DNA of 64,000 nucleotides from a virus, in the IMG/VR virus record IMGVR_UViG_3300045974_000167, positions 1 to 64,000 of that record. One strand, written 5' to 3'. Positions 1 to 64,000 of the stretch are shown here, one piece after another. The notes beneath the pieces were generated by a model. That model did no database searches. It was not told the origin of the DNA and worked only from the letters and a program-made list of their open reading frames with translations. The translations under genes and the position numbers were made by a program. Every line of letters begins with the position of its first letter. Within the stretch, counting starts at the first letter, position 1.

Positions 1-37
1 CGCCGCATCTCTAGCCGCCTCTCATTCCCTCAACTTA

Positions 38-3000
38 GTGTTCGACAGTCTCAAGAAGGTTACCGGTGCCCTTAACGAGCAGTTTGTATTCACTAAGGGC
101 GCGGCTGATGCGGCGAATACAAAGGCTATAGCCGAGGCCGAAACTGCGGCTGCGGCTGAAGCCCAGGCTATCGCCCGTAAAGAGCGGTCCCTCGAAGCCG
201 TTGCATTAAAGAAGAAGGAGATCGAGGCCGAAGTAGAGTTACGTAATGCTGCTCGGGTTTCAGCAGCAAACGCCAACAAGGCAGTCGCCGCCCAAACGGC
301 CACGCCCACCATCGTAGCCTCCCCTATACAGGGCACGCAGGCACCCAACGCTACCGTTGCTGCGGCAGTCCAGGCCAAGGCCGCGCTGACTCTCGCGGAA
401 AAAGAATACGCCGCAGCCGTTGCCGTAGTGACCGAGCAACAGGCATTCGCTGCCGCGATGACTCAGGAACGCATCGCCGCCGAAAAGGCGATGAACGGTG
501 AGCATAAGAATTGGAAGACCAACGAGCTTATCGAAGCTGAGAGAATGGAAGGGATTGCTACCCGCAATCTGACCCGCGACCTACAGGAGCAGGCGCTTGC
601 AAGGGAAGCCCTAGATATTGCCAAGGCTAAGGCCGCTTCGACAACTTCTATGTTGTCGGTAGCTGCTACACCTCCCCCGGCGGTGATTGCGTCCGTAGAA
701 ACTCGCGCCGCGCTCGTACTTGCAGAAAAAGAGTACGCGGAGGCTACCAACCTTAGTAAGATTGCCGTTAATGAACTCAGCGCCGCAGAGGTTGCTAGGG
801 CGTCGGCTCTTGCTGGAACGTTACCCGCCCAGCAGGTAGGGTTAGCCGCCAACGCAACCGCCACTGAGGTTCTTGCCGCTGCGGAAGAAGACCTAGTTCT
901 AGCTAAGGAACAGTCAGTCCTAGCCACTATTGACGAGGCATTAGCGGAGGATAGGCTCCGCGCCTCTCGGCTCTTGGCCGCGACAACTGTGCCTGTTACT
1001 GAGGCGGCTACCGCCGCTAAGGTTGCGGCGGCTGCGGCTGAAGGGGAATACAGCGCAGCCGTACTTCGCACAAATGTAGTCCTGTCGGAACAGGCAGTCG
1101 CTCAGACTGAGGTAGCGGTTGCAACCGGTGCCGCGAAGGCTGCCGCCGATGCTAAGGCGTTAGCTGATGCCAGGGCTGCTGCGGCTGCCGCCGCTGCCGC
1201 TGTAGCTACTACCGCGCAGGGTAAAGCCGCCCTCTTTGCCGCCAACGCCATGAAGGGTCTGTGGGCGTTGATCGGCGGTTGGACCGGCGTAACTATCGCT
1301 GCCGCTGCTGGCCTTTGGTACCTCGCTACTAGGACTACCGAACTAGAGGAAGCTACCAAGAACTTAATCAAGGCCCGTAAGGAACTGAACGACCTTACCG
1401 GTGACCCCCTCGTCCTGGGAGTCAAGACCTTCGATGACGAGGTTAAGAAGCAGCGAGATGTTCTCAAGGGTCTTGAATTCGAGATTGCTGCTAAGAAGGC
1501 TGGTCCCCAGAAAATCGTCACTTCTGAACTCGGTTCGGAAGAGGGCGGAGCTACAGTAACCGCGAACGTAACCGAAAACGAGATTGTCGTCCTTGAGCAG
1601 AAGCGGGATGCTCTTAAGAAGATTGTAGAATTACAGGAGAAAGAAGCACTAGTTCGGCGGGGAATCTCCGAGTCTTACGCCAAAGAAAGTAAGAAGCTGA
1701 CGGATTTAGGGGATGAGTTTTCCCGAAGCCTGAAAGTTTTAACGGACGCTCAGTCCGCGATGGAGCACATCTCCGGGTCTAAGGACAAGCCGTCCGTTAT
1801 GACCCCCAAGGACACCCTACAGAACACGTACGCGGCGTGGGATATAGCTACCCGGCTATACACGGAGCAGCTAAAGAAGGCGAACGGGAATCAGGCAGAG
1901 CTTAAGGCGGCGGTGCAGGAATACACCCGCAATATGGCCTCTGCCACTTCCTCTTATTGGAAGGGCATCGAATCCTACGCAAACATCAGGGATGCCGATA
2001 GACTAACCCTTGGAAAAGTCGCTATCGAATGGAACAAGAAGGAGCTTGATCAGAACCGTAAGGTGTTCGACTCCCTTGAGTTAATTAACAAGAAGACTCG
2101 GGAGTTAGGTAACAGCAAGCTCACGATGTCTGCGGCGGATGTAAAGTATTCCAAGACAATCGAGGACATCGAGACTGAGCGGGTACGGAGGATTGAGGAA
2201 ATCAATCTTCAGCAGCTTAAGAAGGTTCCCTCGGCCACCGACCCCTCCCGCTTTACTGAGGAACTCCGGTATGTCATTGCGGATCCGAAGAAGCGAGCCC
2301 AGGAAACTGACGATCTAACCGCCGCGCTAAACAGGTATGCAGCCGCAGCCGCTCATGCCCGGGACGAGGAGAAGAAGAAGGCGTCCGATGACGCCAAGGA
2401 GAAGCTGGCAGAACTCCGCGCCAAGTATTCACCGGAGGGGTTAGCTACCAAAACCACCGGGGTTACCCAGGTTGAGATTCTCAAGGTTCATGCTGAGATT
2501 GATAAACTTACCAAGATTATCAACGAAAACCTGATCTCTGCCGGGATCAAGGGCACGACCGTCCCGTGGACGATCAAGCTCCTACCCAATACTGAACTCC
2601 CCAAGATCCCTACCCCGATCATCCCCCCGCCGGAAGGCACGTTTGTTCAGCCCGCAGGTGGCGAAATCACGCAGGAAATGCTTGATACCAAGCATGGTCA
2701 GATCCTTGCGGGGCTAAAGACCGAGTTCGATACCAAGGCCGCTGCGAACCTTACTGACAAGGAGCGCAATCGGTTGCAGGACGAGTACCTTGACAAACTT
2801 AGTCAAGAGAACGAGGCGTATCAGCAGGCCACGGCTTCTAGGGAGGCTGTTGACAAGATCAAGCGTTCTACTATCTCGCCTGCCGCCAATGGGACCACGT
2901 ATTCTCTGAATGATCTATCCCGATTCGGGAAGAATGATCCGAATCCGCCCTGGCTAGGGCAGGGAATCACCTCTGAGGCTGAAACCACCCAATCTGCCCG

Positions 3001-6000
3001 GGAGGCCAGGACTGAATTTGATATCAATGTCGCCAAGAAGGCCGAGGAACTAGACGCCGCATCGCGTAAAACCATCGAGGATTTCCTACGCCAGTTCGGA
3101 AAGGCAGAAACCTCCCAGGCCACTACTAAGACCACCCGGCTTCAGGTAGACGCGAAGATTGCTGAGTTCGAGAAGTTACTCTCCGAACGTGCCGCGAAGA
3201 TCAAGGCGGGCGACTTAGGCGCGGGCGCGGTAGATACCACCACGGCTGAATACGAGCAGTGGTTTGCGATAATGATTCAGGGCTTCAAGGACACCGATGC
3301 TGCGGCCGAAAAGCACGCTAGCGCGATGTCCCAGTTTATGATCCAGGCGCAGAGGAACATGGAAACGTTCCTCGCCTCCGAAATCTATAACGTTGTTAGC
3401 AATGAAGCTAGAGATGCGTTGAAGGAGAGGAAAGAAGCGGAGTTTGTCGCCAAGTTGAAGAAGTCCGGGGTTAAAGAGGGGACTGAGCAGTACAACCGCG
3501 CCCTCCTAGAGTGGCAGAAGAACACCAGCTCTGTTTCCCTCGCGTTTGAGAGCATGGCTGAAGCCTTCTCTAAGGCCCTTCAGAAAATGATTGCAGAGTT
3601 GGCCTCCTCTCAGATCCTTGAGGCTTTGACCAAACTCGCCAAGTTAGTAACCACCTCCATAATGAGTGGTTCTGACTCCACACCGGATACCACCGCACCA
3701 GTACCCTCCTCTATCGTCAATTCCGGTAGGGCGGCTACCGGCGGGTTAATCCGTGGGCCGGGGACTTCTACTTCCGATAGTATCCCGATGCTCCTGTCGA
3801 ATGGGGAGTTCGTAATCCAGGCTTCTGCTGTGCAGAAGTACGGCAAGGAATTTTTCGACAAGGTAAACTCTCAGGATCTATCCACGCAGGAGGATCCCGC
3901 CAAGGGCTTCTCCCGCGCCCCACGGGTTCAGCGGCGGGCAGAGGGCGGATTCATCGCGGCCCCCGGTGCAACGATTGCCGCCCCGGTAGTGGTAGAGCAG
4001 CGCCCGTCGTACACGCCGCCCTCCAAGGTAATCGCCAGCGCGGTCACCTCCTCGCTAGAGGCCATCGAACGGTACAACACCCTGTCGTTCGATAAGGTCG
4101 ATAGCTCCACCCATGATGAGTCTCTAAAGACCTTCAGGGAGAAGTACCTGACCTCGGTGAAGAAGGATTCCTCGACCGTATCGTCGGAGGATTCTTCCAA
4201 GACCGCCAAGAGCACCTACGCCCAGGATATTCTCAAGAACTACACCGAGAATGTTCTGAAGAAGTCCAAGGAGGAAGTCTCCTGGGTAGGCAGTAATACC
4301 AATACAGACAGGCGCACGGCTTCCTCCTCTACTACCTCCGATGAGAAGTCTCGTAAGGACGCCCGGGACGTTAAGGTAAGTTCTCTAGAGGAGAGTGCCC
4401 GCCGTTCGACCCGCGTTGATCTCAACGAGAACACCGCTCGCACCGAGAACACGAACTTAACGGAGGTTACCAACAAGGAAGCGCGGGAACTCCGCGAAGA
4501 GATTACCCGCAAGGACGCCCGCGAGGAGGCCCTACGTAACGTCCGCGAGAGTGCCCTACGGACCTCCCGTGACGACTCTGCTAAGACCTCGCGGGAAACC
4601 TCGTCTAAGACCTCGCACGACGATTCTCTTAAGACCTCCCGGGACGATTCGTCCAAGAAACTGCACGAGGAGATCCTGCGGGATTCCGTAGAATCGGCTG
4701 TAAAGACCTCTAAGGAAAGCGCGGAGCGGCTGTCCAAGGATGCTTCTTCTTCGGTGTCCAGCACGGAAACTCGGCGGCGCGACTCCGCTGAACAGGAGAA
4801 GAATTACCTAGAGTCCGTTCGTAGGACCGCCCAGGATACGTCCACCAAGGCTGTCAGCGAAATCTCTACCAAGAAGATCAGCGAGGATACCCTTCGTACC
4901 TCCCAGGAGAAGGCCCTGCGTGCCGCCAAGGATACGGCGGAAAAGGCTTCCTCCGAGACTATCCTGCGGCGCGTCAACGAGGAGAACCTAGTCTCGTACA
5001 CGGAACACGTTCTCCGTAAGTCCTGGGATACGTACTCCAAGCTGTCCAAGTCGGGGGCCGAAAACACCACCCTCGATAGCCTCTCTTCTACGTCTGCGGA
5101 GCAGGTGTTAAAGCAGTTCAGCAATGACCACTCCGAAAACTACGTAGAGAACGTCCTCCGGTCCTACCGTGAGGACTCTGTAAAGAACTACGGGGTTGAC
5201 TCCCTCAAGAACTACAAGGAATCCACCCTGCGGGATTACACTTTCCACGTAGTCCAGAAGTCCTGGGAGGATTACTACCGCCTTGCCAAGAATGATTCGG
5301 TGAAGAACTCCAAGGATACCTCCGTTAACTCCTTCACCGAATATGTTCTCAGCAAGGCCAGCCGGGAAGTTCTACCCGGTGCCGCCGCAGAGAATATCTC
5401 TGTCCGCGTGCCGAACGAGGGCTACGTTATCAAGCCCGAAATCGTGCGTAAGTACGGAGAGGTCTTCCTCAATAAAATCAACTCATGGTCTGCCCCGGTT
5501 CTGCAATCGATTGCAGGAACTCCGGTCAGCACCTTCCTCCGCAGGGCCGAAGGGGGGATGATTCGCGGCCCAGGAACTTCCACCTCTGATAGCATCCCCA
5601 CGCGCCTCCCTGCTGGATCTTACGTCATTAAAGCATCTACTGTTCAGAAGTACGGCGGGGAATTCCTTGAGAGGTTTAACTCCCTAGCCGCCCCTGTCGG
5701 CGTTCAGCGCCGCGCAGACGGCGGGGCGATCTTCGGGCCGGGGACGGGAACCTCTGACAGCATCCCTGCTCTGGTGTCCAACGGGGAATTCATCGTACAG
5801 GCTGCGGCGGTGCAGAAGTACGGTGTCTCGTTCTTCGACAAGTTAAATTCTCAGCAACTAGCACCCACCATTCCTGCGGTACGCAGGTTCTCCGAAGGTG
5901 GTCTCGTTAGTGGTGGCACCCGGGCTCTTTCCGGGTCTGAGGGCGGCGGCGGGGAAACCACCGTCAATGTCATCAATAACACAGGCCAGGAAACGTCCAC

Positions 6001-6145
6001 GGAGAAGATTAAGCAGCCTGACGGATCTGAAATCATCAACATCGTAATCGGTAAGGTCGCCCAGGACATCCGCAACAACGGCATGGTAGGTCAGTCCATT
6101 CAGTCCACCTTCGGGGCCTCTAGGAAGGGCGTTAATCGTGGCTAG
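38..6145 (+). CDS. Tail tape measure protein (probably begins upstream of window)
   Basis: >2000 aa, Ala-rich helical; hydrophobic segment GLWALIGGWTGVTIAAAAGLWYL; C-terminal GGxIxGPGTxTSDSIP motifs typical of TMP C-termini; followed by tail-tip genes. Confidence 0.9.
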   Translation: MFDSLKKVTGALNEQFVFTKGAADAANTKAIAEAETAAAAEAQAIARKERSLEAVALKKKEIEAEVELRNAARVSAANANKAVAAQTATPTIVASPIQGTQAPNATVAAAVQAKAALTLAEKEYAAAVAVVTEQQAFAAAMTQERIAAEKAMNGEHKNWKTNELIEAERMEGIATRNLTRDLQEQALAREALDIAKAKAASTTSMLSVAATPPPAVIASVETRAALVLAEKEYAEATNLSKIAVNELSAAEVARASALAGTLPAQQVGLAANATATEVLAAAEEDLVLAKEQSVLATIDEALAEDRLRASRLLAATTVPVTEAATAAKVAAAAAEGEYSAAVLRTNVVLSEQAVAQTEVAVATGAAKAAADAKALADARAAAAAAAAAVATTAQGKAALFAANAMKGLWALIGGWTGVTIAAAAGLWYLATRTTELEEATKNLIKARKELNDLTGDPLVLGVKTFDDEVKKQRDVLKGLEFEIAAKKAGPQKIVTSELGSEEGGATVTANVTENEIVVLEQKRDALKKIVELQEKEALVRRGISESYAKESKKLTDLGDEFSRSLKVLTDAQSAMEHISGSKDKPSVMTPKDTLQNTYAAWDIATRLYTEQLKKANGNQAELKAAVQEYTRNMASATSSYWKGIESYANIRDADRLTLGKVAIEWNKKELDQNRKVFDSLELINKKTRELGNSKLTMSAADVKYSKTIEDIETERVRRIEEINLQQLKKVPSATDPSRFTEELRYVIADPKKRAQETDDLTAALNRYAAAAAHARDEEKKKASDDAKEKLAELRAKYSPEGLATKTTGVTQVEILKVHAEIDKLTKIINENLISAGIKGTTVPWTIKLLPNTELPKIPTPIIPPPEGTFVQPAGGEITQEMLDTKHGQILAGLKTEFDTKAAANLTDKERNRLQDEYLDKLSQENEAYQQATASREAVDKIKRSTISPAANGTTYSLNDLSRFGKNDPNPPWLGQGITSEAETTQSAREARTEFDINVAKKAEELDAASRKTIEDFLRQFGKAETSQATTKTTRLQVDAKIAEFEKLLSERAAKIKAGDLGAGAVDTTTAEYEQWFAIMIQGFKDTDAAAEKHASAMSQFMIQAQRNMETFLASEIYNVVSNEARDALKERKEAEFVAKLKKSGVKEGTEQYNRALLEWQKNTSSVSLAFESMAEAFSKALQKMIAELASSQILEALTKLAKLVTTSIMSGSDSTPDTTAPVPSSIVNSGRAATGGLIRGPGTSTSDSIPMLLSNGEFVIQASAVQKYGKEFFDKVNSQDLSTQEDPAKGFSRAPRVQRRAEGGFIAAPGATIAAPVVVEQRPSYTPPSKVIASAVTSSLEAIERYNTLSFDKVDSSTHDESLKTFREKYLTSVKKDSSTVSSEDSSKTAKSTYAQDILKNYTENVLKKSKEEVSWVGSNTNTDRRTASSSTTSDEKSRKDARDVKVSSLEESARRSTRVDLNENTARTENTNLTEVTNKEARELREEITRKDAREEALRNVRESALRTSRDDSAKTSRETSSKTSHDDSLKTSRDDSSKKLHEEILRDSVESAVKTSKESAERLSKDASSSVSSTETRRRDSAEQEKNYLESVRRTAQDTSTKAVSEISTKKISEDTLRTSQEKALRAAKDTAEKASSETILRRVNEENLVSYTEHVLRKSWDTYSKLSKSGAENTTLDSLSSTSAEQVLKQFSNDHSENYVENVLRSYREDSVKNYGVDSLKNYKESTLRDYTFHVVQKSWEDYYRLAKNDSVKNSKDTSVNSFTEYVLSKASREVLPGAAAENISVRVPNEGYVIKPEIVRKYGEVFLNKINSWSAPVLQSIAGTPVSTFLRRAEGGMIRGPGTSTSDSIPTRLPAGSYVIKASTVQKYGGEFLERFNSLAAPVGVQRRADGGAIFGPGTGTSDSIPALVSNGEFIVQAAAVQKYGVSFFDKLNSQQLAPTIPAVRRFSEGGLVSGGTRALSGSEGGGGETTVNVINNTGQETSTEKIKQPDGSEIINIVIGKVAQDIRNNGMVGQSIQSTFGASRKGVNRG

Positions 6146-6515
6146 TTGGCCCTCCGGGTTACCTTCCCCCTTTGCGGAGGGGGAGCCCAGCTACACCCTG
6201 CATGATAACGCTATCCGGCCCGACTCTAAGACCGGGTTCGGCAAGTCTAGGAGAAGGTTCTTCGGCAAGTACGAAACCGTAACGTTCCCCCTGGTTCTAA
6301 CTAAAACCCAGAGAGATATTTTTCAAAACTTCTATTGGACTACGCTTCAAGAAGTGCTACCATTTGATTGGGTGGATTTACGAGAGTACAACGTACCGGC
6401 AGGTTACCGGTTCTCTAAACCCCCCAAGGAAACGTATGTAGCTGGGGATGCCACAGCTTCCGCTAACTCCGAAGCCTACTGGCAGGTAGATGTTGAACTA
6501 GAGCGTATCTCGTAG
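6138..6515 (+). CDS. Distal tail protein (Dit / lambda gpM-like)
   Basis: 125 aa directly after TMP; N-terminal WP, 'G..K.RRR', 'F.W.D' pattern. Confidence 0.75.
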   Translation: MASWPSGLPSPFAEGEPSYTLHDNAIRPDSKTGFGKSRRRFFGKYETVTFPLVLTKTQRDIFQNFYWTTLQEVLPFDWVDLREYNVPAGYRFSKPPKETYVAGDATASANSEAYWQVDVELERIS

Positions 6516-6600
6516 TGGCAATGGAGTGGTTTCTATAGTAGGATCAACCAGTTAATAACAACCAAGAGTCACTCTTGGTGTCCACCCTGGAGGTACTAAA

Positions 6601-7356
6601 ATGAAGCATCTTCGTAAGTTCCTAGTTTTCTCGCTGTTTGCTGCGGCGGCGCTGTCCGCGTCTGCCCAGACCGTCGTTAAGAAGCCTGTTGATAACACCT
6701 CCAAGCCCGGTGCGGTTGTAGAGGATAAGGTCATCAAGGCCAAGGACGTTAAGAAGCCTGATACCAAGGCGTCGGACTCGGTTGATTCCAGCGTTAAGAC
6801 TGCCCCCAAGAGCGCCATCGCCACCGAGCACGGCGAGTTCTTCGTGCAGCTTGTCCGTAACGGGGTTGTCATCGCGGAGGAGATCGCCCCCAACTTCCTC
6901 GCGGACGAGGGTGAGGCCGACTTCCTAGCCTGTTTCTATCAGGCTACCTCTTGCCCCACCTCGTTCACTGTGGGCCTGCTCTCCACCACCTCGACCCCCG
7001 TAGAAAGCTCTAGCTGGGCTTCTCTATCGGCTACTGAGCTAGTTACCGGTACGTCCCCCGGGTACGCTTCGTGGACCGCCGCTCGCACCACCGCAGGTTG
7101 GTACGGCACCACCTCTGGTTCCGCGCCTACCTCTGTCGCCAACGGGACTGGTGGTTGCACGGAGACCGCCTGCGCCCAGGTCAGCACCGCCCAGAACACC
7201 ATTACCGCCTCTGGCAACTGGACGATTGGTGGCCGGTATATCTACATCCGCGCCGCCACCACTAACCGCCTCATCGCGGTAGCCCAGCTCTCGGCCGACC
7301 GCACCCTTCAGTCGGGCGACCAGTTGAACGTGACGTACCGGCAGGCGATGCAGTAA
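6601..7356 (+). CDS. Tail-appendage-like protein with N-terminal signal-peptide-like sequence
   Basis: GGAGG RBS; MKHLRKFLVFSLFAAAALSASA|Q; C-terminal domain resembles 24845..25261. Confidence 0.6.
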   Translation: MKHLRKFLVFSLFAAAALSASAQTVVKKPVDNTSKPGAVVEDKVIKAKDVKKPDTKASDSVDSSVKTAPKSAIATEHGEFFVQLVRNGVVIAEEIAPNFLADEGEADFLACFYQATSCPTSFTVGLLSTTSTPVESSSWASLSATELVTGTSPGYASWTAARTTAGWYGTTSGSAPTSVANGTGGCTETACAQVSTAQNTITASGNWTIGGRYIYIRAATTNRLIAVAQLSADRTLQSGDQLNVTYRQAMQ

Positions 7357-7381
7357 TTATCCGGCGCTCCAGGGGGCCGGG

Positions 7382-7570
7382 ATGCGGGACGCGAGGTATT
7401 TTGTCGTCGAGGGCAGACTCTACCTGTTATCGGGGGAGACAGTCCGTGAATGGACCCGCCGCGAGGCGGGTTTCGGGTGGGTCCATTCTAAGATGCCGCA
7501 CCCGGCCTTCACTGAGATAGATGCCAGGGAAATCAGCGCACAGGGGGCGATGCGCTTGCAGCGCACGTAG
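7382..7570 (+). CDS. Hypothetical protein
   Basis: Fills gap in co-oriented gene string. Confidence 0.5.
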   Translation: MRDARYFVVEGRLYLLSGETVREWTRREAGFGWVHSKMPHPAFTEIDAREISAQGAMRLQRT

Positions 7571-7573
7571 ACC

Positions 7574-8644
7574 GTGGCAACGACCTACCGGATCAAGTAT
7601 CTACAGGCTGTCTTTGAGGAGCGGGGGGATCTAGATACAACCCGGCGTGTATGGTCCGGAGAAGGAAACCCCGCCCTTGAGGCGCTTCCCCGTGAGCAAC
7701 GTCTAAATAAAAATGAGCATGGACTACAATCCCATGCGACTATGCCGGGGCGCGCCCGTTTCGACCCGGACTCCGGGTTTATTCAATCCGGGATTCGCTC
7801 AGTAAAGAAAGACTCGCAGGGTGATTCGGAAATCCCGGTCTGCATGACCTTCACCATGTTTGAGGGACAGCACGAACGCTCCGCTGGTCTAGTGTTTAAT
7901 TTGTCGTGGACTGCTATGGGATTAACCAAGCAGCAATTCCTCGACAATTTAACTGGATCCGTTATTAATTTTTCAATAGCAAGACTCCTCTATAACATTA
8001 TGGCTGGGCCGTACGTCCCGATCACAAAGGGCGGGGTAGAGAAGTGGGCGTTCAAGATTTACGGTGTCGCGGAGGATCAATTTCAGTTCGGCCGTCAACT
8101 AGAAACGGCCGCAGGGTATGAATGGACGTACATGAACCGCTGGTACCCGCGCATCCACCACAAGACGTTCAATAATTATCCTAGCAATAGGGGGTTTGCC
8201 GGGTTGAATGCCCGTAGGTACCAAGCCGATTCCTATTTTTATCATCGTGAGCATACTGTAGCGGCGACTTTCTGGGAGTGGCCTTCTACTGGGACTGCCT
8301 CTCCGCACGCTTCGCAAGGCACCGCCCCGGTCCCCCCGCCGCAGAGTAACGAGCAAGGAGCCCCGCAGCCCTGGAGCACCCCGGATATAACCGCTGTGAT
8401 TCGGGAGATTGTCTCGCGGCCAGGGTTTCTAGATGGAAACCGCCTAGGACTTGTCCTTGGTTTCGATGGATGTTGGGATGATTTAACGACGGCGCGGCTG
8501 TCTGCCGCGAACCCAGGGGGTGGCCCAGGCGGTGGCCCTATGACGTTCGCTTTCGCTGGTGACGCAGATTTCTTCAACGCCGGAACTTGTCAGCCGACGC
8601 TCCAGACATACAACCCGGAACTCAGATTAACGGTGGGTCCGTAA
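7574..8644 (+). CDS. Putative beta-sandwich virion/fibre accessory protein
   Basis: C-terminal 'PDITAVIREIVSRPG...LGLV...PELRLTV' resembles carbohydrate-binding-module-like folds; TAATG coupling to next gene. Confidence 0.55.
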   Translation: MATTYRIKYLQAVFEERGDLDTTRRVWSGEGNPALEALPREQRLNKNEHGLQSHATMPGRARFDPDSGFIQSGIRSVKKDSQGDSEIPVCMTFTMFEGQHERSAGLVFNLSWTAMGLTKQQFLDNLTGSVINFSIARLLYNIMAGPYVPITKGGVEKWAFKIYGVAEDQFQFGRQLETAAGYEWTYMNRWYPRIHHKTFNNYPSNRGFAGLNARRYQADSYFYHREHTVAATFWEWPSTGTASPHASQGTAPVPPPQSNEQGAPQPWSTPDITAVIREIVSRPGFLDGNRLGLVLGFDGCWDDLTTARLSAANPGGGPGGGPMTFAFAGDADFFNAGTCQPTLQTYNPELRLTVGP

Positions 8645-11600
8645 TGGCACCTCGCACAGACTCATTCACCGGGACAACTGGCGCTGCTATCAGCGCCACG
8701 AACTGGTCTGCTGTCTACGGTAGCCTGACGATCCTGACTAACCGGGTACGCGCCTCGGTGGGGAGTTCGGCGGCGCGCTGGAACCCGTCCGACCTAACTT
8801 TTTCACCCGACCAGAAGGCGTCGGCCGCCATGTACGGGGTACCCGTAAATTCAACTGGGTGCGGCCCCGCTGTTCGGATGGGCGCGGACCGCCAGTGTTA
8901 CGCGCTCCTCTCTTACCACTACGACGACGGCGACACGATCACCTACCAGGGGCTCCGACTCTACCGCTTCAATACCAGCGGCGCCGCGGTGGCGCAGCTA
9001 TGGGACTCCGGCGATGTGGGTATCGTGTTCAACGGGGCCGTCGTTTCGGAGCTTGAGATCGTAGGTTCGACGCTGGTCGTCAGGCACGACGGTACCCAAC
9101 TATGGACGGGCACCGACACTACGCTGACTACCGGGCAACCCGGCATCTTCTTTTGGTCTAGCGGCACTGGCTGTATCCTCGACACCTTCTCAGCAGATGA
9201 AGTTGGAGTCGGTGCCGCCGTATACACTGAAACTATTGCAGAGAAGGTTTCTGCCCCGGGGGAAGTTACAGACCGGGCAAATAGGGAATATGAATCACCG
9301 ACCGGGGTAGCTACCTCCGTGGATGTCGTTGCCGATGCGATGGTAGGCAACTTAGCCTTCATCGGGTGTAGCCCCGTCTACAGCGTCACCGGCAACGGGA
9401 CCACTTGGAACCTGCCTGCTGGCACTCAGCCTGGTGACTTGATTCTCCTACTGGGCAAGGGAACTCCGTGGCCCTCTACGGGATGGTCTGCGTTTGGGAG
9501 TTCCTCGGATGACTACTGGAAAATCGCTGGCTCTGAAACTTCGGTGACGGTGATTGCATCCGGCCAAACGTACGGGGTGATCCTGACGTTTAGGTTTACT
9601 GGGCCGATACCCCTTATCGCGTCTGACACAGCGGCGGGCGTGGCGAATGGCGTCAGTCCACGCACTGGGTCCAAGATTCTGGTGGTGTATAAGGCCAACG
9701 GCCTCGCTAACTTGCCAGCCCCCACGCTGGCGGCGGGGGCGTACACGACTCTGCTGGGCGGCGGCGGCACATCCACTGGCTCGGTGTATGTCTTCACCGG
9801 AGCCAACACCACCGTTGCTGGCACTACTGCCAATCAGGGGGTGGCTGTTAGTCCCGGCGCTTGGGGCGGGTTCCAGATCGGAATACAGCCGCTTCCTGTC
9901 ACGGTAGAGGAGGGCGTACAAGAAGGAGCCCAGGCCAAGGATACCGTTGCCGATGTTTTCCACGACATAAACATAGACGAGACCGTATCAGGGGTTGCCC
10001 AGGCCAAAGAAGCACCGCCCTCCGATCCAGAACGGGACCATATCCCCGGCCCGCTGTGGGAAGACATTACCGATGTCGCTACTGCTAAAATAGCAGTTAT
10101 CATGGGTAAGCCGAATACCCAGATTGAGGTGCAGTTTGCCGCATTCGGCGGATCCGACGCCTATTCGGGGCTTGTTAAATCTCGCACGCCAGGTAGTGAC
10201 GGGGTAATTTCTCTCGATAGAGATAAGTACCTGGGCCGCAGGCTCCAGTTAGGTAAAGCTGATCCCGCTGGGACTAACCCTGTAGGGGATCGCGTGATAC
10301 TCCGCGCCGTTAACTCTGCCATCCCCAAGGGCGGGAACGGCCAAGTTGGCAGGGCCACCCTCATCCTCACCCCTGCAACTGTCTGGACGTTTGATGACTC
10401 GCAGGCTGTGGCTGGCCCCATCTGCAAAGTCCACGGATCTCAGTTAAATCCCCAGTCTGTATCCCCTGCGACCGCACTAGCGGAGACTCTTACTGGGGAT
10501 TACGGCACGATTGCCATGCAGTCGGCCTGGGCGGTTAACGACCCGTACATCACGAAGGTCGCGCCAGGGCAGACCACGAATGTCGGACCTACTTGGTTGA
10601 TGGGTGGTCGCGGGCAGCAGACGCACACCAAGGCCCGCCCGCAGAATCCTTGGGAAATTGATGTAACTTCGCTGGTTAATGCCCGTATAACGGCGGCGCA
10701 GGACACCAGTATTTGTCTAGACTTCTCCCCGTCTGGGAGGACTGACCTAAAGACCGTCTGCGAGTTTTACGGCTCCCTGTACCCGGAACTTGCACCCCGG
10801 CTAGAAATTGACCCGTTCGGTGCCAGTAACATCGACATTGTAGGGATAGATTCCGGCACCCCCCGTATGACCGTGACCGTCCCTGTTGGCGGCACGTTGG
10901 CTTCAATCGAATGGGGTTACGATACTACCTACAGCGGGGGGTACGTCACCGGGCCTTCCAAGGTCGATGTGTGGCCCACGGATAACCCATACGATTTCTC
11001 CATGTTGGAGACTTCTGCCAGGGTCTATGTCCGCGTAACTCTGGCCTACGGGGAGGGCGACGACCGCAAGGTGGAATTGCTTAGGCAGTTCGCCACTCCC
11101 AAGGTGTTCCGGCCCGCGCTTACGAAGCTCGCTAGCTACCCAGCAGCTATGCGGCCCCGAGCCCCCATAACTTTGCAATCAAGTGCAGCGGGGGAATCCT
11201 GCTTCTGGGTACAGGACTTCTCCACCACCTGGATTGCATTCAAAGGGTTTACTACCGCCCCTATCTGTATTGATGAGAACGCTGGGACATGGAGTAACGC
11301 ATTCGACCCAGAGGCACTCGCCACTACTGCTACGGGTCCAGCCGGGGCGACTATCTCCGATGTTGGAGCCGCGTACTATGATCACACCTCCGGGGCGTAC
11401 TACCTACCAATAGTCACCCTTAGGGGAGGGCTGTTCGATGTTTCTTACGTACTAGCTCCTACGCATTTCTCTACATCGTGGAATATCTGGGACATGCAGT
11501 TTGTGCGCCCCGATATTAACGGTGGCGGGTACGTCCAGTCCATCAACGGAATCAACTCGGCGGGGGCGATCAACGGTAACAGCCTCGCCATGGGCCGCGT

Positions 11601-14600
11601 AGAGGATTGGCGCACTAACGGAGACCATGACTATTTGTACCCGTTGTTCCTCACACTCAACGTCCAGGGGCGGCTGCGGGTGCTGTCCACTATGGCGTAT
11701 GCCGCTGGGGGGTTCAGCCATTACGTGGTTGCCCCAACCGGATGGACGTTGGAGATCGGGCCGGTCGGAAGCGGCGCTAGACTGGAAGTGGATTTCGATG
11801 CCGACGCAGGAGTAACCCTTCTCAACACGCTGACGCGGGACAGGGTTCCCAGGCTAGTTGTTGCTGCGAGGGCATCTAGCGGCAACTGTTTTATCGCAAC
11901 CCGCACCGGGGATGTCATCACTACCCCCGTCAATGGGTCCGACCATGTTAGGACTCCCGGGACTTGGACTTCGCGTAGCGTGCCCAACTTCCAGAACGCC
12001 TACGTGACCAACCCGATGCCAGCACTCAACGGCATCGTAGACGTTCCCGATGGGGAGAGCACCAACATTGTTCTGCTCCGGTCCTCTGCCCCCACGGTAG
12101 AGTTCCTGCGGGCAGACACCCTTGCGGCTTGTAGGGCTGACGCCCGTGTCTCGCAGAATAGTTTCACAAGTCACGCCGGGACTGCTGAGATGGTTTCGGC
12201 CAACCCGACTCCATGGGGGACATACGGTGGAGCGGCTAACACCCTAACCGGAGGGCTCCAGTGGTATGACGGTCGGATCGTGGATGACCTGCCGACCGCG
12301 TTTTCGGCCCTGATGCAGCATCCTCACGGCGGCGCGACTGGGTTCCGGGTTTCCGGTGGAAATCTATACGCCCAGCGGTACTATGATCGGCTAAGGCTCT
12401 CCCCTGAGACCGCTGCTGCTGTTTCATCTGGGTCTAATATCCTGCCCTGTAACAAGGCGTGGGAGGGTCTCCCGATGGCTGTACTGGTCGGGAATGACAC
12501 TACTGGGTACGATATTTTCACGGCAACGTCTGCCATGGATATCTCCCGTTTGGACGCGCCCACCCGCGACCTCGCGGGGCGCTACACCACGGGGGCGTTG
12601 GAGATCGGAACGAACGTCGTTGCCCAGGACGATTCTGGTCTGCGCGGGCTTCGCAAGGGGCACGGGTACAACACCTTCTATGCGACTTGGCAGTGGGACG
12701 AGGACTCGATCAACGGCGACCACAACGGTCTGATGAACCACGCCGGAACCGGGAAGCTGAAGATCCTCGGCGGCAAGGGGCAGACCGCACGCATCCACAT
12801 CCTCAACACTTCGCTCGGCGGCGGGGCTTGGATCAATGAAGAGTTCTATCCCTATGGTTATTTCCCGCAAGGTGGGTACAACGGCTCGCCCGAATTAATT
12901 GGCGGGCTTGAGTACCCGATGATTCGGGTTCACGTATGGTTCATCTCGCAGGACGGCGGATTTACCTTTGAGCCGGTTCTAGGAACCCAATGGATCCCCT
13001 GCGGGGAAAGTTTCGGGGGCGAGGTAATACTCAATCTTCCCGTATTACAATCTGATAATGTATGGATTACGCATGAAATCCCCAATGATCTAGAGACTTG
13101 GCAACTGAAGGTTACGGAGTGGCGGGCGCGGTCTGCTAATTCTGGGGACACGGCTTACGGGCTTGTGCATAACGTAGCCTCCAACGGGGATTTGATGTAT
13201 CTGGGGGCTAATTCCGCCAAGTTAAGTTTAACCGCATCAGATAGCGAGCTTCTTCCAAGCAACCGCCCGATGCGGGTTTGGGATCCTACGGAGCCGGGTA
13301 ACTTAACTGGTGTTGGGTGCGACTCATGGAAGGGTCTATTACTAGAGGATACGACCACATTAGAGGGTCGAGTATCCAAGTGCCTAATAATCAACTACGG
13401 TGACGAGGACTCCTCCGAGCAGACAGCGGGCCGGAACATGCTGCACGCAATCGATTTCCTACTGGGCGGATCCGCACGAGCAAAAGCTCTATTAAGGAAG
13501 TTCTCGTTCCTATATATCCCCGTCGCGGCGCAGGCCGAGGTTAAATACGGTCGCGCCCGTTATCATTGGGACGCCACCGACAACGGGGACGGGACGTTCC
13601 AGCCCGCGATGCCTGGATCCCTCACGCCGAACGGCACCGCCAAGTACCCGTGGGGTAACTGGGGGAAGGTATTTAGCAGGTTATTGCTAGCTCTATATGA
13701 TCAGTGGGCAGAACATTACCCGGCTACTGCAACGCTCACCAAAGATCAGACGAACTGTGTCTTTTCACTCTGCACTTATCATTGCGATACTCATAACAGA
13801 TACACGCCGCAGCCAGCCCCACTTGTTCCTCCGTTCGTGAACCTGGCTTTCCCAGGAAAAACACCGCAGGAATCGCTCGACCTCTATAAGCAGAGGTTCC
13901 TCGTCACAGCATGGAGGGAGCATGTCGCCAATCAGGAGGCGACCGGTTATGTAGCTCCACTTCAATCGGGCGCTGCCAGCATTCCTCATGGCGGAACGTC
14001 GTTCCTCTATGAGACCTTCTGGAACGCTCCTCTGGCCAAAGTAACTGTGTGGCCAGGGGATGACATCATGCAGAACTTTGCCAAGGCCCATCTAGATGGT
14101 ATCTCCATGGCGGGTGCGGCATTCGATGTATACGACGAAACAATGGAGGACGCTGGTTGGGGGAAGGATACCGTCTATGATACCCGCGTCCAGAATGCAA
14201 TTGCAGCAGAGGCCGTAGAGGCAAAGGGTGTTGTTACCGATAAGGTAACGGGGACTGAGATTCCCGCTGAACGTGTAATTGCTCCCGACGCCAGCGTTAC
14301 GCAGATGCAGGCCGCAGAAGTAGCTGCACAAGCGGCTAAGGCGGGGGATCAGGCACTTGGCGGATTCCTACAGTCCGATGTTGTTACGGGCGCTGCTAAG
14401 GCCGGGGATGTAAGCGACGACCACAAGGCATTCACGGAGGCGGGTACTGGTGGTGCCCAGGCCGGGGATACTTCTACTTCCGGTAGGGTTGCCACCGAAG
14501 CCCAGGCAGGCGCGGCGCAGGCCCCCGGGGCGGTTGCTGATGGAGTTGTTCCCGGGGCCGGTCCCACGATTATTACTGAAACCGTTACCGGGGTGGCTGC

Positions 14601-15117
14601 GGCCGGGGAAACCGTACAGGACTCCGCTCCCCATACTCCGCAAACGATTGCAGAGGTTGTAACCGGTTCAGGTAGGGCTGCGTCCGAGGTAGAGCATATC
14701 CTTGGCGGGGCTAGTTTTGAGGGCAAACCTGTATGGCCGATTTCTCTACAATCCCCGTTCGCAGAGAGCGAACCCTCCTACGCCCCGGTAGATAACTTCA
14801 TTTCGTCTACTGTAGATGTCGGCCCGCCGAAGCAGCGCCGCCGGTTCACTGGGAAGATCGAGATTTTCACCTTCTCGATGATTCTAACCAAGGCCCAGCG
14901 TAACGCCTTCCAGGCGTGGTACTGGGGAAGCCCCCTAATCGGGGGTATTGCGGAAATTACCCCGTTCGTATGGAAAGACTTTAGGAAGTACGGAACCCCC
15001 GCGATATACAAGTTCACCAAGCCGTACAAAGAGAGTTATGTTGCCGGGGATTCTAGAACCTCGTCAACATCAGAGGCGTATTGGCGTATTGATATCGAAC
15101 TGGAGAAATTACTGTAA
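8644..15117 (+). CDS. Giant multidomain tail protein: lectin/Ig-like domains, stalk repeats, M14-carboxypeptidase-like domain, C-terminal Dit paralogue
   Basis: ATG 8644 overlaps upstream TAA; last ~130 aa align with 6138..6515; M14-like motifs at ~12590-14150. Confidence 0.8.
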   Translation: MAPRTDSFTGTTGAAISATNWSAVYGSLTILTNRVRASVGSSAARWNPSDLTFSPDQKASAAMYGVPVNSTGCGPAVRMGADRQCYALLSYHYDDGDTITYQGLRLYRFNTSGAAVAQLWDSGDVGIVFNGAVVSELEIVGSTLVVRHDGTQLWTGTDTTLTTGQPGIFFWSSGTGCILDTFSADEVGVGAAVYTETIAEKVSAPGEVTDRANREYESPTGVATSVDVVADAMVGNLAFIGCSPVYSVTGNGTTWNLPAGTQPGDLILLLGKGTPWPSTGWSAFGSSSDDYWKIAGSETSVTVIASGQTYGVILTFRFTGPIPLIASDTAAGVANGVSPRTGSKILVVYKANGLANLPAPTLAAGAYTTLLGGGGTSTGSVYVFTGANTTVAGTTANQGVAVSPGAWGGFQIGIQPLPVTVEEGVQEGAQAKDTVADVFHDINIDETVSGVAQAKEAPPSDPERDHIPGPLWEDITDVATAKIAVIMGKPNTQIEVQFAAFGGSDAYSGLVKSRTPGSDGVISLDRDKYLGRRLQLGKADPAGTNPVGDRVILRAVNSAIPKGGNGQVGRATLILTPATVWTFDDSQAVAGPICKVHGSQLNPQSVSPATALAETLTGDYGTIAMQSAWAVNDPYITKVAPGQTTNVGPTWLMGGRGQQTHTKARPQNPWEIDVTSLVNARITAAQDTSICLDFSPSGRTDLKTVCEFYGSLYPELAPRLEIDPFGASNIDIVGIDSGTPRMTVTVPVGGTLASIEWGYDTTYSGGYVTGPSKVDVWPTDNPYDFSMLETSARVYVRVTLAYGEGDDRKVELLRQFATPKVFRPALTKLASYPAAMRPRAPITLQSSAAGESCFWVQDFSTTWIAFKGFTTAPICIDENAGTWSNAFDPEALATTATGPAGATISDVGAAYYDHTSGAYYLPIVTLRGGLFDVSYVLAPTHFSTSWNIWDMQFVRPDINGGGYVQSINGINSAGAINGNSLAMGRVEDWRTNGDHDYLYPLFLTLNVQGRLRVLSTMAYAAGGFSHYVVAPTGWTLEIGPVGSGARLEVDFDADAGVTLLNTLTRDRVPRLVVAARASSGNCFIATRTGDVITTPVNGSDHVRTPGTWTSRSVPNFQNAYVTNPMPALNGIVDVPDGESTNIVLLRSSAPTVEFLRADTLAACRADARVSQNSFTSHAGTAEMVSANPTPWGTYGGAANTLTGGLQWYDGRIVDDLPTAFSALMQHPHGGATGFRVSGGNLYAQRYYDRLRLSPETAAAVSSGSNILPCNKAWEGLPMAVLVGNDTTGYDIFTATSAMDISRLDAPTRDLAGRYTTGALEIGTNVVAQDDSGLRGLRKGHGYNTFYATWQWDEDSINGDHNGLMNHAGTGKLKILGGKGQTARIHILNTSLGGGAWINEEFYPYGYFPQGGYNGSPELIGGLEYPMIRVHVWFISQDGGFTFEPVLGTQWIPCGESFGGEVILNLPVLQSDNVWITHEIPNDLETWQLKVTEWRARSANSGDTAYGLVHNVASNGDLMYLGANSAKLSLTASDSELLPSNRPMRVWDPTEPGNLTGVGCDSWKGLLLEDTTTLEGRVSKCLIINYGDEDSSEQTAGRNMLHAIDFLLGGSARAKALLRKFSFLYIPVAAQAEVKYGRARYHWDATDNGDGTFQPAMPGSLTPNGTAKYPWGNWGKVFSRLLLALYDQWAEHYPATATLTKDQTNCVFSLCTYHCDTHNRYTPQPAPLVPPFVNLAFPGKTPQESLDLYKQRFLVTAWREHVANQEATGYVAPLQSGAASIPHGGTSFLYETFWNAPLAKVTVWPGDDIMQNFAKAHLDGISMAGAAFDVYDETMEDAGWGKDTVYDTRVQNAIAAEAVEAKGVVTDKVTGTEIPAERVIAPDASVTQMQAAEVAAQAAKAGDQALGGFLQSDVVTGAAKAGDVSDDHKAFTEAGTGGAQAGDTSTSGRVATEAQAGAAQAPGAVADGVVPGAGPTIITETVTGVAAAGETVQDSAPHTPQTIAEVVTGSGRAASEVEHILGGASFEGKPVWPISLQSPFAESEPSYAPVDNFISSTVDVGPPKQRRRFTGKIEIFTFSMILTKAQRNAFQAWYWGSPLIGGIAEITPFVWKDFRKYGTPAIYKFTKPYKESYVAGDSRTSSTSEAYWRIDIELEKLL

Positions 15118-15596
15118 TGGCTAGGCAACTTTCACTGCCCGCCCTGCGGGCGTTGTTTGCCCAGGAGACCGGGGAAGTATTCCTGATGTGTCTGACGCTT
15201 ACCCATAGCTCATTCCCGGCACCTATCCGGGTAGTTTTTAACAATGAACCTATTACCCGTTACGCCGGGGTATTCGAGCCCGCAGCATTTGAGGTTACTC
15301 TACCTGAGGACGAACAGGATAAGTTACCTCAGATTCAACTGAGCATTGAGAACGTAGATAGATCCATCTCCGAGGCGGTTAGAACCATCGTCGGAAGGGT
15401 TAACGTGACCATGGAGCTGGTATTAGCCAGCTCCCCCAACGTGTTAGAGGTTGGGCCATTCACGTTCCAGTTAATGTCCTGCACCTACGATGCTATGAAA
15501 CTAACTGGGGTACTGGGATTAGAGGACGATTTACTGAATACCTCGTTCCCTAGCTTGACGTACACCCCTAACAACTCCCCCGGGCTATTCCGCTAA
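15117..15596 (+). CDS. Tail tip protein (DUF1833 / gpL-like)
   Basis: 'LFAQETGEVFL..LTLTH', 'F.VTLPED', 'L.IENVD', 'YTP...PGLF'; synteny. Confidence 0.85.
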   Translation: MARQLSLPALRALFAQETGEVFLMCLTLTHSSFPAPIRVVFNNEPITRYAGVFEPAAFEVTLPEDEQDKLPQIQLSIENVDRSISEAVRTIVGRVNVTMELVLASSPNVLEVGPFTFQLMSCTYDAMKLTGVLGLEDDLLNTSFPSLTYTPNNSPGLFR

Positions 15597-15597
15597 T

Positions 15598-15999
15598 ATG
15601 CAACCTTGGGTAGAGTCATACGTAGGACTAGAGTTCGGGGACCACGGGCGCGGGCCGACTTACGACTGTTGGGGACTAGTTAAAACAGTCTTAAGGGAAC
15701 AGTACGGGGTTACTGCCCCCGACTTCGGAACAGACTACACACACACGGAAGATCGTGATACTGTGGTCGGTGCATTCGGTGCCCGTGCTACGGACGAATG
15801 GGTTAAGGTAGAGGACTGCCAGGAGGGAGATGTAATCATCCTCACCATAGCGGGTAAGCCGATGCATTGCGGCATCGTAATAGGCCCCCGCCAAATGCTG
15901 CACATCAGACCTTCTGTTGGGAGTTGCATAGAATCCTATGACCGACCTATCTGGCAGCGCAGAATCGAAGGCTTCTACCGCCATCGTTCTCGCGTCTGA
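15598..15999 (+). CDS. NlpC/P60 tail assembly protein (gpK-like)
   Basis: DCWGLV and HCGI catalytic motifs. Confidence 0.9.
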   Translation: MQPWVESYVGLEFGDHGRGPTYDCWGLVKTVLREQYGVTAPDFGTDYTHTEDRDTVVGAFGARATDEWVKVEDCQEGDVIILTIAGKPMHCGIVIGPRQMLHIRPSVGSCIESYDRPIWQRRIEGFYRHRSRV

Positions 16000-18766
16000 C
16001 GTAGCCCCGATTTTTCCTGCAACTGATTGCAGAGAAATTACCTTAGTCGGGAAACCCCACCCGTTAAAGACTGAGGTATTTCACTCAACCATCCGGGAGG
16101 GGATGAATATCTCCCAGATTCTTGAGGGATTAGACTCCAACCGACTGGATATTCGTCTGAATGGGTGGCGCGTCCCGCAGGATTTGTGGCACCTAGTAAA
16201 GCCTAAGGCCGGAACAACCCTCGAAATCGTCGCATACCCGCAGGGCGGCTCTAAGGGTGGGAAACTCGCGCTCCAAATCCTTGGGGCCTTAGCCATCGTC
16301 GTCCTGTCTGTTGTATCTTACGGCGTCCTATCCGGCCCGTTAGGCACTACCTTCGCAGGTATAATTGCGGCCAGCATCAGCGTGTTGGGCAATCTAGCTC
16401 TAAACGCGCTCATCAAACTCCCTAAGGACGATTCGTTCTCGGATTCAAGTTCAGGTACCGCCAACCCACGACTCACCGGGGTTGGGAACCGGGCGAACCC
16501 CTACGGTACTATCCCCCTAGTTATTGGAGAGTACGTAATCTTCCCCCCGCTAGCTGCGGGAGTCTTCTCCGTTACTGAAGGCGACCAGCAATTCGTAAAT
16601 CTCCTGTTCGATTTCGGGCAAGGGGATTTATTGATCGACCAGCTTAAGTTCGGCTCTACGAATATCGAAACCTTCGGCGGGGATGTGGTTTACGAGGTCG
16701 GCGGGCCTTCTGCCCCCCCGATGCTGTACCGTAACGACGTAGATGAGGCCGAGATTTCGTACCCGTTTGAACAGGTGAATCTGCCCGTTACACGGGTTAC
16801 CGCGACGAATGTTAATGAAATTGGGGTAGATTTCTCGTTCCCCCAAGGGTTGTTCGGGGTTAACTCTGAGGGGAACATTTACCCAGGCACGACTCAACTA
16901 AAGGTAGAGGTTCGTGCCATCGGGGAAGCCTGGGTAAACACCGCCTCCCTTGGAGAGTTCACCTCTGTTGGGTGGAAAACTGCGAAGGCAACTGCGACCA
17001 ACACTAACACCACGGCCAAGGGGTCAGGAGCCACCGCGTATTGGGAAGTCTCCTCCTTTACCAAGATCCCATTCACTACCGGCCTAGTAATCGTCCCTCC
17101 CAAAGACTTCACAGGTCGGCAGTTTGAAATCCAAGTCACGCTGCTCGCTACTGAATTCGGGTTAACCGAGAAGTCGTACAACCATATCTTTAACGAAGAT
17201 CACGCCAGCCCGATCCCTATCCCCCTTAACTTTGAGGAAGATCCGACTGTAATGGTCGTGCTCCCCCTCTCTTTTGTGGGCGTAGGGGTGATTAAGCCAG
17301 AGCCCCTGCTGCCCGCCGATTACACGGTTAGCGGCGCAGGCAATAGGTACATCACGCTAAACACGGCCAACCTAAACGTGCAGCGTGTGAACTCCCCCAC
17401 CGGGATTGGTGGGTTCGTATCCATCGGATACAAGGTAAACGACACCCGCGCCTTGAGTAAGGCCCAGGCCGTTACTTGGTCTACCCTAAGGTCAACCACC
17501 TACCGGTGCCCAAGCACTACGCCCACCACCAAAATCGCCATGAAACTTCGGGCGAGTGAGGAATTAAAGGGTAACGTAAACCAGTTAAGCGGTAGAGTCC
17601 GTCAGCGCATCCATGTCTATTCCGGTTTACCTGGGGAAGACATCAACAACCATGAAACGTGGGCGTTGCAGCCTAGTCGAAACCCGGCCTGGATTTATTA
17701 CTGGTTGCTTACTGAATGCCCCGCTAACCCACGACTAGTAGACTCTTCTAGGGTCGATGTACTAGCCTTGTATTCCTGGGCGCAGTATTGTGATTCATAC
17801 GGGTTCGTGTATAGCTCGCTGTTAGATTCGTCTTCTACGCTGGGGCAGATATTAATCGATGTCTGCGCCGCTGGGCGTGCTACTTTCTGTAACCGCGATG
17901 GGAAGTACAGCATCGTTCGTGACGTTCAGCAGTCAGCCCCCGTACAATACTTCACCCCGAACAATAGCTCTGGGTTTACCGGAACAAGAATGTTCCCGGA
18001 TAAAATTCATTGCTTGATCTGTAAGTTCCCTAACCCCGCCGCAGGATATCAGGAGGATGAGTGCCGGGTGTACGACCAAAACTACTCGGACGCCACCCCT
18101 GATTTGAAGACAGAGGCTATTACATTCTCTGGCATCCCGTCCCCGGATGCTATTTGGCGGCTGGCGAGGTACCACCTTGCTGTGTCCCGGCTGCGGCAGA
18201 ATGAATACACCTGGAAAACTGATATCGAGCATATCGTCTGTCAGCGCGGCGACCTCGTGAAGTTCAACCACGATGTCGTGAACTGGGGTTCCGGGTTCTC
18301 ACGCATCAAGTCAATTGTGGGATCTGTTATCACGCTTGATGAACCCATCACCCTGTCGGACGGTACGTACACCCTCAGAGTTCGTAAACAGGACGGTACG
18401 AGCGTTGCGGCCTCCTGTACCTATTCCACCCCCGGCGTCTTTATCGGATCGCTCCCGGGGGCGTACGCTGGCGACCTCGCAATGATCGGAACGGTCGGCC
18501 AAGAATCCGTAAATCTGATCATCACCAAGATCACACCCGGCCAGGATCTAGTTGCTACCATCTCTGCCGTGGATGAGGCCCCCGAAGTTTACTCAGTGGA
18601 TACCCCGGTTCCTGCCGGATGGTTCAACTCTACAATCGCCCAGCCGTACCATGACCCTCCTAATCCGCCATCCATAAAGATTACGAACGGGGAAAGTATT
18701 GGGACCGATTATGAGCTTGATATTGTTGTTTTCCCCGGGGTACAGTATTCCAACACAGGAATTTAG
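15938..18766 (+). CDS. Tail tip / host-specificity protein (gpI+gpJ/TipJ-like)
   Basis: N-terminal ubiquitin-like gpI part plus hydrophobic segment; 'N.ANPYG.IP', 'SRNPAW', 'RDGKYSIV.D', 'RGDLV' motifs. Confidence 0.88.
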   Translation: MTDLSGSAESKASTAIVLASDVAPIFPATDCREITLVGKPHPLKTEVFHSTIREGMNISQILEGLDSNRLDIRLNGWRVPQDLWHLVKPKAGTTLEIVAYPQGGSKGGKLALQILGALAIVVLSVVSYGVLSGPLGTTFAGIIAASISVLGNLALNALIKLPKDDSFSDSSSGTANPRLTGVGNRANPYGTIPLVIGEYVIFPPLAAGVFSVTEGDQQFVNLLFDFGQGDLLIDQLKFGSTNIETFGGDVVYEVGGPSAPPMLYRNDVDEAEISYPFEQVNLPVTRVTATNVNEIGVDFSFPQGLFGVNSEGNIYPGTTQLKVEVRAIGEAWVNTASLGEFTSVGWKTAKATATNTNTTAKGSGATAYWEVSSFTKIPFTTGLVIVPPKDFTGRQFEIQVTLLATEFGLTEKSYNHIFNEDHASPIPIPLNFEEDPTVMVVLPLSFVGVGVIKPEPLLPADYTVSGAGNRYITLNTANLNVQRVNSPTGIGGFVSIGYKVNDTRALSKAQAVTWSTLRSTTYRCPSTTPTTKIAMKLRASEELKGNVNQLSGRVRQRIHVYSGLPGEDINNHETWALQPSRNPAWIYYWLLTECPANPRLVDSSRVDVLALYSWAQYCDSYGFVYSSLLDSSSTLGQILIDVCAAGRATFCNRDGKYSIVRDVQQSAPVQYFTPNNSSGFTGTRMFPDKIHCLICKFPNPAAGYQEDECRVYDQNYSDATPDLKTEAITFSGIPSPDAIWRLARYHLAVSRLRQNEYTWKTDIEHIVCQRGDLVKFNHDVVNWGSGFSRIKSIVGSVITLDEPITLSDGTYTLRVRKQDGTSVAASCTYSTPGVFIGSLPGAYAGDLAMIGTVGQESVNLIITKITPGQDLVATISAVDEAPEVYSVDTPVPAGWFNSTIAQPYHDPPNPPSIKITNGESIGTDYELDIVVFPGVQYSNTGI

Positions 18767-18777
18767 GTGAGATACCC

Positions 18778-21690
18778 GTGGGAAAAATCGTAGCTATCGA
18801 ACTTAGATACAAGCGCGCTGATGACATGAGCGGGTGGATTTATGTCATCAGCCATGACCTTCCTGCTACGTATTCTAAGTTGAAGCTCCGTCAGGGGGCG
18901 TCGTATACATTCCAGGCAAGGAATGTTGATGATAACGGGGCTGTCTCGGATTGGGTGTCGGCTGTTGTCGATGCTACTGGGACTCGTAAACTATTAGACG
19001 CCCCGACGGTTGTAACCACCCAGGCTATTGCCGATGGGATTGTAGTTAGTTGGTCTGTAGAGGGGACTGTACTAGTCGGTGTTACATTCGAGGTTGAACA
19101 CGCCCCGAACCTTGCTGGTGCCCCCGGAACGTATTCCCCCGTAGCTATCGTTCCTACGTTCCAAGTTACGGACCCAATCACAGATGGCGGCGCGTACTGG
19201 TATCGTGTCCGACTCATCGACGGCGGCGGAAATGTTTCACCCTGGACGGTTACGACGGCGTACACCACAGCCAAGACTGTAGGTGACCCCGCCAAACAAA
19301 CTCCCGGGGCCGTAATCAACCCGTTCTTTGAGAATGGGAATACTGACTGGGTTAAGGGAACTGATTGGGCGATTATCGAGGCTCCCGGGTCTTTCACCGG
19401 GTCTTGGTACGCTACCAAAGCCACTACTGTTGCGTCCTCTTCTGATCTAGTAAACTCCGGTAAGACCCCCGTCGCCGCAGGACAGCCGGTTACTGCGCGT
19501 GCGTACTGCCGCTCGGTAGGGGCTACCGGAAACGTGCAGGTTGGTATCAAGTGGTACGACAATGCCGGGATTGAACTAACCGGGGGAAATAGCCCTACGC
19601 TGGGTAGCGCCTATGCCGCCGCCAGTCTCTCTAACTGGGGCGAAGTCATTCTCCGCACAACCGCACCAGCAGGAGCAGCACTTGCTCAATTCATGCTCCG
19701 TGTATCCAGCCATAGTTCTGGTACATGGCAGGTAGATAACGCTTATCTATACCTAGCGGATCAATCCTCGCTTTCTACCGCCGATAGAAACGCGCTGGAT
19801 AGTATGGCGGCGGCGCTAGATGACAGCAAGCTTTCTTCCTTAGAGAAAGCCTCCATTGTCCCCGCGTATAAGTCGATGCTGCGGGCGTATTTCGGTACAT
19901 CTGGGTCTAACGGACTAGCGTATACGGCAGGTCAGTACGCGGCCCCGCATACAATCGCCACCACCAGCTACACCTCCGCTATCACCACTCTTAAGGCAAC
20001 TCTAGAGGGGTACGGTCTTAAGTTCGGAACAGTTAATACTGTTGTATGGGACTCCGGACCCTCCACCGAAGTAGCTTGGACGGCGGATCCCACCCCCACC
20101 ACCGTCGATGGGCCTGCGCTGCGGGCGCAGTACACCTCTGCCCTTCTGGAAGAGTCGGCACTTCGGCAATCGATTGCAGACGCGGAGCGCCTAACCCGCC
20201 TAGACCTTGCTGGGACTATTACGCAGGTCGGCGGGGACGGGTACCTAACTCCTAGCGAGCGCCGCACAATGCGGTTGATTTACCAGAACACGGTATCTCA
20301 GGGTACGGTAATCCTAACTAGGATTGTAACTGAGCTTGACCCCAAGAGTATCCCCTGCGATCACTCCGCGTATGATTCCGCTTTAACAGCACTAACCACG
20401 TATTTGAATGGGTTATCCCCGGATCTACGTGTAGATCCCGCCACTCTTACCGCGCCGCAGCAGGTTGCTAATACTCCTATCACTGATAGGGCCGCGTGGT
20501 ATAACGCATGGAAGGCATTCCTAGACGGGTTCACGCTGTTACAGACCAACTTCACCAAGGCGGCGCAGGATACTGCAAATTCTGCCATGGATATTTTATC
20601 CGCGATTGGATCGGATAATATCCTGTCTAAAGGTGCAGAAAAACAAGCACTAATTCAGATATACCGTGCGGCGCAGAAAGACTATTCTGCGGCGTATTCC
20701 ATACACCAGAAGTTATCCCCTAATCAATCTTGGGGTGTAAATCTTACAACGGATACCGGGCCAATGTGCTGGCACACCCCCGCCGGGGATGCTACGCACT
20801 GGTTCTATGCCCTAACCCGTATGACCTCCGCTAACCCACAAACCCCGGTGGTTGGTGGTAGCGCGTATTGGTATGATCTAGGGGTAGCTATTGATAACTC
20901 CGTATCCGGTACTCCAGCAGGGGCGTATAATTTATTCAACGTAGCGGGGGCAGACCTCGTTTCTTACATCGGCAGCACTTTAGGGCTATCAGATCCTCTA
21001 GTAGTATGGCCCGCAGGTACGTACGTGCCTGGAAACGAAGCCACCTGGATTACGTATGACACCCCGATAGATGGGGCCTTATTACGGCAGAAGTTTGCCA
21101 CGTTCTATTCTGCACAGGCTAATTTTGAGGCTAGTGTAGATACTATAAAGACTAGCATTCGTGCGGCGCAGGCTAAGTCCGGTGGTTTAGTCCTCGCTAG
21201 TGCATCTAGGTTAGGGTCTGTTAGGGTTGGCAGCGGACTAACAATCGATTCTAACGGGATTCTAAGTGCGTTAGGTGGCGGCGGTGGGGGCGGTGACGCT
21301 ACTACCTTAGGTTCCAAGTACCCGGATGTTTCCGCTACCGCCGATACGATTGCACAGCGCGATCTAAACGGGTGGTTGTTTGCGGTAGATGTTTCTACTT
21401 CGTCTGACGCCCGCCTAAAGTACGATGTAGCATCCATCAAGGGCGCGCTTGATAAGGTGCTTGCGATGCGCGGCGTGACCTTCACCCGTGTAGGTGACAC
21501 CCGTAAACAGATGGGGGTTATTGCCCAGGAGATGGAAGAGGTTGCTCCCGAGGTTGTTCATACTGACGATGAGGGCATGAAATCTGTTACGTATGGTAAC
21601 CTTGTAGGGGTGTTGATTGAGGCTGTGAAGGAACAGCAGGCAACCATCGTGCAACTGATTGCACAGGTTGATGCCCTGACCAAGAACTAG
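18778..21690 (+). CDS. Tail fibre with FN3, CBM-like, helical repeats and C-terminal S74 intramolecular chaperone
   Basis: AGGTGA RBS + GTG; 'SSDARLK', 'GVIAQE', 'Y..LV.VLIEAVKE' chaperone signature. Confidence 0.88.
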   Translation: MGKIVAIELRYKRADDMSGWIYVISHDLPATYSKLKLRQGASYTFQARNVDDNGAVSDWVSAVVDATGTRKLLDAPTVVTTQAIADGIVVSWSVEGTVLVGVTFEVEHAPNLAGAPGTYSPVAIVPTFQVTDPITDGGAYWYRVRLIDGGGNVSPWTVTTAYTTAKTVGDPAKQTPGAVINPFFENGNTDWVKGTDWAIIEAPGSFTGSWYATKATTVASSSDLVNSGKTPVAAGQPVTARAYCRSVGATGNVQVGIKWYDNAGIELTGGNSPTLGSAYAAASLSNWGEVILRTTAPAGAALAQFMLRVSSHSSGTWQVDNAYLYLADQSSLSTADRNALDSMAAALDDSKLSSLEKASIVPAYKSMLRAYFGTSGSNGLAYTAGQYAAPHTIATTSYTSAITTLKATLEGYGLKFGTVNTVVWDSGPSTEVAWTADPTPTTVDGPALRAQYTSALLEESALRQSIADAERLTRLDLAGTITQVGGDGYLTPSERRTMRLIYQNTVSQGTVILTRIVTELDPKSIPCDHSAYDSALTALTTYLNGLSPDLRVDPATLTAPQQVANTPITDRAAWYNAWKAFLDGFTLLQTNFTKAAQDTANSAMDILSAIGSDNILSKGAEKQALIQIYRAAQKDYSAAYSIHQKLSPNQSWGVNLTTDTGPMCWHTPAGDATHWFYALTRMTSANPQTPVVGGSAYWYDLGVAIDNSVSGTPAGAYNLFNVAGADLVSYIGSTLGLSDPLVVWPAGTYVPGNEATWITYDTPIDGALLRQKFATFYSAQANFEASVDTIKTSIRAAQAKSGGLVLASASRLGSVRVGSGLTIDSNGILSALGGGGGGGDATTLGSKYPDVSATADTIAQRDLNGWLFAVDVSTSSDARLKYDVASIKGALDKVLAMRGVTFTRVGDTRKQMGVIAQEMEEVAPEVVHTDDEGMKSVTYGNLVGVLIEAVKEQQATIVQLIAQVDALTKN

Positions 21691-21692
21691 CC

Positions 21693-22172
21693 ATGGCACT
21701 TCCCGCATCAGGAATACTGAAACTCTCAGATATTATTGCTGAATTCGGTGGGCCGGGGAATCTGCGGGCGTATCTGTACGGTGGGACATATGTAACCGTC
21801 GCGGACTACGCCCCTAACGTACCGTCCAGCGGGAACATTACCCTTCGTAATTTCTTGGACGCGGCAAAGGCAGGAAACCGACTATCCGTAGTCGCTAATC
21901 CCAACTACATTGATGGCTTTGGCGTCGGTATATCTGCCCAGAACGTGAACACCGGAGGAACTACAATAAGCTCTGACGGCACCGGCCCATTCACGTACGC
22001 ATGGTCTGTACTCTCCGGTGGAGGGACTATTATCGGGACCGGGGCCGGGGTGTACGTACGGGAAAGATTACCATTGTGGGGCATGGATTCAGGACAGATC
22101 CAATGCGTAGTTACGGACTCTACCGGGCGTACTGGATCTGCCATAATAGACTACTACCTAGATAACTCCTAA
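21693..22172 (+). CDS. Fibre-associated small virion protein
   Basis: N-terminal 'MALPASG.L.LSDI.AEFGG', a start common after phage fibres; Ig-like C-terminus. Confidence 0.65.
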   Translation: MALPASGILKLSDIIAEFGGPGNLRAYLYGGTYVTVADYAPNVPSSGNITLRNFLDAAKAGNRLSVVANPNYIDGFGVGISAQNVNTGGTTISSDGTGPFTYAWSVLSGGGTIIGTGAGVYVRERLPLWGMDSGQIQCVVTDSTGRTGSAIIDYYLDNS

Positions 22173-22186
22173 CCTTTTGAATTCTC

Positions 22187-22234
22187 GGCGGGGCGGGGAC
22201 CGGGTAACACCGGCCTTGACCCCGCTATTTTTTT
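22187..22234 (+). terminator. Intrinsic terminator ending tail operon
   Basis: GCGGGG...CCCCGC stem followed by T7 tract. Confidence 0.75.
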
Positions 22235-22286
22235 GCCCATAAGTAACTGACTGCGATCAATTGCAGGAAAATACCCCCCCGGGGGG

Positions 22287-22314
22287 TTGCTAGAACCCAC
22301 AGTTAATGTAGTAT
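22287..22314 (+). promoter_or_regulatory. Possible sigma70-type promoter for lysis genes (leaderless transcript)
   Basis: TTGCTA-16bp-TAGTAT; ATG 6 nt after -10. Confidence 0.45.
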
Positions 22315-22320
22315 GAGGGG

Positions 22321-22683
22321 ATGCTATTATTCAAGCCTGGGGTAGACCTCAATAATTTGAAGCCTCAGGCGGCGGCTGCTATGACTGTAGCTGCTGGTGT
22401 ATTTGATTTTTACCGGTCCCACTGCATGGTCACCTCCGTAGGGGACAGCAAGCACGGAATTGACTCACTGCATTATAAAGGTCTTGCATTTGATTGCAGA
22501 CTTGCCTCCCGGTACAACTCGACACTTCAGGGAGTAGACGCCGCCGTCGTAGCTAAACTTAAGGAGTCTCTGACGGCCCAGTACGATGTTGTTCTTGAGG
22601 GTGAGGATACCCCGGGGGCCTCAGGTGCTCACATCCATATTGAGTATGATCCGCTCCACGACGGTAAGCCCGTTATTGTCTGA
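22321..22683 (+). CDS. Endolysin, peptidase M15-type
   Basis: 'SLHYKGLAFD' and 'HIHIEYD' Zn-binding motifs. Confidence 0.8.
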   Translation: MLLFKPGVDLNNLKPQAAAAMTVAAGVFDFYRSHCMVTSVGDSKHGIDSLHYKGLAFDCRLASRYNSTLQGVDAAVVAKLKESLTAQYDVVLEGEDTPGASGAHIHIEYDPLHDGKPVIV

Positions 22684-22690
22684 GGTTCCT

Positions 22691-22936
22691 ATGGCCTGGT
22701 TTTTCAATAATGCTAAAGGCAAGCCTGACGCGATGCTAACGTTCGCCATCTTCGGGTTCTCCGGGGTGATGATCAAGGCCATTCTGAACGGCGTAACCAT
22801 TGGGACGGTGAACTGCGGAACAATGGACGCCGCCCTTGCCGCCGCCATCCTTGGATCCACTCTAGGGGCTTACGTTATCCGCAGGGGGCAGGACAACAAG
22901 AAGGAAGTTTCGTTAGCTTCGTTCAAGGCGGAATAA
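22691..22936 (+). CDS. Holin-like membrane protein
   Basis: Two hydrophobic segments, charged C-tail, follows endolysin; GAGG RBS. Confidence 0.6.
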   Translation: MAWFFNNAKGKPDAMLTFAIFGFSGVMIKAILNGVTIGTVNCGTMDAALAAAILGSTLGAYVIRRGQDNKKEVSLASFKAE

Positions 22937-23667
22937 TGCTAGAGAAGATCAAGCCCTGGATTCTTCCCGCCGCCTTACTGGTGGCGGTGGTTTTCTTGGC
23001 TGTCAAATTCTCCTCTGCTAACAAGGCCGTGACAGAGGCACAGGCCGCTCTTGAACGCATCCAGCTAAAGTTAAATGAGGTTCCTGTCGGTGATCCTGTC
23101 GCCCAGGCGAAACTCGATGCCGCGCTCCTACAGATTGAGGCATTGAACAAGCTTGTAACCGACTTGAAGAAGGATTTGCCCAAGGGGTCCAAGACTATCT
23201 ACGTACAGTCTGGGGGCACGGGCGCGGGAACGGTCGGCGGCACCCCTCGACCCCCCGAACCTCCTGCGAAGCCTGATGAGCCCGCAAAACCTGCGGTCGA
23301 ATGCCTACTTGCGGTAGGGGACAAGATGGAGATCACGGTTGCCAATGCGGGCATCGAAACCCCCAAGGGCAATCTCGTCTTTACTGGAATTGCCTCGGCT
23401 ACCCGGCTGTCACCGGAACCTAAGACCGAACTCTTCAAGTCTGAACTGAAATACTCCACTGAATTTAGGGAGAGGGAAGCTGAAGTAATGGGTTGGGGCG
23501 CAGGGGTCTCACTGGCGGCGGGGAAGTTCGGATGGGCGCTAGGGCCTGCGCTGGCGTTCCCTCCGGTGAATATCTGGGTAGGTAATCTAGAAACCCTCTT
23601 CACTATCAACTTCGGTGGGGACGGCCAATGGGTTACGACGGTCAACGGATTCGTCAGGTTCAAATGA
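22936..23667 (+). CDS. Spanin-like membrane protein
   Basis: N-terminal TM, coiled coil, Pro-rich linker, C-terminal amphipathic beta strands; lysis cassette. Confidence 0.5.
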   Translation: MLEKIKPWILPAALLVAVVFLAVKFSSANKAVTEAQAALERIQLKLNEVPVGDPVAQAKLDAALLQIEALNKLVTDLKKDLPKGSKTIYVQSGGTGAGTVGGTPRPPEPPAKPDEPAKPAVECLLAVGDKMEITVANAGIETPKGNLVFTGIASATRLSPEPKTELFKSELKYSTEFREREAEVMGWGAGVSLAAGKFGWALGPALAFPPVNIWVGNLETLFTINFGGDGQWVTTVNGFVRFK

Positions 23668-23843
23668 GAGATACGTGGTCGTTGTCTAAGAAGCGATTTC
23701 ACTTAGATAATTACTGTCCCGGGTGTGGGCACCATTGGGATGTGCATATCCCAGAGGTGGGGTGTAGGGCGTGGTGTTTGGAGGGGGTCTGTAAATGTCT
23801 AAGGACGCAACATCAGGAGACACAACCCCCTACCCGCCCGTAG
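23664..23843 (+). CDS. Small Cys/His-rich protein
   Basis: ATGA overlap; CPGCGHH..H...C...C.C. Confidence 0.5.
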   Translation: MRDTWSLSKKRFHLDNYCPGCGHHWDVHIPEVGCRAWCLEGVCKCLRTQHQETQPPTRP

Positions 23844-24253
23844 TCGGGTATAGTCGTCCCATTGGACAGCCACAGGGGCCTACTACCGGGCGCTGGGAGT
23901 TGTTAGAGCACGTACGCGGTAAGGATGTATCTCGCGGACGCCGCTGGAACGAAGTGCCCATGTGGTACCGGGTACTTGACCGTTTCGGCCTCCCCACACT
24001 TTTACTCCTTGGGTTATCCTGGGGGGTGTGGACTGTCGGAAATAATGTTATCGAGCGGTGGGACAAACAGCAGAAGGAAGTTGCTGCGGCTATGACGCGG
24101 CAGGCAGAGGCTACCGGGAGGATAGTAGATAAAATCGATAAGATGGCCGATGACACCCACCTTGTAACTGGGATTATCCTTGATAGAATCGGTCGTCCGA
24201 TGCCCTTCGCTACTATAGGCCCCGCTCCTGAGAAGAAAGAGGACAAGAAGTGA
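23795..24253 (+). CDS. Membrane protein (holin/lysis accessory-like)
   Basis: One TM plus coiled coil. Confidence 0.6.
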   Translation: MSKDATSGDTTPYPPVVGYSRPIGQPQGPTTGRWELLEHVRGKDVSRGRRWNEVPMWYRVLDRFGLPTLLLLGLSWGVWTVGNNVIERWDKQQKEVAAAMTRQAEATGRIVDKIDKMADDTHLVTGIILDRIGRPMPFATIGPAPEKKEDKK

Positions 24254-24750
24254 GTTACAATCGGACAATCCTACTCATTCTTGGGGGTATACTCTTGTTC
24301 TTGGGGGTGGCTGCCGCCGCAGACCCGGATCATTTAGACCTGATTGCTCGGGCGGGGTTTTGGTACGACCACGGCGCGGCGCTTATGCTGATGTCGGCTG
24401 ACCTGATTACTTTAGTTATCCTCCTAATCGTTACAATGCTACACCGAGCCAAGTTTACCCGACTTAGGATTTCTATCGAGAGCAACCGTCTAGAGGTTAA
24501 ACGTCTTGGCGGCGTAGCCGAGGAGCGGAAGTCCATGCTTGACCGGGTGGAACGGCACATTCAGACGTTGAAGGAACGTACCATGCAACTGCGGGCGTGT
24601 GATGAAGACCACGAACGCCGGGTTATGTACCTTGAGAACAAGCTCAATCTCGCCCACGATAGGGCGGTGGCGCGGCTAGCACTTAGGGGCGATGCATGGA
24701 AGGATGATCTTGCGGCAAACCCTGATAATTTCATGCCCAAGACCCCCTGA
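24250..24750 (+). CDS. Membrane protein with coiled coil
   Basis: Two TM segments, heptad C-terminus; GTGA overlap. Confidence 0.6.
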   Translation: MSYNRTILLILGGILLFLGVAAAADPDHLDLIARAGFWYDHGAALMLMSADLITLVILLIVTMLHRAKFTRLRISIESNRLEVKRLGGVAEERKSMLDRVERHIQTLKERTMQLRACDEDHERRVMYLENKLNLAHDRAVARLALRGDAWKDDLAANPDNFMPKTP

Positions 24751-24844
24751 CCGATTGCAATCGATTGCAAAGAATGAGAAGATGACCTCGTGGACTAGGT
24801 TTGGGCCTGCGGCCCGCATTGATTTTTAATAACAGGAGATACAC

Positions 24845-25261
24845 ATGGCCGGTAAGACCAACTATCTTGAGGGACAGTTCCTTAACCTTCTTCTGCGGAC
24901 CCAGGTTGCCTGGAAGCCCGCCGGAATCTGGGTTGGGCTCTTTACCGCTGCCCCTACTGATGCCGGTGGAGGTACTGAGGTAACCATTGGGTCCAATGCC
25001 TACGGTCGCGCCGCTGTTACCCAGGCGGATGCTAGCTGGAACGCGCCTGCTGGTACGCCCCGAGCCACCACGAACGCGATTGCCATCAACTTCGCCACCC
25101 CCACTCCTGCTGGCTGGGGCCTCGTCACCCACTTCGGCCTGTTTGATGCTGTCTCTGCTGGCAACCTACTGTACTGGGCGGCGCTGGGTACCTCCAAGAC
25201 CATCAACGCCAACGACACGGTTAGCTTCGGGATCGGCACTCTCAGCATCACCGAAGACTAA
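24845..25261 (+). CDS. Virion appendage / fibre-base protein
   Basis: AGGAG RBS; 'VGLFTA.P...GG.EV...Y.R', 'THFGLFDA..AGNLL' family motifs. Confidence 0.75.
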   Translation: MAGKTNYLEGQFLNLLLRTQVAWKPAGIWVGLFTAAPTDAGGGTEVTIGSNAYGRAAVTQADASWNAPAGTPRATTNAIAINFATPTPAGWGLVTHFGLFDAVSAGNLLYWAALGTSKTINANDTVSFGIGTLSITED

Positions 25262-25268
25262 GCTCTAA

Positions 25269-26255
25269 ATGCCGATCAAACACGCATTCACCAGCGCGAA
25301 AGCGGATGGCGGTGATACTACCGTCGTACGTCCTTCGGACTGGAATGCTGATCACGAAGTAGATGTCGGCGGTGCGTCCTTGGCTTCTCGCACGGACGGT
25401 ACAGACCCGGCTGCGCCCGCCGCCGATCATCTACTTATCTACGCTAAGACCGTTGCCGGAAGGGTGATGCCTAAGTGGATCGGCCCTTCCGGCGTGGACA
25501 TGATCATCCAGCCCCATCTGGGGACCAACAACGTCAGGATGATCCTCCCCGGTGTCGGTACGGCGGTGGGCGCCTCTCCTGGCACCGCCTATTCTCTAGT
25601 GTCGGTAGGAATGGCGATCACCTCCGCGCTAATTTCTACTGGTGGCGGCAACTCGATTCCCGCAATCGCCGCGACGAACCTGCTTACACAGACGAAGCGG
25701 GCGGCCCTCTCGACAGGCACCACCATCAACGCCGGGATCTCGGTCTACAGCACGGCGCATGAGGTGTGGCGTGGTAACGCGGCTGGGCTGGGCGGGTTCT
25801 TCTTCGTCTGCCGCTTCGGCAATAGCGTAAACACCACCAACGGACGCTTGTTCGTTGGCCTGCGCGATGTAACCACAGCGGCAACCATCGTAGACTACAC
25901 CGCTGCCGCCACTACTACCCCCGGGCGTATCGGGGTAGCCCGTACCGGTACTGGCAACCTGTACCTAGTCAACTGCGTATCTGGCACAGCTCCTACAGCT
26001 CTAGATTTGGGCGCTAACTTCGCCGTCAACACCGCGCACCTGTACGAGCTGATTCTATTCGCCAAGCCCAACGATTCAACGGTCTACTACCGAGTAACGA
26101 ATCTCTCGACAGGTAACTCCGCGACAGGATCCCTGACCACGAACATCCCAGCAGCAACTTCGTTCCTGTCGCCCATCTGCACCATTGGCTCCATTGCGGC
26201 GACCTCCGCGAATACGCTTGATTTAATCAAGCTATATCTTGAGACTGACTTCTAG
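25269..26255 (+). CDS. Putative virion fibre protein
   Basis: 'IKH.F.S..ADG.D...VRPSDWN..H' N-terminus; Thr/Gly/Ala-rich beta C-domain. Confidence 0.65.
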   Translation: MPIKHAFTSAKADGGDTTVVRPSDWNADHEVDVGGASLASRTDGTDPAAPAADHLLIYAKTVAGRVMPKWIGPSGVDMIIQPHLGTNNVRMILPGVGTAVGASPGTAYSLVSVGMAITSALISTGGGNSIPAIAATNLLTQTKRAALSTGTTINAGISVYSTAHEVWRGNAAGLGGFFFVCRFGNSVNTTNGRLFVGLRDVTTAATIVDYTAAATTTPGRIGVARTGTGNLYLVNCVSGTAPTALDLGANFAVNTAHLYELILFAKPNDSTVYYRVTNLSTGNSATGSLTTNIPAATSFLSPICTIGSIAATSANTLDLIKLYLETDF

Positions 26256-26263
26256 GGAGTAAA

Positions 26264-27844
26264 ATGGCTCAGGCGTTCCAGACCGACTTCGTACAGTCGG
26301 ACGCCTTTGAGGCCGCTGCTCCTTCGGGTGCGCTTGATGGAAGCATCGTTGCGCCTACTAGTACCGTAACCGGATCTCTTTCCGTAGTAAAAGCACTAAC
26401 CGGTACGGTTGCGGCGCAGGTTTCTACTGTTTCCGGGTCATTATCTGTAGTAAAGACCCTCACCGGTACTGTAGCTGCTCAAGTCTCTACTGTAACTGGT
26501 GATCTAACTGCTTTTGGTAGTCTAACAGGGGCCGTCGCCGCCGTAACAAGCACGGTTACCGGCGATTTATCTGTAGTAAAGACCCTTCAGGGCGCGGTTG
26601 TCGCCCCCGCGTCTACTGTCTCCGGAGAGCTAGCTAAAACCGCAGCCCTTGCTGGTGCAATCAATTGCACAAGTACGGTGGTCGGCGGTATCTCCCTAGC
26701 GGTCAATCTCACCGGTACTGTAACTGGGATCCCTTCAACCGTTTCCGGTACTGTCTCCCAGGTTGTAAACCTAGCGGGCGCTGTACCCGGGATTACTTCT
26801 ACCGTAACTGGGTCCGTCAATAAGACGGATACTCTAACCGGTGTAATCGCCGCCCAGGTAAGTACGGTCGCAGGTGACTTGACCGTCATTTCTTTGACGG
26901 CACTAACCGGCAGTATCGCCGCCCCCGCATCAACCGTTACCGGTGAGTTAGCAGTAACTAAGACTCTCTCCGGGGCGGTTGTCTCTGCTGCCTCAACTGT
27001 AGCGGGGTCCATAACTAAGGTCGCCACTCTTACAGGGGCGGTGCCCGCAGTTACGTCCGTTGTATCCGGGTCACTTGCCTTAGTTAAGGCGTTATCCGGC
27101 GCTATTAGTGCCATCACCAGTACCGTTACCGGTTCCCTAACCTCGGTAGGGGACACTCAACTAAGCGGAACAATCGCCGCTATTCCCAGTATTGTTACTG
27201 GTGATCTAGGCGTAAGTAAGAACCTGACCGGTAGTGTCCCGGCCCAGGTATCTATCGTTACCGGTAAACTGACCATCGACCTGCACGGGGCTATAGGCAT
27301 TGCCCCTTCGGTTGTTACCGGTGAACTGACGGTAGGAAAGAGTCTGTCGGGATCGATCATTTCCCCGGCATCTATCGTTAGTGGCGATCTCTATAAGGTA
27401 GTCACGTTAGTCGGCAGCATCCCGGGGCAAGTATCTGTTGTCTCCGGTGAACTACTGTCCTCGTCCACCCTTACTGGGTCAGTATACGGAACTGCCACCG
27501 TCGCCGCTGAATTATCGAAGCGGGTTAACCTAGATGGCTTCGTTCTTTGCCCCAGTAGCGATGTTGCTGGGGAGCTAACTTACGTCGTCAATCTATCCGG
27601 CAACGTCGTAGCCCTAGCCACCCTGCTGGGTGAATTGTACGTATCCCAACCGGGCGTTAGTGTCTCAATCGATATTGGGAAACGTGTCTTAACTATTTAC
27701 GGGCTGGGGCCGATAGCGGTAGTTAAGACGATATTCCCTACCGCTGACATCAATACTATGCGGCCCGCCCACAAGATTTATGCCGCCGAACCCGTGGCAA
27801 CATGGGTAGTTACTGGCGCTAAGAACAAAACTTTCGTATCATAG
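26264..27844 (+). CDS. Repeat-rich stalk/fibre protein (~21-aa repeats LTGxVxAxxSTVTGxL)
   Basis: ~20 imperfect tandem protein repeats. Confidence 0.7.
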   Translation: MAQAFQTDFVQSDAFEAAAPSGALDGSIVAPTSTVTGSLSVVKALTGTVAAQVSTVSGSLSVVKTLTGTVAAQVSTVTGDLTAFGSLTGAVAAVTSTVTGDLSVVKTLQGAVVAPASTVSGELAKTAALAGAINCTSTVVGGISLAVNLTGTVTGIPSTVSGTVSQVVNLAGAVPGITSTVTGSVNKTDTLTGVIAAQVSTVAGDLTVISLTALTGSIAAPASTVTGELAVTKTLSGAVVSAASTVAGSITKVATLTGAVPAVTSVVSGSLALVKALSGAISAITSTVTGSLTSVGDTQLSGTIAAIPSIVTGDLGVSKNLTGSVPAQVSIVTGKLTIDLHGAIGIAPSVVTGELTVGKSLSGSIISPASIVSGDLYKVVTLVGSIPGQVSVVSGELLSSSTLTGSVYGTATVAAELSKRVNLDGFVLCPSSDVAGELTYVVNLSGNVVALATLLGELYVSQPGVSVSIDIGKRVLTIYGLGPIAVVKTIFPTADINTMRPAHKIYAAEPVATWVVTGAKNKTFVS

Positions 27845-27853
27845 AGGGCATAT

Positions 27854-28180
27854 ATGATTACCGTGACGATGGATCAGGGCGAGTACAAAAGGATTGAGGT
27901 TGATTACCTCGGATCCGGTACCCCGTGGGATGATTTAACAGGTTGCACTATTGAAATGTCTGGGAAACTCGATATTAAATCTGCAACCGCTGATTTCACG
28001 GCGGCGGGCGCTCTAGGAGCGGCTAATTCGGATGGCAAGATTACAAAGTGGGGAGCAGCGGTACCATCGAACGTAGTGGCAGGTATTTACGAGGTAGCAC
28101 TCACTCTATCTAAGTCGGGGGCGACGTTCGGCTTTCCACAGATCGAAACGTGTAAGCTGATCGTCTTGAAACACGCATGA
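27854..28180 (+). CDS. Small Ig-like (BppU-like) structural protein
   Basis: 'DLTGC.I.M', 'AG.Y..' pattern. Confidence 0.5.
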   Translation: MITVTMDQGEYKRIEVDYLGSGTPWDDLTGCTIEMSGKLDIKSATADFTAAGALGAANSDGKITKWGAAVPSNVVAGIYEVALTLSKSGATFGFPQIETCKLIVLKHA

Positions 28181-28608
28181 TTCCAGAAGAGTTACGAACC
28201 GGGCACGAGATCATAGACACACAGCATAACTCAATTCTCACCGAGTTGAATTTGCTCAAGAAGGTGCTAGACGAAGGGGGTCTTTCAACCCCGGTCGTCT
28301 TAGAATTCGTAACATTCTTACGCAACCACTTCACGGACCACTTCACAGATGAAGAGGTCTTGATGCATAGGTTGAATTATCCAGCGGCTAACTTGCATGT
28401 AGACGAACACCTCAAGTTCTTCGATGTGTTCATCCATACGCGAGCTAAGATTCTTGCTAACGGTGCCACCACTGAGAACATCGATAACCTAGTAAGTTCA
28501 TTGAGTGGTTGGCTGACAGATCACATCCTAAGCACTGATGTTTTACTTGCCAGATTCGTCCGTGGGGAAAAACTGCCCGAAATCCCCATGTATGAGCGCG
28601 GATATTAA
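28177..28608 (+). CDS. Bacteriohemerythrin
   Basis: TG..IIDTQH, HFTDEE, H...H, WL..HI...D: complete di-iron ligand set. Confidence 0.92.
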   Translation: MIPEELRTGHEIIDTQHNSILTELNLLKKVLDEGGLSTPVVLEFVTFLRNHFTDHFTDEEVLMHRLNYPAANLHVDEHLKFFDVFIHTRAKILANGATTENIDNLVSSLSGWLTDHILSTDVLLARFVRGEKLPEIPMYERGY

Positions 28609-28635
28609 AAATCTGGGCCGCAACGATAAATTTCC

Positions 28636-28664
28636 TTGCGCCCTTTAGTTAATTTCTGTACCTT
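28636..28664 (+). promoter_or_regulatory. Sigma70-type promoter
   Basis: TTGCGC-17bp-TACCTT. Confidence 0.45.
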
Positions 28665-28701
28665 CTAAATCGTCGGCAACACCTACCCGCCGCCCAATGG
28701 A

Positions 28702-29910
28702 GTGCGCTTGTTTGACCTAGCTTTCAAGGCTCGTCTGCCCATTATCGGTGTGCAGACGGATGATACCGCTAACTTCGATAAGGTACTCGCGTTTTACGCG
28801 GCCCCTAAGAAGGTGGCTTCTCTTGCGGAGAAGCACAAGACGCTAGGTCCGTACCTCTACTGGACTGATGATGAGGATCTGGTTACCACGGATACCTACG
28901 AGGAATTCCGCGCCGCAGGATTGTCGCTAATAGTCCTTAATTTCGATACTTCCCGCAAGAATCCACTGATTTTCGACGGAGGCATCCTCCCGACCCCGGA
29001 TCCTTTAGTCAGGTATCTTCTATCTGATATGCTAGGGGAAGAATGGGTAGAGCCAATCATCCCAGGTCTTCGCGGCCTGTCTCTGAAATCCATTAGGGAA
29101 GTCCTACTACTTACCCAAGCACGAGTTAATGGAATTACCCTCGCTGAGATCCGGCGCACTAGGTCGTCCCTCGTGGGTGGGGCTACCGGACTCTATCTTG
29201 AGGATTCTAGCTATGACTTTTACCAGTGGCCGGAACATCTTAGGGCGTGGTTGGAGCTTAATAAGTCGTATTTTCACAAGGAAACGCACCACAAGCTTGT
29301 ACCAAGGGGACTTATGTTTAACGGACCTCCCGGTGTGGGGAAGTCCATGGCGGCTAAGGCCATCGCAAATACGTTTGGTGTACCGCTATACCGATTCGAT
29401 ATCTCAAGCACTCTCGACAAATACATCGGAGTCTCCGAGGGTCGAGTTCAGAACGTTCTTGATCTCGTCAACCGAGAAGCCCCCTGTGTTCTTCTCCTAG
29501 ACGAAGTAGAGAAAATCTTCCAGGGTAAGGAGGATTCGGGGGTAATCAATCGACTGTTATCTAAGTTACTGTGGTGGCTTGCAGAACATCAGAGCCGGGT
29601 GTTCACGGTTATGACCACTAATGATAAGAGTTCGATCCCTCCCGAGTTGTACCGGACAGGCCGCATCGATAAGGTGATGCCTATCTCCAAGTTGACGTTC
29701 AATGAATCCCGTAAGTTTGCGGCGCAGGTGTTCGAGAGTATCCTAGAGATGAAGCCCGCTCTAGGACAAGTCCCGACGATTACGAAGGCTCTGCAATCGA
29801 TTGCGCCCGCAGACTATCATCCTGACTTTCCCCTACTAGCCCACGCCGATGTAACGGAGGTAGTCGTTAACGAAATTAAAAAGCACGGTTGGGACGTTCC
29901 CAAAAAATAA
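28702..29910 (+). CDS. AAA+ ATPase (Ycf46-like)
   Basis: GPPGVGKS, LLLDEVEK, TTN, PPEL.R.GRID. Confidence 0.88.
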   Translation: MRLFDLAFKARLPIIGVQTDDTANFDKVLAFYAAPKKVASLAEKHKTLGPYLYWTDDEDLVTTDTYEEFRAAGLSLIVLNFDTSRKNPLIFDGGILPTPDPLVRYLLSDMLGEEWVEPIIPGLRGLSLKSIREVLLLTQARVNGITLAEIRRTRSSLVGGATGLYLEDSSYDFYQWPEHLRAWLELNKSYFHKETHHKLVPRGLMFNGPPGVGKSMAAKAIANTFGVPLYRFDISSTLDKYIGVSEGRVQNVLDLVNREAPCVLLLDEVEKIFQGKEDSGVINRLLSKLLWWLAEHQSRVFTVMTTNDKSSIPPELYRTGRIDKVMPISKLTFNESRKFAAQVFESILEMKPALGQVPTITKALQSIAPADYHPDFPLLAHADVTEVVVNEIKKHGWDVPKK

Positions 29911-29914
29911 TCGG

Positions 29915-29943
29915 TTGACAAATCTAGGTTGATTTGTTACGGT
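29915..29943 (+). promoter_or_regulatory. Sigma70-type promoter
   Basis: TTGACA-17bp-TACGGT with extended TG. Confidence 0.65.
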
Positions 29944-29985
29944 GCAAATCGCTGTTGCGGTACAACCCAAACAATGGAGTGATAC

Positions 29986-30591
29986 TTGAATCCTGCACTT
30001 AAGACGGTCGAAGACGTTGAGAAGCACTTTGCTCCCCTCGTTGGGGAGAAGCCGGTGTTCCGTACGGGGACCGGTCGTCCGTACATCCGCATCGCAAACA
30101 AGGGTGATGCCAGCCTTTTCCTCAATGTTGTCCTTGAATCCTTCGAGTACAAGGAGAAGCCGGTGCGCGGAGTCGTTGCCCGGTTCTTCCAGACAGGGGG
30201 GGTGCCTACGTCCTTCGCCCCGCCGCTCAAGGTCCGCGCCGAAGGGAACTTTGAGGGAACTAAGCTGTTCCGGCTGTCGAAGCTGAATTTCGCGCTGTGT
30301 GATTACGCGCATCCCGCGCCGATCACGGCATGGCACAACCAGAAGGTCACGCTCCAGCTTGTTGAGTGGCTTCAGGGCGTGGTTCAGTTTGCCTCTGCGA
30401 CCCCGGTGGGTCCGGAGGTGCTCGCTCAGATCGTAGAGCTGACGATCCCTTCCGCCGATAAGGTGTCGGATGCGAAGGAACTGTTCTCTCTCGACCCGTT
30501 CGATGGGGACGACAAGAACGCGAAGGCTGTTCCCTCTGAGGGCGATGCCGAAGAGGCTGATGAGCCCGACGAGGATGTCGAGGGAGAGTAG
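29986..30591 (+). CDS. Hypothetical protein with acidic C-tail
   Basis: GGAG RBS + TTG; codon bias. Confidence 0.7.
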   Translation: MNPALKTVEDVEKHFAPLVGEKPVFRTGTGRPYIRIANKGDASLFLNVVLESFEYKEKPVRGVVARFFQTGGVPTSFAPPLKVRAEGNFEGTKLFRLSKLNFALCDYAHPAPITAWHNQKVTLQLVEWLQGVVQFASATPVGPEVLAQIVELTIPSADKVSDAKELFSLDPFDGDDKNAKAVPSEGDAEEADEPDEDVEGE

Positions 30592-30702
30592 GCCGTACTG
30601 AGGGGCTGCCCACGCTGCACCGCCACGCCGCCCCCCTCAGTTGCAGCCCCCCGCGCCGGGTCGGGGCTCCCAAAACCCGGCACTTTCTATTTGAGGGGAT
30701 AG

Positions 30703-31713
30703 ATGCCCGAAAACGTGATAGTCGTTAAGCCTGTGTATAAACAGATCACGGGCAGCATGAATTCTGCGGCGCTCCTAGCTCAAATAATTTATTGGCATAC
30801 CCCCGGCGCTACCGGCGCGACTAAGCTGCGCGTAAAACGCGATGGGGAATTGTGGCTCGTTAAATCGTGGAAGGATTGGGAAACCGAAATCGGCCTTTCC
30901 CGAATGCAGAGCCGTGTAGCTCTTGACAAACTGCGGGCATTGGGGCTTATATTCACCCAAGTCCACAAGTTTAACAGCACGCCAACGACGTACATCAAGC
31001 TCCGGGTAGACATGCTTGATGCGGCCATCGAAAAGGTCAATGATTCCGCCGAAAAGTTACCGGTAACCAATCACGGAATGGTTACCAAGGGCCAATCCGA
31101 TTGGTTACCGGTAACCAATCTTATAACAGAGACTACTAAACAAGAGACTACACATGACACTTTGTCCGCAAAATCAGAGAATGTCAAAGAAGCAGTAGAG
31201 AAGGAAAATATGGCAACATTAGAAGAGACATTAAAATTTAAGAAAGAACAGGCTGAAAAAGTTTTAGCGGGAACGAATCCGGCGAAACTCGCTCTACGCT
31301 GGAAGAAGCGACTAGCCAAGACATATGGCGGTTATGTGAAAGATTTGACCGGTGCCGAAATGGGACAGCTCGGTCTACTCGCTAAGATGATGGGGCCTAC
31401 GGACACGGCTAAGTACATCGAAAAGACCGTGGATCTCGCGGCTACGAACTGGGAGGAGTATGTATTTGAGGTCAGGGCCAAGTACGGGTTAACCACGACA
31501 CCCGAAAGACCCGTTGTAGGTTTCCTACTGAAGTACCATGATGTTGCTATTCAGATGTTGCAATCGAGTGCAAAACAGGTTAAGCCTCAGAATGTAACTC
31601 CGTTGAAGGCGGAATCTGTTGCCGCGCCTCAAGAAGTGACTAAGACTAAGGTTGACGTAGCTTCTAAACAAATGGTCGCGGAGGCCCTCGCAAAACTGAA
31701 GCAACAGAAATGA
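30703..31713 (+). CDS. Replication initiator (winged-HTH, lambda O-like)
   Basis: 'AALLAQIIYW', 'KSW.DW..EIGLS', 'L..LGLI'; internal repeats; upstream of loader and helicase. Confidence 0.75.
   Translation: MPENVIVVKPVYKQITGSMNSAALLAQIIYWHTPGATGATKLRVKRDGELWLVKSWKDWETEIGLSRMQSRVALDKLRALGLIFTQVHKFNSTPTTYIKLRVDMLDAAIEKVNDSAEKLPVTNHGMVTKGQSDWLPVTNLITETTKQETTHDTLSAKSENVKEAVEKENMATLEETLKFKKEQAEKVLAGTNPAKLALRWKKRLAKTYGGYVKDLTGAEMGQLGLLAKMMGPTDTAKYIEKTVDLAATNWEEYVFEVRAKYGLTTTPERPVVGFLLKYHDVAIQMLQSSAKQVKPQNVTPLKAESVAAPQEVTKTKVDVASKQMVAEALAKLKQQK
31056..31120. repeat. Iteron cluster, putative replication origin
   Basis: GTTACCGGTAACCAATC at 31056 and 31104; 22-bp perfect palindrome 31099-31120; degenerate copy 31081; A-rich tract follows. 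Confidence 0.7.
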
Positions 31714-31722
31714 GGAGAAGTC

Positions 31723-32253
31723 ATGCTAAACGCAGAACATCACGACCGACTCATTAAGAACTTGGACGCGATTTGCCATACCGCAAACGTGCCCAAGACC
31801 TTTATGCAGAAGTCGGCCAAGGAGTTCTGCTCCGGGGTAGAGCTGGATTGGCTCACTCGCTTCCCTGTTTTCCAGCGAGAGGGCAAAGGTCTTGTGCTTG
31901 TTGGTAAGCACGAAACCGCTCCCGATATAAAGATGATGGCAATGGCCGCAACACTCCTGCGTAACTATATCGACGCCCGTGTCATTACCGTGCAGACGTT
32001 GCTTGAGGCTTCCGAGCATCACCATGAGATCCCTGATCCCACGGTGCTGCTCATTCCGAACCTGTATGTACGACAGGGCGGAAAGGGAATCCCCTCTTGG
32101 AAGATGAGCCTCATCTACGACCTACTCCTGTCCCGCTTCACGGCGGGGAAGGTTACGGTCGCCTACGTTGAGGATATGAAGGTACTAGCCGCTGATTACG
32201 GGGCATTAATGGCGCAGCACTTGAAGTCGGGCTACCTAATCTCCGAAGGGTAG
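31723..32253 (+). CDS. DnaC/IstB-like helicase loader with degenerate Walker motifs
   Basis: 'KGLVLVG', 'VLLIPNL', 'LL.SR' align to the DnaC fold; position between initiator and DnaB. Confidence 0.6.
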   Translation: MLNAEHHDRLIKNLDAICHTANVPKTFMQKSAKEFCSGVELDWLTRFPVFQREGKGLVLVGKHETAPDIKMMAMAATLLRNYIDARVITVQTLLEASEHHHEIPDPTVLLIPNLYVRQGGKGIPSWKMSLIYDLLLSRFTAGKVTVAYVEDMKVLAADYGALMAQHLKSGYLISEG

Positions 32254-32257
32254 AACT

Positions 32258-32759
32258 GTGTCTAAAACTATTGAGCTAACCGGTCTTCGCTTCGGAAGAC
32301 TGGTGGTGGGAGATTTTGCCGGAATTTCTAAATTTGGGAGTAAACTTTGGGAATGCCTCTGTGATTGCGGAACAACCAAGATAATCTCGTCCGCAAGCTT
32401 GCGGCAAGGTGGTACTGTCTCCTGCGGTTGCAAGATGCGTGAGGGTCGTCCCCCTAAACACGGTAAAACTGGTTCTAAAGTATGGAAAGCATGGGAAGCC
32501 ATGCTTGACCGTTGCCATAATCCTAAGAACAAGCGGTTCCACGATTACGGAGGGCGTGGAATCGTCGTATGTTACCGATGGCTAAAGTTTGAAAACTTTT
32601 ACGAGGATATGTGGGATCCCGCAAAGGGTATGTCCCTAGATAGACTTAATAACGACGGCAATTACGAACCAAGTAACTGCCGATGGGCTACGGCAAAAAC
32701 AACAGGCATCGAATAGACGTAAACCCAAACCCTACGCGCCGCGAAAGAAGGTTGCGTAA
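32258..32759 (+). pseudogene. HNH homing endonuclease, frameshifted at A5 run 32695-32699
   Basis: CDCG, SCGC, YGGRGI, LDR.NN.GNY.P.NCRWAT; canonical QQASNRR continues in +1 frame to a TAATG overlap with dnaB. Confidence 0.75.
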
Positions 32760-34039
32760 TGTCTACGTTCATGCTCGGGGCAAAAGCTATAAAGAAATTG
32801 GCCCTCGAACAGAATGCTCTTGCGTTCTTCCAGGCGAAATTTTCTCCTCCGATGTTCAAGGGCGAGAAAGAGCTTGCGCTGCTGGAATTCACAAGAAAGC
32901 ACTATGACGAGTGCCACACACTCCCAACGATTCAAACTCTGGAAACGAAGTTCCCGGAGATCAAGGAGATAGACGTACCCGAACCGTCGATTTACTACGT
33001 CAAGCAGATGGAGAAGAGGTTTGGATATGACCTCTTGAGCAAGGCGACGGCGGAAAGCAGGGATATCTTAAAGAAGGACGACGAAGCTGTTGAAAATGCA
33101 TGGAAGATTCTGCGGGATGCCCAAAATACTTGGACCCAGCAGAAGTACAGACATAAGATCCTAGATGTAAATGTAGACCTGCCCGAATTGCTGCTCACGC
33201 AGTACCACGGGAACCTACTGGGATCGGATATGGCCCCCGCATTCTTCGGGTGGCCGTATCTAGACGACCTTGGTGGGATTGCCCCTGCCGAGGTTGTTTC
33301 TTTTGTGGGCCGTCCTGCTACTGGGAAGTCCTACAAGATGCTGTATTGCGCCCTCCATAACTGGAGCAAGCGCCACGAAAACGTGCTGTTTGTGTCGATG
33401 GAGATGGGGCACCTGCTCATCGGTCAGCGCGTTGGTGCCATGTATACCAACACGCCCGTCAAGCAACTGATGGCGGGGGGGTTCTCAAGTCAGACGTTCT
33501 TGATGTTCGCTGAGAAGATTACGGATATCAAGAAAGAGCCCGCAAAGTTCTACGTTATCGACGGTAATCTCGCGGCCAGCGTAGACGATATTTACAACCT
33601 CGCACTTCTCCTGAAGTGTAGAATCGTCTTCATCGACGGTGCCTATATGTTGAGGCACCCGAACCCTAGACTCGATAGGTATACGAAGGTTGCCGAAAAC
33701 ATCGAATGGATCAAGCGTGTCTCGTCGGATAACAAGTTCATTACGTTCTGTTCGTGGCAGTTTGCCAAGACGGCCGTGACGAAGAAGAAGCAGAAAGGGG
33801 CGAAAGAGGGGCTAGAGGATATCGGCTACTCCGATGCGATTGGTCAAATCAGCGCCCTCGTCATAGGTATCATGCAGGAAGAGGGCGTAGAAACGATAAT
33901 GAAGCGAAAGCTTGAGTTACTGAAGGGTCGTAACGGTGAAATCGGTTCGTGGGAAATCAATTGGAATTTCATGGAGATGGACTTCCAACAGGTAGATGTT
34001 AATACCCAAAAAACCTCCGACGAATTGCAGTATGTATGA
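32759..34039 (+). CDS. dnaB: Replicative DnaB-like helicase
   Basis: GRPATGKS, FVSMEM, FIDG, Q motif, KGRNG. Confidence 0.9.
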   Translation: MSTFMLGAKAIKKLALEQNALAFFQAKFSPPMFKGEKELALLEFTRKHYDECHTLPTIQTLETKFPEIKEIDVPEPSIYYVKQMEKRFGYDLLSKATAESRDILKKDDEAVENAWKILRDAQNTWTQQKYRHKILDVNVDLPELLLTQYHGNLLGSDMAPAFFGWPYLDDLGGIAPAEVVSFVGRPATGKSYKMLYCALHNWSKRHENVLFVSMEMGHLLIGQRVGAMYTNTPVKQLMAGGFSSQTFLMFAEKITDIKKEPAKFYVIDGNLAASVDDIYNLALLLKCRIVFIDGAYMLRHPNPRLDRYTKVAENIEWIKRVSSDNKFITFCSWQFAKTAVTKKKQKGAKEGLEDIGYSDAIGQISALVIGIMQEEGVETIMKRKLELLKGRNGEIGSWEINWNFMEMDFQQVDVNTQKTSDELQYV

Positions 34040-34260
34040 GCGGAAATCCCTGGACAAAACTAGATTCCGCCCCTATAATAAACATACTAACGGTTGAACC
34101 CTGTAAGTGTCTAAAATATAAGTACCCGCACGTTCATAAGCCGATTCAGGATAAAGACGGCGATATCTTCGCGTGGGATGATCAACCGGTAGCGTTACCC
34201 CCGGGAATGACCAGCTTCAAATTTAATTTACTCAAACCTTTTAAGGGAATATACAAATGA
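34036..34260 (+). CDS. Hypothetical protein
   Basis: ATGA-coupled on both sides. Confidence 0.6.
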   Translation: MSGNPWTKLDSAPIINILTVEPCKCLKYKYPHVHKPIQDKDGDIFAWDDQPVALPPGMTSFKFNLLKPFKGIYK

Positions 34261-34550
34261 GCGAGCTTGCTGCTGTTCCTGACGTTGAGACTCCTGCCCC
34301 GGTTGCAAAGAACCGCGCCCGACTGATGATTGACTTCCTGAGCCCCGAGGATGTGCTTGAGTTCGTGAGCAAGCTTCGCCTCGCGGGCCACCTCCCCGAC
34401 GCCGCCAAGGTCTACCAGTCGGATGCGCTGGACTTTCAGGCCCGTAAGATTCAGGGTGTTGGCCGCAAGCACACCTTCATCCTGCGTAACCCGGATGAGT
34501 CCCGCAAGGAGCTGAAGTTCGTGACGAAGAAGGTTCTGGCGGTAGAGTAA
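34257..34550 (+). CDS. Hypothetical protein
   Basis: Strong codon bias, RBS. Confidence 0.7.
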   Translation: MSELAAVPDVETPAPVAKNRARLMIDFLSPEDVLEFVSKLRLAGHLPDAAKVYQSDALDFQARKIQGVGRKHTFILRNPDESRKELKFVTKKVLAVE

Positions 34551-34568
34551 TGCGGGCCGGTTGTGCCG

Positions 34569-34610
34569 GGGGAGTCTGCACTTGATTGCAGGCTCCCCTA
34601 ATCTTTTCGT
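34569..34610 (+). terminator. Intrinsic terminator whose hairpin contains a 14-bp motif copy
   Basis: GGGGAGTCTGCA/TGCAGGCTCCCC stem, T-rich tail. Confidence 0.6.
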
Positions 34611-34639
34611 TTGACAAATGTAGACTGTTTGACTATCCT
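34611..34639 (+). promoter_or_regulatory. Sigma70-type promoter
   Basis: TTGACA-17bp-TATCCT. Confidence 0.7.
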
Positions 34640-34684
34640 GTATTTTGTAACGGCGCGGTTCGGCCACTAACCCATGGAGGGATT

Positions 34685-35149
34685 ATGACTGTCAAGGTCA
34701 CTCAGCTTCAGAAGCCCGTTGCTAAGGTGAAGGATTCTCTCAAGTCTGCGGCGCTGTCCAAGGACACCCGTGCGGCCATCGACCGCCTTTGGGAAATCGA
34801 GCAGAAGCTTGCTCCCATGCGGGCACTTCTCAAGGAAGAGAAGAAGATTCGGGAGCATCTGTCGGAGGTTGCTTCCAACACCGAACGGTTTGACCCCAAG
34901 ATGCCCGCCATCCTAGAGGGTGATGCTGCCGTCCTTGAATACGGCGCGGCTAGCTCTACCCGGGAAATCTCCAACAAGGACGGAGCAATCCAGCTCCTCA
35001 AGGAGAAGATGGGCGGCTACGAGAAGCTTCTCGCAATCATCAAGATCAACCTCGGTGATCTCGACCAGTACACGACCGAGGAGGAGCGGGCACCCTTCGT
35101 CAAGAGTGTTGTCGGCTCTAGAAAGTTTACGACCATCAAGGGGAAGTGA
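34685..35149 (+). CDS. Hypothetical coiled-coil protein
   Basis: GGAGG RBS before ATG 34685. Confidence 0.75.
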   Translation: MTVKVTQLQKPVAKVKDSLKSAALSKDTRAAIDRLWEIEQKLAPMRALLKEEKKIREHLSEVASNTERFDPKMPAILEGDAAVLEYGAASSTREISNKDGAIQLLKEKMGGYEKLLAIIKINLGDLDQYTTEEERAPFVKSVVGSRKFTTIKGK

Positions 35150-35382
35150 TGGCCCTAATTTGCATTGAAATCGATGATAAGTTTCTAGAGTTCAAGGCCG
35201 CATGTACCCCCCTGCTTAAATCTGGGATGTTGCCACTTGGCACGTATGTGCGTCCCATAGTCTCCACTATGGTCATTGCAATGGCCGAAAGCATCTACTA
35301 CATCCGGCAGGGATCCATCTACAAAGTGAAAGACAGGAGCGGAAATGCGCTACAAGAGCCAAAAGCTGACGATCAAGAATGA
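35146..35382 (+). CDS. Hypothetical protein
   Basis: Coupled ORF. Confidence 0.55.
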   Translation: MMALICIEIDDKFLEFKAACTPLLKSGMLPLGTYVRPIVSTMVIAMAESIYYIRQGSIYKVKDRSGNALQEPKADDQE

Positions 35383-35527
35383 GAACAAGATCCACGTTAC
35401 CGATGCGGGAGAGATCACCCTCAAGTGTCCCGCCTGCGGTAAGCGTAAGCCCCTGACCGCTTTCGGGCTGCGGCAGATGAAGGACGGCTCCGTTCGTAAT
35501 CAGCCTTGGTGCCGCGAGTGTAGGTGA
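35345..35527 (+). CDS. Small zinc-finger protein
   Basis: CPAC...CREC; AGGAG RBS. Confidence 0.65.
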   Translation: MRYKSQKLTIKNENKIHVTDAGEITLKCPACGKRKPLTAFGLRQMKDGSVRNQPWCRECR

Positions 35528-35721
35528 TGGAAGTCTCGGGGATAGAGGTTTGTAAACAGAGAACCCCGACCGCCGATAGGCCCATAGCGTTCCATTGCTA
35601 CCATCTCCAGCCCTGGTCAGCATCCTCTAACTGCCAAACAGAGATATGTTGCCATTGCGGGAATACTAGGACCGTAAACCACGGGTCGTTCAAGCCAGCA
35701 TCGATATTAGGTATCATCTAG
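35524..35721 (+). CDS. Small Cys/His-rich protein
   Basis: HCYH...CCHCG. Confidence 0.5.
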   Translation: MMEVSGIEVCKQRTPTADRPIAFHCYHLQPWSASSNCQTEICCHCGNTRTVNHGSFKPASILGII

Positions 35722-35736
35722 TCTGCAATCAATTGC

Positions 35737-36720
35737 ATGAAAAAAGAACTAGTCCTTAACCTGATGAAGTCGTTAGGTATGCACGATCCCCTCCCCGTGA
35801 ACGGGTGGTGGATGGCGCAATGCCCGCTGGCACCTTTTACCCACTCCAAGGGAAAGGACACGCGGCCATCGTTCGGAATGAACATGGAATCCGCTAACTA
35901 TAACTGCTTTACCTGCGGCAGCGGGAGTGCCACGAAACTTGTGATGTCCCTGGATCTATACTCCAAGGACGACCCAATCCTTTCGGCGCGGTACCACTTC
36001 AAGCAAGCTTACGAAGTTCTACAGGGTATAGAGGACTACCTAGAGCCTTTACCCGAGTTCGGTGCTATAACCCCGAACATGCTAGAGTTTACTCCGTGGC
36101 CCGAATGGTGGCTTGAACAGTATCAACCGTGGCATCAGAGCACGACCGCCAAGTGGTATCTACATGAGGGGCGTCCTGCGGCGGGCAGTCAGGGAATCCC
36201 GGCTGAGATAGCCATCCAGTTCGAGCTACGATACGATTACAAGTACAATCGAATCGTATGCCCTTACCGTACCTATACAGGTAAGTTGGCGGGGGCCAGA
36301 GGTAGAGCGTGCGATCCAAACGCCACGCTCAAGCACTTCGATTACACCCACGACAAGATCAATAATGCTCATGGGGTCTGGTACAACGAACAAGCATTGG
36401 AACTTGCGGCCCGCCACCATAAACCCGTAATCGTCGTAGAGGGCCAGTTCGACTGCATGAGTGTCGCCCGGATTTATCCCTACGTAGTGGCGGGCTTAAC
36501 TGCCAAGTCTAGCGCCGAAAAGATCACTAAACTGCAAGGTTGTGATGGTGTTGTGACGATGCTGGATAATGATGAGACAGGGGAATCGGCCCACATCCGG
36601 TACGAAACCCTGCTCCGGAAGCATGTTCCAATTGGGCGTGTTTCGTATCCAAAAGAGTACAAAGACCCCGGTTCCCTGCCTCTCGAAGTGCTAGAAAAAG
36701 TGCTATCCGATCTTATTTAA
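35737..36720 (+). CDS. DNA primase (Zn finger + Toprim)
   Basis: CP...H..PSF..CFTC; VEGQFD; LDND; KDP. Confidence 0.9.
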   Translation: MKKELVLNLMKSLGMHDPLPVNGWWMAQCPLAPFTHSKGKDTRPSFGMNMESANYNCFTCGSGSATKLVMSLDLYSKDDPILSARYHFKQAYEVLQGIEDYLEPLPEFGAITPNMLEFTPWPEWWLEQYQPWHQSTTAKWYLHEGRPAAGSQGIPAEIAIQFELRYDYKYNRIVCPYRTYTGKLAGARGRACDPNATLKHFDYTHDKINNAHGVWYNEQALELAARHHKPVIVVEGQFDCMSVARIYPYVVAGLTAKSSAEKITKLQGCDGVVTMLDNDETGESAHIRYETLLRKHVPIGRVSYPKEYKDPGSLPLEVLEKVLSDLI

Positions 36721-36723
36721 CCT

Positions 36724-36752
36724 TTGACAATCATAGGTCGTTGTCGTACCGT
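36724..36752 (+). promoter_or_regulatory. Sigma70-type promoter
   Basis: TTGACA-17bp-TACCGT. Confidence 0.65.
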
Positions 36753-36810
36753 GTCACCTGTCGCACCAACCCGGATCACCGTAATGGTATCCATATAAAG
36801 GGGTAAAACA

Positions 36811-37593
36811 ATGGCTGTGTCTTGGTTAAAGCAGGGCGAAGATTCCGCGAAGCTGCACGAGCAGGAGAAGGCCGCGCAGATCAAGCGGCAGTCGGAGCAG
36901 GGTAAGTCCTTCCGGTTCTGGCTGAAGAAGGGCGACGAGGCCAGCATTTGGTTCGTCGATGGCGCCCTCCACACGAAGGGCTACCTGGCCCCGCCCAGGT
37001 ACTACGAGCATACGGTGTTCTTCAACAACACCTGGGACAACATCGTTTGCCCTCAGCAGACGATGCCCAGCGCGAAGGAAGTTTGCCCGATTTGCGAGGG
37101 CAAGGACCGTGCGGCGCTGGTCAGCCTGTTCACGGTGATCGATACTAGGCCGTACACCACGAAGAACGGAATCACCATCCCGTTCACCCGCAAGCTGTTC
37201 GTCGCCAAGCCCACCACGTTCGATATGCTGAACAAGATGGCTATCAAGCGCGGCGGTCTGACGGGGTGCCGGTTCGATGTTTCCCGTACCGGTGACAAGA
37301 GCCCGAACGTCGGAGATGTGTTCGACTTTCAGGAGAAGTCCACGGACGTTGAGGCGCTGACCCAGATGTTCACCTCCACCTTCAAGGTGAAGGATAAGCA
37401 GTCGGGGTCGGATATTCAGAAGACCGTGAACCTCTGGGAGCCCCTCCCCTACGAGAAGGAGATCATCTTCCGTACCGGCGATGAGCTTCGTAAGATGGGC
37501 TTCGGCGCTCCCACCGGAGGGTCGGGCTTCTCGCAGGACACCTCCCCCGCCGCCGATGCTGGTAAGGGCGAGGATTACGAGACTCACCTCTAA
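36811..37593 (+). CDS. Single-stranded DNA-binding protein (T4 gp32-like)
   Basis: H...C...CPIC Zn motif, OB-like strands, acidic tail, high-expression codons. Confidence 0.7.
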   Translation: MAVSWLKQGEDSAKLHEQEKAAQIKRQSEQGKSFRFWLKKGDEASIWFVDGALHTKGYLAPPRYYEHTVFFNNTWDNIVCPQQTMPSAKEVCPICEGKDRAALVSLFTVIDTRPYTTKNGITIPFTRKLFVAKPTTFDMLNKMAIKRGGLTGCRFDVSRTGDKSPNVGDVFDFQEKSTDVEALTQMFTSTFKVKDKQSGSDIQKTVNLWEPLPYEKEIIFRTGDELRKMGFGAPTGGSGFSQDTSPAADAGKGEDYETHL

Positions 37594-37671
37594 AACGTAA
37601 AGGGCCGCGCCGCCCGACCTGTGAGGGTTTCCCCCTAAGCTAACCCAGGCGGCACTTTTAATGGAGTAACT

Positions 37672-37842
37672 ATGCCCTTGTACGTTTACGAATGCGAGAA
37701 ATGCAATCTTGAGGTTGAAGTGCTTGAGAAGGTGAAGCACTATGCACCTGATTGCAAACGCTGCGGTAGAGAGATGAAGAAGAAGATTGTTGCTTCTGCG
37801 GCCAAGGCGTTTCCAGGCGCTGCATCTTGGAGAAACGATTGA
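37672..37842 (+). CDS. FmdB-family zinc-ribbon protein (56 aa, below ORF-track cutoff)
   Basis: MPLYVYECEKC...CKRCG; GGAG RBS. Confidence 0.8.
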   Translation: MPLYVYECEKCNLEVEVLEKVKHYAPDCKRCGREMKKKIVASAAKAFPGAASWRND

Positions 37843-39134
37843 TCAATCTGACTGAAATCCCGTTATGGACGGACGCTATGGCTGTCTATCCATACTCGGA
37901 AGGTATGGAGGCGGCGTTCACGTTTGTCTCTACCTACGGTGATGAAGTCAAGATGGCTGTGCGTAGCGGCAACCATATCCTTGTGCCCCGCCGTGTCGCC
38001 CCATTGGGTGGGCATGACAAACGGGTGAGTCGGCCGCTTCCTGCAATCGATTGCAAGATGCCGCCTCTGGATGTGGAACAGGCTGGGTGTATTTCTTCCT
38101 CGCTGAAACTTCTACAGAACGGGGTTGACCACGTTCTAGAGGCCCCTACCGGGTTCGGCAAGACCTATATCGGTTCGGCAATCGCGGCGCGACTAGGACA
38201 AGCGACCCTGATTGTGGTCCCTAAACAGGACTTGATGGATTCTTGGTACAAGACCCTGATCAATCTTGTGGGAGTAACCCCGGATGATATCGGAATCGCC
38301 CAAGGCGCTAAACTCGACTACAAAGGCAAACGATTCGTACTCGGCATGGTACAAAGTATCATCCGACCCGGCAAGTATGAAGAAGATTTCTACCGATCTT
38401 TTGGATTGGTTATCTTCGACGAAACGCATCGTATGGCTGCGGAATGTTTCTCCCGAGCCTGCATGTTGTTTCCTGGTATGCATAGACTCGGACTTTCCGC
38501 CACTCCTAAAAGAAATGATGGAAAAACACCTGTCATTAGTGCCCATATCGGGCCTGTCCTCGTTAGAGGTGTCACCGTCCCCATGAGCCCGAAAATCCTC
38601 GTAGAGAGCACCGGTTGCGGGCTCCCTTCGTGGATGGACAACATCGACCCCGGTAGGATGATGGCTGCCTACGGGGCGTTGTCCAAGAATACCCAACGTA
38701 ACGAAAAGATCGTAGGTTTCACCAAGAATGCCTACGGCAAGGGTCGGACTATAGTGCTCATGTCAGACCTCATTTCACACCTAAATCTCCTTAGCAACAT
38801 GCTGATCCAGGCGGGCATCCCTCCCACGGATATCGGGATGTATACCGGCGAGGTTCAGCGTGTCCTGCTCAAGCCCAACGCCAACAAGCGGGTAATCCTC
38901 GCCACCTATGGAATGTGCTCCGAGGGCACAGACTATCCGCATTGGGATACCCTGATCATGGTAACCCCCCGCGCTAACATCAAACAGCCGTTAGGGCGTA
39001 TTCTACGTAAGAAGGCTGGCAAACCCACCCCCGTTGCCCTCGACCTAGTTGATAGCGGGCGCATCTTCAAGGGCTTCTACTACAAACGCTTGAAGCAATA
39101 CCATGAGGTAGGAAGCGAGGTCGTTCAGCTATGA
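37827..39134 (+). CDS. SF2 DExH helicase
   Basis: APTGFGKT, DETH, SAT, QPLGRILR. Confidence 0.92.
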   Translation: MEKRLINLTEIPLWTDAMAVYPYSEGMEAAFTFVSTYGDEVKMAVRSGNHILVPRRVAPLGGHDKRVSRPLPAIDCKMPPLDVEQAGCISSSLKLLQNGVDHVLEAPTGFGKTYIGSAIAARLGQATLIVVPKQDLMDSWYKTLINLVGVTPDDIGIAQGAKLDYKGKRFVLGMVQSIIRPGKYEEDFYRSFGLVIFDETHRMAAECFSRACMLFPGMHRLGLSATPKRNDGKTPVISAHIGPVLVRGVTVPMSPKILVESTGCGLPSWMDNIDPGRMMAAYGALSKNTQRNEKIVGFTKNAYGKGRTIVLMSDLISHLNLLSNMLIQAGIPPTDIGMYTGEVQRVLLKPNANKRVILATYGMCSEGTDYPHWDTLIMVTPRANIKQPLGRILRKKAGKPTPVALDLVDSGRIFKGFYYKRLKQYHEVGSEVVQL

Positions 39135-39577
39135 GCAACGATACTCTGACCACCACCAAGGTTTCTTCGTTTAAGAAGTGGTACGACGCTAACAAGGAAG
39201 AATTCGCAAAGAGGCGGCGCGAGAGATACCATGCTGATGAAACTTTCCGGAAGAATGCCCTCGAAAGGTCAGCCTCTTACCGTAGAGGTAAGAGGGTTGA
39301 GGAACGCGGCCTCCCTCCCGGCTATTCTGTTACTCACTCGGATGCTTGCGAGAAACTGGGCATTGAGGCACCCGTTCTGCGAGCCTGGGCACGAAAGAAC
39401 TACTACCCCGAACCCTTCCAGGCCAACAAGCGTATCTATTTCACAGAAGGGCAGATAACCCTGCTAACGCACTTAGTTGCATTCTTCCAGATGCAGCCAC
39501 CGCATCGTCGTCTTGGGCCTATTGCTCTAAAGAAACTAGACGAACTTACCTCCTACATCCACGCGAACTGGAACTAG
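39131..39577 (+). CDS. MerR/excisionase-like HTH protein
   Basis: 'DACEKLGI...LRAW..K.YYPEP...R.YFT..QI'. Confidence 0.65.
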   Translation: MSNDTLTTTKVSSFKKWYDANKEEFAKRRRERYHADETFRKNALERSASYRRGKRVEERGLPPGYSVTHSDACEKLGIEAPVLRAWARKNYYPEPFQANKRIYFTEGQITLLTHLVAFFQMQPPHRRLGPIALKKLDELTSYIHANWN

Positions 39578-39578
39578 A

Positions 39579-40049
39579 ATGGCTATCAATATGAAGCCCC
39601 CTGCGGGGATTCCGCAGGTGAAATCGGTTGCAAAGTACGACGAACATTTAGCCAAGGCTGCCACAGAAGAAGAGGCACTAACGGCTAAGGCAATGGCGGC
39701 AATCAACCTTCCCAACGAATTCATCCAGCATCTAAAGTCCCCGTCCTCCACCGGTACGGTGAAGGTTGATCACCTCAAGACTGACTACGGGAAGAAGACC
39801 GTAACCCCTGTGGAGGAAACCACTGAGTCGATGGTTGCCCCGCCCATTCCGCTCGATAAGCTGCACAATCTGGCGGTTGCGGGAAAGATGACTATCAATC
39901 TTGGTAACTACGAATCTGCCCAGATCATGGTGTCTCTCACGGTTCCATGCACCAAGGAAACCCTAGAGGACGCCTATGCCTACGCCTCTGATTGGGTGTC
40001 CGACAAGATCGAGTCTGCTGTTGCCAAGGCGAAGAAGGGTAACTCCTAA
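39579..40049 (+). CDS. Hypothetical protein
   Basis: 'TINLGNYES' motif seen in phage replication regions. Confidence 0.65.
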   Translation: MAINMKPPAGIPQVKSVAKYDEHLAKAATEEEALTAKAMAAINLPNEFIQHLKSPSSTGTVKVDHLKTDYGKKTVTPVEETTESMVAPPIPLDKLHNLAVAGKMTINLGNYESAQIMVSLTVPCTKETLEDAYAYASDWVSDKIESAVAKAKKGNS

Positions 40050-41263
40050 TGGGTGTTTCCATCAAGAAGATCGCCGCCGACCCCGCGACATTACCCGTTG
40101 AACCCGTAGACCTCTCCCCAATTTCAACCCCCATCCAGGCAAAGCCCGAGAAGAAGAACGGCAAAACTCCCGCCCCCGACTCCGCAAATCTAGACCATAT
40201 TCTTGCGGCGGTACGTAAAGAAAAGGGCGATAAGATTGCCGTCAAAGGTAGCCAGATCCCCGATGTTGAGAGAATCCATACCGGCGTCTGCGAATTCGAC
40301 GTAGGAACTGGCGGCGGATTCCCCAAGGGGCGCATCACCATCGTCTACGGTGTCGAATCCTCGGGCAAGACAAATCTCGCTCTAAAGGCAATCGCTTACA
40401 TCCAGAAGTATTACCCGCCCGGAAAGAATCGGTGCGCCTTCATCAATCTCGAAGGCACGTTTGATCCTGCTTGGGCTACTAAAATGGGGGTGGACGTTGA
40501 CCAGCTTGATGTCATTAATCCGGCATACGGAGAGGAAGCTGTTGACATTACGGATGCGGTCCTCCGAGCATCCGATCTTGCTATCTGCGTCGTGGACTCA
40601 ATTGCTGTCATGGTATCAAGCAAGGAAATCGCCAAGTCTGTCGAAACCGCAGACATGGGAACTTCCGCCATCCTCATCAAGAGACTATGCAACAAGGCTG
40701 TCATTGCTCTCGCAGAAGAAGCCAGAAAAGACCACTACCCCGCCCTCGTCCTTATCAACCAGCGACGTTTTAAGGTGGGTGTGATGTTCGGGGATCCCGA
40801 AACGATGCCCGGGGGCGAGACAATGAAGTTCCTGTCCAGCCTTACCGTGCGACTCTACGGGAAGAACATTGTAGACAAGAACTACCACCCCGACATTCCC
40901 TGCTGGAAGGACACCAGCGTAATCGTCAAGAAGGCCAAGATTCCTGTTACTTCGGCCAACTTTGAGTACAAGATGGCGATGATGCCTGTTGGCGATATCG
41001 ATATCGGGGATACGGACTCTTGGAACTTTGTATCCGGGTACCTCAAGTCCAACGGGACGCTTGTGAAGGAGAAGGAGGGGTGGCGTATGAAGATGCCCAA
41101 CCTCAAGCCTGCCATCATGCCCACCCTCGCTGGGTGGGAGGAACAGTACGTCTGTGATCTTGGCTTCCGTGTGAATTGTCAGCAGGAAGTCGTGAAAATG
41201 CTACAGGATAAGAAGTTCACCGTTGCGGAGAAGGAAGAGTCCGCGCCTGCCGTTGATAAGTGA
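40049..41263 (+). CDS. recA: RecA-like recombinase
   Basis: GGGFPKGRI, GVESSGKT, VVDS, INQ, MFGDPETMPGG. Confidence 0.95.
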   Translation: MGVSIKKIAADPATLPVEPVDLSPISTPIQAKPEKKNGKTPAPDSANLDHILAAVRKEKGDKIAVKGSQIPDVERIHTGVCEFDVGTGGGFPKGRITIVYGVESSGKTNLALKAIAYIQKYYPPGKNRCAFINLEGTFDPAWATKMGVDVDQLDVINPAYGEEAVDITDAVLRASDLAICVVDSIAVMVSSKEIAKSVETADMGTSAILIKRLCNKAVIALAEEARKDHYPALVLINQRRFKVGVMFGDPETMPGGETMKFLSSLTVRLYGKNIVDKNYHPDIPCWKDTSVIVKKAKIPVTSANFEYKMAMMPVGDIDIGDTDSWNFVSGYLKSNGTLVKEKEGWRMKMPNLKPAIMPTLAGWEEQYVCDLGFRVNCQQEVVKMLQDKKFTVAEKEESAPAVDK

Positions 41264-41270
41264 GGCTGTC

Positions 41271-41435
41271 ATGGTGGAGGGGGAAGTTGCTAGGGAGTAT
41301 GCGCGGGTTATTTGCGACAAATGCCGGGGGCAGGGATGTGAACCCAACTGGGCCACGCGCTGTGAGAGGTGTAACGGCGCTGGCTCTATGCTTGTACCGG
41401 TGACCAAAGATGAACCCGTATCTAAAACGGCTTGA
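41271..41435 (+). CDS. DnaJ-type zinc-finger miniprotein
   Basis: CDKCRGQG...CERCNGAG. Confidence 0.55.
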   Translation: MVEGEVAREYARVICDKCRGQGCEPNWATRCERCNGAGSMLVPVTKDEPVSKTA

Positions 41436-41766
41436 AAAGAGTGGTTCTTCGGGGCATGGAAAAAAGTCTGAAAAGAGGGTGGCTAAATCCCTAGCCGCCC
41501 GACTCACGCCCGCCAGCGGGGCTCTGCGGGGCGCTAAGGGGGACTTTAAGACAGAAGTATATCTGTGCGAAGCCAAGAGCACGGTGAAAACTTCTCTCCC
41601 GATAGAACTAGCCTGGATGGTTAAAATCTCTGTAGAAGCACTCAATACCGGCAGGGTTCCTGCGGTCGCCCTTAGTTTCGTGACCCCTGACGGTTCTGCT
41701 AAGGCTTACGGTGATTGGGTGGCTATCCCCAAGCATGAATTTCAGCGGTTGACGGAAGATAGATGA
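41410..41766 (+). CDS. PD-(D/E)XK nuclease, Hjc-like resolvase
   Basis: E..VA, SGA...KGD, EAKST. Confidence 0.75.
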   Translation: MNPYLKRLEKSGSSGHGKKSEKRVAKSLAARLTPASGALRGAKGDFKTEVYLCEAKSTVKTSLPIELAWMVKISVEALNTGRVPAVALSFVTPDGSAKAYGDWVAIPKHEFQRLTEDR

Positions 41767-42668
41767 AATTCCTAGAGAACGCTGTGAAGAAGGCCCACGG
41801 CCCTACACACAGCATCATCCAAGCGTTGAAGGAACACCTAGGAAAGCCCCTCAAGGCTCGTTCCCACAAAGAGATCCATGCCTCCGACCTGACCAAAGAG
41901 CACTTCTGCCCGCGAGAGGTAGCTCTACTTGATACTCTGATCCTTACCCGTAAGGATCAGCACGTAGGTACGGCTATGCGGGTGACGTTCGACGTTGGGG
42001 AACTAACGGCTAAGGCGTTCACGGACAAGTGGCTGCGCGATAAGGTAGTCGGTGATTGGTATTGTCTGCGCTGTGCGGCTATGCGTAGGTTTGTGAAGTA
42101 CCCCGACCCTACCGACTCCACCGGGGGCTGTAGCACTTTGGGCCATTTATGGGAACACATGGAGATCCGGTTTAAGGACGAGTATTTCCAGTATTCAGGT
42201 GCAATCGATTGCATTCTTGACCTAGGAGCGCCGAAGCTCACGATTGTCGAGCTTAAAATCATGGCACCCGAAATGTTCGCCAAGCTTGAGGCCCCGCTTG
42301 CCGAGCACCGGATCCGCACCAACCTCTACATGAACCTAGTTGAGAACTCGAAACACCCGAACAAGGACAAAATCAATACAAAGTGGGCCAAAATCCTGTA
42401 TATCTCGCGGGGCTACGGGAAGAAGGGGGAATCCGGAGAAGTCCTACCCTTCAAAGAGTTCGATGTAGAACGCAACGATGATGATTTAGAGACTCCGCTA
42501 GGTAAGGCCCTCGCGGTTAAACACTTTAGAGTAACAGGCCAAATTCCTGGGGGCATCTGCCCTTTTTCCTATTCCCCGGAAGCAAAATCGTGTACGGTGA
42601 ATAATCAATGCTTTTCCGGAAAGTACCCCCCCGTTAAAGGACTTGACTCCAACGGCGGGAAGTATTAA
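41763..42668 (+). CDS. Cas4-like PD-(D/E)XK exonuclease
   Basis: HAS..CPR, GAID, ELK, C-terminal C..C..C. Confidence 0.8.
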   Translation: MKFLENAVKKAHGPTHSIIQALKEHLGKPLKARSHKEIHASDLTKEHFCPREVALLDTLILTRKDQHVGTAMRVTFDVGELTAKAFTDKWLRDKVVGDWYCLRCAAMRRFVKYPDPTDSTGGCSTLGHLWEHMEIRFKDEYFQYSGAIDCILDLGAPKLTIVELKIMAPEMFAKLEAPLAEHRIRTNLYMNLVENSKHPNKDKINTKWAKILYISRGYGKKGESGEVLPFKEFDVERNDDDLETPLGKALAVKHFRVTGQIPGGICPFSYSPEAKSCTVNNQCFSGKYPPVKGLDSNGGKY

Positions 42669-42700
42669 TACATGGGTACAACGATTGAGGCAGGAACCGA

Positions 42701-43240
42701 GTGCCCGTAACGATAACGAAAAAGCTTGTATCGGTGCCATCCGCTACAAGCATCCTGGGACGGGTGATGGGTGTTGACCCGTCAACGTACACCGGCATAA
42801 TTGTACTAGACGGTGATACGGTAGTGTGTCGAAAAGTAATCAATTTCCCCGAAGTAGAGGGGTATAAGCGGTTGCAACTGATTGCACGGGAGTTTATGAG
42901 GTTGGTACGGATGAACACGCCGCGCCATATCTTCATCGAGCAACAGATTTTCGGCGGCAAGTTCAACCACGCCGTACAGGGTCAAATCAGCGCACTACTC
43001 AGAATGTCGTTGTTTGAGTACGGCGAGCCGTGGTACGACGTAACTCCTACCACGCTGAAGAAGTGGGCGACGGGAAGCGGTAAGGCTGACAAAAAACAGA
43101 TGAAGTCAGCGGTACTTGCTAAGTGGGGATTTGATTCAAAGAGTGACGACGAAGTAGATGCGTATGCAATCGCCCGTCTTGGGCAATTCGTAGTCGGCTC
43201 ACCGTCGCCTACGATAAAGGGTGTAAATAAAGGAGTGTAG
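42701..43240 (+). CDS. ruvC: RuvC-like Holliday junction resolvase
   Basis: GVDPS, IE, LKK.ATGSG.ADK, DEVDA. Confidence 0.85.
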   Translation: MPVTITKKLVSVPSATSILGRVMGVDPSTYTGIIVLDGDTVVCRKVINFPEVEGYKRLQLIAREFMRLVRMNTPRHIFIEQQIFGGKFNHAVQGQISALLRMSLFEYGEPWYDVTPTTLKKWATGSGKADKKQMKSAVLAKWGFDSKSDDEVDAYAIARLGQFVVGSPSPTIKGVNKGV

Positions 43241-43244
43241 AACA

Positions 43245-44003
43245 ATGGATACCAAGGACTTCAAGCGCAACTCGTACAAGCTGCTTTCCCCGAAGACCGC
43301 GAAGGAGGGCTTCCGCGCCGTAGCCCGCAAGCGCCGTGATGTCAACGTCGCTAGCTCGATCCTCAACATCGCGGCTGCGACCAACACCTTCCAGGGTGCC
43401 GTTGCAGAGCACATCCACCCCGGCGTTCAGCTTAACGACAAGCTGCGCGGCGCGGCCAAGCACGCCCTCGGCCCGTGCCTACAGCACGCCGTTGCTCTCG
43501 CCAAGGTGCTGAAGGTGAAGGTGCCCTCGTCCCACCGCAAGATCAAGTCGAAGAACACGGTGACCGGCGGCATCATGGACATCACCCGCCTGGGCGGCGA
43601 CCTGCTCTACACCTACGTTGCAGCCGTTAACTCTGCTCGCGTAGTCCCCCTCACCGCCGAGGAGATCGCTGCCCTCCCTGCCCCCAAGCCGGTTGCCGAG
43701 GGCAAGAAGGCCAAGGTTGCCAAGACCGACAAGATCGTTGTTGATCCTGTCAACGTCGAGGTACTCAAGGTTCAGCTTTCCGCCTACCTCGCCGCTGTCT
43801 ACGAGTTCTCCTGGCTGATGCTGCACGGTCCCGTTGCCGATGTCATGGGCGCGCACATCGCGCAGATCACGCCGAATCACCCCAAGGGCTTCTTCGACGC
43901 TCCCCCGAAGAAGGAGATGCCGAAGGGGTTAGTTCCCCGGAAGAAGAAGGATGCCGCCGCCGTGGTCGCCAAGGCAGAGGCAAAGAAGGCTGTCAAGGCG
44001 TAA
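43245..44003 (+). CDS. Basic helical protein, possibly degenerate MazG-like fold
   Basis: AAGGAG RBS; high-expression codons; MazG-like residue spacing without acidic residues. Confidence 0.55.
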   Translation: MDTKDFKRNSYKLLSPKTAKEGFRAVARKRRDVNVASSILNIAAATNTFQGAVAEHIHPGVQLNDKLRGAAKHALGPCLQHAVALAKVLKVKVPSSHRKIKSKNTVTGGIMDITRLGGDLLYTYVAAVNSARVVPLTAEEIAALPAPKPVAEGKKAKVAKTDKIVVDPVNVEVLKVQLSAYLAAVYEFSWLMLHGPVADVMGAHIAQITPNHPKGFFDAPPKKEMPKGLVPRKKKDAAAVVAKAEAKKAVKA

Positions 44004-44031
44004 AACAAACCGTCCATCGAGGCTTTTTCGA

Positions 44032-44060
44032 TTGACTTACATGGCGCGGTAATCTACGAT
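44032..44060 (+). promoter_or_regulatory. Sigma70-type promoter
   Basis: TTGACT-17bp-TACGAT. Confidence 0.7.
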
Positions 44061-44103
44061 TCATCCACTTGCGGATTTCCCCGCGCCAACGGAGTGTAAA
44101 AAA

Positions 44104-44889
44104 ATGAGCGAAACCCCTGTTTCTGATGTGCAGGCTACGACCGAGGCTCCCCCCGTAGAGAAGGTTGCCAAGGCCAAGGTGAAGGCGGCTGGCAACTTCA
44201 TCATGGACACCGCCACCGAGATCGAAACCCTCACCAAGACCAAGGCGCTGAATTACGCCGACAAGCTTGCCGAGGACATCGACAACAACAGCTTCAAGCT
44301 CGGCGGCTGCCTCAAGGTGATCCTCGATAACGGTTGGTTCGAGGGTGCCGAATCGTTCGGTGAGTTCGTCGCCAACCGGTTCGGGTTTCAGGAGCGTAAG
44401 GCCCGCTACCTGATGGAGATTTACGAGAACCTCGTTTCCAAGCAGATTCCTTGGGAGAAGGTTCAGATCCTAGGGTGGTCGAAGCTGAAGGATCTCGCCA
44501 AGCACCTGACGCCAGAGAACGTCGATGAGTGGGTCGCCAAGGCCCAGAACGTGACGGTCACCGAGCTTCAGGCGATGCTCAAGGCCACCGCGTCGGACTC
44601 CCCCGACAAGACGACTTCGGACACCACCACGCTGAAGTTCAAGTTCAAGAACGACCAGCTTGAGACTGTTCAGTCGGCGCTGTCGAAGGCGAAGGCCGAG
44701 ACCAACACCGAGTTCGACAACGTTGCCATCGAGAACATCTGCGCTGGCTACCTCGGCGGCACGGTCGCCGCTGCGAAGGGCGCTGACCTCAAGACCCAGA
44801 TGCAGGGCGCTGGGTGGGAGGCTGTCCTGGGAATCTTCGGAGAGCTGTTCCCGAAGGTTGACCTCACGGTTTCGGTGCAGGACGGGTAG
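44104..44889 (+). CDS. Putative HTH DNA-binding protein, monocistronic, likely abundant
   Basis: 'FKLG..L', 'SFGEFV..RFGF.ERKARYLM', 'LGWSKL'; own promoter and terminator. Confidence 0.6.
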   Translation: MSETPVSDVQATTEAPPVEKVAKAKVKAAGNFIMDTATEIETLTKTKALNYADKLAEDIDNNSFKLGGCLKVILDNGWFEGAESFGEFVANRFGFQERKARYLMEIYENLVSKQIPWEKVQILGWSKLKDLAKHLTPENVDEWVAKAQNVTVTELQAMLKATASDSPDKTTSDTTTLKFKFKNDQLETVQSALSKAKAETNTEFDNVAIENICAGYLGGTVAAAKGADLKTQMQGAGWEAVLGIFGELFPKVDLTVSVQDG

Positions 44890-44918
44890 ATAGGAACGGG
44901 TTACCCGTTGGCAACCAT

Positions 44919-44959
44919 GACCCCACCTGGGAATCCTCCCACGGTGGGGTCTTGTATTT
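44919..44959 (+). terminator. Intrinsic terminator
   Basis: GACCCCACC/GGTGGGGTC stem + TTGTATTT. Confidence 0.75.
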
Positions 44960-44977
44960 CACAATGGAGTGTTCCCC

Positions 44978-45262
44978 ATGTTTTTTAATCCCAAGATTAT
45001 TGTTTTAGAAACGTGGGCCGGTAAGAACGGCTCAGGTGCCGAGATTTGCAACTACCGGTGTGCGTGTAGAACCTGCGGCGCGTCGTGGACAATGACGGGG
45101 CACCCTGATTGGAACATCCGGTGCTTTCAATGCCAAGAGTCTACTTCCCCCGCTAGTTTCTTCCGTAGACTGAGGGAAGACTTTGCTGCTGGCGAATTCA
45201 AGTACGTCCCTAACGTTGATGGCACCAATCATCGCGTGCGTGATGGCTATAATAATCAGTAA
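44978..45262 (+). CDS. Zinc-ribbon protein
   Basis: CRTCG...CFQC. Confidence 0.6.
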   Translation: MFFNPKIIVLETWAGKNGSGAEICNYRCACRTCGASWTMTGHPDWNIRCFQCQESTSPASFFRRLREDFAAGEFKYVPNVDGTNHRVRDGYNNQ

Positions 45263-45575
45263 GCAAGCCAAGAAGATTCTGAATCGCTCCGAAGTCCACG
45301 TTGAAAAGGTCAAACCGGTCCACAAAACCGGCACCCTCGTCCCCTCTACGAATGACCCTAATAGTTCCGTATTGGCTGCCCTGTGGGCTCTGCCCGGTCG
45401 CCCCGGTCAAACCCTTATGATCGTTAAACGCGCCACCGGTAGAACTTACCGAGTCATCTGCTACAACCCTGTTACTAGAGTAATGGGCCTAGCCAGTGAA
45501 GAACTGGCGGGCCATACCTTCGATGCACCTTACACTGAAGATGCGGAGGCCAGATACACGCCACTATGGCGTTGA
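45243..45575 (+). CDS. Hypothetical protein
   Basis: Fills gene string. Confidence 0.6.
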   Translation: MAIIISKQAKKILNRSEVHVEKVKPVHKTGTLVPSTNDPNSSVLAALWALPGRPGQTLMIVKRATGRTYRVICYNPVTRVMGLASEELAGHTFDAPYTEDAEARYTPLWR

Positions 45576-45594
45576 GTGCAACTGATTGCAGGAT

Positions 45595-45623
45595 TTGACA
45601 ATCCTAGAGTGTTGATGTAATCT
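45595..45623 (+). promoter_or_regulatory. Sigma70-type promoter with 14-bp motif 4 bp upstream of -35
   Basis: TTGACA-17bp-TAATCT; motif at 45577-45590. Confidence 0.7.
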
Positions 45624-45642
45624 CCCGAAATCCCATGGAGGG

Positions 45643-46584
45643 ATGATGGAACAAAAAGAGATGTTCCCTGCGGTAACAGGGAACAGCCCAGCGCACCACT
45701 CCCAGGTGATGAGTGCGTTCATCAAGTGCATCCGGCTACGTCGAACCGACGACGCGGTGTACTGGTTCACGCACTTCAACCACTTCTGGCCGAAGGAACA
45801 GTTCCGGCTGACCCGCCGCATCCTGATCTGTTCAGCGGAAGATTGCATCGATGTCCCGGTGCAGAAGGAGGTCGCGGCGTGGTTTATCGGGGCCATCAAT
45901 CAGAAGGATAGGACGGCGTGGTATCGTGGCGCTGTCGCCAAGATCCATCTGATTTGCGCCACACGTAACTGGTGGTGGCAACCGACCGGACGACGCTACG
46001 TCGTTCGATGGACGGAGACTGAACGAACACTGGGGCTCCTGCCGGAACTAACTAAGTCCGAGCTAGTAAAACTCCCTGTCGATTTCGATAAAGAGGGTGT
46101 AGCCCTAATTCAGCATATGCTACTCAATGCTGGATTTGAAGATTACAAGGCTAGAGGTGCATACGCTGCGATGCTTGAAGAGAGAGCGCGCACCACAGAA
46201 AATATGTCGGCGCGACTTTCTGCTGGAATCCATCGAAAGTACGCAAAGCTTCTCGGGAAGGATGAGAATTTCACGGGCCAAGCTCTGTATAAACTTGCCG
46301 GGGGAAGTCTTGGGATTAATGCTTACCCTGCAATAAAGGCAGAGGATGTCAGAGATTCCGTTCATAAGGCCCTAACGCGGTTGAAGAATCCAGAGAAGAC
46401 GCCTTCATGGACCCACGACGGAATCCATTGCTATGGTAAAGATAGGCGATTTGCAGGCGTCCTTCGCAGTATGGTTGGATGCTGTAACGCATTTAGCCAT
46501 TACGGACGCCTTGACCCCGCCGACGAATTCACTGAGGAAATGTATGAGCTCTCCAATGTCAGCTTCTCCCACAAGCTTCTTTAG
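45643..46584 (+). CDS. Stand-alone MgsA/RarA C-terminal-like domain protein
   Basis: 'SAFIKCIR....DAVYW', 'RRILICSAED'; no Walker motifs. Confidence 0.65.
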   Translation: MMEQKEMFPAVTGNSPAHHSQVMSAFIKCIRLRRTDDAVYWFTHFNHFWPKEQFRLTRRILICSAEDCIDVPVQKEVAAWFIGAINQKDRTAWYRGAVAKIHLICATRNWWWQPTGRRYVVRWTETERTLGLLPELTKSELVKLPVDFDKEGVALIQHMLLNAGFEDYKARGAYAAMLEERARTTENMSARLSAGIHRKYAKLLGKDENFTGQALYKLAGGSLGINAYPAIKAEDVRDSVHKALTRLKNPEKTPSWTHDGIHCYGKDRRFAGVLRSMVGCCNAFSHYGRLDPADEFTEEMYELSNVSFSHKLL

Positions 46585-47158
46585 GGATGATACAGAAACC
46601 CTGTACGTTGTCTCTGCCCATGAGCACGGGGCAACGTCCAAGGCCCTGTTCAGCCCAGAGGAATTGCACGATTCCCGTGTAGAACGCGCAGGGGAATTGC
46701 TCAAGATGGCGGCGGTGCAGGGGGATACTGTCCTAGATGTTGGATGCGGCTATGGCTCGCTAATTCCACACGTTCCGGCAGGTGTTAAGTATGTGGGGAT
46801 GGACCCCAATCCAGCTTTTCTCAAAAAGGCAAGCGAGGATTACCCATCTACCTTGTTTATCCACTCTGGGATTCCCCTGGCCGATAACATACCACCACCA
46901 CTCTGCGATTACGTCGTTAGTCTCGGAGTTGCGTGTCACCTCATGTCCGGTGTCGCGTCCCTTGTTTGGTACGCTCATAAGCTCCAGTTAATGGCCCGTA
47001 AGGGCATCATTATCGAGATTCAAACACCAGCGTACAACGGCTCCTTCACCAAGTTTAGCACGGAAGAGATCGTGCAGGCATTCTGCCAACGCATAAAAGC
47101 AGAGAATACACTATCCCACCCGAAGGATAGCGCCTCGACTTACCTGTTCTTCCTATGA
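46544..47158 (+). CDS. Class I SAM-dependent methyltransferase
   Basis: VLDVGCGYG, YVGMD, DYVVSLG. Confidence 0.85.
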   Translation: MSSPMSASPTSFFRDDTETLYVVSAHEHGATSKALFSPEELHDSRVERAGELLKMAAVQGDTVLDVGCGYGSLIPHVPAGVKYVGMDPNPAFLKKASEDYPSTLFIHSGIPLADNIPPPLCDYVVSLGVACHLMSGVASLVWYAHKLQLMARKGIIIEIQTPAYNGSFTKFSTEEIVQAFCQRIKAENTLSHPKDSASTYLFFL

Positions 47159-47757
47159 GCGTCCTAATCGTTAAAGCCTCACCCATCGAAAAGAAGTACA
47201 AGACAATTGCTGCCGATCCCCCGTGGGCTGAACACGGCGGCGGCAAGGTGCAGCGGGGGGCTGACCGGCACTATGACCTGATGAAAACTGCTGAGATTGC
47301 GGCGTTTGGTATGCGCGTGCAACTGATTGCAGATAAGGACGCCCACCTCTACCTTTGGGCCACGAACAACCACCTAGAGGATGCTCTATCCATCCTCCCC
47401 GCGTGGGGATTCAAGTTCGTGACAATGATTACGTGGGTCAAGGAAGGTAAACCCGGCCTGGGTCAATACTTCCGTGGACTTACTGAGCATTGCATCTTCG
47501 CCAAGCGCGGACAACCCACCTACCGCGTCGGAATCAACGGCAAGAGGGCACAAGGGCTTACTGCACTTCTAGATGAAGGTCGCGGCCTCTGGTTCAAGGC
47601 CAAACGTGGCAAGCACTCTGAGAAACCTGCCCAGTTATACACTTGGGCACGTTCCGTTAGCCACGGACCCTACCTTGAAATGTTCGCCCGTGTCGCCCGC
47701 CCAGGTTGGGATAGCTGGGGAATCGAGGCCCCCACTTCTACCAAGGTCAATCTATGA
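47155..47757 (+). CDS. MT-A70-family adenine methyltransferase
   Basis: ADPPW, LYLW, TWVK, TEH, HSEKP, LEMFAR. Confidence 0.92.
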   Translation: MSVLIVKASPIEKKYKTIAADPPWAEHGGGKVQRGADRHYDLMKTAEIAAFGMRVQLIADKDAHLYLWATNNHLEDALSILPAWGFKFVTMITWVKEGKPGLGQYFRGLTEHCIFAKRGQPTYRVGINGKRAQGLTALLDEGRGLWFKAKRGKHSEKPAQLYTWARSVSHGPYLEMFARVARPGWDSWGIEAPTSTKVNL

Positions 47758-48500
47758 ACAAGAACGAGATTTACACGGCTAATCAACCACTCTGTCTGGG
47801 TGGGCAGATTTATATGTGGAACCGGTATGCCAACGTTGGGCATATGGTTCACATGCCGGATGCCCAATTCACCAAGGGCGGGCACATGAGCCGTATCGAT
47901 TTCCTGGCCCCGGACGGGAAAGTGCAGCCAATGATCTTTCCCCTCAAGGACCGGTTCCTGACCCCCGTGAACGAGTGCCTACTGCACGAACAGGATAAGA
48001 CTTTCAGGAAATTCTTTGGGACTATCCGTGCTCTGTACGCCAAGTTCTACTATTTCAAGACCTACGAAGAAAAGCTGTATAGCCTTATCGAAGTATTAGA
48101 CGGAACCTTGTTTTCCAAGCCAGTCAACCTAGCCACGTTGAATTCCTATCTCTGGAATTGGGTAGCGGAAGAAGTCGGTATCCGCAACGGCATCGAGCAG
48201 CATTACACCACCAAGCTAGGATTCGTGCGGCCCGATGACCCCTCCGAATGGGTGGCGATGATGGGCGCTGCAATCGGTTGCAAGCTCTACCTCGGCGGCG
48301 GCACGGCAGCCAACGCCTACTTGAAGAAGGAACATTTCTCCAATAGGGGTATGGACTTCATCTCCCAGGACTATAAGATGAAGCCATACCGTAGGACTAA
48401 GAGTCACATCAACGATAACGCTATGGTGTCAATCTTAGATCCTCTATTCATTGGGGGACCGAACCTTGTCCAAGAACTTGTTGGAGTACCGGCTTGGTAG
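47754..48500 (+). CDS. WbqC-like protein
   Basis: N-terminal QP, 'DAQFTK', 'YLGG..A..YL', 'SILD.LF..GP'. Confidence 0.75.
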   Translation: MNKNEIYTANQPLCLGGQIYMWNRYANVGHMVHMPDAQFTKGGHMSRIDFLAPDGKVQPMIFPLKDRFLTPVNECLLHEQDKTFRKFFGTIRALYAKFYYFKTYEEKLYSLIEVLDGTLFSKPVNLATLNSYLWNWVAEEVGIRNGIEQHYTTKLGFVRPDDPSEWVAMMGAAIGCKLYLGGGTAANAYLKKEHFSNRGMDFISQDYKMKPYRRTKSHINDNAMVSILDPLFIGGPNLVQELVGVPAW

Positions 48501-48729
48501 TTTCTTTGAACGATTCTGGTGCATTGTTTTCGGCCAACATCGCTACACAGAGAAAGCGCAGACATTCCCGGGCCGTAGGAAGACTTGGATTGGTCAAGAT
48601 AACTACGTAGTTGACCCGGGGTTTATCGCTTCTTGGGAACAGTGTATTTACTGCGGAAAGCAGATTAACAAATCCTTCAGAGAGATAGAGTCGATTAACG
48701 ACCCCTCTTACGAGCCCCCTAGACTATGA
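48451..48729 (+). CDS. Hypothetical Zn-binding protein
   Basis: C...GQH...CIYCG. Confidence 0.5.
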   Translation: MGDRTLSKNLLEYRLGSFFERFWCIVFGQHRYTEKAQTFPGRRKTWIGQDNYVVDPGFIASWEQCIYCGKQINKSFREIESINDPSYEPPRL

Positions 48730-48971
48730 CCAAGAGACATTTTCTAGAAGCCGCGATGCGTAGGGGGTACGCTCGCGTATACGTCTACGGTGAAACTTTG
48801 CCTAGACTGCTTTCATGGGACTTGGGTATGCCCGTGGAATTGAATAGTATGGGTATCAAGATGACCGTGATTCAAAACGACCTTCCAACTGAGATCGAGA
48901 TCCCGTGGGACTCTATCTCTTCCATGGTAGCTCAGGATAGCGAGAGGTACCCGGAGGATCTCAATGAGTAG
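48726..48971 (+). CDS. Hypothetical protein
   Basis: ATGA-coupled. Confidence 0.6.
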   Translation: MTKRHFLEAAMRRGYARVYVYGETLPRLLSWDLGMPVELNSMGIKMTVIQNDLPTEIEIPWDSISSMVAQDSERYPEDLNE

Positions 48972-49161
48972 CCTGATGGACTACCTCGACGCCCACGCTA
49001 ATTTAGTGTATCTGCTACTCGGGCTGTGGTTATTAGCTTTCTTTGCCATGTGGTCGTTGGGGACATACCGGAAGCGCCGTAGGAGCCATCGGCATATCCT
49101 GCCGGGTCACACAAACGCTGTAGAGAAGACCGACGAAATCTGGTTGGATAAACTCAAATAG
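48964..49161 (+). CDS. Small membrane protein
   Basis: Single TM plus basic stretch; GGAGG RBS. Confidence 0.65.
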   Translation: MSSLMDYLDAHANLVYLLLGLWLLAFFAMWSLGTYRKRRRSHRHILPGHTNAVEKTDEIWLDKLK

Positions 49162-49169
49162 GGGGCGTA

Positions 49170-49415
49170 ATGTTTGTGAAGCGGAAGTTTGAACTAGCTT
49201 GGATTGAGGGAAACCCTGAAACGGGTCTGACGGTGGCGCGGAGGGAGTTTATCCTTGCTGGCGAAACCTTACAGATTAAGACGGAGGGCGGGATAGTTAC
49301 CCTTGTGGTAACTTCTATCGGCGGGGATAAGCCCGTTGATGATAAAAAGGTGATGCAAATCGTCACAGATCACATCATTGCCACCGACCCAAGCCCCTCC
49401 CCAAGCAAGCATTAG
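49170..49415 (+). CDS. Hypothetical protein
   Basis: RBS, gene string. Confidence 0.6.
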   Translation: MFVKRKFELAWIEGNPETGLTVARREFILAGETLQIKTEGGIVTLVVTSIGGDKPVDDKKVMQIVTDHIIATDPSPSPSKH

Positions 49416-49441
49416 AATCTAACCACAAGATAACATTAGAG

Positions 49442-49478
49442 AAACCCACAGGGACTTCGACCCTTGTGGGTTTTTTTA
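49442..49478 (+). terminator. Intrinsic terminator
   Basis: AAACCCACAGGG/CCCTTGTGGG stem + T7. Confidence 0.85.
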
Positions 49479-49544
49479 TGTTTGGACTTGAAGCCAACGG
49501 TAAATACCATGTATATTCGAGGGCCTGGAGGAATCATTCTACCT

Positions 49545-49823
49545 ATGGACAATTTTAGCGCACCACCTCCGAAGCCTGGCGACGGACTGAGCACCGTCTA
49601 CCGAATCGGCGGCAAGCACCCCGGATTCAAGAAGTGTCGCCATTGCGGCGTAGCCGGATACGTTACAGAGCCGACTATTACGAAGGCACTCCGTAAGGGT
49701 CTAGAAGACGCCAAGTTTCAGATCGTTAGTGTTGCAAAGAAAGGTGAGCGTGAGGGTACTTTCAACGTCATGCTCCGTCCGCTGATGAACATGCTTAGGT
49801 CGAAAGGAATGGTTGTTCGCTAA
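49545..49823 (+). CDS. Hypothetical protein
   Basis: GGAGGA RBS; CRHCG. Confidence 0.6.
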   Translation: MDNFSAPPPKPGDGLSTVYRIGGKHPGFKKCRHCGVAGYVTEPTITKALRKGLEDAKFQIVSVAKKGEREGTFNVMLRPLMNMLRSKGMVVR

Positions 49824-50035
49824 TGGGATTCGCTACGTGCGGTAAAAGACTGCGGGCCGAATTAATCAAGCGCGGAGTCTCGGAGGCTACGTTCTCTTGG
49901 ACTTCTGGAATTCCCCAAGGGGTTAAATCTGTCGAGAACACCCCTGAAGTTAGGAAATATCTCCAGAATTTTAACATCAAGATCGATGATGTCGGCTGCG
50001 TCTGCCACGACAGCGGGGTCTGCGATTACAAATGA
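49823..50035 (+). CDS. Hypothetical protein
   Basis: TAATG-coupled. Confidence 0.55.
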   Translation: MGFATCGKRLRAELIKRGVSEATFSWTSGIPQGVKSVENTPEVRKYLQNFNIKIDDVGCVCHDSGVCDYK

Positions 50036-50075
50036 ACGCTGGTCAATGGTTCACTCCTAGTTTTATAATCTGACC

Positions 50076-50612
50076 ATGCCTTACGCCGACCCGGTAAAAC
50101 GTAGAGAAGCGAATCGTCTTTGGGCGCGTAAATACCGCGAAAACAATAGAGAACTTGTTAATGCTGCGGCCAAAGAATACTACCACTCCAACCCCGCTTA
50201 TCGTGCCAGGGCCATACAACTAGCAACCGCTAGGCAAGAATCTAACCCAGAAGCTAAACGCGCCAGCGGCCAACGCTATTATCAGAATCATAAAGTAACA
50301 CTTCGTAGTTACTACAAATCATGGACAAATACTCCTGATGGAAGACGTATTCGTAGGGAACTAGAACAACGTAGACACGCATTAAAAACCGGTGCTCCCG
50401 GTGAGTTTACCAAGGAACAGTGGTTACAAAGAAAAAGCCTTTGGGGTGGAAAATGTTGGCTAAACTTGAATGGGTGCGCGTCCGTGGCAGGCTCTATTGA
50501 CCATGTAATACCGCTTTCTAAGGGTGGAACCAATTGGCCCGCTAACTTGCGACCGGCTTGCCGAAGTTGCAATAGCAAGAAGAATGCACAGGATTGGCGG
50601 AAATATGTCTAA
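50076..50612 (+). CDS. HNH endonuclease (freestanding)
   Basis: DHVIPLSKGG.N...NL..AC.SCN..K; TATAAT 6 nt before ATG. Confidence 0.88.
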   Translation: MPYADPVKRREANRLWARKYRENNRELVNAAAKEYYHSNPAYRARAIQLATARQESNPEAKRASGQRYYQNHKVTLRSYYKSWTNTPDGRRIRRELEQRRHALKTGAPGEFTKEQWLQRKSLWGGKCWLNLNGCASVAGSIDHVIPLSKGGTNWPANLRPACRSCNSKKNAQDWRKYV

Positions 50613-52092
50613 CAGATTCCTAGTGGTTCCAACCATCGGACTCTGGAAATCACTCGCCACCGATAGCTCGTTCGTCTTTATGATGAACACAGTTCGGAGG
50701 CTCATAGCACGAGGTAACTATGCCTACGTCGTCCTCCCCCGTGACATCGACATGGAGAACGTGCCCAAGATTCCAGGGGTCATGTACTTTGTATGCGACG
50801 TACCTGCGAGGGCGCTCGACACGCAGATGGGAATCGTGGATCAAGCATTCATTTCAAACACCTTCGGGTTCCAGTACGGAAAGTACGTGGTTGACGCTGG
50901 GATTGTTCTGCACGGCTCTCAGGTACTACCACTCAAGGCCGCCGTCCATCCTAGAGGGCCTTTTGACTGTTTTCCTGTCTTTTGTCTTGAGCAGGGTGTT
51001 AGTTGGATTGATACTGCTCCTGGGTACGAGCCTGGAAGATATGATGAAGAACTGATGATCCTGGGGGCCTCGTATTCCTACCTCTGCTGCGTATCCAAAA
51101 AAGACCTAGGGAGTTCTCTAGAAAAGGCCCGCCACTTCAACCTTAGCCATCAACAGTTCAACATTCTTAGGGAAAATGCCTTCGCGGGTGCGGCCCCTGT
51201 AGACGTACCCCTTATGCAATCGATTGCAGCGGAGACCAAGAAGAACGACACCACCACCCTGCTCTACGCCGCCAGAACAAACAAGACCAAACACCCTGAA
51301 GATATCGTCGAAATCTTCGATGCCCTATACAAACAGAATGAGCCCATCAACATTACTTACGTCACTCAGACTTCACCTCTCAAGTTTGATGTCATCACTA
51401 AGAGGCGTCATCTCTTTGATGAGCGTGGATATATTGAGCCCCGTACGAGTTGCGGCCCGATGGATTTCTACAAAGAAGCCGCCAAATCCCACGTTTACCT
51501 CTGCTGGTCGGATAGCGAGAGCTTCAATGCCTCTGCTGTTGAGGCTTCTCTTCTGGGTTGCGTGTATATGTGTCACGACACTAAGCCTCATCGTGATCTA
51601 TATGATGGTGATCTGGGTGGGGACGTATTTTGGCTCCGCGACAAGGTGGACGCCATAGAGAAAGTGCGCTGGGTCATCCACCACTACGAAGAAGCTTACA
51701 AGATGCAGGCTCCCCTGCGGCAGAAATTCCTCGACCGCCAGATCGAAGGCGACCTCTCCAAGCACATCCATGAGAAAACCATCGAGTTTCATCGAGCTAA
51801 CGTCAAAGGGACGCCCGGTAAGCTTTATTACTATAAGCTTGCGGAAAGTGCAGAACTTACGAAAATTATCGATGGTTGTCTGTCGAATTGGGCAGATGAA
51901 ACTATCGGCCTTGAGGATGTTCTTGTTTCCTTAGAATCCCACGGCGACGCCTTCTCGACAGACAACCTATATCGAGCCATTTCACGAGTGATGCCGGTGA
52001 ACTGGAACTTGCATCAAATGATGAAGCTGCACTATAACCTCCTCGACACCTGCGACAGCCGGTACCCCCGGTATAGGATCAAGAATGACTGA
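50605..52092 (+). CDS. GT-B glycosyltransferase (GT4-like)
   Basis: C-terminal 'S.SESFNASAVEA..LG' (E-x7-E); 'YAAR.NKTK' donor-binding motif. Confidence 0.75.
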   Translation: MSNRFLVVPTIGLWKSLATDSSFVFMMNTVRRLIARGNYAYVVLPRDIDMENVPKIPGVMYFVCDVPARALDTQMGIVDQAFISNTFGFQYGKYVVDAGIVLHGSQVLPLKAAVHPRGPFDCFPVFCLEQGVSWIDTAPGYEPGRYDEELMILGASYSYLCCVSKKDLGSSLEKARHFNLSHQQFNILRENAFAGAAPVDVPLMQSIAAETKKNDTTTLLYAARTNKTKHPEDIVEIFDALYKQNEPINITYVTQTSPLKFDVITKRRHLFDERGYIEPRTSCGPMDFYKEAAKSHVYLCWSDSESFNASAVEASLLGCVYMCHDTKPHRDLYDGDLGGDVFWLRDKVDAIEKVRWVIHHYEEAYKMQAPLRQKFLDRQIEGDLSKHIHEKTIEFHRANVKGTPGKLYYYKLAESAELTKIIDGCLSNWADETIGLEDVLVSLESHGDAFSTDNLYRAISRVMPVNWNLHQMMKLHYNLLDTCDSRYPRYRIKND

Positions 52093-52816
52093 GCCTCTGA
52101 ACAAAGAGAATGTGATGCGGGTGCCCATCGATTCCATCGAGCCGAACGATTGGAATCCTAACCAGATGCCCTCCCACCTGTTCAACGAGCTATCCCACGA
52201 CATCGAAGAGGAGGGGATGGATCAGCCGGTAGTCGTGATTGAACGCGACGGCAAACGCATCATCGTTGACGGCGAGCACCGTTACAGGGCCTCCAAAGCT
52301 GCCGGAAGAACGGACATCCTGATCTCTGTCCGCGACTACTCGGACGACGAGGCGAAAATCCGGACAGTACGTAGAAACATGATTCACGGCACGACTGACC
52401 CCGCCAAGTTCACGAAACTCGTCATGGACTTGAACAATCGCGGCCTGCCTATCGATGAGATTAAGCGGCGCATGGCTACCCCTGACAAGGAATTTATGAA
52501 GATGTACCAGGGGAACACCGCCGACAAATCCAAGAAAGCAGCCGAAGTCATTGCTGATGCTGAGAAGGGGGTTGCCCAGACCTTCCTCGTCGTCAACTTG
52601 TCCCAGATGATCAGGGATATCGTTGCCAAGTTCGGGGAAACCATCCAGCAGGGGTTCATCGCCTTCTCCTACAAGGGACAGACTCACATGCTGATTTCGA
52701 TGGACCCCAAACTCCACAAGGCTATGGTTGCCTTCAAATCGGCGGCGGAAGAGGATAAACTGACTCAGGAACAAATCTCTGAGCGTCTAGCTAATGCTCT
52801 GATGAAGGCGTCGTAA
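52085..52816 (+). CDS. ParB/Srx-domain protein
   Basis: 'PNDWNPN', 'QPVVV', 'IVDGEHRY'. Confidence 0.88.
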   Translation: MTEPLNKENVMRVPIDSIEPNDWNPNQMPSHLFNELSHDIEEEGMDQPVVVIERDGKRIIVDGEHRYRASKAAGRTDILISVRDYSDDEAKIRTVRRNMIHGTTDPAKFTKLVMDLNNRGLPIDEIKRRMATPDKEFMKMYQGNTADKSKKAAEVIADAEKGVAQTFLVVNLSQMIRDIVAKFGETIQQGFIAFSYKGQTHMLISMDPKLHKAMVAFKSAAEEDKLTQEQISERLANALMKAS

Positions 52817-53562
52817 TGACCGTCAAGTTCAACTCCCCATTCACCCCCAAGGTGATGCCAAAGATTGAGGATCTTCCCGGTGCCAAACCGGTTGACCTCA
52901 AGAAGCATAAGCGTACTGCCTCAGGGGAACTGCGGCGCGAACCCGCTGCGACCTCGGAACGTCAGAAGGCTAAGGTAGAGGTCGAGGTAGCTGTTGAACG
53001 TGCGATTAAGACTGGCGAAATCGTCGTGCGGGAGAAGGGTGCAATCGTTGACACGACTGACCCTGAGCTTAGAGAACACTTTGGTCGTATGTTGTTCATG
53101 GGGGCTACCCAAGACCTCATCTGCGAAGTCCTAAAGATCCAGCGGGACACCTACCGCCGACTCAAGCGGCTGCACCTTGAATCCGTCGTAGAATCCCTTG
53201 CCGAAACCGGCGTGATGGGGATGGTTGCCCTCTCCTTCGACAAGATGGAGATGGCGTCTACCAAAACCCTGCAACTCATCAACTCCCTTGGGGTATCGGA
53301 GAAGGACCGCGCCGACCTCATTGGTGCTGTCCGACTCTTAAAGGATATCGAAAACGATAAGGTGTCGATGCTCGTCAAGACGGGGGCAATCAAGGTGAAG
53401 AAGCGGGCCGAAATCTCCGCGCACCTTGAAGTTCTCTCCGGTAGCTCTCAGCCGCTCCTAACCGGTGAAAAGGCGCAGCAGGTTATGGTCAGGGTAATGG
53501 CCGACCTCGTTGATGCTATCGAGGACGACGATGAATCTGACGGCGGCGAAGAGAGCGATTAG
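52816..53562 (+). CDS. Probable terminase small subunit
   Basis: HTH-like 'GATQDLICEVLKI' plus helical body, directly upstream of TerL. Confidence 0.6.
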   Translation: MTVKFNSPFTPKVMPKIEDLPGAKPVDLKKHKRTASGELRREPAATSERQKAKVEVEVAVERAIKTGEIVVREKGAIVDTTDPELREHFGRMLFMGATQDLICEVLKIQRDTYRRLKRLHLESVVESLAETGVMGMVALSFDKMEMASTKTLQLINSLGVSEKDRADLIGAVRLLKDIENDKVSMLVKTGAIKVKKRAEISAHLEVLSGSSQPLLTGEKAQQVMVRVMADLVDAIEDDDESDGGEESD

Positions 53563-55351
53563 AGATGTAGCGCCGGAATACCGGCGTCACATGATGCTGT
53601 GCATCGAGGATGCGCTGCGGGGAGACAACCGCGCCCTCTCGAAGTACAAGCACATGCCCGTGGACGTTCGTACGTTCATCGAGGCTGATTATTACATGCA
53701 GTCTGTGACCGCTACCGGGCAGAAAATCATCTACCCGGAAGTGATGAAGCATCTCGTAGAAATCAATGAAGGTGACTACGACGAGGTTGTGCTAACAGGG
53801 GGCATCGGTGCTGCAAAATCCACTATTGGCGTCTATACTCAGGCGTATCAGCTCTACTTACTTAGTTGTATGGCTGATCCTCAAGGTTACTTCGGCCTCG
53901 ATCCCTCTTCCGAGATTGTCATCGTCTTCCAATCTCTTTCCAAGACGTTAGCGGAAGAGGTTGACTATGACCGGTTCCGGTCGATGGTGGAACGTACTCA
54001 ATACTTCCAAGAGAAGTTCCCCCACAACAAATTCGTTGAGAACCAACTAGAGTTCCCGAACCGCATCATCGTAAAACCAATCTCTGGTTTAGAGACAGGC
54101 GCAATCAGCCAAAACGTCATCGGGGGGATGATCGATGAAGTTAACTTCATGGCCGTTGTGGAAAAGTCTAAGATGGCGGATGGCGGTACTTACGACCAAG
54201 CGACTGCTCTTTACAATTCGATTGCACGCCGCCGTAAGTCGCGCTTCCTCAAAGCTGGGCGAATGCCTGGGCGACTTTGCTTGGTATCTTCTCGTCGTAC
54301 TCCCGGTCAGTTTACGGATAAGAAAGAGGAAGAGGCTAAGTCCAACCCCAAGATTTACGTATATGACAAGCGTGTCTGGGAGATTAAGCCCCCCGGAACC
54401 TTCTCCAACGAAAGATTCCATATTTTTATCGGGGACGGAGCCCGACAGCCCCGGGTAATTGCGGACGGGGAGATTATCTCAGAAGATGATCGGCACCTTA
54501 TCGATGCCATCCCCATCGAGTTCAGGGCAGACTTCACCGATGACATCACCAAAGCCCTGCGTGATATTGCCGGTAAGAGCACGCTTGCCATACATCCGTT
54601 CATGCCTCGGCGGGAGGATGTGGCTGCTAACTTCGGGCGTCGTCCTAGCGTCTTCACGGTAGAGGTTTTCAACCAGCAGGGATTGAAACTTAGGATTCGG
54701 GATAACCTAGTTATTCGTAATCCTGATTGCCCCCGCTGGGTTCACATCGACTTAGGTATTAGCAGCGACTCGGCGGGCCTCGTTATTGCTCACGTTCCTA
54801 AGTTCATGGAGATGAAAAGAGGGGAGGGTACAGAATACCTCCCCGTGATAGAGGTAGATGGTGCCTTAGAGATTCCCCCTCCTCCGGGTAAGCGTGGGGA
54901 GATCGATTTCGCGGGCATCCGCCGAATCCTCTACAAGCTCCGGGACATGGGAATGCAGATCAAGTGGGTCAGTCTTGACTCGTTCCAATCCACCGACACG
55001 ATGCAGATCCTTAGAAGGAACGGGTTTATCGTAGGCTATCAATCGATAGATACGACTAACGTGCCGTATGATTTAACGAAACAAGCCCTGTACGACCATC
55101 GGGTCATTGCCCCAGCCCATGAGAAACTGGTAAAAGAATTAGTGTCTCTAGAACGAGACTTTAGGCGTGGGAAGGTAGACCACCCAGCCAAGGGGTCCAA
55201 GGATATCGCGGACTCGCTAGCTGGGGTTATTTTTGGCCTGAGTATGAGGCGTGATGTCTGGGCTCAACACCGTATTCCGCTATCCCAGGCAGTTTCAATC
55301 GCGTCCCATATCAATGACCATGAAGACTCAAGGAGTATCCCCCGTGAATAG
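53531..55351 (+). CDS. terL: Terminase large subunit
   Basis: GGIGAAKS Walker A, GMIDE Walker B, SS motif III, HIDLG / D / KD.AD RNase H residues. Confidence 0.9.
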   Translation: MNLTAAKRAIRDVAPEYRRHMMLCIEDALRGDNRALSKYKHMPVDVRTFIEADYYMQSVTATGQKIIYPEVMKHLVEINEGDYDEVVLTGGIGAAKSTIGVYTQAYQLYLLSCMADPQGYFGLDPSSEIVIVFQSLSKTLAEEVDYDRFRSMVERTQYFQEKFPHNKFVENQLEFPNRIIVKPISGLETGAISQNVIGGMIDEVNFMAVVEKSKMADGGTYDQATALYNSIARRRKSRFLKAGRMPGRLCLVSSRRTPGQFTDKKEEEAKSNPKIYVYDKRVWEIKPPGTFSNERFHIFIGDGARQPRVIADGEIISEDDRHLIDAIPIEFRADFTDDITKALRDIAGKSTLAIHPFMPRREDVAANFGRRPSVFTVEVFNQQGLKLRIRDNLVIRNPDCPRWVHIDLGISSDSAGLVIAHVPKFMEMKRGEGTEYLPVIEVDGALEIPPPPGKRGEIDFAGIRRILYKLRDMGMQIKWVSLDSFQSTDTMQILRRNGFIVGYQSIDTTNVPYDLTKQALYDHRVIAPAHEKLVKELVSLERDFRRGKVDHPAKGSKDIADSLAGVIFGLSMRRDVWAQHRIPLSQAVSIASHINDHEDSRSIPRE

Positions 55352-55994
55352 TGGGAATAATTGTTTAGGGCGAACTGTTCTAGTCATTGGGGCACATCCC
55401 GACGATTTGGAAATGAATGCCGGTGGGACAATCCATAAACTAATCCAATCTGGAGCAGTGGTATCCACTACAGTTTTAGCTAGCCATACCACCTTCAATG
55501 GTGATAGATTACTCGAATCAAACCGCGCCCAAATCAAATTGGGTATCGTCGGGATGGAGTTTGCTGGAGGGATTGACACTAAATTAGCTGATTCTAAGGC
55601 CATGTTAATTGATCTTCTTGATAGTAAGATAAAGATCATCAAACCGGATACAGTCATCACCCATTTTCACGCTGATACGCATCAAGATCATGCCGCCTGC
55701 TACGATATCGTAATGGCGGCAGCGCGTTGTGTACCAAACATCCTGCTGTTCAAGCCGACGTTTCCATCAGGCAGACCCGACATCCCGTTTCACCCTAACT
55801 TCATCAGCAAGCTCTCCGACGAGAATATGATCGCTAAGATTTCTGCCATGAGCGAGTTCGTATCTCAGCGTAATAAATACGGAGAGGATAAGTGGCTTGA
55901 ATCCCTTAAGTCTACTGCGGCGGGCGATGCTTGGACGTATGGTGGCTTCCACGGGTATGCGGAAATCTTTCAAGTCTCACGTTTAATGGGGTAG
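55344..55994 (+). CDS. PIG-L/LmbE-family N-acetylglucosaminyl deacetylase
   Basis: AHPDD and HQDH motifs; AGGAG RBS; overlaps terL stop. Confidence 0.9.
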   Translation: MNSGNNCLGRTVLVIGAHPDDLEMNAGGTIHKLIQSGAVVSTTVLASHTTFNGDRLLESNRAQIKLGIVGMEFAGGIDTKLADSKAMLIDLLDSKIKIIKPDTVITHFHADTHQDHAACYDIVMAAARCVPNILLFKPTFPSGRPDIPFHPNFISKLSDENMIAKISAMSEFVSQRNKYGEDKWLESLKSTAAGDAWTYGGFHGYAEIFQVSRLMG

Positions 55995-56003
55995 TGCAAT
56001 CAA

Positions 56004-56468
56004 TTGCACGGAGGGCGTGTGGGAGTAACCTTAAGAACACAAAAATCTGAACGTCCGGTTGAGAGCCTGACGTTAGATGAAGCGATTGCTGAAAGGCAAC
56101 GCTTAGTTAAAACTACGATGGACGCGCAGGATGAACTCAGCGACCGAAATCGTATCGGAACCGATGGAAAAAGGATCTCTGCCCACGACTACTGGGCGTG
56201 GCACCGTACTGTATCGAAGGTAGTCCGCGACAATCAACACCGCATGGGTTTACTGCGTGAACACATCAGAAAGATGCGGCAGCGTTCGTCTGTCGCAGAG
56301 GCCAAGGTTGAGGACGTAACTGATCGGGGCCTACTCAAATCAGCATACGAACTGCTCTGCACGCTTGCTAGAGAAGATGTTGATTTTGATGCTCACGAAC
56401 AGGCTCTCATGGACGTTATCCGAGAACGCATCCAGGGAACCTCACCAGTTAATGGAGGTCGTAAATGA
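56004..56468 (+). CDS. Hypothetical coiled-coil protein (start may be GTG 56019)
   Basis: Gene string. Confidence 0.65.
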   Translation: MHGGRVGVTLRTQKSERPVESLTLDEAIAERQRLVKTTMDAQDELSDRNRIGTDGKRISAHDYWAWHRTVSKVVRDNQHRMGLLREHIRKMRQRSSVAEAKVEDVTDRGLLKSAYELLCTLAREDVDFDAHEQALMDVIRERIQGTSPVNGGRK

Positions 56469-57169
56469 TTTTCGTGCTTGAGGGGTTGGATGGGTGTGGC
56501 AAGGGGACACAAGCCGAAATTCTAATCAAGAGTCTGCTGAAAACAGATCCGACAACCGGACTAGTAAAGTTTCCCGACTACACGACGCCCATCGGGAGAC
56601 TGTTGCAGGATTGGATGCACGGAATGATCGGGGTCTGTGCAACCGACGAAGCACCCATCGTTCCCCTTCCCGGCCAGAGCGCACTCGCCCTACAGGCTAT
56701 TCTCCTAGCAAACAAGACGGAGCAGGCCGACCTCTTGTGGGGTTATAAAACCATCGGAAACCTCGTAGTAGACCGGTACTGGCAGTCGGGCGTTGCCTAC
56801 GGTGCGGGCGTTGATGGTTTGGACTACGATTACATGGTCCGAATCAATAGAGGACTACCCGCCGCCGATATCAACTTCCTTATCAATATCCCTGTCTCAG
56901 TAGCTTTAGAACGTCAGGCTTTACGCGGCCGTAAGGATATCTACGAAGGCCGTCGTGATGCGCGTGATGCGATGGAGCGGTGCAACACCGCGTACGTCCA
57001 GTTGTGGGCTAGAATGGCAAATCGTGATCCCACTGCTTGGGTAGTAGTTGATGGAACTCGTCCCCGTGATGAAGTGGCAGCCATGATTCTCGCGGAAGTA
57101 ATGGCGTTCAAACAAGCACGAGATCCTAGCTGGCTGGCCGACGACTCTCATCCAGTTAGTGCGATTTGA
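56465..57169 (+). CDS. tmk: Thymidylate (dNMP) kinase
   Basis: EGLDGCGKGTQ, FP.Y, DRY..S..AY. Confidence 0.92.
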   Translation: MIFVLEGLDGCGKGTQAEILIKSLLKTDPTTGLVKFPDYTTPIGRLLQDWMHGMIGVCATDEAPIVPLPGQSALALQAILLANKTEQADLLWGYKTIGNLVVDRYWQSGVAYGAGVDGLDYDYMVRINRGLPAADINFLINIPVSVALERQALRGRKDIYEGRRDARDAMERCNTAYVQLWARMANRDPTAWVVVDGTRPRDEVAAMILAEVMAFKQARDPSWLADDSHPVSAI

Positions 57170-57187
57170 CCAAGCACGAGATCCTAG
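57113..57187. repeat. 17-bp direct repeat CAAGCACGAGATCCTAG
   Basis: Exact copies at 57113-57129 and 57171-57187. Confidence 0.9.
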
Positions 57188-57213
57188 ACATCTAGCTAGC
57201 AAGGACACGAGAC

Positions 57214-57690
57214 ATGGCTATCCACGGACTAGCAGCGAGACCCTCCCCCACCCCCATCCGGGATCCCGTAGTAGTAGAGAGACTGCCTAGTACGGAGAAG
57301 GACATCAAGTCTCCCTTCCGCGCAACTCCTGGCTCCGCTGGCCTAGATTGGTCCCTTCCTAGGGACGTTTCCATCTGGCCCGGACAGACCTTGGTTATTC
57401 CCTCAGGATTCAAGATCGAGATCCCGCATGGACTCGTCGGCCTGATGCGTACGAGGTCATCCTCACGTAAGCGAGGGCTGTCCGTGGATGGCACCATCGA
57501 TAGCGATTACCGTGGCGAGGTAGGAATCAGCCTAAGAAATCTTACGACTGAGCCTATCTGTGTTAAGCGAGGAGAAAGAATCGCCCAGATGGTAATCGTA
57601 GATGCCCACCTATATATCAATGTAATCGAGGGGCATGTTAATATGAACACCGTCCGAGGCGAGGGCGGCTTCGGCTCGACGGGGGTATAA
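57214..57690 (+). CDS. dut: Trimeric dUTPase
   Basis: SAGLD, RSS, GTIDSDYRGE, RIAQ, RGEGGFGSTG. Confidence 0.95.
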   Translation: MAIHGLAARPSPTPIRDPVVVERLPSTEKDIKSPFRATPGSAGLDWSLPRDVSIWPGQTLVIPSGFKIEIPHGLVGLMRTRSSSRKRGLSVDGTIDSDYRGEVGISLRNLTTEPICVKRGERIAQMVIVDAHLYINVIEGHVNMNTVRGEGGFGSTGV

Positions 57691-57731
57691 CCTATTGATT
57701 TTAGGGGAGTACCTGTGCTATACCAACCCGT

Positions 57732-58223
57732 ATGAGGGAACTACAAATCTCAAAGGGTTGTACCGCTTTAGTAGATGACGAAGATTTTGAGTTAGTTTCA
57801 AAATGGAGATGGTCGTATTGTAAGGGGTACGCCGTTAGGCGAGAGCGTTACGGGCCTCGTAAAGAGAACCGAGCCAAGTGGATATACCTACATAGATTCG
57901 TGTTGGGGCTCACGGATAACTCTGGATTATCCACCGATCATATAAATCGTAACCGTTTAGACTGTAGAAAAGAGAATCTACGATTAGTTTCTCACAGAGA
58001 AAATTGTCTCAACACCCCCAAGAAAACATACAAGCACGGAGCGTCCTCTAAATACAAAGGAGTTTCTTTCAACAAGAAACTTAAGAAATGGCGCGCTAGA
58101 GTGTACGAGCATGGAAAAGAAATGCTGGTTGGGAATTTCCTAACTGAAGACGAGGCCGCATTAGCGTATAATGCTATGGTTACGAAGCTGCGTGGTAATC
58201 TAGCCACGCTAAACGCGGTTTAA
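57732..58223 (+). CDS. HNH-AP2 homing endonuclease
   Basis: LVDDED, LHR, DHINRNRLD.RKENLR, SKYKGV, AA.AYN. Confidence 0.9.
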   Translation: MRELQISKGCTALVDDEDFELVSKWRWSYCKGYAVRRERYGPRKENRAKWIYLHRFVLGLTDNSGLSTDHINRNRLDCRKENLRLVSHRENCLNTPKKTYKHGASSKYKGVSFNKKLKKWRARVYEHGKEMLVGNFLTEDEAALAYNAMVTKLRGNLATLNAV

Positions 58224-58232
58224 GGAGAGACA

Positions 58233-58520
58233 ATGGGATTCGTTCTTGGTGGGACAAACGTAGTCCAGGCTATTACTGCCAGCAGCGCCGTCGTTACCGG
58301 CGTCAAGTCTGGGCAGCCGTACCTTGTTACCTCTACTACAGATTGCTACCTTGCAATCGGTGGGGCGGCGGCGCTTAATGCCGGTATCTTCATCCCTGCT
58401 AAGTACCCGCAGGTGCTACGCTTCGGCTCAGACCTTGGTGCAGCTAACGTCGATCTCCGTGTAATCGGAACTACTGGGTACATTCATCTGAACCCTGGTA
58501 AAGAGATCGGCAACGACTAG
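58233..58520 (+). CDS. Small beta-rich hypothetical protein
   Basis: AAGGAG RBS. Confidence 0.7.
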   Translation: MGFVLGGTNVVQAITASSAVVTGVKSGQPYLVTSTTDCYLAIGGAAALNAGIFIPAKYPQVLRFGSDLGAANVDLRVIGTTGYIHLNPGKEIGND

Positions 58521-58535
58521 CTGCAACTGATTGCA

Positions 58536-58577
58536 GGACGGACGCCCCAAAATGTAGGGGTGTCCGTCTTTCGTTTT
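58536..58577 (+). terminator. Intrinsic terminator directly after a 14-bp motif copy
   Basis: GGACGGACGCCCC/GGGGTGTCCGTCT stem + T-rich tail. Confidence 0.75.
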
Positions 58578-58638
58578 GCAGAACGTTGTGCGATGCTCAC
58601 CATCTCACGACGCCCGCACACCCATGGAGGGATTATTA

Positions 58639-58899
58639 GTGATTGACCTTATTCGCGGTACCATGCTGGCGGCGATTGCCAACCGCCGTACAGGTACTTT
58701 CTCCTGGCCCGACGACTATTGCTGCTCAGAGAAGTGGTACTACTGGGTCCATGTTACCTGGGTAGACGACTGGAATCGTGAAGGTCGTGTAACTGAATGC
58801 ATCGAGTTCCTGCTCAAGTGGCTTGATAGCGATGCCAACATCCAGCGGGCGCTCGATAAGGCCATCGAGTGGAAGGCCAAGTGGGGTACTGATACATGA
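58639..58899 (+). CDS. Hypothetical protein
   Basis: GGAGG RBS + GTG. Confidence 0.65.
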   Translation: MIDLIRGTMLAAIANRRTGTFSWPDDYCCSEKWYYWVHVTWVDDWNREGRVTECIEFLLKWLDSDANIQRALDKAIEWKAKWGTDT

Positions 58900-59090
58900 C
58901 CGAACCCAAGACTGACGAACTCGTTGGACCCTTCAAGATCAAGAAGACTGAACACGAACGGGGGGAACCGGCCTGGGAGCGTATGGCTAACAACGTCGCC
59001 CGAAACTTCGTCGGGGGCATGGATGAATGCAAGACCTGCGGGCGTCCTCGCGTGCAGCGGTACTGCTGCACTTTCTGCGGGGGCGAGTGA
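58896..59090 (+). CDS. Small zinc-ribbon protein
   Basis: CKTCG...CTFCG. Confidence 0.6.
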   Translation: MTEPKTDELVGPFKIKKTEHERGEPAWERMANNVARNFVGGMDECKTCGRPRVQRYCCTFCGGE

Positions 59091-59440
59091 TGAGCATCAA
59101 GGACATGGAAGTCCCCTTCGGGTTCAACCAGGGGCATCGCACCGATACATTCGTTGCCATTAGAGAACTGGGATTCAATTCCATGGGGGCGTTCGTAGTC
59201 AACGGCTACAGTACCCCGCCGCCTGAGCCCAGAGGAACGTTCTTCACCTCTATCCCGATTAGCAAGAAGGAATACCGCGAGAAGCATCCTACCCAGGCGG
59301 GATTTCACCTTACTAGGCTAAGAATCATCTTCTACGATGATTGGGGTGAGAGGTACAGCATCTACGCCGCCCCGGCAATCTTGAAGCAGCTTGCATACGA
59401 GTGCGTTATTAACGGTATTCCGGAGACAGCGGGGGGCTAA
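59090..59440 (+). CDS. Hypothetical protein
   Basis: TGATG-coupled. Confidence 0.6.
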   Translation: MSIKDMEVPFGFNQGHRTDTFVAIRELGFNSMGAFVVNGYSTPPPEPRGTFFTSIPISKKEYREKHPTQAGFHLTRLRIIFYDDWGERYSIYAAPAILKQLAYECVINGIPETAGG

Positions 59441-59838
59441 TGAACCTAGGATTCACCGGTACCCGTGAAGGGATGAGCCAACGGCAGAAACTTGCCCTTG
59501 GGGAACTCCTTGACGGTAGATACAGTATGAACATCGGTGACTTCCATCACGGGGACTGTCAAGGCGCGGATACCCAGGCGCACTTGATTGCAAAATCCCG
59601 GGGATGGAACATCATCATCCACCCGCCCGACCAGACCTACGCCAGAGCATACAACACAGGGTTCTCCTCCATTCGTATGCCCATGCCGTTCCTGGCTAGA
59701 AACCACAACATTGTCGATGAATGTAGTGCATTAATCGCGGCCCCGCGAACCGAGAAGGAAGAGTTAAGAAGTGGTACATGGGCCACCATCCGCTATGCTT
59801 GGAAACAGGGCAAGACCGTCGTAATCCTCAACCCGTAG
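59440..59838 (+). CDS. SLOG-superfamily (DprA/YspA-like) protein
   Basis: GFTGTR, HGDC.GAD, RN..IV, SGTW.T..YA. Confidence 0.75.
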   Translation: MNLGFTGTREGMSQRQKLALGELLDGRYSMNIGDFHHGDCQGADTQAHLIAKSRGWNIIIHPPDQTYARAYNTGFSSIRMPMPFLARNHNIVDECSALIAAPRTEKEELRSGTWATIRYAWKQGKTVVILNP

Positions 59839-59854
59839 TCAATGGAGTGACCAG

Positions 59855-60082
59855 ATGGGCAATGACTTCCCGAACGACCTCGTTGGTTCTTGGGCTACCT
59901 ACCTTACCGCTTCCAAGGGCGAAGTCCCGTGCAAGATTCGCGGCGCACACGCTACGAAGGGTGATACCTACTTGGTGGTCGAGATTGCTTCCGGCCCCAA
60001 CAAGGGCGAGCTTGTGACCGTCCCCGCCTTCCGCATCAAGATCGGATTGTCTGACGAGGCGCGAGCCATCCTCACCAAATAA
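59855..60082 (+). CDS. Small SH3-like hypothetical protein
   Basis: GGAG RBS. Confidence 0.6.
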   Translation: MGNDFPNDLVGSWATYLTASKGEVPCKIRGAHATKGDTYLVVEIASGPNKGELVTVPAFRIKIGLSDEARAILTK

Positions 60083-60084
60083 AC

Positions 60085-60113
60085 TTGTCAAACGTAGCGT
60101 GACCTGCTACAAC
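60085..60113 (+). promoter_or_regulatory. Sigma70-type promoter
   Basis: TTGTCA-17bp-TACAAC with extended TG. Confidence 0.55.
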
Positions 60114-60148
60114 ACAATCTGACGTTGCACACAATCCATGGAGGGACG

Positions 60149-60541
60149 ATGTTCTTTTCGATGCTCGACAGGTACAAGGACCGGATGGGGGACTACAATG
60201 CCCCCCCGCCTAACTTCAAGGAAGTCACTGCTGACGAGTTTGCGAAAATACCCCATCTTAGTGGGGTGCCGGACAAGCTCGAATACCGGCAGATTATCCT
60301 CACAGACAACCGTAGCCCTCTGATTGACGGGGTGTTGCATTGGTACAACGACGGTCACGGGTGGATGATCAATCAAGTGTACTGGAACAAGGAAAAGTCC
60401 CAGTTCGAGTACACGCTGCGCTTCTACACCTTCTCTATTTGCGAGCACGACTTCGGCAAGGACGAAGGTACCGCGATGTTTGAGCACAAGTTCACCTGCA
60501 AGAAGTGCGGCTATACGTACGGATACGACTCAAGCGGATAA
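60149..60541 (+). CDS. Hypothetical protein with C-terminal Zn ribbon
   Basis: CEH...CKKCG. Confidence 0.7.
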   Translation: MFFSMLDRYKDRMGDYNAPPPNFKEVTADEFAKIPHLSGVPDKLEYRQIILTDNRSPLIDGVLHWYNDGHGWMINQVYWNKEKSQFEYTLRFYTFSICEHDFGKDEGTAMFEHKFTCKKCGYTYGYDSSG

Positions 60542-60561
60542 CCAACACAAAGGGGTGCGTC

Positions 60562-60831
60562 TTGAACAAAGAGAGCCGAGCCCTGTGGTTTCTCGTCGGT
60601 GCGATAGCAATCATTCTTCTAGAGGTCGGCGGCGCGGCTGTAGCCATGGGGACGTATGACCCTCCTCCTGCTACCGCAGACTACGGAAGAAACATCGGAC
60701 GAGAGGTAGTGGTCTACATCGATGAGCATGTCCCCGGCAACAAGCCGGTAGTTAAATACTCCGGTTGCCGCCCTGAGGGGCTCGCATTCCGGCGCAAGCC
60801 ACCCGAAACCACAAAGGCTAAGAACAAGTAA
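60562..60831 (+). CDS. Small membrane protein
   Basis: N-terminal TM. Confidence 0.55.
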   Translation: MNKESRALWFLVGAIAIILLEVGGAAVAMGTYDPPPATADYGRNIGREVVVYIDEHVPGNKPVVKYSGCRPEGLAFRRKPPETTKAKNK

Positions 60832-61031
60832 TGTCGGATAACTTACCGTTCGGAAGTGACGGACCCATCCGTAAGATCATCTCCAAGGAACCCTTCATCG
60901 ACAAGATGTTCAAGATTGAACGCTTTCGGGTCAAGTTAGAGTGCGGTCATACCGTGTTTCGGCGGAAGCGGATGTTCCCCAAGGGTACCTTCATCAAGTG
61001 TGAGAAGTGCCCAGGCACGAAGGATCTATGA
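60831..61031 (+). CDS. Small Zn-binding protein
   Basis: LECGH...CEKC. Confidence 0.6.
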   Translation: MSDNLPFGSDGPIRKIISKEPFIDKMFKIERFRVKLECGHTVFRRKRMFPKGTFIKCEKCPGTKDL

Positions 61032-61255
61032 AACCCTGCACCCATTCTGCGATGGAAGCGCGTGAGGCATACGCAGTTGGCGTGTGCCCAAACTGTCTTG
61101 AGGCAGATATTGCCTTTCTGCGGGCTGCACTAGCGGACAAGGAAATGGAGATCGACGTTCTGCGGCGCTACGGAAACAAAGACTGTACTAGACAGGCGGA
61201 TGAGGAGATAGCTAAGACTCGCGTAGAGAACTTGCGTGCCCGCTTCGGGAGGTAG
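61028..61255 (+). CDS. Hypothetical protein
   Basis: ATGA-coupled. Confidence 0.55.
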   Translation: MKPCTHSAMEAREAYAVGVCPNCLEADIAFLRAALADKEMEIDVLRRYGNKDCTRQADEEIAKTRVENLRARFGR

Positions 61256-61261
61256 GGACTT

Positions 61262-61417
61262 ATGACCACCAAAGCTAGGCCCCTCGTTACCAAGGTTCGT
61301 TGTATGTGGTGTCCTGCTGGGCATGGAGGAAAGAATACTGTTCTGTGTAAGCACTGCGGGAACACCGGGTTAACCGACCATGTTCCTTCGTGGAATAAGG
61401 CAAAAGGTAAAAAATGA
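61262..61417 (+). CDS. Small Zn-binding protein (51 aa, not in ORF track)
   Basis: GGAGG/AGGG RBS; CMWC...CKHCG; ATGA overlap with next gene. Confidence 0.55.
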   Translation: MTTKARPLVTKVRCMWCPAGHGGKNTVLCKHCGNTGLTDHVPSWNKAKGKK

Positions 61418-61629
61418 AAACGCATATCGAGCTTCCGGAAGTGAACGAGTATTTCTGCCGTTCTATTCCGTATGGAACCCAAGCCCATATCTCCTACGAG
61501 CAGTTCCTAGCTACCGTAAACAAGGGATCCATCAGCGGGCGACTGTCCAGCCGCCCCAGCAGCAACGTCATAGTACCCTACTGCATCACTTGTCTTAGGC
61601 TGGCGAAGGCTCGATGCTACTCTAGCTGA
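61414..61629 (+). CDS. Hypothetical protein
   Basis: Coupled ORF. Confidence 0.5.
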   Translation: MKTHIELPEVNEYFCRSIPYGTQAHISYEQFLATVNKGSISGRLSSRPSSNVIVPYCITCLRLAKARCYSS

Positions 61630-61714
61630 CACGCCCCAAATGATACTTCGCACTCCCAAGGGAAATGTGCGAATGTCAAATCATTGATGCGGTGAAACCC
61701 CATGGAGGGATTTA

Positions 61715-62071
61715 ATGCTGACATACGCTGGGATGTCGTTCATGCCCCACCCACGGGGCGGGTACATGAAGTACATCTGCGAATCCCCGTCTGGGAATTC
61801 CTATACTCTGTCCCTAGACCCCAACTGGAAGGGGGCACGTTGTTCCTGCCCTGGAGCGATTCATCATCACGACCGGGTGTGTAAGCACGTTAGAGCATTC
61901 AACGAGATGATGGCCTCCAATAACATGAATACCGCTGTAGCTGTGGCGGCAATCATGCAGCACGAGACTATGGATAATGTTAGCGAGGAGGCCAGCGAGA
62001 TTAGTGACATTTCCAATACCAATCGCCCCGCCCCTGTGGTAAGTGACTACCTCAAGAAGTTGGGATTCTAA
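61715..62071 (+). CDS. SWIM zinc-finger protein
   Basis: CSC...CKH. Confidence 0.75.
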   Translation: MLTYAGMSFMPHPRGGYMKYICESPSGNSYTLSLDPNWKGARCSCPGAIHHHDRVCKHVRAFNEMMASNNMNTAVAVAAIMQHETMDNVSEEASEISDISNTNRPAPVVSDYLKKLGF

Positions 62072-62076
62072 CTCAC

Positions 62077-62158
62077 GGTGTCCTGGCGGAAATGGTAGAC
62101 GCGCTAGCCTTAGGAGCTAGTGCCGAAAGGCGTGAGGGTTCGATTCCCTCGGACACTA
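62077..62158 (+). tRNA. tRNA-Leu(UAG)
   Basis: Cloverleaf, CTAGC-CT-TAG-GA-GCTAG, long variable arm, GTTCGA. Confidence 0.92.
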
Positions 62159-62164
62159 CTTCAC

Positions 62165-62246
62165 GGGACTGTGGCGAAACTGGTAGACGCATGGGACTTA
62201 AAATCCCCCGCCGAAAGGCATCCCGGTTCGATTCCGGGCAGTCCTA
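62165..62246 (+). tRNA. tRNA-Leu(UAA)
   Basis: Cloverleaf, anticodon TAA, long variable arm. Confidence 0.9.
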
Positions 62247-62250
62247 TCTT

Positions 62251-62326
62251 GCCTCCATAGCTCAGTTGGTAGAGCAGCGGGCTTTTAACCCGTTGGTCGT
62301 AGGTTCAAATCCTACTGGGGGTACCA
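62251..62326 (+). tRNA. tRNA-Lys(UUU)
   Basis: Cloverleaf, anticodon TTT, encoded CCA. Confidence 0.93.
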
Positions 62327-62332
62327 TTTTTC

Positions 62333-62407
62333 AGTCCCTTAGCTCAGAGGTAGAGCGAGGCCCTTACAAGGCTTAGGTCGTCGGTTCGATCCCGACAGGG
62401 GCTACCA
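62333..62407 (+). tRNA. tRNA-Val(UAC)
   Basis: Cloverleaf, anticodon TAC, encoded CCA. Confidence 0.92.
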
Positions 62408-62459
62408 GTTGCAATCGATTGCAGATGTAGGTTAATAGTAGTCAAACCGGTGAGAACAT

Positions 62460-62783
62460 ATGGGGGTCACCTTGATTCGTGTGATAGATAAACCCGTAGT
62501 TGTCGATGAACCCGCCGTAGTTGCACAGTCCTCCGTACATTACGACGAGCCCTCCGAGGATATCCCAGCACACCCCTGCACGCATAATAACCTCATGCGT
62601 GTCAAGATGTTCGCTGGAGAATCTGTAGAGGAAGTAGAGGAAAAGGTCAATGCGTGGCTTTTTAAGCACTTCATTGTCAGCCCCCTCGCTATCAAGATGT
62701 CGGCGCGTCCTGGGATGATTGCTGTCCTGATTCAATACGAGTACGACCACGTTCCCAAGAAGAAGGGCGAGGATGAGGACTGA
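62460..62783 (+). CDS. Hypothetical protein
   Basis: Gene string. Confidence 0.6.
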   Translation: MGVTLIRVIDKPVVVDEPAVVAQSSVHYDEPSEDIPAHPCTHNNLMRVKMFAGESVEEVEEKVNAWLFKHFIVSPLAIKMSARPGMIAVLIQYEYDHVPKKKGEDED

Positions 62784-62799
62784 CGCCCCAAACGGCGGC

Positions 62800-62828
62800 T
62801 TGCACCCCGGAGATACATCCTCTATTGT
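62800..62828 (+). promoter_or_regulatory. Sigma70-type promoter
   Basis: TTGCAC-17bp-TATTGT. Confidence 0.5.
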
Positions 62829-62865
62829 CGCATCATCGACACGGCGCAAACACCATGGAGGGAAA

Positions 62866-63075
62866 ATGCCAGAACCGATGAAGCTCTCGATTAACATTGA
62901 CGCGCAGGTTCGTCAGTTGGGGGAGCGGGAGTTTGAATGCTCTGTCGTGCTCACAGGTGACACCGGCAAGCCGCATCCCGTGCTAGTTACGCGGCGCGGC
63001 GGTTCTGCTGGACAGGCTCTTTCGATTGCTGTATCTTGGGCGTTCGACTACGTTAAGACCATGGAGGGAACATGA
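62866..63075 (+). CDS. Hypothetical protein
   Basis: GGAGG RBS. Confidence 0.65.
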   Translation: MPEPMKLSINIDAQVRQLGEREFECSVVLTGDTGKPHPVLVTRRGGSAGQALSIAVSWAFDYVKTMEGT

Positions 63076-63287
63076 ACGTTGCTACCTTTGCTGGGTTGTT
63101 CACGAATGCGAAGAGGATTGTCTCGCTGATCGGCGTCACCGAGAACAGGATTGATACCGCCGCCCGACTTCGGAAGATCGCAGGTGACGACCTTCTGATG
63201 CTTGACCTGTGCAGGGCGATTGATTCCCTGGACCTGCACCTTCGTACCGCTGGTAATACCGACCTTGAAATTACCGTGAAGGAATAA
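63072..63287 (+). CDS. Hypothetical protein
   Basis: GGAGG RBS, ATGA overlap. Confidence 0.65.
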   Translation: MNVATFAGLFTNAKRIVSLIGVTENRIDTAARLRKIAGDDLLMLDLCRAIDSLDLHLRTAGNTDLEITVKE

Positions 63288-63293
63288 CCTTAA

Positions 63294-63653
63294 GGGGGCG
63301 AATTAGATTCGACAGATAACGCCAACATGAGATGCGTGCCGTGGTTGGTCAGCAGGCCACGTAAAAAGCCGACCAAACGATCAAAGGCCAACGAGCCGAT
63401 GGTCAGCCTCCGCGCCGTAGCTTAAGCGCGTAGGTTGCGGGGACTACGTGAGCCCCGCCGTTCTACCGGAAGATCACCCTTGTACCGGCTAGGGCGTAAT
63501 TACAGGGTGCGGACCTAGGGATTAGAGGCTCGACTAGGAATGCTGTGCAAGAGAGTCCATTGTCTGTAACCTGCCCAGGTCTACAGGGACACGCACGTAG
63601 TATCTGATGGAAACGTTGTTTGGACCGGGGTGCAATTCCCCGCGCCTCCACCA
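63294..63653 (+). ncRNA. ssrA: tmRNA, tag (A)ANEPMVSLRAVA*
   Basis: GGGGGCG/CGCCTCC-ACCA acceptor with G3-U; GATTCGAC; T-arm; tag ORF 63387-63425. Confidence 0.93.
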
Positions 63654-63895
63654 ATACGTTAGGGGTGGCCCTGCAAAACAGGGCATCGTAAAACCCCCCA
63701 GTAGGGTGCGACGCCCTACCTTTACACGGGTCGATGCCTCCTAAGACCCATTCAAATAACTCTGGAGGCTTTTAATATGTTCATAGGGACAGGCCACGGC
63801 GACTAATCTACAGCCAATCCGCCTCCCAAAATGCAGAGAGTGGGCCGCTCCGCAGCCACTTTAATTACTGGGGAGCTACTTTTCATGGAGGAACG

Positions 63896-64000
63896 ATGGC
63901 CGCGCCTATATATCTGAACAAAGACGGGTACTTAGTTAATATGTACGACTGTACCCCTTGCCCCAAGTGTAAGGACACGCACAGATACCCGTTTCCGCAT
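63896..64000 (+). CDS. Partial ORF with CxxC motif, runs off window
   Basis: GGAGG RBS; MAAPIYLNKDGYLVNMYDCTPCPKCK... Confidence 0.55.
   Translation, partial: MAAPIYLNKDGYLVNMYDCTPCPKCKDTHRYPFPH

Follow-up and report, generated by a model that had tools for sequence, protein, structure and literature searches.

A conserved genome-wide array of palindromic sites in a pond phage and its relatives, with a ParB/KorB-like phage protein as candidate binder

The genome of a pond phage was found to carry a 14-base mirror-symmetric word every ~2-3 kb along its entire length, within genes as well as between them. These copies are genuine and ancient, lie under selection at even intervals, and occur together with the protein family of ORF 44104-44889. 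On balance, sequence comparison and structure modelling favour the copies being high-affinity sites bound by a homodimeric DNA-binding protein of the phage, most probably the product of that ORF.

Distribution of the sites

The window analysed comprises positions 1-64,000 of a viral contig of 83,559 bp (~83.6 kb), and all positions refer to it. It holds six exact copies of TGCAATCGATTGCA and, at up to two mismatches, 26 copies, against 0.21 expected from dinucleotide shuffles (largest count, 2); two more listed copies, at 37743 and 59579, have three mismatches. The motif runs on to the end of the contig, with 43 copies at up to two arm mismatches, or 45 at up to three mismatches over the whole word. 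A sequence logo gave the true motif as TGCAA(T/C)-YR-ATTGCA with uninformative flanks. The initial annotation had described a lattice of copies without conserved flanks, and each coordinate it listed was found to hold the sequence it gave.

The copies within genes begin in a tape-measure-like ORF (2-6145), with CGCAATCGGTTGCA (2765-2778, two mismatches) and an exact copy (5502-5515), and continue through virion genes: TGCAATCAAGTGCA (11174-11187) in the ORF of a 2176-aa virion protein, CGCAAACGATTGCA (14639-14652) in ORF 8587-15117, TGCAACTGATTGCA (16018-16031) in the central tail fibre J-like ORF, and GGCAATCGATTGCA (20165-20178) in the tail fibre ORF 18778-21690, the stop of which follows a further TGCAACTGATTGCA (21650-21663) by 27 nt. 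Next come TGCATTTGATTGCA (22485-22498, ORF 22321-22683), TGCAATCAATTGCA (26656-26669, ORF 26264-27844), TGCAATCGATTGCG in an AAA-ATPase ORF (29792-29805) and TGCAATCGAGTGCA close to the 3' end of a replication-initiator-like ORF (31559-31572). Exact copies lie in the SF2 helicase ORF (38042-38055), a Cas4-like exonuclease ORF (42200-42213) and ORF 50524-52092 (51215-51228), and other copies are TGAAATCGGTTGCA in ORF 39579-40049 (39619-39632), TGCAACTGATTGCA in a RuvC-like ORF (42873-42886), one in a DNA methyltransferase ORF (47318-47331) and TGCAATCGGTTGCA in ORF 47754-48500 (48269-48282). CGCACTTGATTGCA, with its three mismatches, is at 59579-59592.

Of the 28 copies in the window, about 8-9 lie between genes, as had been claimed. 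TGCGATCAATTGCA (22252-22265) is followed by a G/C hairpin, an exact copy (24756-24769) directly past ORF 24250-24750 is effectively intergenic, and TGCACTTGATTGCA (34577-34590) lies between inverted GGGGAG/CTCCCC arms with a T-rich tail. One copy ends at the primase start codon (35724-35737), and TGCACCTGATTGCA (37743-37756) is upstream of the SF2 helicase gene. Another (45577-45590) stands 1 nt past a stop and 5 nt ahead of a promoter-like TTGACA-17-TAATCT, one (55995-56008) is past a TAG and upstream of ORF 56004/56465, and one (58522-58535) is 1 nt past a stop and is followed by a terminator-like hairpin. An exact copy (62410-62423) lies 3 nt past tRNA-Val, upstream of the tmRNA. The initial annotation had placed the intergenic copies at transcription junctions, which held in part: some lie against terminator-like hairpins or beside a tRNA, and -35-like boxes coincide in part with three weaker copies, but no general promoter geometry was found, and a promoter reading is unsupported. 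Several seeming gene starts at copies are merely the TTG within ATTGCA. Essentially all genes are on one strand, so that every copy is transcribed.

The density of copies was about threefold higher outside long ORFs than inside (0.78/kb vs. 0.25/kb). The lattice is nevertheless no by-product of coding, because ORFs of at least 80 aa hold 17 copies (up to one arm mismatch), while 300 synonymous-codon shuffles averaged 0.83 copies and never exceeded 3; comparison with such shuffles was a test that the initial annotation had named as able to refute its claim, and it did not. The intragenic copies are read in two frames, again as proposed (nine LQSIA-type, six AIDC-type). Spacing, for which a check of regularity had been suggested, was more even than chance in the source contig (CV 0.57 vs. 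null 0.95, P = 0.0006), and the CV was 0.46 in phage DLP5, 0.62 in the relative G002 and 0.40 in the relative G001.

Conservation in related phages

The motif is also present in distant relatives, namely DLP5, DLP3, SIO-2, RcZahn and many IMG/VR contigs, and the group that carries the lattice includes cultured phages of Stenotrophomonas, Vibrio and Rhodobacter. Since one word is common to all of these, a phage-encoded reader is favoured. Between DLP5 and DLP3, 33 of 34 aligned sites are kept, and the arms have evolved about 10 times more slowly than their surroundings, with 6/408 substitutions (1.5%) against 428/2638 (16.2%) in the flanks of ±40 nt, while the centre flips between CA and TG. 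Within source genes that can be aligned to DLP5 (44-47% protein identity), two of five sites occupy the exactly homologous base, those at 38042 and 42873 corresponding to 42199 and 46689 in DLP5, and a third, at 31559, is 9 nt off. The conservation that had been predicted for relatives is thus borne out, and the copies behave as selected sites of a dimeric protein: palindromic, with a YR centre, under strong purifying selection and kept in relatives.

A sister clade encodes a diverged ORF 44104 homologue, present in 3/3 complete genomes, and carries a shifted word, TGCAAC-NN-GTTGCA, in 28-47 copies. One member, the circular Rhizobium plasmid-prophage p7, has 41 copies. Both p7 and DLP5 persist as plasmids.

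The candidate binding protein

ORF 44104 (44104-44889, + strand) encodes a 261-aa protein of phrog_17202, without a Pfam domain, for which a ParB/KorB-like DNA-binding fold is predicted. In its AF2 model (pLDDT 80), residues ~42-166 matched the ParB DBD-parS complex 6s6h (Z 8.1, rmsd 5.2, 128 aa), Spo0J 1vz0 (Z 7.8, rmsd 3.6, 102 aa) and the KorB DBD-operator complex 1r71 (Z 7.0, rmsd 3.9, 106/114 aa), with SopB, VirB and P1 ParB as further structural matches, and Foldseek linked it to ParB and Noc DBDs, including the DBD-NBS complex 6y93, at probabilities of 0.75-0.92. Such matches (Z 7-8) are middling for a helical domain, the Rubisco chaperone that topped the VIA matches is unrelated, and at sequence level no solved protein, KorB included, was matched. 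A homodimer is predicted: the model scored 0.77, against 0.00 for the best of three controls, with at least 89% contact agreement between runs and a partner pLDDT of at least 75. Of proteins with solved structures, 20/30 that form pairs of one chain and 1/23 that are single chains attain that mark.

Among genomes picked on the DNA word rather than on the protein, a homologue was present in 6/6 lattice genomes of at least 95% completeness (five at 100%), and in none of four complete single-hit controls or eight single-hit records. G002 (99% complete), which was found through the protein, has both lattice and homologue. ORF 44104 is the most conserved protein in common with DLP5 (60%), and two blocks, RKAxYL and GW(S/T)K, do not vary even where the homologues share 23-25% identity. 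Because most lattice genomes are relatives, the co-occurrence would be shared equally by any core gene of the replication/recombination module, such as DnaB, the SF2 helicase, UvsX, ORF 36811 and ORF 39579; ORF 44104 sits within this module and travels with it. No copy lies directly upstream of ORF 44104 in the source contig, and there is therefore no sign of autoregulation here. The DNA of relatives is heavily modified (PMC5834331, PMC7326821), and a reader of the word would have to cope with this. Of the binders named by the initial annotation, ORF 44104 stands as the best candidate on fold, predicted dimer and co-occurrence, while the MerR-like regulator (39131-39577, + strand) is not detectably common to all lattice genomes.

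Alternative explanations

It is possible, although unlikely, that the sites are instead parS/OB-like loading sites for ORF 52085 (52085-52816, + strand), which would clamp and slide to cover the genome, with ORF 44104 accessory or unrelated. This 243-aa protein has a ParB_N domain (Pfam, 3.6e-13) and the start of an HTH, and its model, ParB/Noc/KorB-like in the N-terminal half, was matched to ParB, Noc and KorB over 125-139 columns, a stretch longer than just the N-terminal domain (Foldseek E 1e-8 to 2e-7; KorB 8qa9, rmsd 3.2). CTPase ParBs carry GERRxRA, whereas its nucleotide-binding motif is GEHRWRA. ParB_N proteins occurred in 5/5 complete lattice genomes tested, in G021 directly downstream of the ORF 44104 homologue, but also in 1/5 lattice-free control phages, and phages commonly carry them for other functions. 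The spacing of 2-3 kb would fit clamp sliding over ~1-1.5 kb, as shown for KorB (PMC11790492). However, orthologues of ORF 52085 are poorly conserved or undetectable by BLAST despite the invariant word (28% in DLP5, none in G002 or G021). ORF 52085 may itself be the binder or may share that role.

It is improbable that the word serves not as a structural binding site but as the target of a DNA-acting phage enzyme, such as a site-specific nickase/endonuclease or a site-specific modification enzyme. Regular interruptions are known in other phages, for example T5, and the source phage encodes a DNA methyltransferase (47155-47757), but this is absent as a shared gene from the other lattice genomes. 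A DNA ligase is encoded by the relatives, and most restriction enzymes fail to cut their DNA. Nevertheless, no enzyme was found to co-vary with the word, the switch between T-type and C-type words follows the ORF 44104 family, and a palindrome would have both strands cut or nicked; nicking is not supported. It is also improbable that the copies are recombination hot spots or module boundaries for the adjacent UvsX, resolvase and exonuclease genes, shaping mosaic exchange between co-infecting phages. The location of ORF 44104 in the recombination/replication module would suit this, and a copy lay no more than 50 nt from 4 of 42 DLP5/DLP3 homology breakpoints, with 1.6 expected, but the enrichment is not significant (P = 0.07), the median distance equals the null, and conserved positions inside conserved genes are unlike the behaviour of boundaries. 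Least probable of all is action in RNA (a 5-bp stem and tetraloop in co-directional transcripts), or as a host LacI/GalR-type operator as the initial annotation had entertained, even with the one-strand gene layout and the match of CG-centred copies to TGnAAnCGnTTnCA. No compensatory changes were seen, one arm decaying while the other stays intact and the decayed side varying among genomes; the contig has no LacI HTH; and the relatives, whose hosts span alpha- and gamma-proteobacteria, have CA, TG or TA rather than CG at a centre that flips between DLP5 and DLP3. These readings are largely refuted.

Comparison with known systems

No published description of such an arrangement was found, but the likening of the lattice to stoperators and ParB-family site arrays in the initial annotation was apt. 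Among the closest systems is KorB/OB of the IncP plasmid RK2 (PMC11790492; PDB 1r71), with a palindrome of similar length dispersed on a mobile replicon and a dimeric ParB-family DBD as reader, here predicted. The ORF 44104 model aligns to the KorB DBD, and in both cases some sites adjoin promoters and others are far off. The OB sites of RK2 number about a dozen and all fall between genes, whereas the present sites number 40-50, are mostly intragenic and are evenly spaced. For sliding and locking, KorB requires KorA as well as its own CTPase N-terminal domain; ORF 44104 lacks a domain of this kind and is not similar to KorB in sequence.

Stoperators of Cluster A mycobacteriophages, temperate phages, are two to three dozen 13-14-bp sites across early and late operons, many in very short intergenic gaps, at which a phage-encoded reader (the L5 gp71 repressor) silences the whole genome. 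They are asymmetric, monomer-bound and oriented with transcription, unlike the present palindrome with its predicted dimeric reader, inconsistent orientation bias between genomes and mostly intragenic copies. The nucleoid-occlusion arrays Noc/NBS and SlmA/SBS comprise dozens of dispersed, dimer-read 12-14-bp palindromes, and Noc is a ParB paralogue, its DBD complex being among the fold matches above; these arrays, however, belong to cellular chromosomes, avoid one region and are tied to cell division, a role to which nothing here points. The four sites of plasmid-prophage N15 are scattered over its genome and not clustered. They are inverted-repeat centromere sites (IR1-4) for SopB, a ParB-family protein, and the bound complex can silence nearby promoters (PMC7205306). 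The difference is one of number, four against 40-50, and of the reader, as SopB is a complete ParB that includes the N-terminal domain and works with ParA, and no ParA was identified here. Cluster O mycobacteriophages have 17-bp dyad repeats, TGTTCGG-NNN-CCGAACA, with no reported function and no proposed binder (PMC4351075). They resemble the present sites in that a single short word of dyad symmetry recurs more than 30 times genome-wide, with invariant arms, a variable centre, mixed intergenic and intragenic copies and no consistent orientation, but the two have no relation in sequence, host phylum or phage lineage, and the Cluster O repeats are not known to be evenly spaced or to be conserved across genera and within genes.

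Proposed mechanism and role

If the ORF 44104 product is the reader, it would act as a homodimer with a ParB/KorB-type helix-turn-helix DNA-binding domain and a C-terminal dimerisation region, each monomer reading one TGCAA(T/C) arm, while the central pyrimidine-purine step would be free in sequence but retained for its flexibility. The ParB N-terminal CTPase domain is the driver of spreading, and none was found in ORF 44104; with no known spreading route, coating of the genome is therefore unexplained. Selection holds about one site per 2-3 kb across the entire genome, placed in tiny intergenic gaps if possible and otherwise written into coding sequence in any permissive frame. The bound array would mark or organise the whole phage chromosome, and on the preferred reading its role would be the genome-wide organisation, silencing or partition of a phage genome that can persist as an episomal plasmid.

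Distribution of the palindrome

The initial annotation described a 14-bp palindrome dispersed over the window, and all of its copy coordinates proved correct on re-check. The exact word, TGCAATCGATTGCA, occurred six times in the window and not at all in 100 dinucleotide shuffles; with up to two mismatches there were 26 copies, against an expectation of 0.21 and a maximum of 2 in the shuffles. The source contig, an IMG/VR viral sequence of 83,559 bp from a pond metagenome (estimated completeness about 87%), of which the window is the first 64 kb, carried 43 copies with up to two arm mismatches, or 45 with up to three mismatches over the whole word, and these reached the contig end. Alignment of the copies gave the logo TGCAA(T/C)-YR-ATTGCA, and the flanks outside the 14 bp were nearly free of information. 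Essentially all genes of the contig lie on the plus strand. The stretch was found in only two pond-metagenome DNA runs, both as assembled contigs, with no RNA runs listed alongside, and neither megablast nor tblastn with ORF 26264 returned a near-identical phage record.

Coding sequence does not account for the copies. ORFs of at least 80 aa held 17 (up to one arm mismatch), compared with a mean of 0.83 and a maximum of 3 in 300 shuffles in which synonymous codons were permuted within each gene, so that the comparison proposed in the initial annotation as a way to refute the lattice fails to do so. Intragenic copies were read in two different frames, as had been claimed. Copy density was about 3-fold higher outside long ORFs (0.78/kb) than inside (0.25/kb), and several intergenic copies occupied very short gaps or adjoined other signals, lying 1-2 nt past a stop codon, 3 nt past tRNA-Val, or beside terminator-like hairpins. 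The lattice ran without distinction through structural, lysis, replication and accessory regions. A suggested test of spacing regularity also came out positively: gaps between copies on our contig were more even than those of random points (CV 0.57 vs 0.95, P=0.0006), the largest being no more than 5.7 kb, and spacing was likewise more even than random elsewhere, with CVs of 0.46 (Stenotrophomonas phage DLP5), 0.62 and 0.40 (IMG/VR genomes G002 and G001).

The weaker arm of the palindrome was mostly the left in our contig (14:4) and G002 (14:5), mostly the right in DLP5 (1:6) and its relative DLP3 (2:8), and balanced in the IMG/VR genome G021; the bias is one seen within a genome, and its direction varies from lineage to lineage.

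Conservation in related phages

DLP5 and DLP3 belong to the genus Delepquintavirus. Our phage has only about 20 genes in common with them, at protein identities of 25-60%; these come chiefly from the replication/recombination module, along with the large terminase gene. The word occurs 35 times in DLP5, with the consensus TGCAATCAATTGCA, and takes a TGCARTTAAYTGCA flavour in G002, where the marker protein is 39% identical. It is also present in Vibrio phage SIO-2, Rhodobacter phage RcZahn, and the complete 184-kb phage G008. That word-bearing phages infect both alpha- and gamma-proteobacteria argues against a host-specific reader.

DLP5 and DLP3 share 83% DNA identity, and 33 of 34 aligned sites are kept between them. 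Their twelve arm positions showed 6 substitutions in 408 (1.5%), four of the six falling in one weak site, compared with 428 in 2638 (16.2%) in the 40 nt on each side, and the central dinucleotide varied freely (TG to CG, CA to TG, TA to CA). Five of our own sites lie in coding sequence alignable with DLP5. Those at 38042, in an SF2 helicase gene, and 42873, in a RuvC-like gene, fall at the exactly homologous nucleotide in DLP5, and the site at 31559 is 9 nt from its counterpart in the alignment. As the proteins of these genes are only 44-47% identical, single sites must be old and individually maintained. Conservation in relatives, on which the initial annotation had made its proposal depend in part, is thus borne out, and the lattice is a real, strongly selected feature.

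A candidate reader, ORF 44104

Both the palindromic form and the flexible YR step kept at its centre suggest that the reader is a symmetric dimer. Three candidate binders had been named from the sequence: ORF 44104, the ParB_N protein ORF 52085, and the MerR-like regulator ORF 39131 (39131-39577). Predicted fold, predicted dimer and co-occurrence favour ORF 44104. ORF 39131 is not favoured, since BLAST found a homologue only in DLP5 and G002, though this counts for little, as small proteins are quick to diverge.

ORF 44104 (44104-44889; 261 aa, phrog_17202) lies in the replication/recombination module and, of all proteins shared with DLP5, is the best conserved (60%), its homologues being gp066 in DLP5 and gp062 in DLP3; the distribution of its homologues coincides exactly with the word-carrying phage groups. 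For a test of co-occurrence, as the initial annotation had advised, genomes were picked by the DNA word alone in exact-match IMG/VR scans, and the homologue was sought afterwards. It was present in 6/6 lattice genomes at least 95% complete (G008, G013, G019, G021 and G028, 100% complete; G037, 95%), and absent from four complete genomes with a single, chance-level word match and from all eight records with a single match. Six lattice-bearing records without the homologue are fragments, 43-66% complete. G002 (99% complete) has both lattice and homologue and was left out of the count because it had been found through the protein. The genomes are related, and six genes (DnaB, ORF 36811, the SF2 helicase, ORF 39579, UvsX and ORF 44104) occur in all lattice genomes examined, so the co-occurrence narrows the field and singles out no gene. 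ORF 44104, the sole structure-modelled protein among the six, has a predicted sequence-specific DNA-binding fold; ORF 39579, which is small, has a conserved beta-beta-alpha-like C-terminal block and no obvious HTH.

An AlphaFold2 model of ORF 44104 from 36 homologues (mean pLDDT 80) has residues 1-28 disordered, followed directly by a helical DNA-binding domain. In VIA comparisons, residues ~42-166 matched the ParB DNA-binding domain-parS complex 6s6h (Z 8.1, rmsd 5.2, 128 aa), Spo0J 1vz0 (Z 7.8, rmsd 3.6, 102 aa), the KorB DNA-binding domain-operator complex 1r71 (Z 7.0, rmsd 3.9, 106/114 aa) and KorB 8qa8 (Z 6.2), with SopB, VirB and P1 ParB at Z 4.4-4.9. These matches are consistent in family, yet their Z-scores lie where chance matches of helical domains are possible, and the top-ranked match was an unrelated Rubisco chaperone. 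Foldseek matched ParB and Noc DNA-binding domains at a probability of 0.75-0.92, but with E about 1, and a 36-homologue profile gave no ParB-family match to PDB sequences at E<=10. Given the middling Z-scores, the chaperone in first place and the lack of a sequence match, the ParB-type HTH fold is only suggestive.

Against a best value of 0.00 among three controls, the homodimer model scored 0.77, a mark reached by 20/30 proteins solved as same-chain pairs and by 1/23 solved as single chains. Contact agreement between runs was at least 89%, with partner pLDDT of at least 75. The predicted interface involves the N-terminal helices and the C-terminal domain, and the invariant blocks RKAxYL (98-103) and GW(S/T)K (124-127) lie mostly outside it. 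The logo and the predicted dimer together agree with the ParB-family trait of a dimer on a 14-16-bp palindrome. No ParB_N (Srx-like) CTP-binding domain was found in ORF 44104 (no Pfam match at all at E<=0.01) or in six longer homologues (none at E<=0.05), and by sequence and domain content the protein is placed outside the ParB family. By analogy, its mode of action may be that of a ParB-family protein's DNA-binding half, and it is a plausible candidate for the lattice binder.

The longer homologues (400-550 aa), such as RcZahn gp66 (segment L019, 19485-20699) and that of G021 (segment L151, 9528-11060), have low-complexity N-terminal extensions rich in Ala, Glu, Lys and Pro. These contain a short helical segment (e.g. 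..TIPELDALVKEHGIEVPE..) resembling SAP/HeH-type motifs, for which Pfam gave no match.

A second word and a diverged homologue

Only one plasmid record carried an ORF 44104 homologue (32% identity): a circular replicon of 109 kb from Rhizobium bangladeshense, packed with phage genes. The T-type word (TGCAAT..ATTGCA) is absent from it, and in its place are 41 copies of a C-type word, TGCAAC-NN-GTTGCA (e.g. TGCAACGCGTTGCA). C-type lattices of 28-47 copies were also found in IMG/VR genomes G038-G042, and the homologue in 3/3 of those that are complete. RKAxYL and GWSK are kept in homologues of both types, and the TV(T/S)EL block of T-type proteins (V152 in ours) becomes TRDEL in 4/4 C-type proteins. 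A Val-to-Arg change alongside one from T:A to C:G, at position 6 of the arm, would be chemically sensible; because the two types are two clades, the link between this residue and the word is a prediction, not evidence. KorB is said, in work of Khare et al. in 2004, to read its operator via residues that lie beyond the HTH, one of them an Arg close to the corresponding region. The Rhizobium plasmid is an independent demonstration that a plasmid lifestyle is open to phages of this group, as reported for DLP5 (PMC5834331).

Alternative explanations

The other ParB-like protein, ORF 52085 (52085-52816; gp114 in DLP5), could itself be the reader, although this seems unlikely. It has a ParB_N domain (PF02195 at 3.6e-13), and its model matched ParB, Noc and KorB in Foldseek (E 1e-8 to 2e-7, 125-139 columns) over the N-terminal domain and the start of the HTH, i.e., with ParB_N followed by HTH. 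ParB_N proteins occurred in 5/5 complete lattice genomes tested, adjoining the ORF 44104 homologue in G021, but also in 1/5 lattice-free controls, and orthologues of ORF 52085 are poorly conserved among genomes in which the word is invariant. The canonical ParB CTP-binding motif is GERRxRA; ORF 52085 has GEHRWRA (alignment consensus DGEHRWRA), with H replacing the first R. It may instead act as a partner, providing a clamp, or have no connection with the lattice. The LacI/GalR-type operator or host LacI-family factor raised by the initial annotation was discarded: hosts are broad, a search of the contig for the LacI HTH (PF00356) found nothing at E<=1, and rather than a set CG the centre in relatives is CA/TG (DLP5), TA (G002 and IMG/VR genome G024) or, across the C-type clade, whatever dinucleotide occurs.

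Recognition by a nicking or modification enzyme is improbable; relatives carry heavily modified DNA and a ligase gene, but no enzyme tracks the word. An RNA hairpin was rejected since compensatory changes were absent and orientation flips between genomes, and an Rfam scan at gathering thresholds found only tRNAs and one tmRNA. As to a general role as promoters, only 0-1 of the 27-35 copies per genome had a -10-like hexamer at the proper spacing (16-18 bp), and in four genomes such hexamers were no commoner near copies than at background TTGCA words; a promoter-consensus scan of the last 19.6 kb of the contig found fewer promoter-like sites than in shuffles. Nor do the sites seem to mark recombination boundaries, as breakpoints between DLP5 and DLP3 were not significantly near them (P=0.07 within 50 nt; P=0.16 for median distance).

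A function of the array over the whole chromosome, whether organisation/condensation, roadblock-type or KorB-like silencing, or episome partition, is favoured tentatively, at rather less than an even chance, and among these silencing or organisation ranks ahead of partition. Such a function fits the even spacing over all regions, the preference for tiny intergenic gaps, and the plasmid lifestyle of relatives.

Other features of the contig

Beyond the window, at contig positions 72000-79000 (segment L017, 8000-15000), motif copies are denser and share longer flanks (CCCCAAA..TC-[motif]-GAACGGCGTGTTAC, within a 66-nt repeat, D14). This stretch also has AAGAAAGG-type repeats, rich in purines, together with non-coding gaps of unusual length (up to 577 nt), and may be an origin or control region. 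At 64647-66256, likewise outside the window, three weaker copies lie within a 46-nt repeat; in it, a 17-nt spacer separates the right arm, TTGCA(A/C), from a downstream TATTGT or TAACGT. These three (contig 64.6-66.3 kb) are the only copies to fit TTGCAA-17-TATTGT, and look like a small, sigma-70-like early promoter family whose -35 box overlaps the palindrome.

An extended ribosome-binding context, CCATGGAGG or AATGGAGT, precedes many start codons window-wide (e.g. 45640; contig 65150 and 67595); AATGGAGT occurs 10 times on the plus strand and never on the minus, and the DLP5 counterpart, CAATGGAGTGA, 13 times. A full-length tmRNA was identified at 63294-63653 (+; Rfam RF00023, 107.6 bits, model 1-374 of 374), for which ARAGORN made no call, and just upstream, at 62077-62407, are four tRNA genes (Leu-tag, Leu-taa, Lys-ttt and Val-tac). 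A DNA methyltransferase gene at 47155-47757 (+; phrog_359, 9.6e-50) contains a motif copy at 47318 and, among the genomes compared, is common only to SIO-2. Two giant ORFs lie on the plus strand, one at 2-6145 (2047 aa or more, being truncated at the start of the contig), with a C-terminus resembling the tape-measure proteins of DLP5 and SIO-2, and one at 8587-15117, specifying a 2176-aa virion structural protein; the rest of the tail module is unrelated to that of DLP5.

Relation to known systems and significance

Among the nearest mechanistic relatives are the stoperators of Cluster A mycobacteriophages. Stoperators are asymmetric with a fixed orientation to transcription, whereas the lattice site is palindromic, with a centre that switches orientation from DLP5 to DLP3; the contig yielded no immunity repressor. 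Close in mechanism, too, are KorB-OB on RK2 (PMC11790492) and the IR1-4 SopB centromere sites of the plasmid-prophage N15 (PMC7205306). The nearest descriptive precedent comes from Cluster O mycobacteriophages, whose 17-bp dyad repeat is unexplained (PMC4351075). Compared with all four systems, as far as they are described, the lattice differs in copy number and regular spacing, in the intragenic majority of its sites, in positional conservation across genera, and in a candidate reader without a clamp domain. Searches with three 14-mers did not find the word in a phage context in the literature covered, and the motif is missing from the papers on DLP5, DLP3 and RcZahn. A description of the lattice was not found; it is of the dispersed-operator or ParB-site kind, and a new variant thereof.

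One specific mechanism is possible, if doubtful: that a ParB-like protein which lost, or never had, the CTPase clamp organises or silences the entire ~100-kb episomal phage chromosome via 40-50 regularly spaced palindromes, many in coding sequence and held in position across genera, its T- or C-type specificity switched by the Val-to-Arg change from TV(T/S)EL to TRDEL. If true, viruses would possess a hitherto undescribed way of marking a whole genome. One small protein reading 40-50 evenly spaced sites would control or organise a whole chromosome, and its sites would impose constraints on coding in dozens of genes. The group, whose cultured and tractable members include phage-therapy candidates against Stenotrophomonas maltophilia (DLP3 and DLP5) as well as marine Vibrio phages, offers a natural test system for the upkeep of DNA-binding arrays against coding constraints, for ParB-type domains without a CTP clamp, and for the silencing or partition of episomal phages. 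In metagenomes, the motif offers a sharp sequence marker by which group members can be recognised, and the sites and the gene for their binder matter for engineering these temperate phages for therapy.

Follow-up and report, generated by a model that had tools for sequence, protein, structure and literature searches.

Free and giant-fused copies of the distal tail protein flank a putative adhesion cassette in an uncultured siphophage

The 64,000-nt window analysed here (positions 1 to 64,000 of the IMG/VR virus record IMGVR_UViG_3300045974_000167) contains the tail-tip module of an uncultured 83.5-kb pond siphophage. Two copies of the distal tail protein (Dit) are encoded in this module, one free and the other at the C-terminus of a protein of more than 2,000 residues, and the question is how both are accommodated in one tail. 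In the reading that we prefer, at slightly better than even chances, the genes between the two copies belong to a portable adhesion cassette whose giant product would be held covalently in the virion by its Dit domain, within a mixed ring of three free and three fused subunits. The features discussed below are as follows; G008 is a phage with a related cassette.

2–6145, +: tape measure protein (TMP), open frame from the window start, 2,047 aa seen
6138–6515, +: M1, free Dit of the lambda gpM type, 125 aa, assigned from an AF2 model and gene position
6561–6579, no strand: perfect 8-bp hairpin in the 85-nt spacer between M1 and orf251, left cassette edge
6601–7356, +: orf251, cassette gene 1, 69% identical to o275 of G008
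7574–8644, +: orf356, cassette gene 2, orphan, 42.5% identical to o352 of G008, at the equivalent position
8644–14733, +: giant body, aa 1–2030, 44.7% identical over 1,871 aa to the 2,151-aa giant of G008
13408–14013, +: candidate altered M14-carboxypeptidase-like motif set (D-x-x-E ... H ... E) inside the conserved core of the giant
14734–15117, +: M2, second Dit domain and C-terminus of the giant, 52% identical to M1, profile E 5e-39
15117–15596, +: L-position hub protein (DUF1833; PF08875, E 5e-22; phrog_396 "minor tail protein")
15598–15999, +: K-position NlpC/P60 protein (PF00877, E 7e-13)
15938–18766, +: fused I/J-like central tip protein, N-terminal part (phrog_31 "central tail fiber J", E 7e-81; also Pfam FNIII-A_GpJ and Phage-tail_3, and weakly Lambda_tail_I)
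18778–21690, +: distal J/fibre protein with a C-terminal S74 intramolecular chaperone (PF13884, E 5e-14; many tail-fibre PHROGs)

Two paralogous Dit domains

The contig begins inside the TMP gene, so that the 5′ end of the latter is missing; the translation is repetitive and rich in coiled coil, as is typical of TMPs, and the gene lies upstream of M, as in relatives. The order TMP-M-L-K-J without the cassette was found in L004, L006, L007, Curvibacter phage P26059A, and Nitrincola phage 1M3-16, and the comparison with relatives proposed in the first-pass annotation thus yields a clear answer: the cassette is absent from them. The claim that the normal order resumes after M2 also stands, the DUF1833 protein (gpL position), the NlpC/P60 protein (gpK), and the I/J-like protein being encoded directly downstream.

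The M1 gene starts with GTG, shares 8 nt with the 3′ end of the TMP gene, and is preceded by a Shine-Dalgarno-like AGGAAGGG. The AF2 model of its product (pLDDT 87.4) has a tail-tube-like beta-sandwich, a flanking helix, and a long loop. When aligned to known structures with VIA-align, this model yields Z 11.9 with the Sf11 tail, 11.2 with lambda gpM (8iyk_E, over 105/109 residues), 9.5 with T1 (9l9p_H), and 8–8.9 with T5 pb9, and the top structural ranks are otherwise taken by siphophage Dits. Judging by the model and by the position between the TMP and L-K-J genes, M1 is a genuine Dit of the gpM type. The resemblance to lambda gpM (PDB 8IYK; PMC10721106) extends to the gene order, as gpM also follows TMP, and to the minimal tube-like beta-sandwich with a helix and a long loop.

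The M family comprises 2,937 representatives, mostly of 115–125 aa, and M1 is intact, with every invariant residue of the family in place. Neither M1 nor M2 has a Pfam match even at E ≤ 10, and this includes PF09343 (DUF2460, the RcGTA g12-type Dit); the only relatives that match PF05939 (Phage_min_tail) are P0118 and P0127, both weakly and below the threshold. M1 and M2 therefore belong to a sequence family of their own, which agrees with gpM in fold and position.

The full-length similarity between the end of the giant and M1, noticed at first pass, is borne out by BLASTP: 65 of 126 positions are identical (52%, E 2e-40), with M1 residues 4–124 aligned to residues 2050–2175 of the ORF 8587–15117 (nt 14734–15111) and the gaps formed by a single 5-residue insertion. 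M2 retains the family-invariant W, P, R, and F and the DN...G..K.RRRF loop. Given the full-length 52% identity to M1, we infer that M2 has the Dit fold, in agreement with the initial assignment of both copies as Dit domains, here of the gpM type, M1 by model and position and M2 by similarity. The fusion of the second copy to about 2,030 aa is likewise upheld. The ORF 8587–15117 contains no stop; the giant starts with the ATG at 8644, in a TAATG overlap with the TAA of the upstream ORF, which gives the length of 2,157 aa; and no in-frame ATG, GTG, or TTG occurs in approximately 15 codons before the opening WP motif of M2. The stop codon of M2 overlaps the ATG of L.

Exactly two M copies, M1 and M2, are present in the whole contig. 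Together with P0004 they form one clade (aLRT 92, FastTree 0.86), in which the long branch is that of M2, and the GC content is 0.518 in M2, 0.519 in M1, and 0.515 in L. M2 and M1 are paralogs from one Dit lineage.

The fusion or the duplication might be an artefact of chimeric assembly or sequencing error, as the contig comes from a single-sample metagenome and its sole supporting run may be identical with the source sample. We consider this highly improbable. An independent Logan contig, built by a different assembler and compared over 10.5 kb, spans positions 5500–16000 with 0 differences, which settles the misassembly check with the reservation that it probably stems from the same pond sample. 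Besides, M1 and M2 have no similarity at the DNA level, hence no repeat through which the assembler could have joined the contig, and the same architecture exists in G008, which comes from another data set.

The cassette and its counterpart in a GTA-type phage

The 8.2 kb between M1 and M2 constitute a three-gene cassette of orf251, whose product is predicted to be exported, orf356, and the giant. The hairpin at its left edge is not a clear terminator because no T-run follows it on the + strand. The translated orf251 combines a signal peptide or anchor at the N-terminus with a Lys/Asp-rich linker and a beta-rich domain with four Cys; it weakly matches phrog_8123, and o275 of G008 also has an N-terminal hydrophobic helix. 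For orf356, which has a later start in the public gene call (300 aa), no Pfam or NCBIfam match was found.

The giant consists of a variable region (aa 1–450), possibly starting with a ConA-like domain, a conserved core (aa 450–2000), and an Ala/Gly/Val/Thr linker with repeats (aa ~1850–2030). Its body has no match in Pfam, NCBIfam, PDB, or phage databases, and its AF2 model (pLDDT 32) is unusable. Atlas leads point to ConA-like families with scores of 0.92–0.94, a level sometimes reached by shuffled sequences, and a DNRLRE match is sub-threshold. Within the core, residues D320, E323, H448, and E521 (alignment A5) are invariant between the giants of the window and G008, with the spacing 3/128/73; in bovine CPA, the motif spacing is 3/127/74. 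An M14-like domain is thus possible as a lead only, suggested by conserved residues with M14-like spacing, and the M14 family yielded no Pfam match at E ≤ 5 and no PDB profile match. The lectin-like, stalk, and enzyme-like labels of the first-pass annotation likewise have the status of leads.

The 58.8-kb genome of G008 is complete, carries direct terminal repeats, and encodes a GTA-type tail with a DUF2460 Dit and a BR0599 hub; its gene order is TMP-o275-o352-giant8-o117-hub. Its cassette genes share, in this order, 69%, 42%, and 45% identity with the three of the window, and none of the flanking tail genes match. Along the two giants, the identity is 18–34% at the N-terminus, 45–74% in the core, and 14–22% in the anchor. 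At its C-terminus, giant8 ends in a DUF2460 domain (E 2e-14) that shares 34% identity (E 4e-20) with the adjacent free Dit o117, itself a match to PF09343 (E 6e-12). The anchor of giant8 is thus paralogous to the Dit of the same phage, and hence in each phage the anchor fits the resident Dit. In both genomes, the composition of the cassette body departs from the flanks (in the window, the GC content of the giant body is 0.581 vs 0.52), while each anchor domain resembles them.

At the level of sequence comparison, these data show a mobile cassette whose anchor fits the resident Dit of each carrier; two carriers were found, the window phage and G008. The initial explanation by duplication plus cassette capture therefore survives in part: the Dits are paralogous and the cassette looks captured, but the event was not a one-off, the portable module being present in the unrelated G008 as well. 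In a more general model, to which we assign somewhat less than an even chance, obligate hetero-hexameric Dit rings would have evolved repeatedly, in gpM-type and GTA-type tails; one paralog would stay plain, and the other would act as a universal socket for portable giant host-binding arms. Whenever such a cassette reached a new phage, a copy of the Dit of that phage would take the place of the anchor.

The apparent horizontal acquisition of the cassette could also mean that M1 is a redundant leftover being lost, recombination having brought in orf251, orf356, and giant::M2, with the latter now serving as the Dit; phages with a fused Dit alone do exist. This scenario is very unlikely. M1 is intact, has all invariant residues, and sits on the shorter branch, whereas M2 evolves faster; the 52% protein identity with no DNA similarity implies that both copies are long-surviving; and a free-plus-fused pair at 34% identity has been kept in the unrelated G008.

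A mixed ring and its alternatives

As both copies are kept, we propose a mixed M1/M2 ring as the best-supported outcome for the pair; ring incorporation, the 3+3 stoichiometry, and the adhesin or enzyme role are inferred. In the ring closing the tail tube, M2 would occupy a subunit position, and the ~2,030-aa body would consequently project outward on its flexible repeat linker, with the exit point approximately where lambda docks its side fibres non-covalently. M1 and giant::M2 would alternate in odd and even positions, three of each, and consequently the tail would carry three arms. The most likely role of the arm is to bind a host surface polymer and perhaps to process it as well, and its fast-evolving N-terminal ~450 aa may set the specificity.

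Known structures offer a ready reason for two paralogs in one ring. The lambda gpM ring has two alternating conformers over the trimeric L/J ring (PMC10721106), and in the RcGTA Dit the odd subunits contact the hub, whereas the even ones contact the megatron (PMC7296036). At the N-terminus of gpM, K2 and W6 are in contact with the external Stf collar (PMC12617516), so that a protein fused at this end would face outward.

Other members of the M family contain two M domains in a single chain: M-M (P0037, P0118, P0067, P0042), M-M-DUF1833, i.e., M-M-L (P0127), and M-LamG-M (P0032). No Met was found at the domain junctions of these proteins, the M-M linkers are 8–16 residues long, and the a- and b-domains of P0032, P0042, and P0127 fall in separate clades. 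The 2:1 ratio of M to L in P0127 equals that of lambda, with 6 gpM and 3 gpL. Still other members are fused to glycan-active cargo, including two polysaccharide lyase domains (P0009), a SASA esterase (P0035), a beta-helix (P0107), F5/8-C and PKD domains (P0029), and a GDSL lipase (P0096, a weak match). The only M detected in G001, a complete genome, and in G004 is a cargo::M fusion with TMP and L as its immediate neighbours. The free copy is therefore not strictly needed for assembly, and a fused Dit is probably able to form the complete ring by itself, so that a separate six-armed ring or alternative rings are conceivable in the window phage.

In the former case, M1 would form an ordinary Dit ring, and six giant::M2 subunits would be stacked above or below it as a collar-disc-like ring with six arms. 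Tube-fold rings stack by nature, M2 keeps the entire conserved loop motif, and the fused M of G001 and G004 can presumably homo-hexamerise; on the other hand, the 2:1 ratio in P0127 is that expected for one ring over a trimeric hub, the short M-M linkers fit neighbouring positions, though this is not proof, and the odd/even asymmetry of the lambda and RcGTA rings accounts for two paralogs within a single ring. On balance, two homo-hexameric rings are unlikely. Even less probable are alternative rings, i.e., each tail bearing either M1 or giant::M2, with armed and unarmed virions, or a variable mosaic ring with the ratio set by expression, as in bet-hedging. Both forms seem to be competent, there are phages with a fused Dit alone and others with a free Dit alone, and translational coupling links M1 with TMP and M2 with L, so that both are made in one operon. 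However, there is no regulatory switch between M1 and M2, where promoter- and terminator-like sites are not in excess, and the recurring covalent M-M proteins argue for a fixed pairing.

Known tail-tip systems and the meaning of the pair

Decorated Dits have so far been described mainly in Gram-positive phages, as modest insertions in a single gene. The evolved Dits of lactococcal, streptococcal, and Lactobacillus siphophages (PMC6669499, PMC7533335, PMC10688798) resemble the giant::M2 proposed here in that the Dit would be a tail-tip platform for host-binding modules. They are, however, single-gene, two-domain proteins of the SPP1 type whose C-terminal galectin domain contains CBM insertions of a few hundred residues, whereas here a ring-only Dit anchors a 2,157-aa protein at the C-terminal end, with an undecorated paralog retained beside it. 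M1 and M2 have the ring part only (125 aa), with no galectin domain, and the extra mass is N-terminal. Lambda, in turn, has one gpM gene with no extension, in contrast to the second copy of the window phage with its 2,030 extra N-terminal residues.

In T5, the p132/pb1 collar holds lateral appendages where the tube joins the Dit ring. Lateral host-binding appendages leave at the same junction in the Stf collar of Ur-lambda (PMC12617516). Both collars attach non-covalently via a dodecameric collar domain, while the giant would attach covalently via a ring subunit.

T5 pb6 is a tandem-duplicated tube protein, and T6SS Hcp-effector fusions exist. Paralogous tube-fold domains share one ring in lambda, with three gpL HDI and three gpJ HDII domains in a six-membered ring (PMC10721106), and in the Bacteroides Hcp2-Hcp3 heterohexamer (PDB 9VNE). 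By analogy, the M-M and M-M-L single chains may be regarded as the Dit counterpart of such hetero- or pseudo-hexameric rings. None of these cases, however, concerns a Dit ring or a free-plus-giant-fused pair from separate genes. The host recognition module of Alteromonas phages (PMC10579305) likewise moves between distant phages with its attachment end adapted to the recipient. The usual anchor of a receptor-binding protein is an N-terminal fibre adaptor on a baseplate protein, whereas that of the giant is a C-terminal copy of the recipient's ring protein.

What is new here is that a ring-only Dit of the lambda type can apparently serve as the C-terminal anchor of an arm of more than 2,000 residues, that a plain Dit paralog is kept beside the fused one in two unrelated tail types, and that the anchor end of a mobile arm cassette fits the ring protein of each carrier phage. 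If the mixed ring is true, a break from 6-fold to 3-fold symmetry at the tail tip would be encoded in two genes, and a simple design rule for adding host-binding modules to siphophage tails would follow.

Two Dit domains and the integrity of the fusion

Both the free 125-aa protein M1 and M2, the domain that ends the giant protein, are distal tail proteins (Dits). They belong to the M family, of the lambda gpM type, which Pfam does not model; 2,937 members, mostly 115–125 aa long, were recovered from 1.84 billion representatives by profile search. An AlphaFold2 model of M1 based on a 50-sequence alignment (pLDDT 87.4) consists of a beta-sandwich, one helix and a long loop of lower confidence. 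Its Foldseek matches are weak, and all of them are tail-tube-fold proteins. In VIA-align comparisons the model matches a tail chain of Sf11 (9occ_C, Z 11.9), lambda gpM (8iyk_E, Z 11.2, 105/109 residues aligned), an RcGTA chain (6tba_6A, Z 9.6), a T1 tail tip chain (9l9p_H, Z 9.5) and T5 Dit pb9 (Z 8–8.9); the top four matches have high rmsd (6–7 Å), probably because of the long loop. Lambda gpM was not found by sequence when the PDB was searched with the M-family profile, which returned only spurious antibody matches. M2 retains the invariant residues of the family as well as its conserved DN...G..K.RRRF loop. In trees, M2 groups in one clade with M1 and with P0004, the closest relative of M1 and 70% identical to it (aLRT 92, FastTree 0.86); M2 has the long branch.

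The window comprises bases 1–64000 of a linear IMG/VR virus contig of 83,559 bp, with a CheckV completeness estimate of 87%. Its tail genes are arranged as follows.

Tail genes of the window
2..6145, + strand: tape measure protein (TMP), 5' end cut
6138..6515, + strand: M1, 125 aa
6601..7356, + strand: orf251, 251 aa
7574..8644, + strand: orf356, 356 aa
8587..15117, + strand: giant ORF, stop-free over this span
15117..15596, + strand: DUF1833 protein in the gpL position
15598..15999, + strand: NlpC/P60 protein in the gpK position
15938..18766, + strand: I/J-like protein, 942 aa
18778..21690, + strand: fibre with S74 chaperone, 970 aa

The duplication of a Dit-type gene described in the first-pass annotation was borne out by pairwise BLASTP: residues 4–124 of M1 align with the C-terminal 126 residues of the giant (nt 14734–15111) at 52% identity (E 2e-40), and a profile search of the whole contig found exactly these two M copies. 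The placement of the second copy at the C-terminus of a 2,157-aa protein likewise stands. The ORF is open, its start is the ATG at 8644, which shares TAATG with the stop codon of orf356, and no in-frame ATG, GTG or TTG lies directly 5' of M2, so that a free M2 produced by internal initiation was rejected. Misassembly through a repeat was rejected as well: a nucleotide comparison of M1 and M2 detected zero remaining similarity, hence they offer an assembler no shared stretch at which to join contigs. Over 5500–16000 the window shows 0 differences from a Logan contig built by a different assembler, probably from the same pond sample; as the sole run containing this stretch is probably the source sample, it provides neither independent confirmation nor an inference of habitat.

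The resumption of the usual tail gene order after the second copy also holds, since the DUF1833, NlpC/P60 and I/J-like proteins follow 3' of M2. Relatives lacking the inserted 8.2-kb cassette (orf251, orf356 and the giant gene) were compared: three viral contigs (L004, L006, L007) and two cultured phages with genomes of similar size, Curvibacter phage P26059A and Nitrincola phage 1M3-16, have the order TMP-M-L-(K)-J, each with one small M. The function of J seems to be split over 15938–21690, where the 942-aa protein carries the N-terminal J domains together with a weak gpI signal; the distal portion of the J profile (phrog_31 positions 900–1179) is matched by a second, separate protein of 970 aa, which has an S74 intramolecular chaperone at its C-terminus.

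No internal promoter or terminator signal was detected in the cassette, promoter-like sites being fewer than in shuffled sequence and terminator-like sites approximately equal. The spacer between M1 and orf251 (6516–6600) contains a CA-ATGGAG-TG element at ~6521–6530 and a perfect 8-bp hairpin at 6561–6579, immediately 5' of the orf251 ribosome-binding site. One copy (TGCAAACGATTGCA) of a genome-wide TGCA-N6-TGCA palindrome is situated at 14639–14652, within the giant gene just upstream of M2.

The same cassette in an unrelated phage

The only homolog of orf356 in the protein collection is located on G008, a complete viral genome of 58.8 kb with direct terminal repeats and a tail of the RcGTA type. 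Its gene order is TMP, o275, o352, a 2,151-aa giant, the free Dit o117, a BR0599-type hub and a Phage-tail_3 protein. Here o275 is 69% identical to orf251, o352 is 42.5% identical to orf356, and the giant is 44.7% identical to that of the window over 1,871 aa. The flanking tail genes of the two phages do not match, and outside the cassette tblastx detects essentially no similarity between the two genomes.

Sequence homology between the two giant bodies is clear, but it does not extend to their Dit ends. The BLAST alignment stops at residue 2016 of the window giant, just short of M2, and in a forced global alignment identity drops to 14–22% past residue 2000. The last ~118 residues of the G008 giant instead match DUF2460 (E 2e-14) and share 34% identity (E 4e-20) with the adjoining o117, a Dit that also belongs to DUF2460 (E 6e-12); neither M1 nor M2 gives a DUF2460 signal. 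Judged from these alignments, the anchor of each giant is far closer to the free Dit of its own phage than to the anchor of the other giant. Base composition agrees with this pattern, the anchors resembling the resident Dit lineage and the cassette bodies deviating. In the window, GC is 0.58–0.61 in the giant body and orf251 and 0.548 in orf356, against 0.518 in M2, 0.519 in M1 and 0.515 in L; in G008, GC3 is 0.76–0.85 in the cassette body, 0.89 in the anchor, 0.88 in o117 and 0.88–0.92 in the flanks. On the most economical history, the arm cassette travels between phages, and the resident Dit lineage either provides its anchor end or exchanges anchors with it.

The arm and its accompanying protein

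No family could be recognized for the core of the giant. Pfam searches with the whole protein and with pieces of 300–530 aa gave no match at E <= 5, NCBIfam only a sub-threshold DNRLRE match (E 0.044), and PHROGs matches only at the Dit end; sequence and profile searches of the PDB, tblastn against 50,697 phage genomes and a search for homologs of the central 1,032 aa all returned nothing, and the best score of an Atlas search with the core was 0.78. Pieces of the G008 giant gave only weak PQQ_2 and single Asp-box hints; with one Asp-box per giant, a sialidase-like propeller is unsupported. An AlphaFold2 model of aa 1270–1870 from a two-sequence alignment was unusable (pLDDT 31.8).

The N-terminal 450 aa are the most divergent part of the two giants (18–34% identity), as expected for a specificity determinant; a protein language model places the first 200 aa near ConA-like families, which we treat as a lead only. 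A D-x-x-E...H...E set encoded at 13408–14013 is invariant between the giants, with a spacing of 3/128/73. The arrangement resembles the zinc and catalytic residues of M14 carboxypeptidases, except that Asp takes the place of the first zinc-binding His; no profile match supports such a putative site. By analogy with the cargo of other fused M-family members, we read the arm as a putative surface-polymer adhesin with a possible hydrolytic domain. Repeats of ~15 residues, [ED]xVTGxAxAx[DE], occur in Ala/Gly/Val/Thr-rich linkers at aa ~1850–2030 (14191–14733), ~200–250 and 435–480. An interdomain segment, HDxNxxExVxxVAQAKEAPPxDPERDHxPGPL (aa ~440–471), is almost invariant between the two giants and might serve for docking or processing.

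The most conserved cassette gene is orf251. Its product (6601–7356) and the G008 homolog (L019 9109–9936) share an N-terminal hydrophobic helix resembling a signal peptide or anchor, ahead of a charged linker of variable sequence and a 4-Cys domain (69% identical), which predicts an exported protein accompanying the tail adhesin. In phage T5, Llp is the receptor-masking or superinfection-exclusion partner of pb5; by analogy, orf251 could play such a role or assist in assembly. Distant homologs of its C-terminal domain (169–171 aa) were observed at two further loci, L023 and L024, downstream of ORFs of terminase/portal size (judged by ORF size only).

Fused and duplicated M proteins and the composition of the Dit ring

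Known decorated ("evolved") Dits are single-gene proteins of the SPP1 type with CBM insertions (PMC6669499, PMC7533335, PMC10688798); neither a hetero-hexameric Dit nor a Dit serving as C-terminal anchor is reported in the titles and abstracts of the literature searched. Among the best 150 of the 2,937 M-family representatives, N-terminal cargo precedes a C-terminal M in P0009 (1,263 aa, two polysaccharide-lyase domains), P0065 (1,316 aa, fn3/Ig domains), P0136, P0017 and a group of ~311-aa proteins. The reverse order, also among the best 150, places a SASA esterase, a beta-helix, PKD with F5/8-C domains, or PKD with a weak GDSL match after an N-terminal M.

Other single chains contain two M domains: M-M in P0037, P0118, P0067 and P0042, M-M-DUF1833 in P0127, and M-Laminin_G_3-M in P0032. 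Their junctions have no Met ahead of the second WP motif, so the chains do not look like read-through of two adjacent genes. The two halves of a chain are 30–67% identical. The first and second domains of P0032, P0042 and P0127 fall into separate clades, a sign that the split is old and has been maintained; in P0118 and P0067 the duplication arose independently. These metagenomic chains suggest pseudo-hexameric Dit rings built of trimers, and even Dit-hub fusions. Two metagenome scans for the context of M relatives found no loci; that for P0017 found none, and those for P0032 only unrelated LamG-domain loci.

In published structures the Dit ring departs from true six-fold symmetry. Lambda gpM adopts two alternating conformers above a ring composed of gpL HDI and gpJ HDII domains, three of each (PMC10721106), and in RcGTA odd Dit subunits contact the hub and even ones the megatron (PMC7296036). 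The side-fibre collar of Ur-lambda, at the gpV/gpM junction, touches K2 and W6 of gpM (PMC12617516), placing the N-terminus of a gpM-type Dit on the ring exterior.

P0009 and P0065 are located on viral contigs, the complete G001 (96.9 kb, direct terminal repeats) and G004, where TMP and L directly flank the fused protein and no other M was detected. A loaded M is thus probably able to fill a ring alone, which makes two alternatives possible: a separate, six-armed ring of the giant, or either-or usage of M1 and the giant. That M1 is a decaying leftover is unlikely, as it is intact, conservative and long diverged from M2, and the same kind of pair is retained in G008. Given the double-M and lectin-bearing chains and the non-six-fold rings, the best reading is that M1 and the giant alternate within a single ring, probably three of each; the chain P0127, with two M domains per L, has the same ratio as the 6:3 of lambda. 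Three arms would then project outward from the tail tip, each on its ~180-residue linker of Ala/Gly/Val/Thr repeats, a feature also conserved in G008.

Follow-up and report, generated by a model that had tools for sequence, protein, structure and literature searches.

Hairpins over ribosome-binding sites

Why so many ribosome-binding sites of one phage should lie in small, similar RNA hairpins, and what reads them, is the question raised by this locus. The window analyzed here covers positions 1 to 64,000 of a virus record of 83,559 nt, 87% complete, from an uncultured pond phage. According to the original prediction, a constant ANGGAG hexaloop with compensatory flanks serves as a shared translational switch, operated by host CsrA or by a phage homologue encoded outside the window. 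All 15 predicted sites were located (Table 1). CC-ATGGAG-GG occurs seven times in the window and CA-ATGGAG-TG at 28695, 29972, 44962, 59840, and 6519, while the remaining three are CA-ACGGAG-TG (44087), TTA-ATGGAG-TAA (37658), and TTC-ATGGAG-GAA (63882). The last 19.5 kb of the record, past the window, holds 12 further copies at ribosome sites. The copy at 6519 was rejected as a ribosome site, as no start codon follows it, and either arose by chance or is vestigial. At 45633 to 45642, a 5-bp ATCCC/GGGAT fold is possible as an alternative.

Table 1. Hairpins and promoter set in the window
Feature	Position	Strand	Following gene or remark	Promoter
CA-ATGGAG-TG copy	6519..6528	+	intergenic gap, no start codon behind	
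CA-ATGGAG-TG hairpin	28695..28704	+	TTG 28708 (AAA ATPase, 400 aa)	28636-28664
CA-ATGGAG-TG hairpin	29972..29981	+	TTG 29986 (201 aa)	29915-29943
CC-ATGGAG-GG hairpin	34672..34681	+	ATG 34685 (154 aa)	34611-34639
TTA-ATGGAG-TAA hairpin	37658..37669	+	ATG 37672 (zinc-ribbon protein, 56 aa)	
CA-ACGGAG-TG hairpin	44087..44096	+	ATG 44104 (261 aa, phrog_17202)	
ACA-ATGGAG-TGT hairpin	44961..44972	+	ATG 44978 (94 aa)	
CC-ATGGAG-GG hairpin	45633..45642	+	ATG 45646 (312 aa)	45595-45623
CC-ATGGAG-GG hairpin	58622..58631	+	GTG 58639 (86 aa)	58569-58597
GTCA-ATGGAG-TGAC hairpin, 4 bp	59838..59851	+	ATG 59855 (75 aa)	
TCC-ATGGAG-GGA hairpin	60135..60146	+	ATG 60149 (130 aa)	promoter-like box ~55 nt upstream
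CC-ATGGAG-GG hairpin	61700..61709	+	ATG 61715 (118 aa)	61648-61676
CC-ATGGAG-GG hairpin	62853..62862	+	ATG 62866 (69 aa)	62800-62828
CC-ATGGAG-GG hairpin	63059..63068	+	ATG 63072 (71 aa)	
TTC-ATGGAG-GAA hairpin	63882..63893	+	ATG 63896 (63 aa)	
Sigma70-like promoter set	28636..62828	+	TTGNNN - N5 - AG - N10 - [T/G]ANNNT	

The stem closing the A-N-G-G-A-G hexaloop, which holds the Shine-Dalgarno (SD) core, measures 2 to 4 bp here and up to 6 bp in relatives, and 2 to 5 nt separate its end from the start codon. A occupies the first loop position in 58 of the 60 hairpins whose stems reach 3 bp or more, compared with 151 of 343 unpaired GGAG ribosome sites, and position 2 is variable. Position 6 is G without exception. 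The near-invariant A at position 1 is not explained by anti-SD pairing but is accounted for by the CsrA-type ANGGA rule. Published CsrA/RsmA sites place ANGGA in an apical loop, with the SELEX consensus CANGGAYG forming a hexaloop, U at N preferred by RsmA, and a pyrimidine favored at the sixth loop base (bioRxiv 10.1101/2020.08.24.265819). The likeness to CsrA/RsmA sites originally noted thus agrees with the published rule.

Pairing and covariation

At least two Watson-Crick pairs close NNGGAG at 19 of the 45 ribosome-placed GGAG sites of this genome, compared with 34 of 334 elsewhere. The original observation was confirmed and proved stronger than first claimed. When 3' flanks were shuffled among the ribosome sites, 6.2 ± 2.1 paired sites were expected, and the best of 5,000 shuffles gave 15, short of the 19 observed. 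With eight related genomes pooled, 74 of 285 sites were paired, whereas shuffling predicted 22.1 ± 4.4 and never gave more than 38. ATGGAG itself was paired in 17 of 20 ribosome-placed copies and in 10 of 35 others (Fisher, 7e-5), five of these 10 resembling ribosome sites overlooked by the crude gene model.

A formal pair count over all 118 unselected GGAG ribosome sites of this genome and the related genome G003 gave a covariation of 0.255, compared with 0.165 ± 0.019 after shuffling (0 of 500 shuffles reached 0.255), with its peak at zero slide of the partner columns. CC..GG and CA..TG both occur within homologous leader cassettes, a compensatory change, and 57 distinct stems were counted across the eight genomes. 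The claim of a constant loop with compensatory flanks is therefore upheld. Only 1 of 47 annotated GGAG ribosome sites was paired in the T7 control, and the pattern was absent from Vibrio phage SIO-2 (1/40) and Aeromonas phage HJ05 (4/82). Together, these statistics indicate that the sites are genuine RNA hairpins, more than strong SD sequences.

Pairing could in principle have no function of its own and be a by-product of duplicated promoter-leader-ribosome-site cassettes of two sequence types. Many leaders of this genome are indeed homologous over 40 to 50 nt, so their sites are not independent. However, one leader family holds both flank types, the stems are diverse across genomes, and the signal is strong even where the phrog_17202 protein, which served as the marker in finding relatives, is only 34 to 42% identical. 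Moreover, enrichment is limited to one register: among 20 tested, only two bases plus GGAG plus nothing was enriched (26% versus 8%). A by-product origin is thus already largely refuted, and we regard it as very improbable.

Placement at predicted operon starts

The hairpins belong to a module that runs from a sigma70-like promoter through a short leader to the hairpin and the first gene of the transcript. The 14 strongest promoters include nine in the window, at 28636, 29915, 34611, 36724, 45595, 58569, 61648, 62800, and 29647, the last a strict regular-expression match. The motif follows 11 of the 14 after 13 to 36 nt of CA-rich, AG-free leader, and 10 of these 11 loops have two or more closing pairs. 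A noncoding gap of at least 40 nt precedes 94 of 147 hairpin sites, compared with 142 of 403 other GGAG ribosome sites (Fisher, 2e-9). In DLP_5, which with DLP_3 (both Stenotrophomonas phages) is the nearest cultured relative, hairpin-predicted starts coincide with RefSeq start codons at five of the six sites checked, and the orthologue of the phrog_17202 gene is preceded by CACA-ACGGAG-TGAT. By their placement, the hairpins mark promoter-proximal genes, namely, the first gene after most predicted promoters, in this phage and its relatives. The expectation that promoter-proximal nonstructural genes carry them and structural genes do not was confirmed.

This placement also suits the main rival to a protein-read signal, a hairpin that displays the SD without any dedicated protein. 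The stem would keep GGAG single-stranded and prestacked on the 3' arm, while the first two bases of the loop form the turn, so that the 30S subunit loads fast on the first, uncoupled cistron, whichever gene follows; in those relatives in which it lies 5 to 10 nt from the 5' end, the hairpin may stabilize the mRNA too. Operon starts, to which the motif is tied, offer no translational coupling. GGAG, the SD core, is the only sequence in paired loops (pairing enrichment was looked for with GGAA, GGAT, and GGAC loops and not found), and the 3' arm always begins immediately after it. CA-rich, G-poor, AG-free leaders exclude competing structure and decoy SD sequences. For G003, folding predictions show the hairpins forming, and the probability that the SD is unpaired increases with them from 0.45 to 0.78. 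Furthermore, the motif is distributed independently of CsrA in the host, and a search of the phages for recognized RNA-binding domain families found none. However, the 2-bp stems of this genome and DLP_5 are predicted to be unstable alone (closing-pair probability, 0.03 to 0.09), and SD accessibility barely differs between hairpin and unpaired sites (0.46 versus 0.37 here; 0.44 versus 0.44 in DLP_5). That such stems are nevertheless strongly selected argues for a stabilizing partner. SD display also leaves the A at loop position 1 unexplained, and stems of 5 to 6 bp abutting the start codon need melting before initiation and should hinder rather than help it. In addition, T7 manages without the motif, as do SIO-2 and HJ05, which are related phages. 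We therefore consider SD display a serious but somewhat unlikely explanation.

Host CsrA as a reader

The original prediction favored host CsrA/RsmA, which would bind the hairpins and repress, or be titrated by, the promoter-proximal messages of the phage. Loop and closing pair fit CANGGANG and the apical-loop ANGGA rule, down to the U that RsmA prefers at N, and Stenotrophomonas, the host of DLP_5 and DLP_3, belongs to the Xanthomonas lineage, in which csrA alleles are known (PMC7366521). However, hairpins are also present in cultured relatives that infect Rhodobacter and Rhizobium. Phage RcZahn has 21 of 79 sites paired (18 with at least 3 bp) and RHph_TM16 has 19 of 56 (14 with at least 3 bp), while CsrA was found in 0 of 151 sampled genomes of the Rhodobacter family, in 1 of 151 of the Rhizobium family, and in none of six named Rhodobacter, Cereibacter, Rhizobium, and Sinorhizobium genomes. 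Conversely, Vibrio and Aeromonas, the hosts of SIO-2 and HJ05, presumably carry CsrA, and these two related phages lack the motif. As hairpins abound in phages from host families with CsrA in at most one of the genomes searched, host CsrA is not the general reader of the hairpins. This part of the prediction is not supported, and such a role now appears improbable.

A candidate phage-encoded reader

No CsrA gene was found anywhere in the record, inside the window or beyond it. However, a small all-beta protein is encoded at one syntenic position in every complete hairpin-bearing relative, between kinase-like and thymidylate-synthase-like genes and upstream of the DNA polymerase gene. Family members at this position (DLP_5, DLP_3, G003, RcZahn, RHph_TM16, and KarBoss) are 88 to 126 aa long, with an insertion of ~50 residues. 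CsrA was the sole Pfam match for four members, with E values of 4e-4 to 0.23, all below the gathering score. In a PDB search with the family profile, all 10 sequence matches were CsrA, RsmE, RsmN, or RsmF, and their alignments include the LILTRKVGE-like motif at the N terminus as well as the INAPKDVxVHR-like motif at the C terminus. When the profile was built from DLP_5-type members, which are of the type nearest to this phage, no CsrA was found in the PDB. Alignment to CsrA with hhalign gave a P value of 0.0035 and a probability of 9%, with the Arg44 equivalent conserved. A Foldseek search with the candidate protein returned no matches, and the VIA-align match to RsmN (Z 4.0, rank 30) was within noise, although it was the structural match with the best identity (23% over 53/64 residues). 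Both protein ends thus resemble CsrA, below significance thresholds, and we treat the protein as a candidate homologue.

At 16 extra uncultured phage loci with the gene, stems of at least 3 bp were found at 42 of 397 ribosome-like GGAG sites, compared with 36 of 1,519 other GGAG; 4 of the 16 loci show few hairpins. In SIO-2, which has no hairpins, the syntenic homologue is degenerate and the AP..R motif is gone from it. The co-occurrence of hairpins and gene tracks phylogeny, with few negative genomes. The entire block in which relatives carry the gene, with kinase, Thy, ThyX, and DNA polymerase, is missing from the present record; as the record is 87% complete, the candidate gene is expected in the unassembled part. 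The predicted homologue outside the window thus has a counterpart in relatives, which carry a small CsrA-like gene, but the gene is absent from this record and its homology stays below threshold.

On these sequence comparisons, a small phage-encoded CsrA-like protein is the likeliest hairpin reader, rather than host CsrA. We tentatively favor a phage-private, CsrA-style translational operator system, at a little under an even chance. The hairpins would be operators for this protein with its CsrA/RsmN-like terminal motifs. Once bound, it would clamp the stem, cover the GGA, and compete with the 30S subunit, thereby tuning or shutting off translation of all promoter-proximal genes jointly and independently of host CsrA. 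Each leader holds one GGA site; classic CsrA regulation usually involves two. This single GGA, the G in place of a pyrimidine at the sixth loop position, the absence of pairing enrichment with GGAA, GGAT, and GGAC loops, and the C that starts the KarBoss loop (GT-CAGGAG-AC) speak against an operator system.

Alternatively, something else could read the hairpin as an operator or cleavage signal, for instance a small RNA, a different RNA-binding protein, or a nuclease like RegB that acts at the SD. In T4, RegB cuts GGAG in the SD of early messages and thereby inactivates them (PMC1702504), and the AG-free leaders fit such a signal. However, the RegB target is single-stranded GGAGRAYARAA with no hairpin (PMC1702504), and searches for RegB, S1, cold-shock, and S21 families in this record and in G001 to G003 found none. 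Another reader of this kind therefore seems a poor prospect.

Comparison with known systems

Like the CsrA/RsmA/RsmE sites (RsmE-hcnA, PDB 2JPP; RsmA/N SELEX and CLIP consensus), the hairpins present GGA in an A-N-G-G-A-N hexaloop on a short stem, with the GGA overlapping the SD in the 5' leader of a first gene and U favored at N; a short stem of this kind requires the protein to stay closed. In contrast, each leader here has one site, the loop invariably ends in G, A-U closing pairs are common, and the motif occupies 20 to 40% of a phage's GGAG ribosome sites, also in phages of hosts without CsrA; moreover, the candidate reader is a phage protein that fails the Pfam CsrA threshold. RsmN/RsmF (PDB 4KJI and 4K59), a rearranged CsrA-family member ranking second and third in the family-profile search, shares with the candidate CsrA-type strands interrupted by an internal insertion. 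The candidate's insertion is all-beta and longer, and with the Z score within noise the relationship is unproven.

Phages are known to carry CsrA-family regulators, even where hosts have no chromosomal csrA; canonical csrA occurs in 30 of 2,517 phage genomes (PMC7366521). Those genes are canonical and detectable by PSI-BLAST, with no operator set on phage messages described, whereas the family here escapes Pfam. In T4 early-gene shutoff by RegA and RegB, one phage factor similarly acts on many early ribosome sites (PMC1702504, PMC3014915), but the targets are unstructured, and no RegB homologue was found here.

The start-associated sequence SAS of Cluster K mycobacteriophages is present in 11 to 19 copies per genome, only in the nonstructural half, 3 to 7 bp before start codons with ATG favored, and neither its function nor its reader is known (Pope et al. 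2011, PMC3203893). It contains AGGAG between symmetric outer bases (GGG-N7-CCC) and, like the present motif, lies near the starts of nonstructural genes. However, SAS is conserved in sequence over 13 bp, with GGG/CCC fixed around an interior of 7 nt, while here the loop alone is constant and the stems covary freely. Furthermore, the hosts here are Proteobacteria, and a candidate reader gene has been identified.

Covarying hairpins over ribosome-binding sites

All hairpin sites listed in the original prediction were present in the sequence, and 12 further ribosome-placed copies occur in the same record beyond the window. In each, a short stem closes a hexaloop of the form A-N-GGAG, with the Shine-Dalgarno (SD) core in the loop. 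Every coding-strand GGAG, rather than those chosen by eye, was scored as ribosome-placed (followed after 4-11 nt by the start codon of a modelled gene) or other, and the uninterrupted Watson-Crick pairs that can form across the NNGGAG loop, between its two flanks, were counted. Flank pairing had been expected to be more frequent at ribosome sites than elsewhere. Indeed, at least two pairs were found at 19/45 ribosome sites compared with 34/334 other GGAG in this genome. When the 3' flanks were re-dealt among the ribosome sites, keeping composition, 6.2 +/- 2.1 such sites were expected; the highest value was 15, and none of 5000 shuffles reached the observed 19. Only 1 of 20 loop registers was enriched in the pooled genomes (two bases before GGAG and none after; 26% vs 8%), and the others stayed at background, bar two trivially nested ones. 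The T7 control yielded 1/47 paired sites.

The flanks also covary, as had been proposed. A formal pair count over 118 unselected ribosome GGAG from this genome and the related uncultured contig G003 gave 0.255, compared with 0.165 +/- 0.019 after shuffling (reached in 0/500 shuffles), and the score peaked at zero slide of the partner columns. Many hairpin sites of this genome share 40-50 nt of upstream homology and are therefore copies of a promoter-leader-ribosome-site cassette, not independent events. The covariation claim survives this non-independence because a single leader family bears both CC..GG and CA..TG flanks, a double compensatory change, and because relatives carry very different stems around the same loop. 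Altogether, 57 distinct stems were found across the genomes. Of the 60 hairpins with at least 3 bp, 58 had an A-N-GGAG loop, whereas A occupied the first loop position at 44% of unpaired GGAG ribosome sites. The second position of these 60 loops was A in 29, U in 16, C in 13 and G in 2, and the closing pair was C-G in 36 and A-U in 17. GGAG lies 5-8 nt from the start codon at hairpin sites.

Other explanations of the motif were rejected. A mini-ORF beginning at the ATG of ATGGAG would not keep one frame relative to the real start: depending on the site, it stops at ATGA, is in frame or is out of frame. Extended anti-SD pairing as the sole cause of the 3' flank accommodates TGAT and GGAT only with a bulge and does not accommodate TAAC, GAAC, TGCC or AGAA; it also leaves the 5' flank unexplained.

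Promoter-proximal placement and genome layout

The full record, from a pond metagenome, comprises 83,559 nt, of which the window is the first 64,000; it is listed as linear, with an estimated completeness of 87%. The plus strand carries nearly all genes. A scan of genome contigs for the host of this phage gave no match.

Features of the record and of a related phage, with coordinates
Feature	Position	Remarks
Virion proteins	window ~1-28 kb	
Giant virion-region ORF	window 1-6145	>2047 aa; repeated ~70-80-aa segment matches DLP_5, G003, KarBoss and SIO-2 at several positions
Giant virion-region ORF	window 8587-15117	2176 aa
14-bp palindrome of type TGCAATCAATTGCA	window ~26690 and ~35720	Recurs in loci L003, L006 and L008 and in RHph_TM16, RcZahn and KarBoss; sometimes directly upstream of a ribosome site, e.g. 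before 35737
Replication and recombination genes	window 28-45 kb	AAA ATPase, initiator, DnaB, primase, helicase, UvsX-like recombinase, RuvC
Near-invariant AG in promoter spacer	window 28636-62828 and remainder of record (L060)	11-12 nt upstream of -10 box
Orphan gene	window 31723-32253	176 aa; between replication initiator and DnaB
Marker protein gene	window 44104-44889	261 aa; phrog_17202
Further genes	window 45-58 kb	Methyltransferases, WbqC-like protein, ParB, terminase, PIG-L-like protein, thymidylate kinase, dUTPase
Small ORFs	58 kb to record end	Numerous
tRNA gene cluster	window 62077-62407	Four genes: Leu-TAG, Leu-TAA, Lys-TTT, Val-TAC
ORF of naive ORF list	window 62092-62376	Spurious, because the tRNA cluster occupies the interval
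KarBoss CsrA-like gene	L051:6259-6718 (- strand; PQ758715 26259-26718)	Split over two overlapping frames

A position weight matrix seeded on TTGNNN-N5-AG-N10-[T/G]ANNNT identified 14 strong promoters on the plus strand of this record; the strict pattern had 13 matches on the plus strand vs 1 on the minus strand. In agreement with the proposed position of the hairpins behind sigma70-like promoters, the ATGGAG motif follows 11 of the 14 promoters at a distance of 13-36 nt, with at least two closing pairs at 10. No AG occurs in the leaders between promoter and motif before the ribosome-site GGAG. Across nine genomes, a preceding non-coding gap of at least 40 nt was found at 94/147 hairpin sites vs 142/403 others (Fisher, 2e-9). 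In G003 and the cultured phages RcZahn and RHph_TM16, the stem starts only ~9-17 nt past the -10 box and hence lies near the 5' end of the message. Structural genes were without the motif, as first noted.

Hairpins in related phages

Megablast and one tblastn search against cultured phages returned no match; cultured relatives, together with related uncultured contigs, were later recovered with the marker protein. Four members are cultured and have tractable hosts: DLP3 and DLP5 infect Stenotrophomonas, RcZahn infects Rhodobacter capsulatus and RHph_TM16 infects Rhizobium. RcZahn and RHph_TM16 are among the more distant relatives, as are Aeromonas phage HJ05 and ~34 siphophages of Vibrio, including SIO-2 and KarBoss. 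In its published description, RcZahn is already tied to RHph_TM16 and DLP_3 (PMC8601537); neither this account nor that of DLP3 mentions the motif. The marker protein itself is conserved across Stenotrophomonas, Vibrio, Rhizobium and Rhodobacter phages, and its label in two records, "putative ribonuclease E/G family protein", appears unsupported because it has no Pfam match.

Hexaloop hairpins at ribosome-placed GGAG in related phages
Phage or contig	Stem of at least 2 bp	Stem of at least 3 bp
DLP_5	22/83	3
DLP_3	22/82	1
G003	16/73	13 (8 with 4 bp)
G002	7/51	6
RcZahn	21/79	18
RHph_TM16	19/56	14 (up to 6 bp)
SIO-2	1/40	0
HJ05	4/82	2

KarBoss carries 12 copies of one constant variant, GT-CAGGAG-AC. 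A motif-agnostic scan for recurrent hairpins abutting the start codon recovered AAGGAG, ACGGAG and ATGGAG loops in the hairpin-bearing group and nothing recurrent in SIO-2, HJ05 or T7. RefSeq start codons in DLP_5 match 5 of the 6 hairpin sites checked. The hairpin pattern is real, more extensive than first noted and conserved across a broad group of siphophages, some of them cultured.

Stem stability

The main rival to recognition by a protein is that the hairpin acts on its own as a leader structure that displays the SD sequence. The 4-bp stems of G003 are predicted to form (closing-pair probability, 0.57), and the predicted probability that the SD is unpaired in this contig is 0.78 at 4-bp hairpins vs 0.45 at other sites, as protein-independent display would have it. 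The 2-bp stems are not predicted to form, with closing-pair probabilities of 0.09 in this genome and 0.03 in DLP_5, and they barely alter SD accessibility in either. As the 2-bp stems are unstable alone yet strongly selected, these predictions point to a partner molecule that stabilizes them. RsmE stabilizes the hcnA site in a comparable way.

Host CsrA as a possible reader

The consensus site of CsrA/RsmA is A-N-G-G-A in an apical hexaloop (bioRxiv 10.1101/2020.08.24.265819). On the RNA side, the suggested CsrA analogy is well founded, as an A-N-GGAG hexaloop over the SD in a promoter-proximal 5' leader closely fits the published site. However, CsrA/RsmA targets usually have at least two GGA sites for high-affinity dimer binding, whereas no second GGA was seen in 10 typical leaders read by eye.

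Host CsrA was one of two readers originally put forward. No CsrA was found in three Rhodobacter/Cereibacter and three Rhizobium/Sinorhizobium genomes (0/6). At the family level, it was detected in 0/151 genomes of the RcZahn host family and 1/151 of the RHph_TM16 host family. The positive controls of this search were detected, and across the class Alphaproteobacteria a PF02599 match above the cut-off was present in 62/301 sampled genomes, many of which are small (1-2.5 Mb). Alphaproteobacteria are commonly stated to lack CsrA; as a blanket statement this is wrong on these counts, and it is true for the two host families tested. RcZahn and RHph_TM16 thus keep dozens of hairpins in hosts without CsrA as far as searched, while the related SIO-2 and HJ05 have none of the recurrent hairpins, which contradicts host CsrA as the cause of motif upkeep. 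Host CsrA may well bind the hairpins where it exists; it cannot explain their maintenance.

A candidate phage-encoded reader

The alternative put forward was a phage homologue encoded outside the window. PF02599 had no match in this record or in contigs G001-G003 and matched weakly in RcZahn (E 0.0039) and KarBoss (E 4.9e-4). A local iterative search gathered one protein family of 88-126 aa with members in RcZahn (6524-6829), RHph_TM16, G003, DLP_5 (gp082, YP_009620033), DLP_3 and KarBoss; the N-terminal motif belongs to the MALSIGVKxGSxIxIG type, and at the C terminus the motif reads RLAFEAPRSIRIER or IDAPxEIxIxRG. The closest homologues (P0003-P0006) are 55-64% identical. In all six genomes, the candidate gene lies between kinase-like and thymidylate-synthase-like genes, a few kilobases upstream of the DNA polymerase gene. 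In the split KarBoss gene, MLKLSVKKGDKVYF opens the N-terminal part and IAIDAPNTVAVNK lies within the C-terminal part; the split may reflect a sequencing error, a genuine frameshift or gene breakage.

CsrA was the sole Pfam match for four members, at 11.9-20.7 bits and thus under the 27-bit gathering threshold. With a five-member profile, all ten PDB matches were CsrA, RsmE, RsmN or RsmF (E 0.1-1) with both termini aligned; the N-terminal beta1 (M-L-x-L-x-R-K-x-G-E) and C-terminal beta5 motifs align to RsmE, and the position of the essential Arg44 is conserved, with Arg nearly invariant. With a 20-member profile, mostly of the DLP_5 type, no CsrA was found in PDB, and hhalign against ten bacterial CsrA sequences aligned 22 C-terminal columns (P = 0.0035; probability, 9%). 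CsrA proteins adopt an interdigitated beta-sandwich dimer fold. The AlphaFold model of DLP_5 gp082, built as a monomer, is confident (pLDDT 91) and all-beta, with eleven strands. Foldseek with this model gave no match at E <= 0.001, and the VIA-align match to RsmN (Z 4.0, 53/64 residues, 23% identity, rank 30) was not above noise. Homology of the candidate family to CsrA is suggestive and unproven.

The block of kinase, Thy, ThyX and DNA polymerase genes is present in the complete relatives G003, RcZahn, RHph_TM16, KarBoss and SIO-2 and missing from this record and from G002, which is 50% complete; in HJ05, matches were confined to the DNA polymerase and an ATPase. Judging from the complete relatives, the block of this phage most likely sits in the missing 13% of its genome. 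Among 16 further uncultured phage loci carrying the gene, stems of at least 3 bp occurred at 42/397 ribosome-like GGAG vs 36/1519 elsewhere; many of the stems were new, and four loci had few hairpins. The syntenic homologue in SIO-2 is degenerate, its AP..R motif being lost, and this phage has no hairpins. Hairpin style also matches protein subtype: the DLP_5-type protein accompanies 2-bp stems that carry AUGGAG loops, the style of this phage, and the IDAP..RG type accompanies A(A/C)GGAG loops on 3-6-bp stems. Phylogeny alone could yield this match.

Other possible readers were also considered. S1, cold-shock domain and S21 families were sought in the phages and not found. In a phylogenetic profile of the proteins of this genome, the 176-aa orphan was the only one to track the hairpin-bearing genomes: every relative with hairpins has it, and SIO-2 and HJ05 do not. 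Neither Pfam nor PHROG gave a match for the orphan, which is probably a helicase loader and therefore a poor reader candidate. Overall, a phage homologue encoded outside the window is the best available explanation, argued from co-occurrence and sub-threshold similarity.

Comparison with known systems

A self-contained phage translational regulon with an unrecognized, insertion-bearing CsrA relative, operating in hosts with or without a Csr system, is a reading that we hold tentatively, with somewhat less than even confidence. The reader would be encoded in the nucleotide-metabolism/replication block and found across widespread ~80-100-kb siphophages (Delepquintavirus, RcZahn, RHph_TM16, KarBoss and many uncultured phages). 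It would bind 15-30 covarying A-N-GGAG operator hairpins at the leading ribosome site of almost all non-structural transcripts, and the outcome would be CsrA-style global translational control even in hosts without a Csr system. If so, CsrA-type control, in which one small protein clamps GGA hairpins over ribosome sites, would be a portable viral module, bringing its own operators and a divergent family of proteins missed by current domain libraries. If the hairpin instead acts without a protein, it would represent a compact natural insulator design for ribosome sites, useful to synthetic biology.

RegB-like cleavage was rejected, as the RegB target is unstructured and no PF10715 homologue was found in this record or G001-G003. 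The T4 target combines a single-stranded GGAG with an A-rich 7-mer, whereas here the 3' flank is a stem arm. The closest published phenomenon is that of the start-associated sequences of Cluster K mycobacteriophages, a conserved 13-bp GGGATAGGAGCCC that is equally unexplained (PMC3203893). In contrast to those, the stems described here vary, the loop is 6 nt and there is no conserved 13-bp sequence; the likeness is confined to placement and symmetric outer bases. A phage-encoded regulon of the kind proposed would also suggest a candidate mechanism for the mycobacteriophage sequences.
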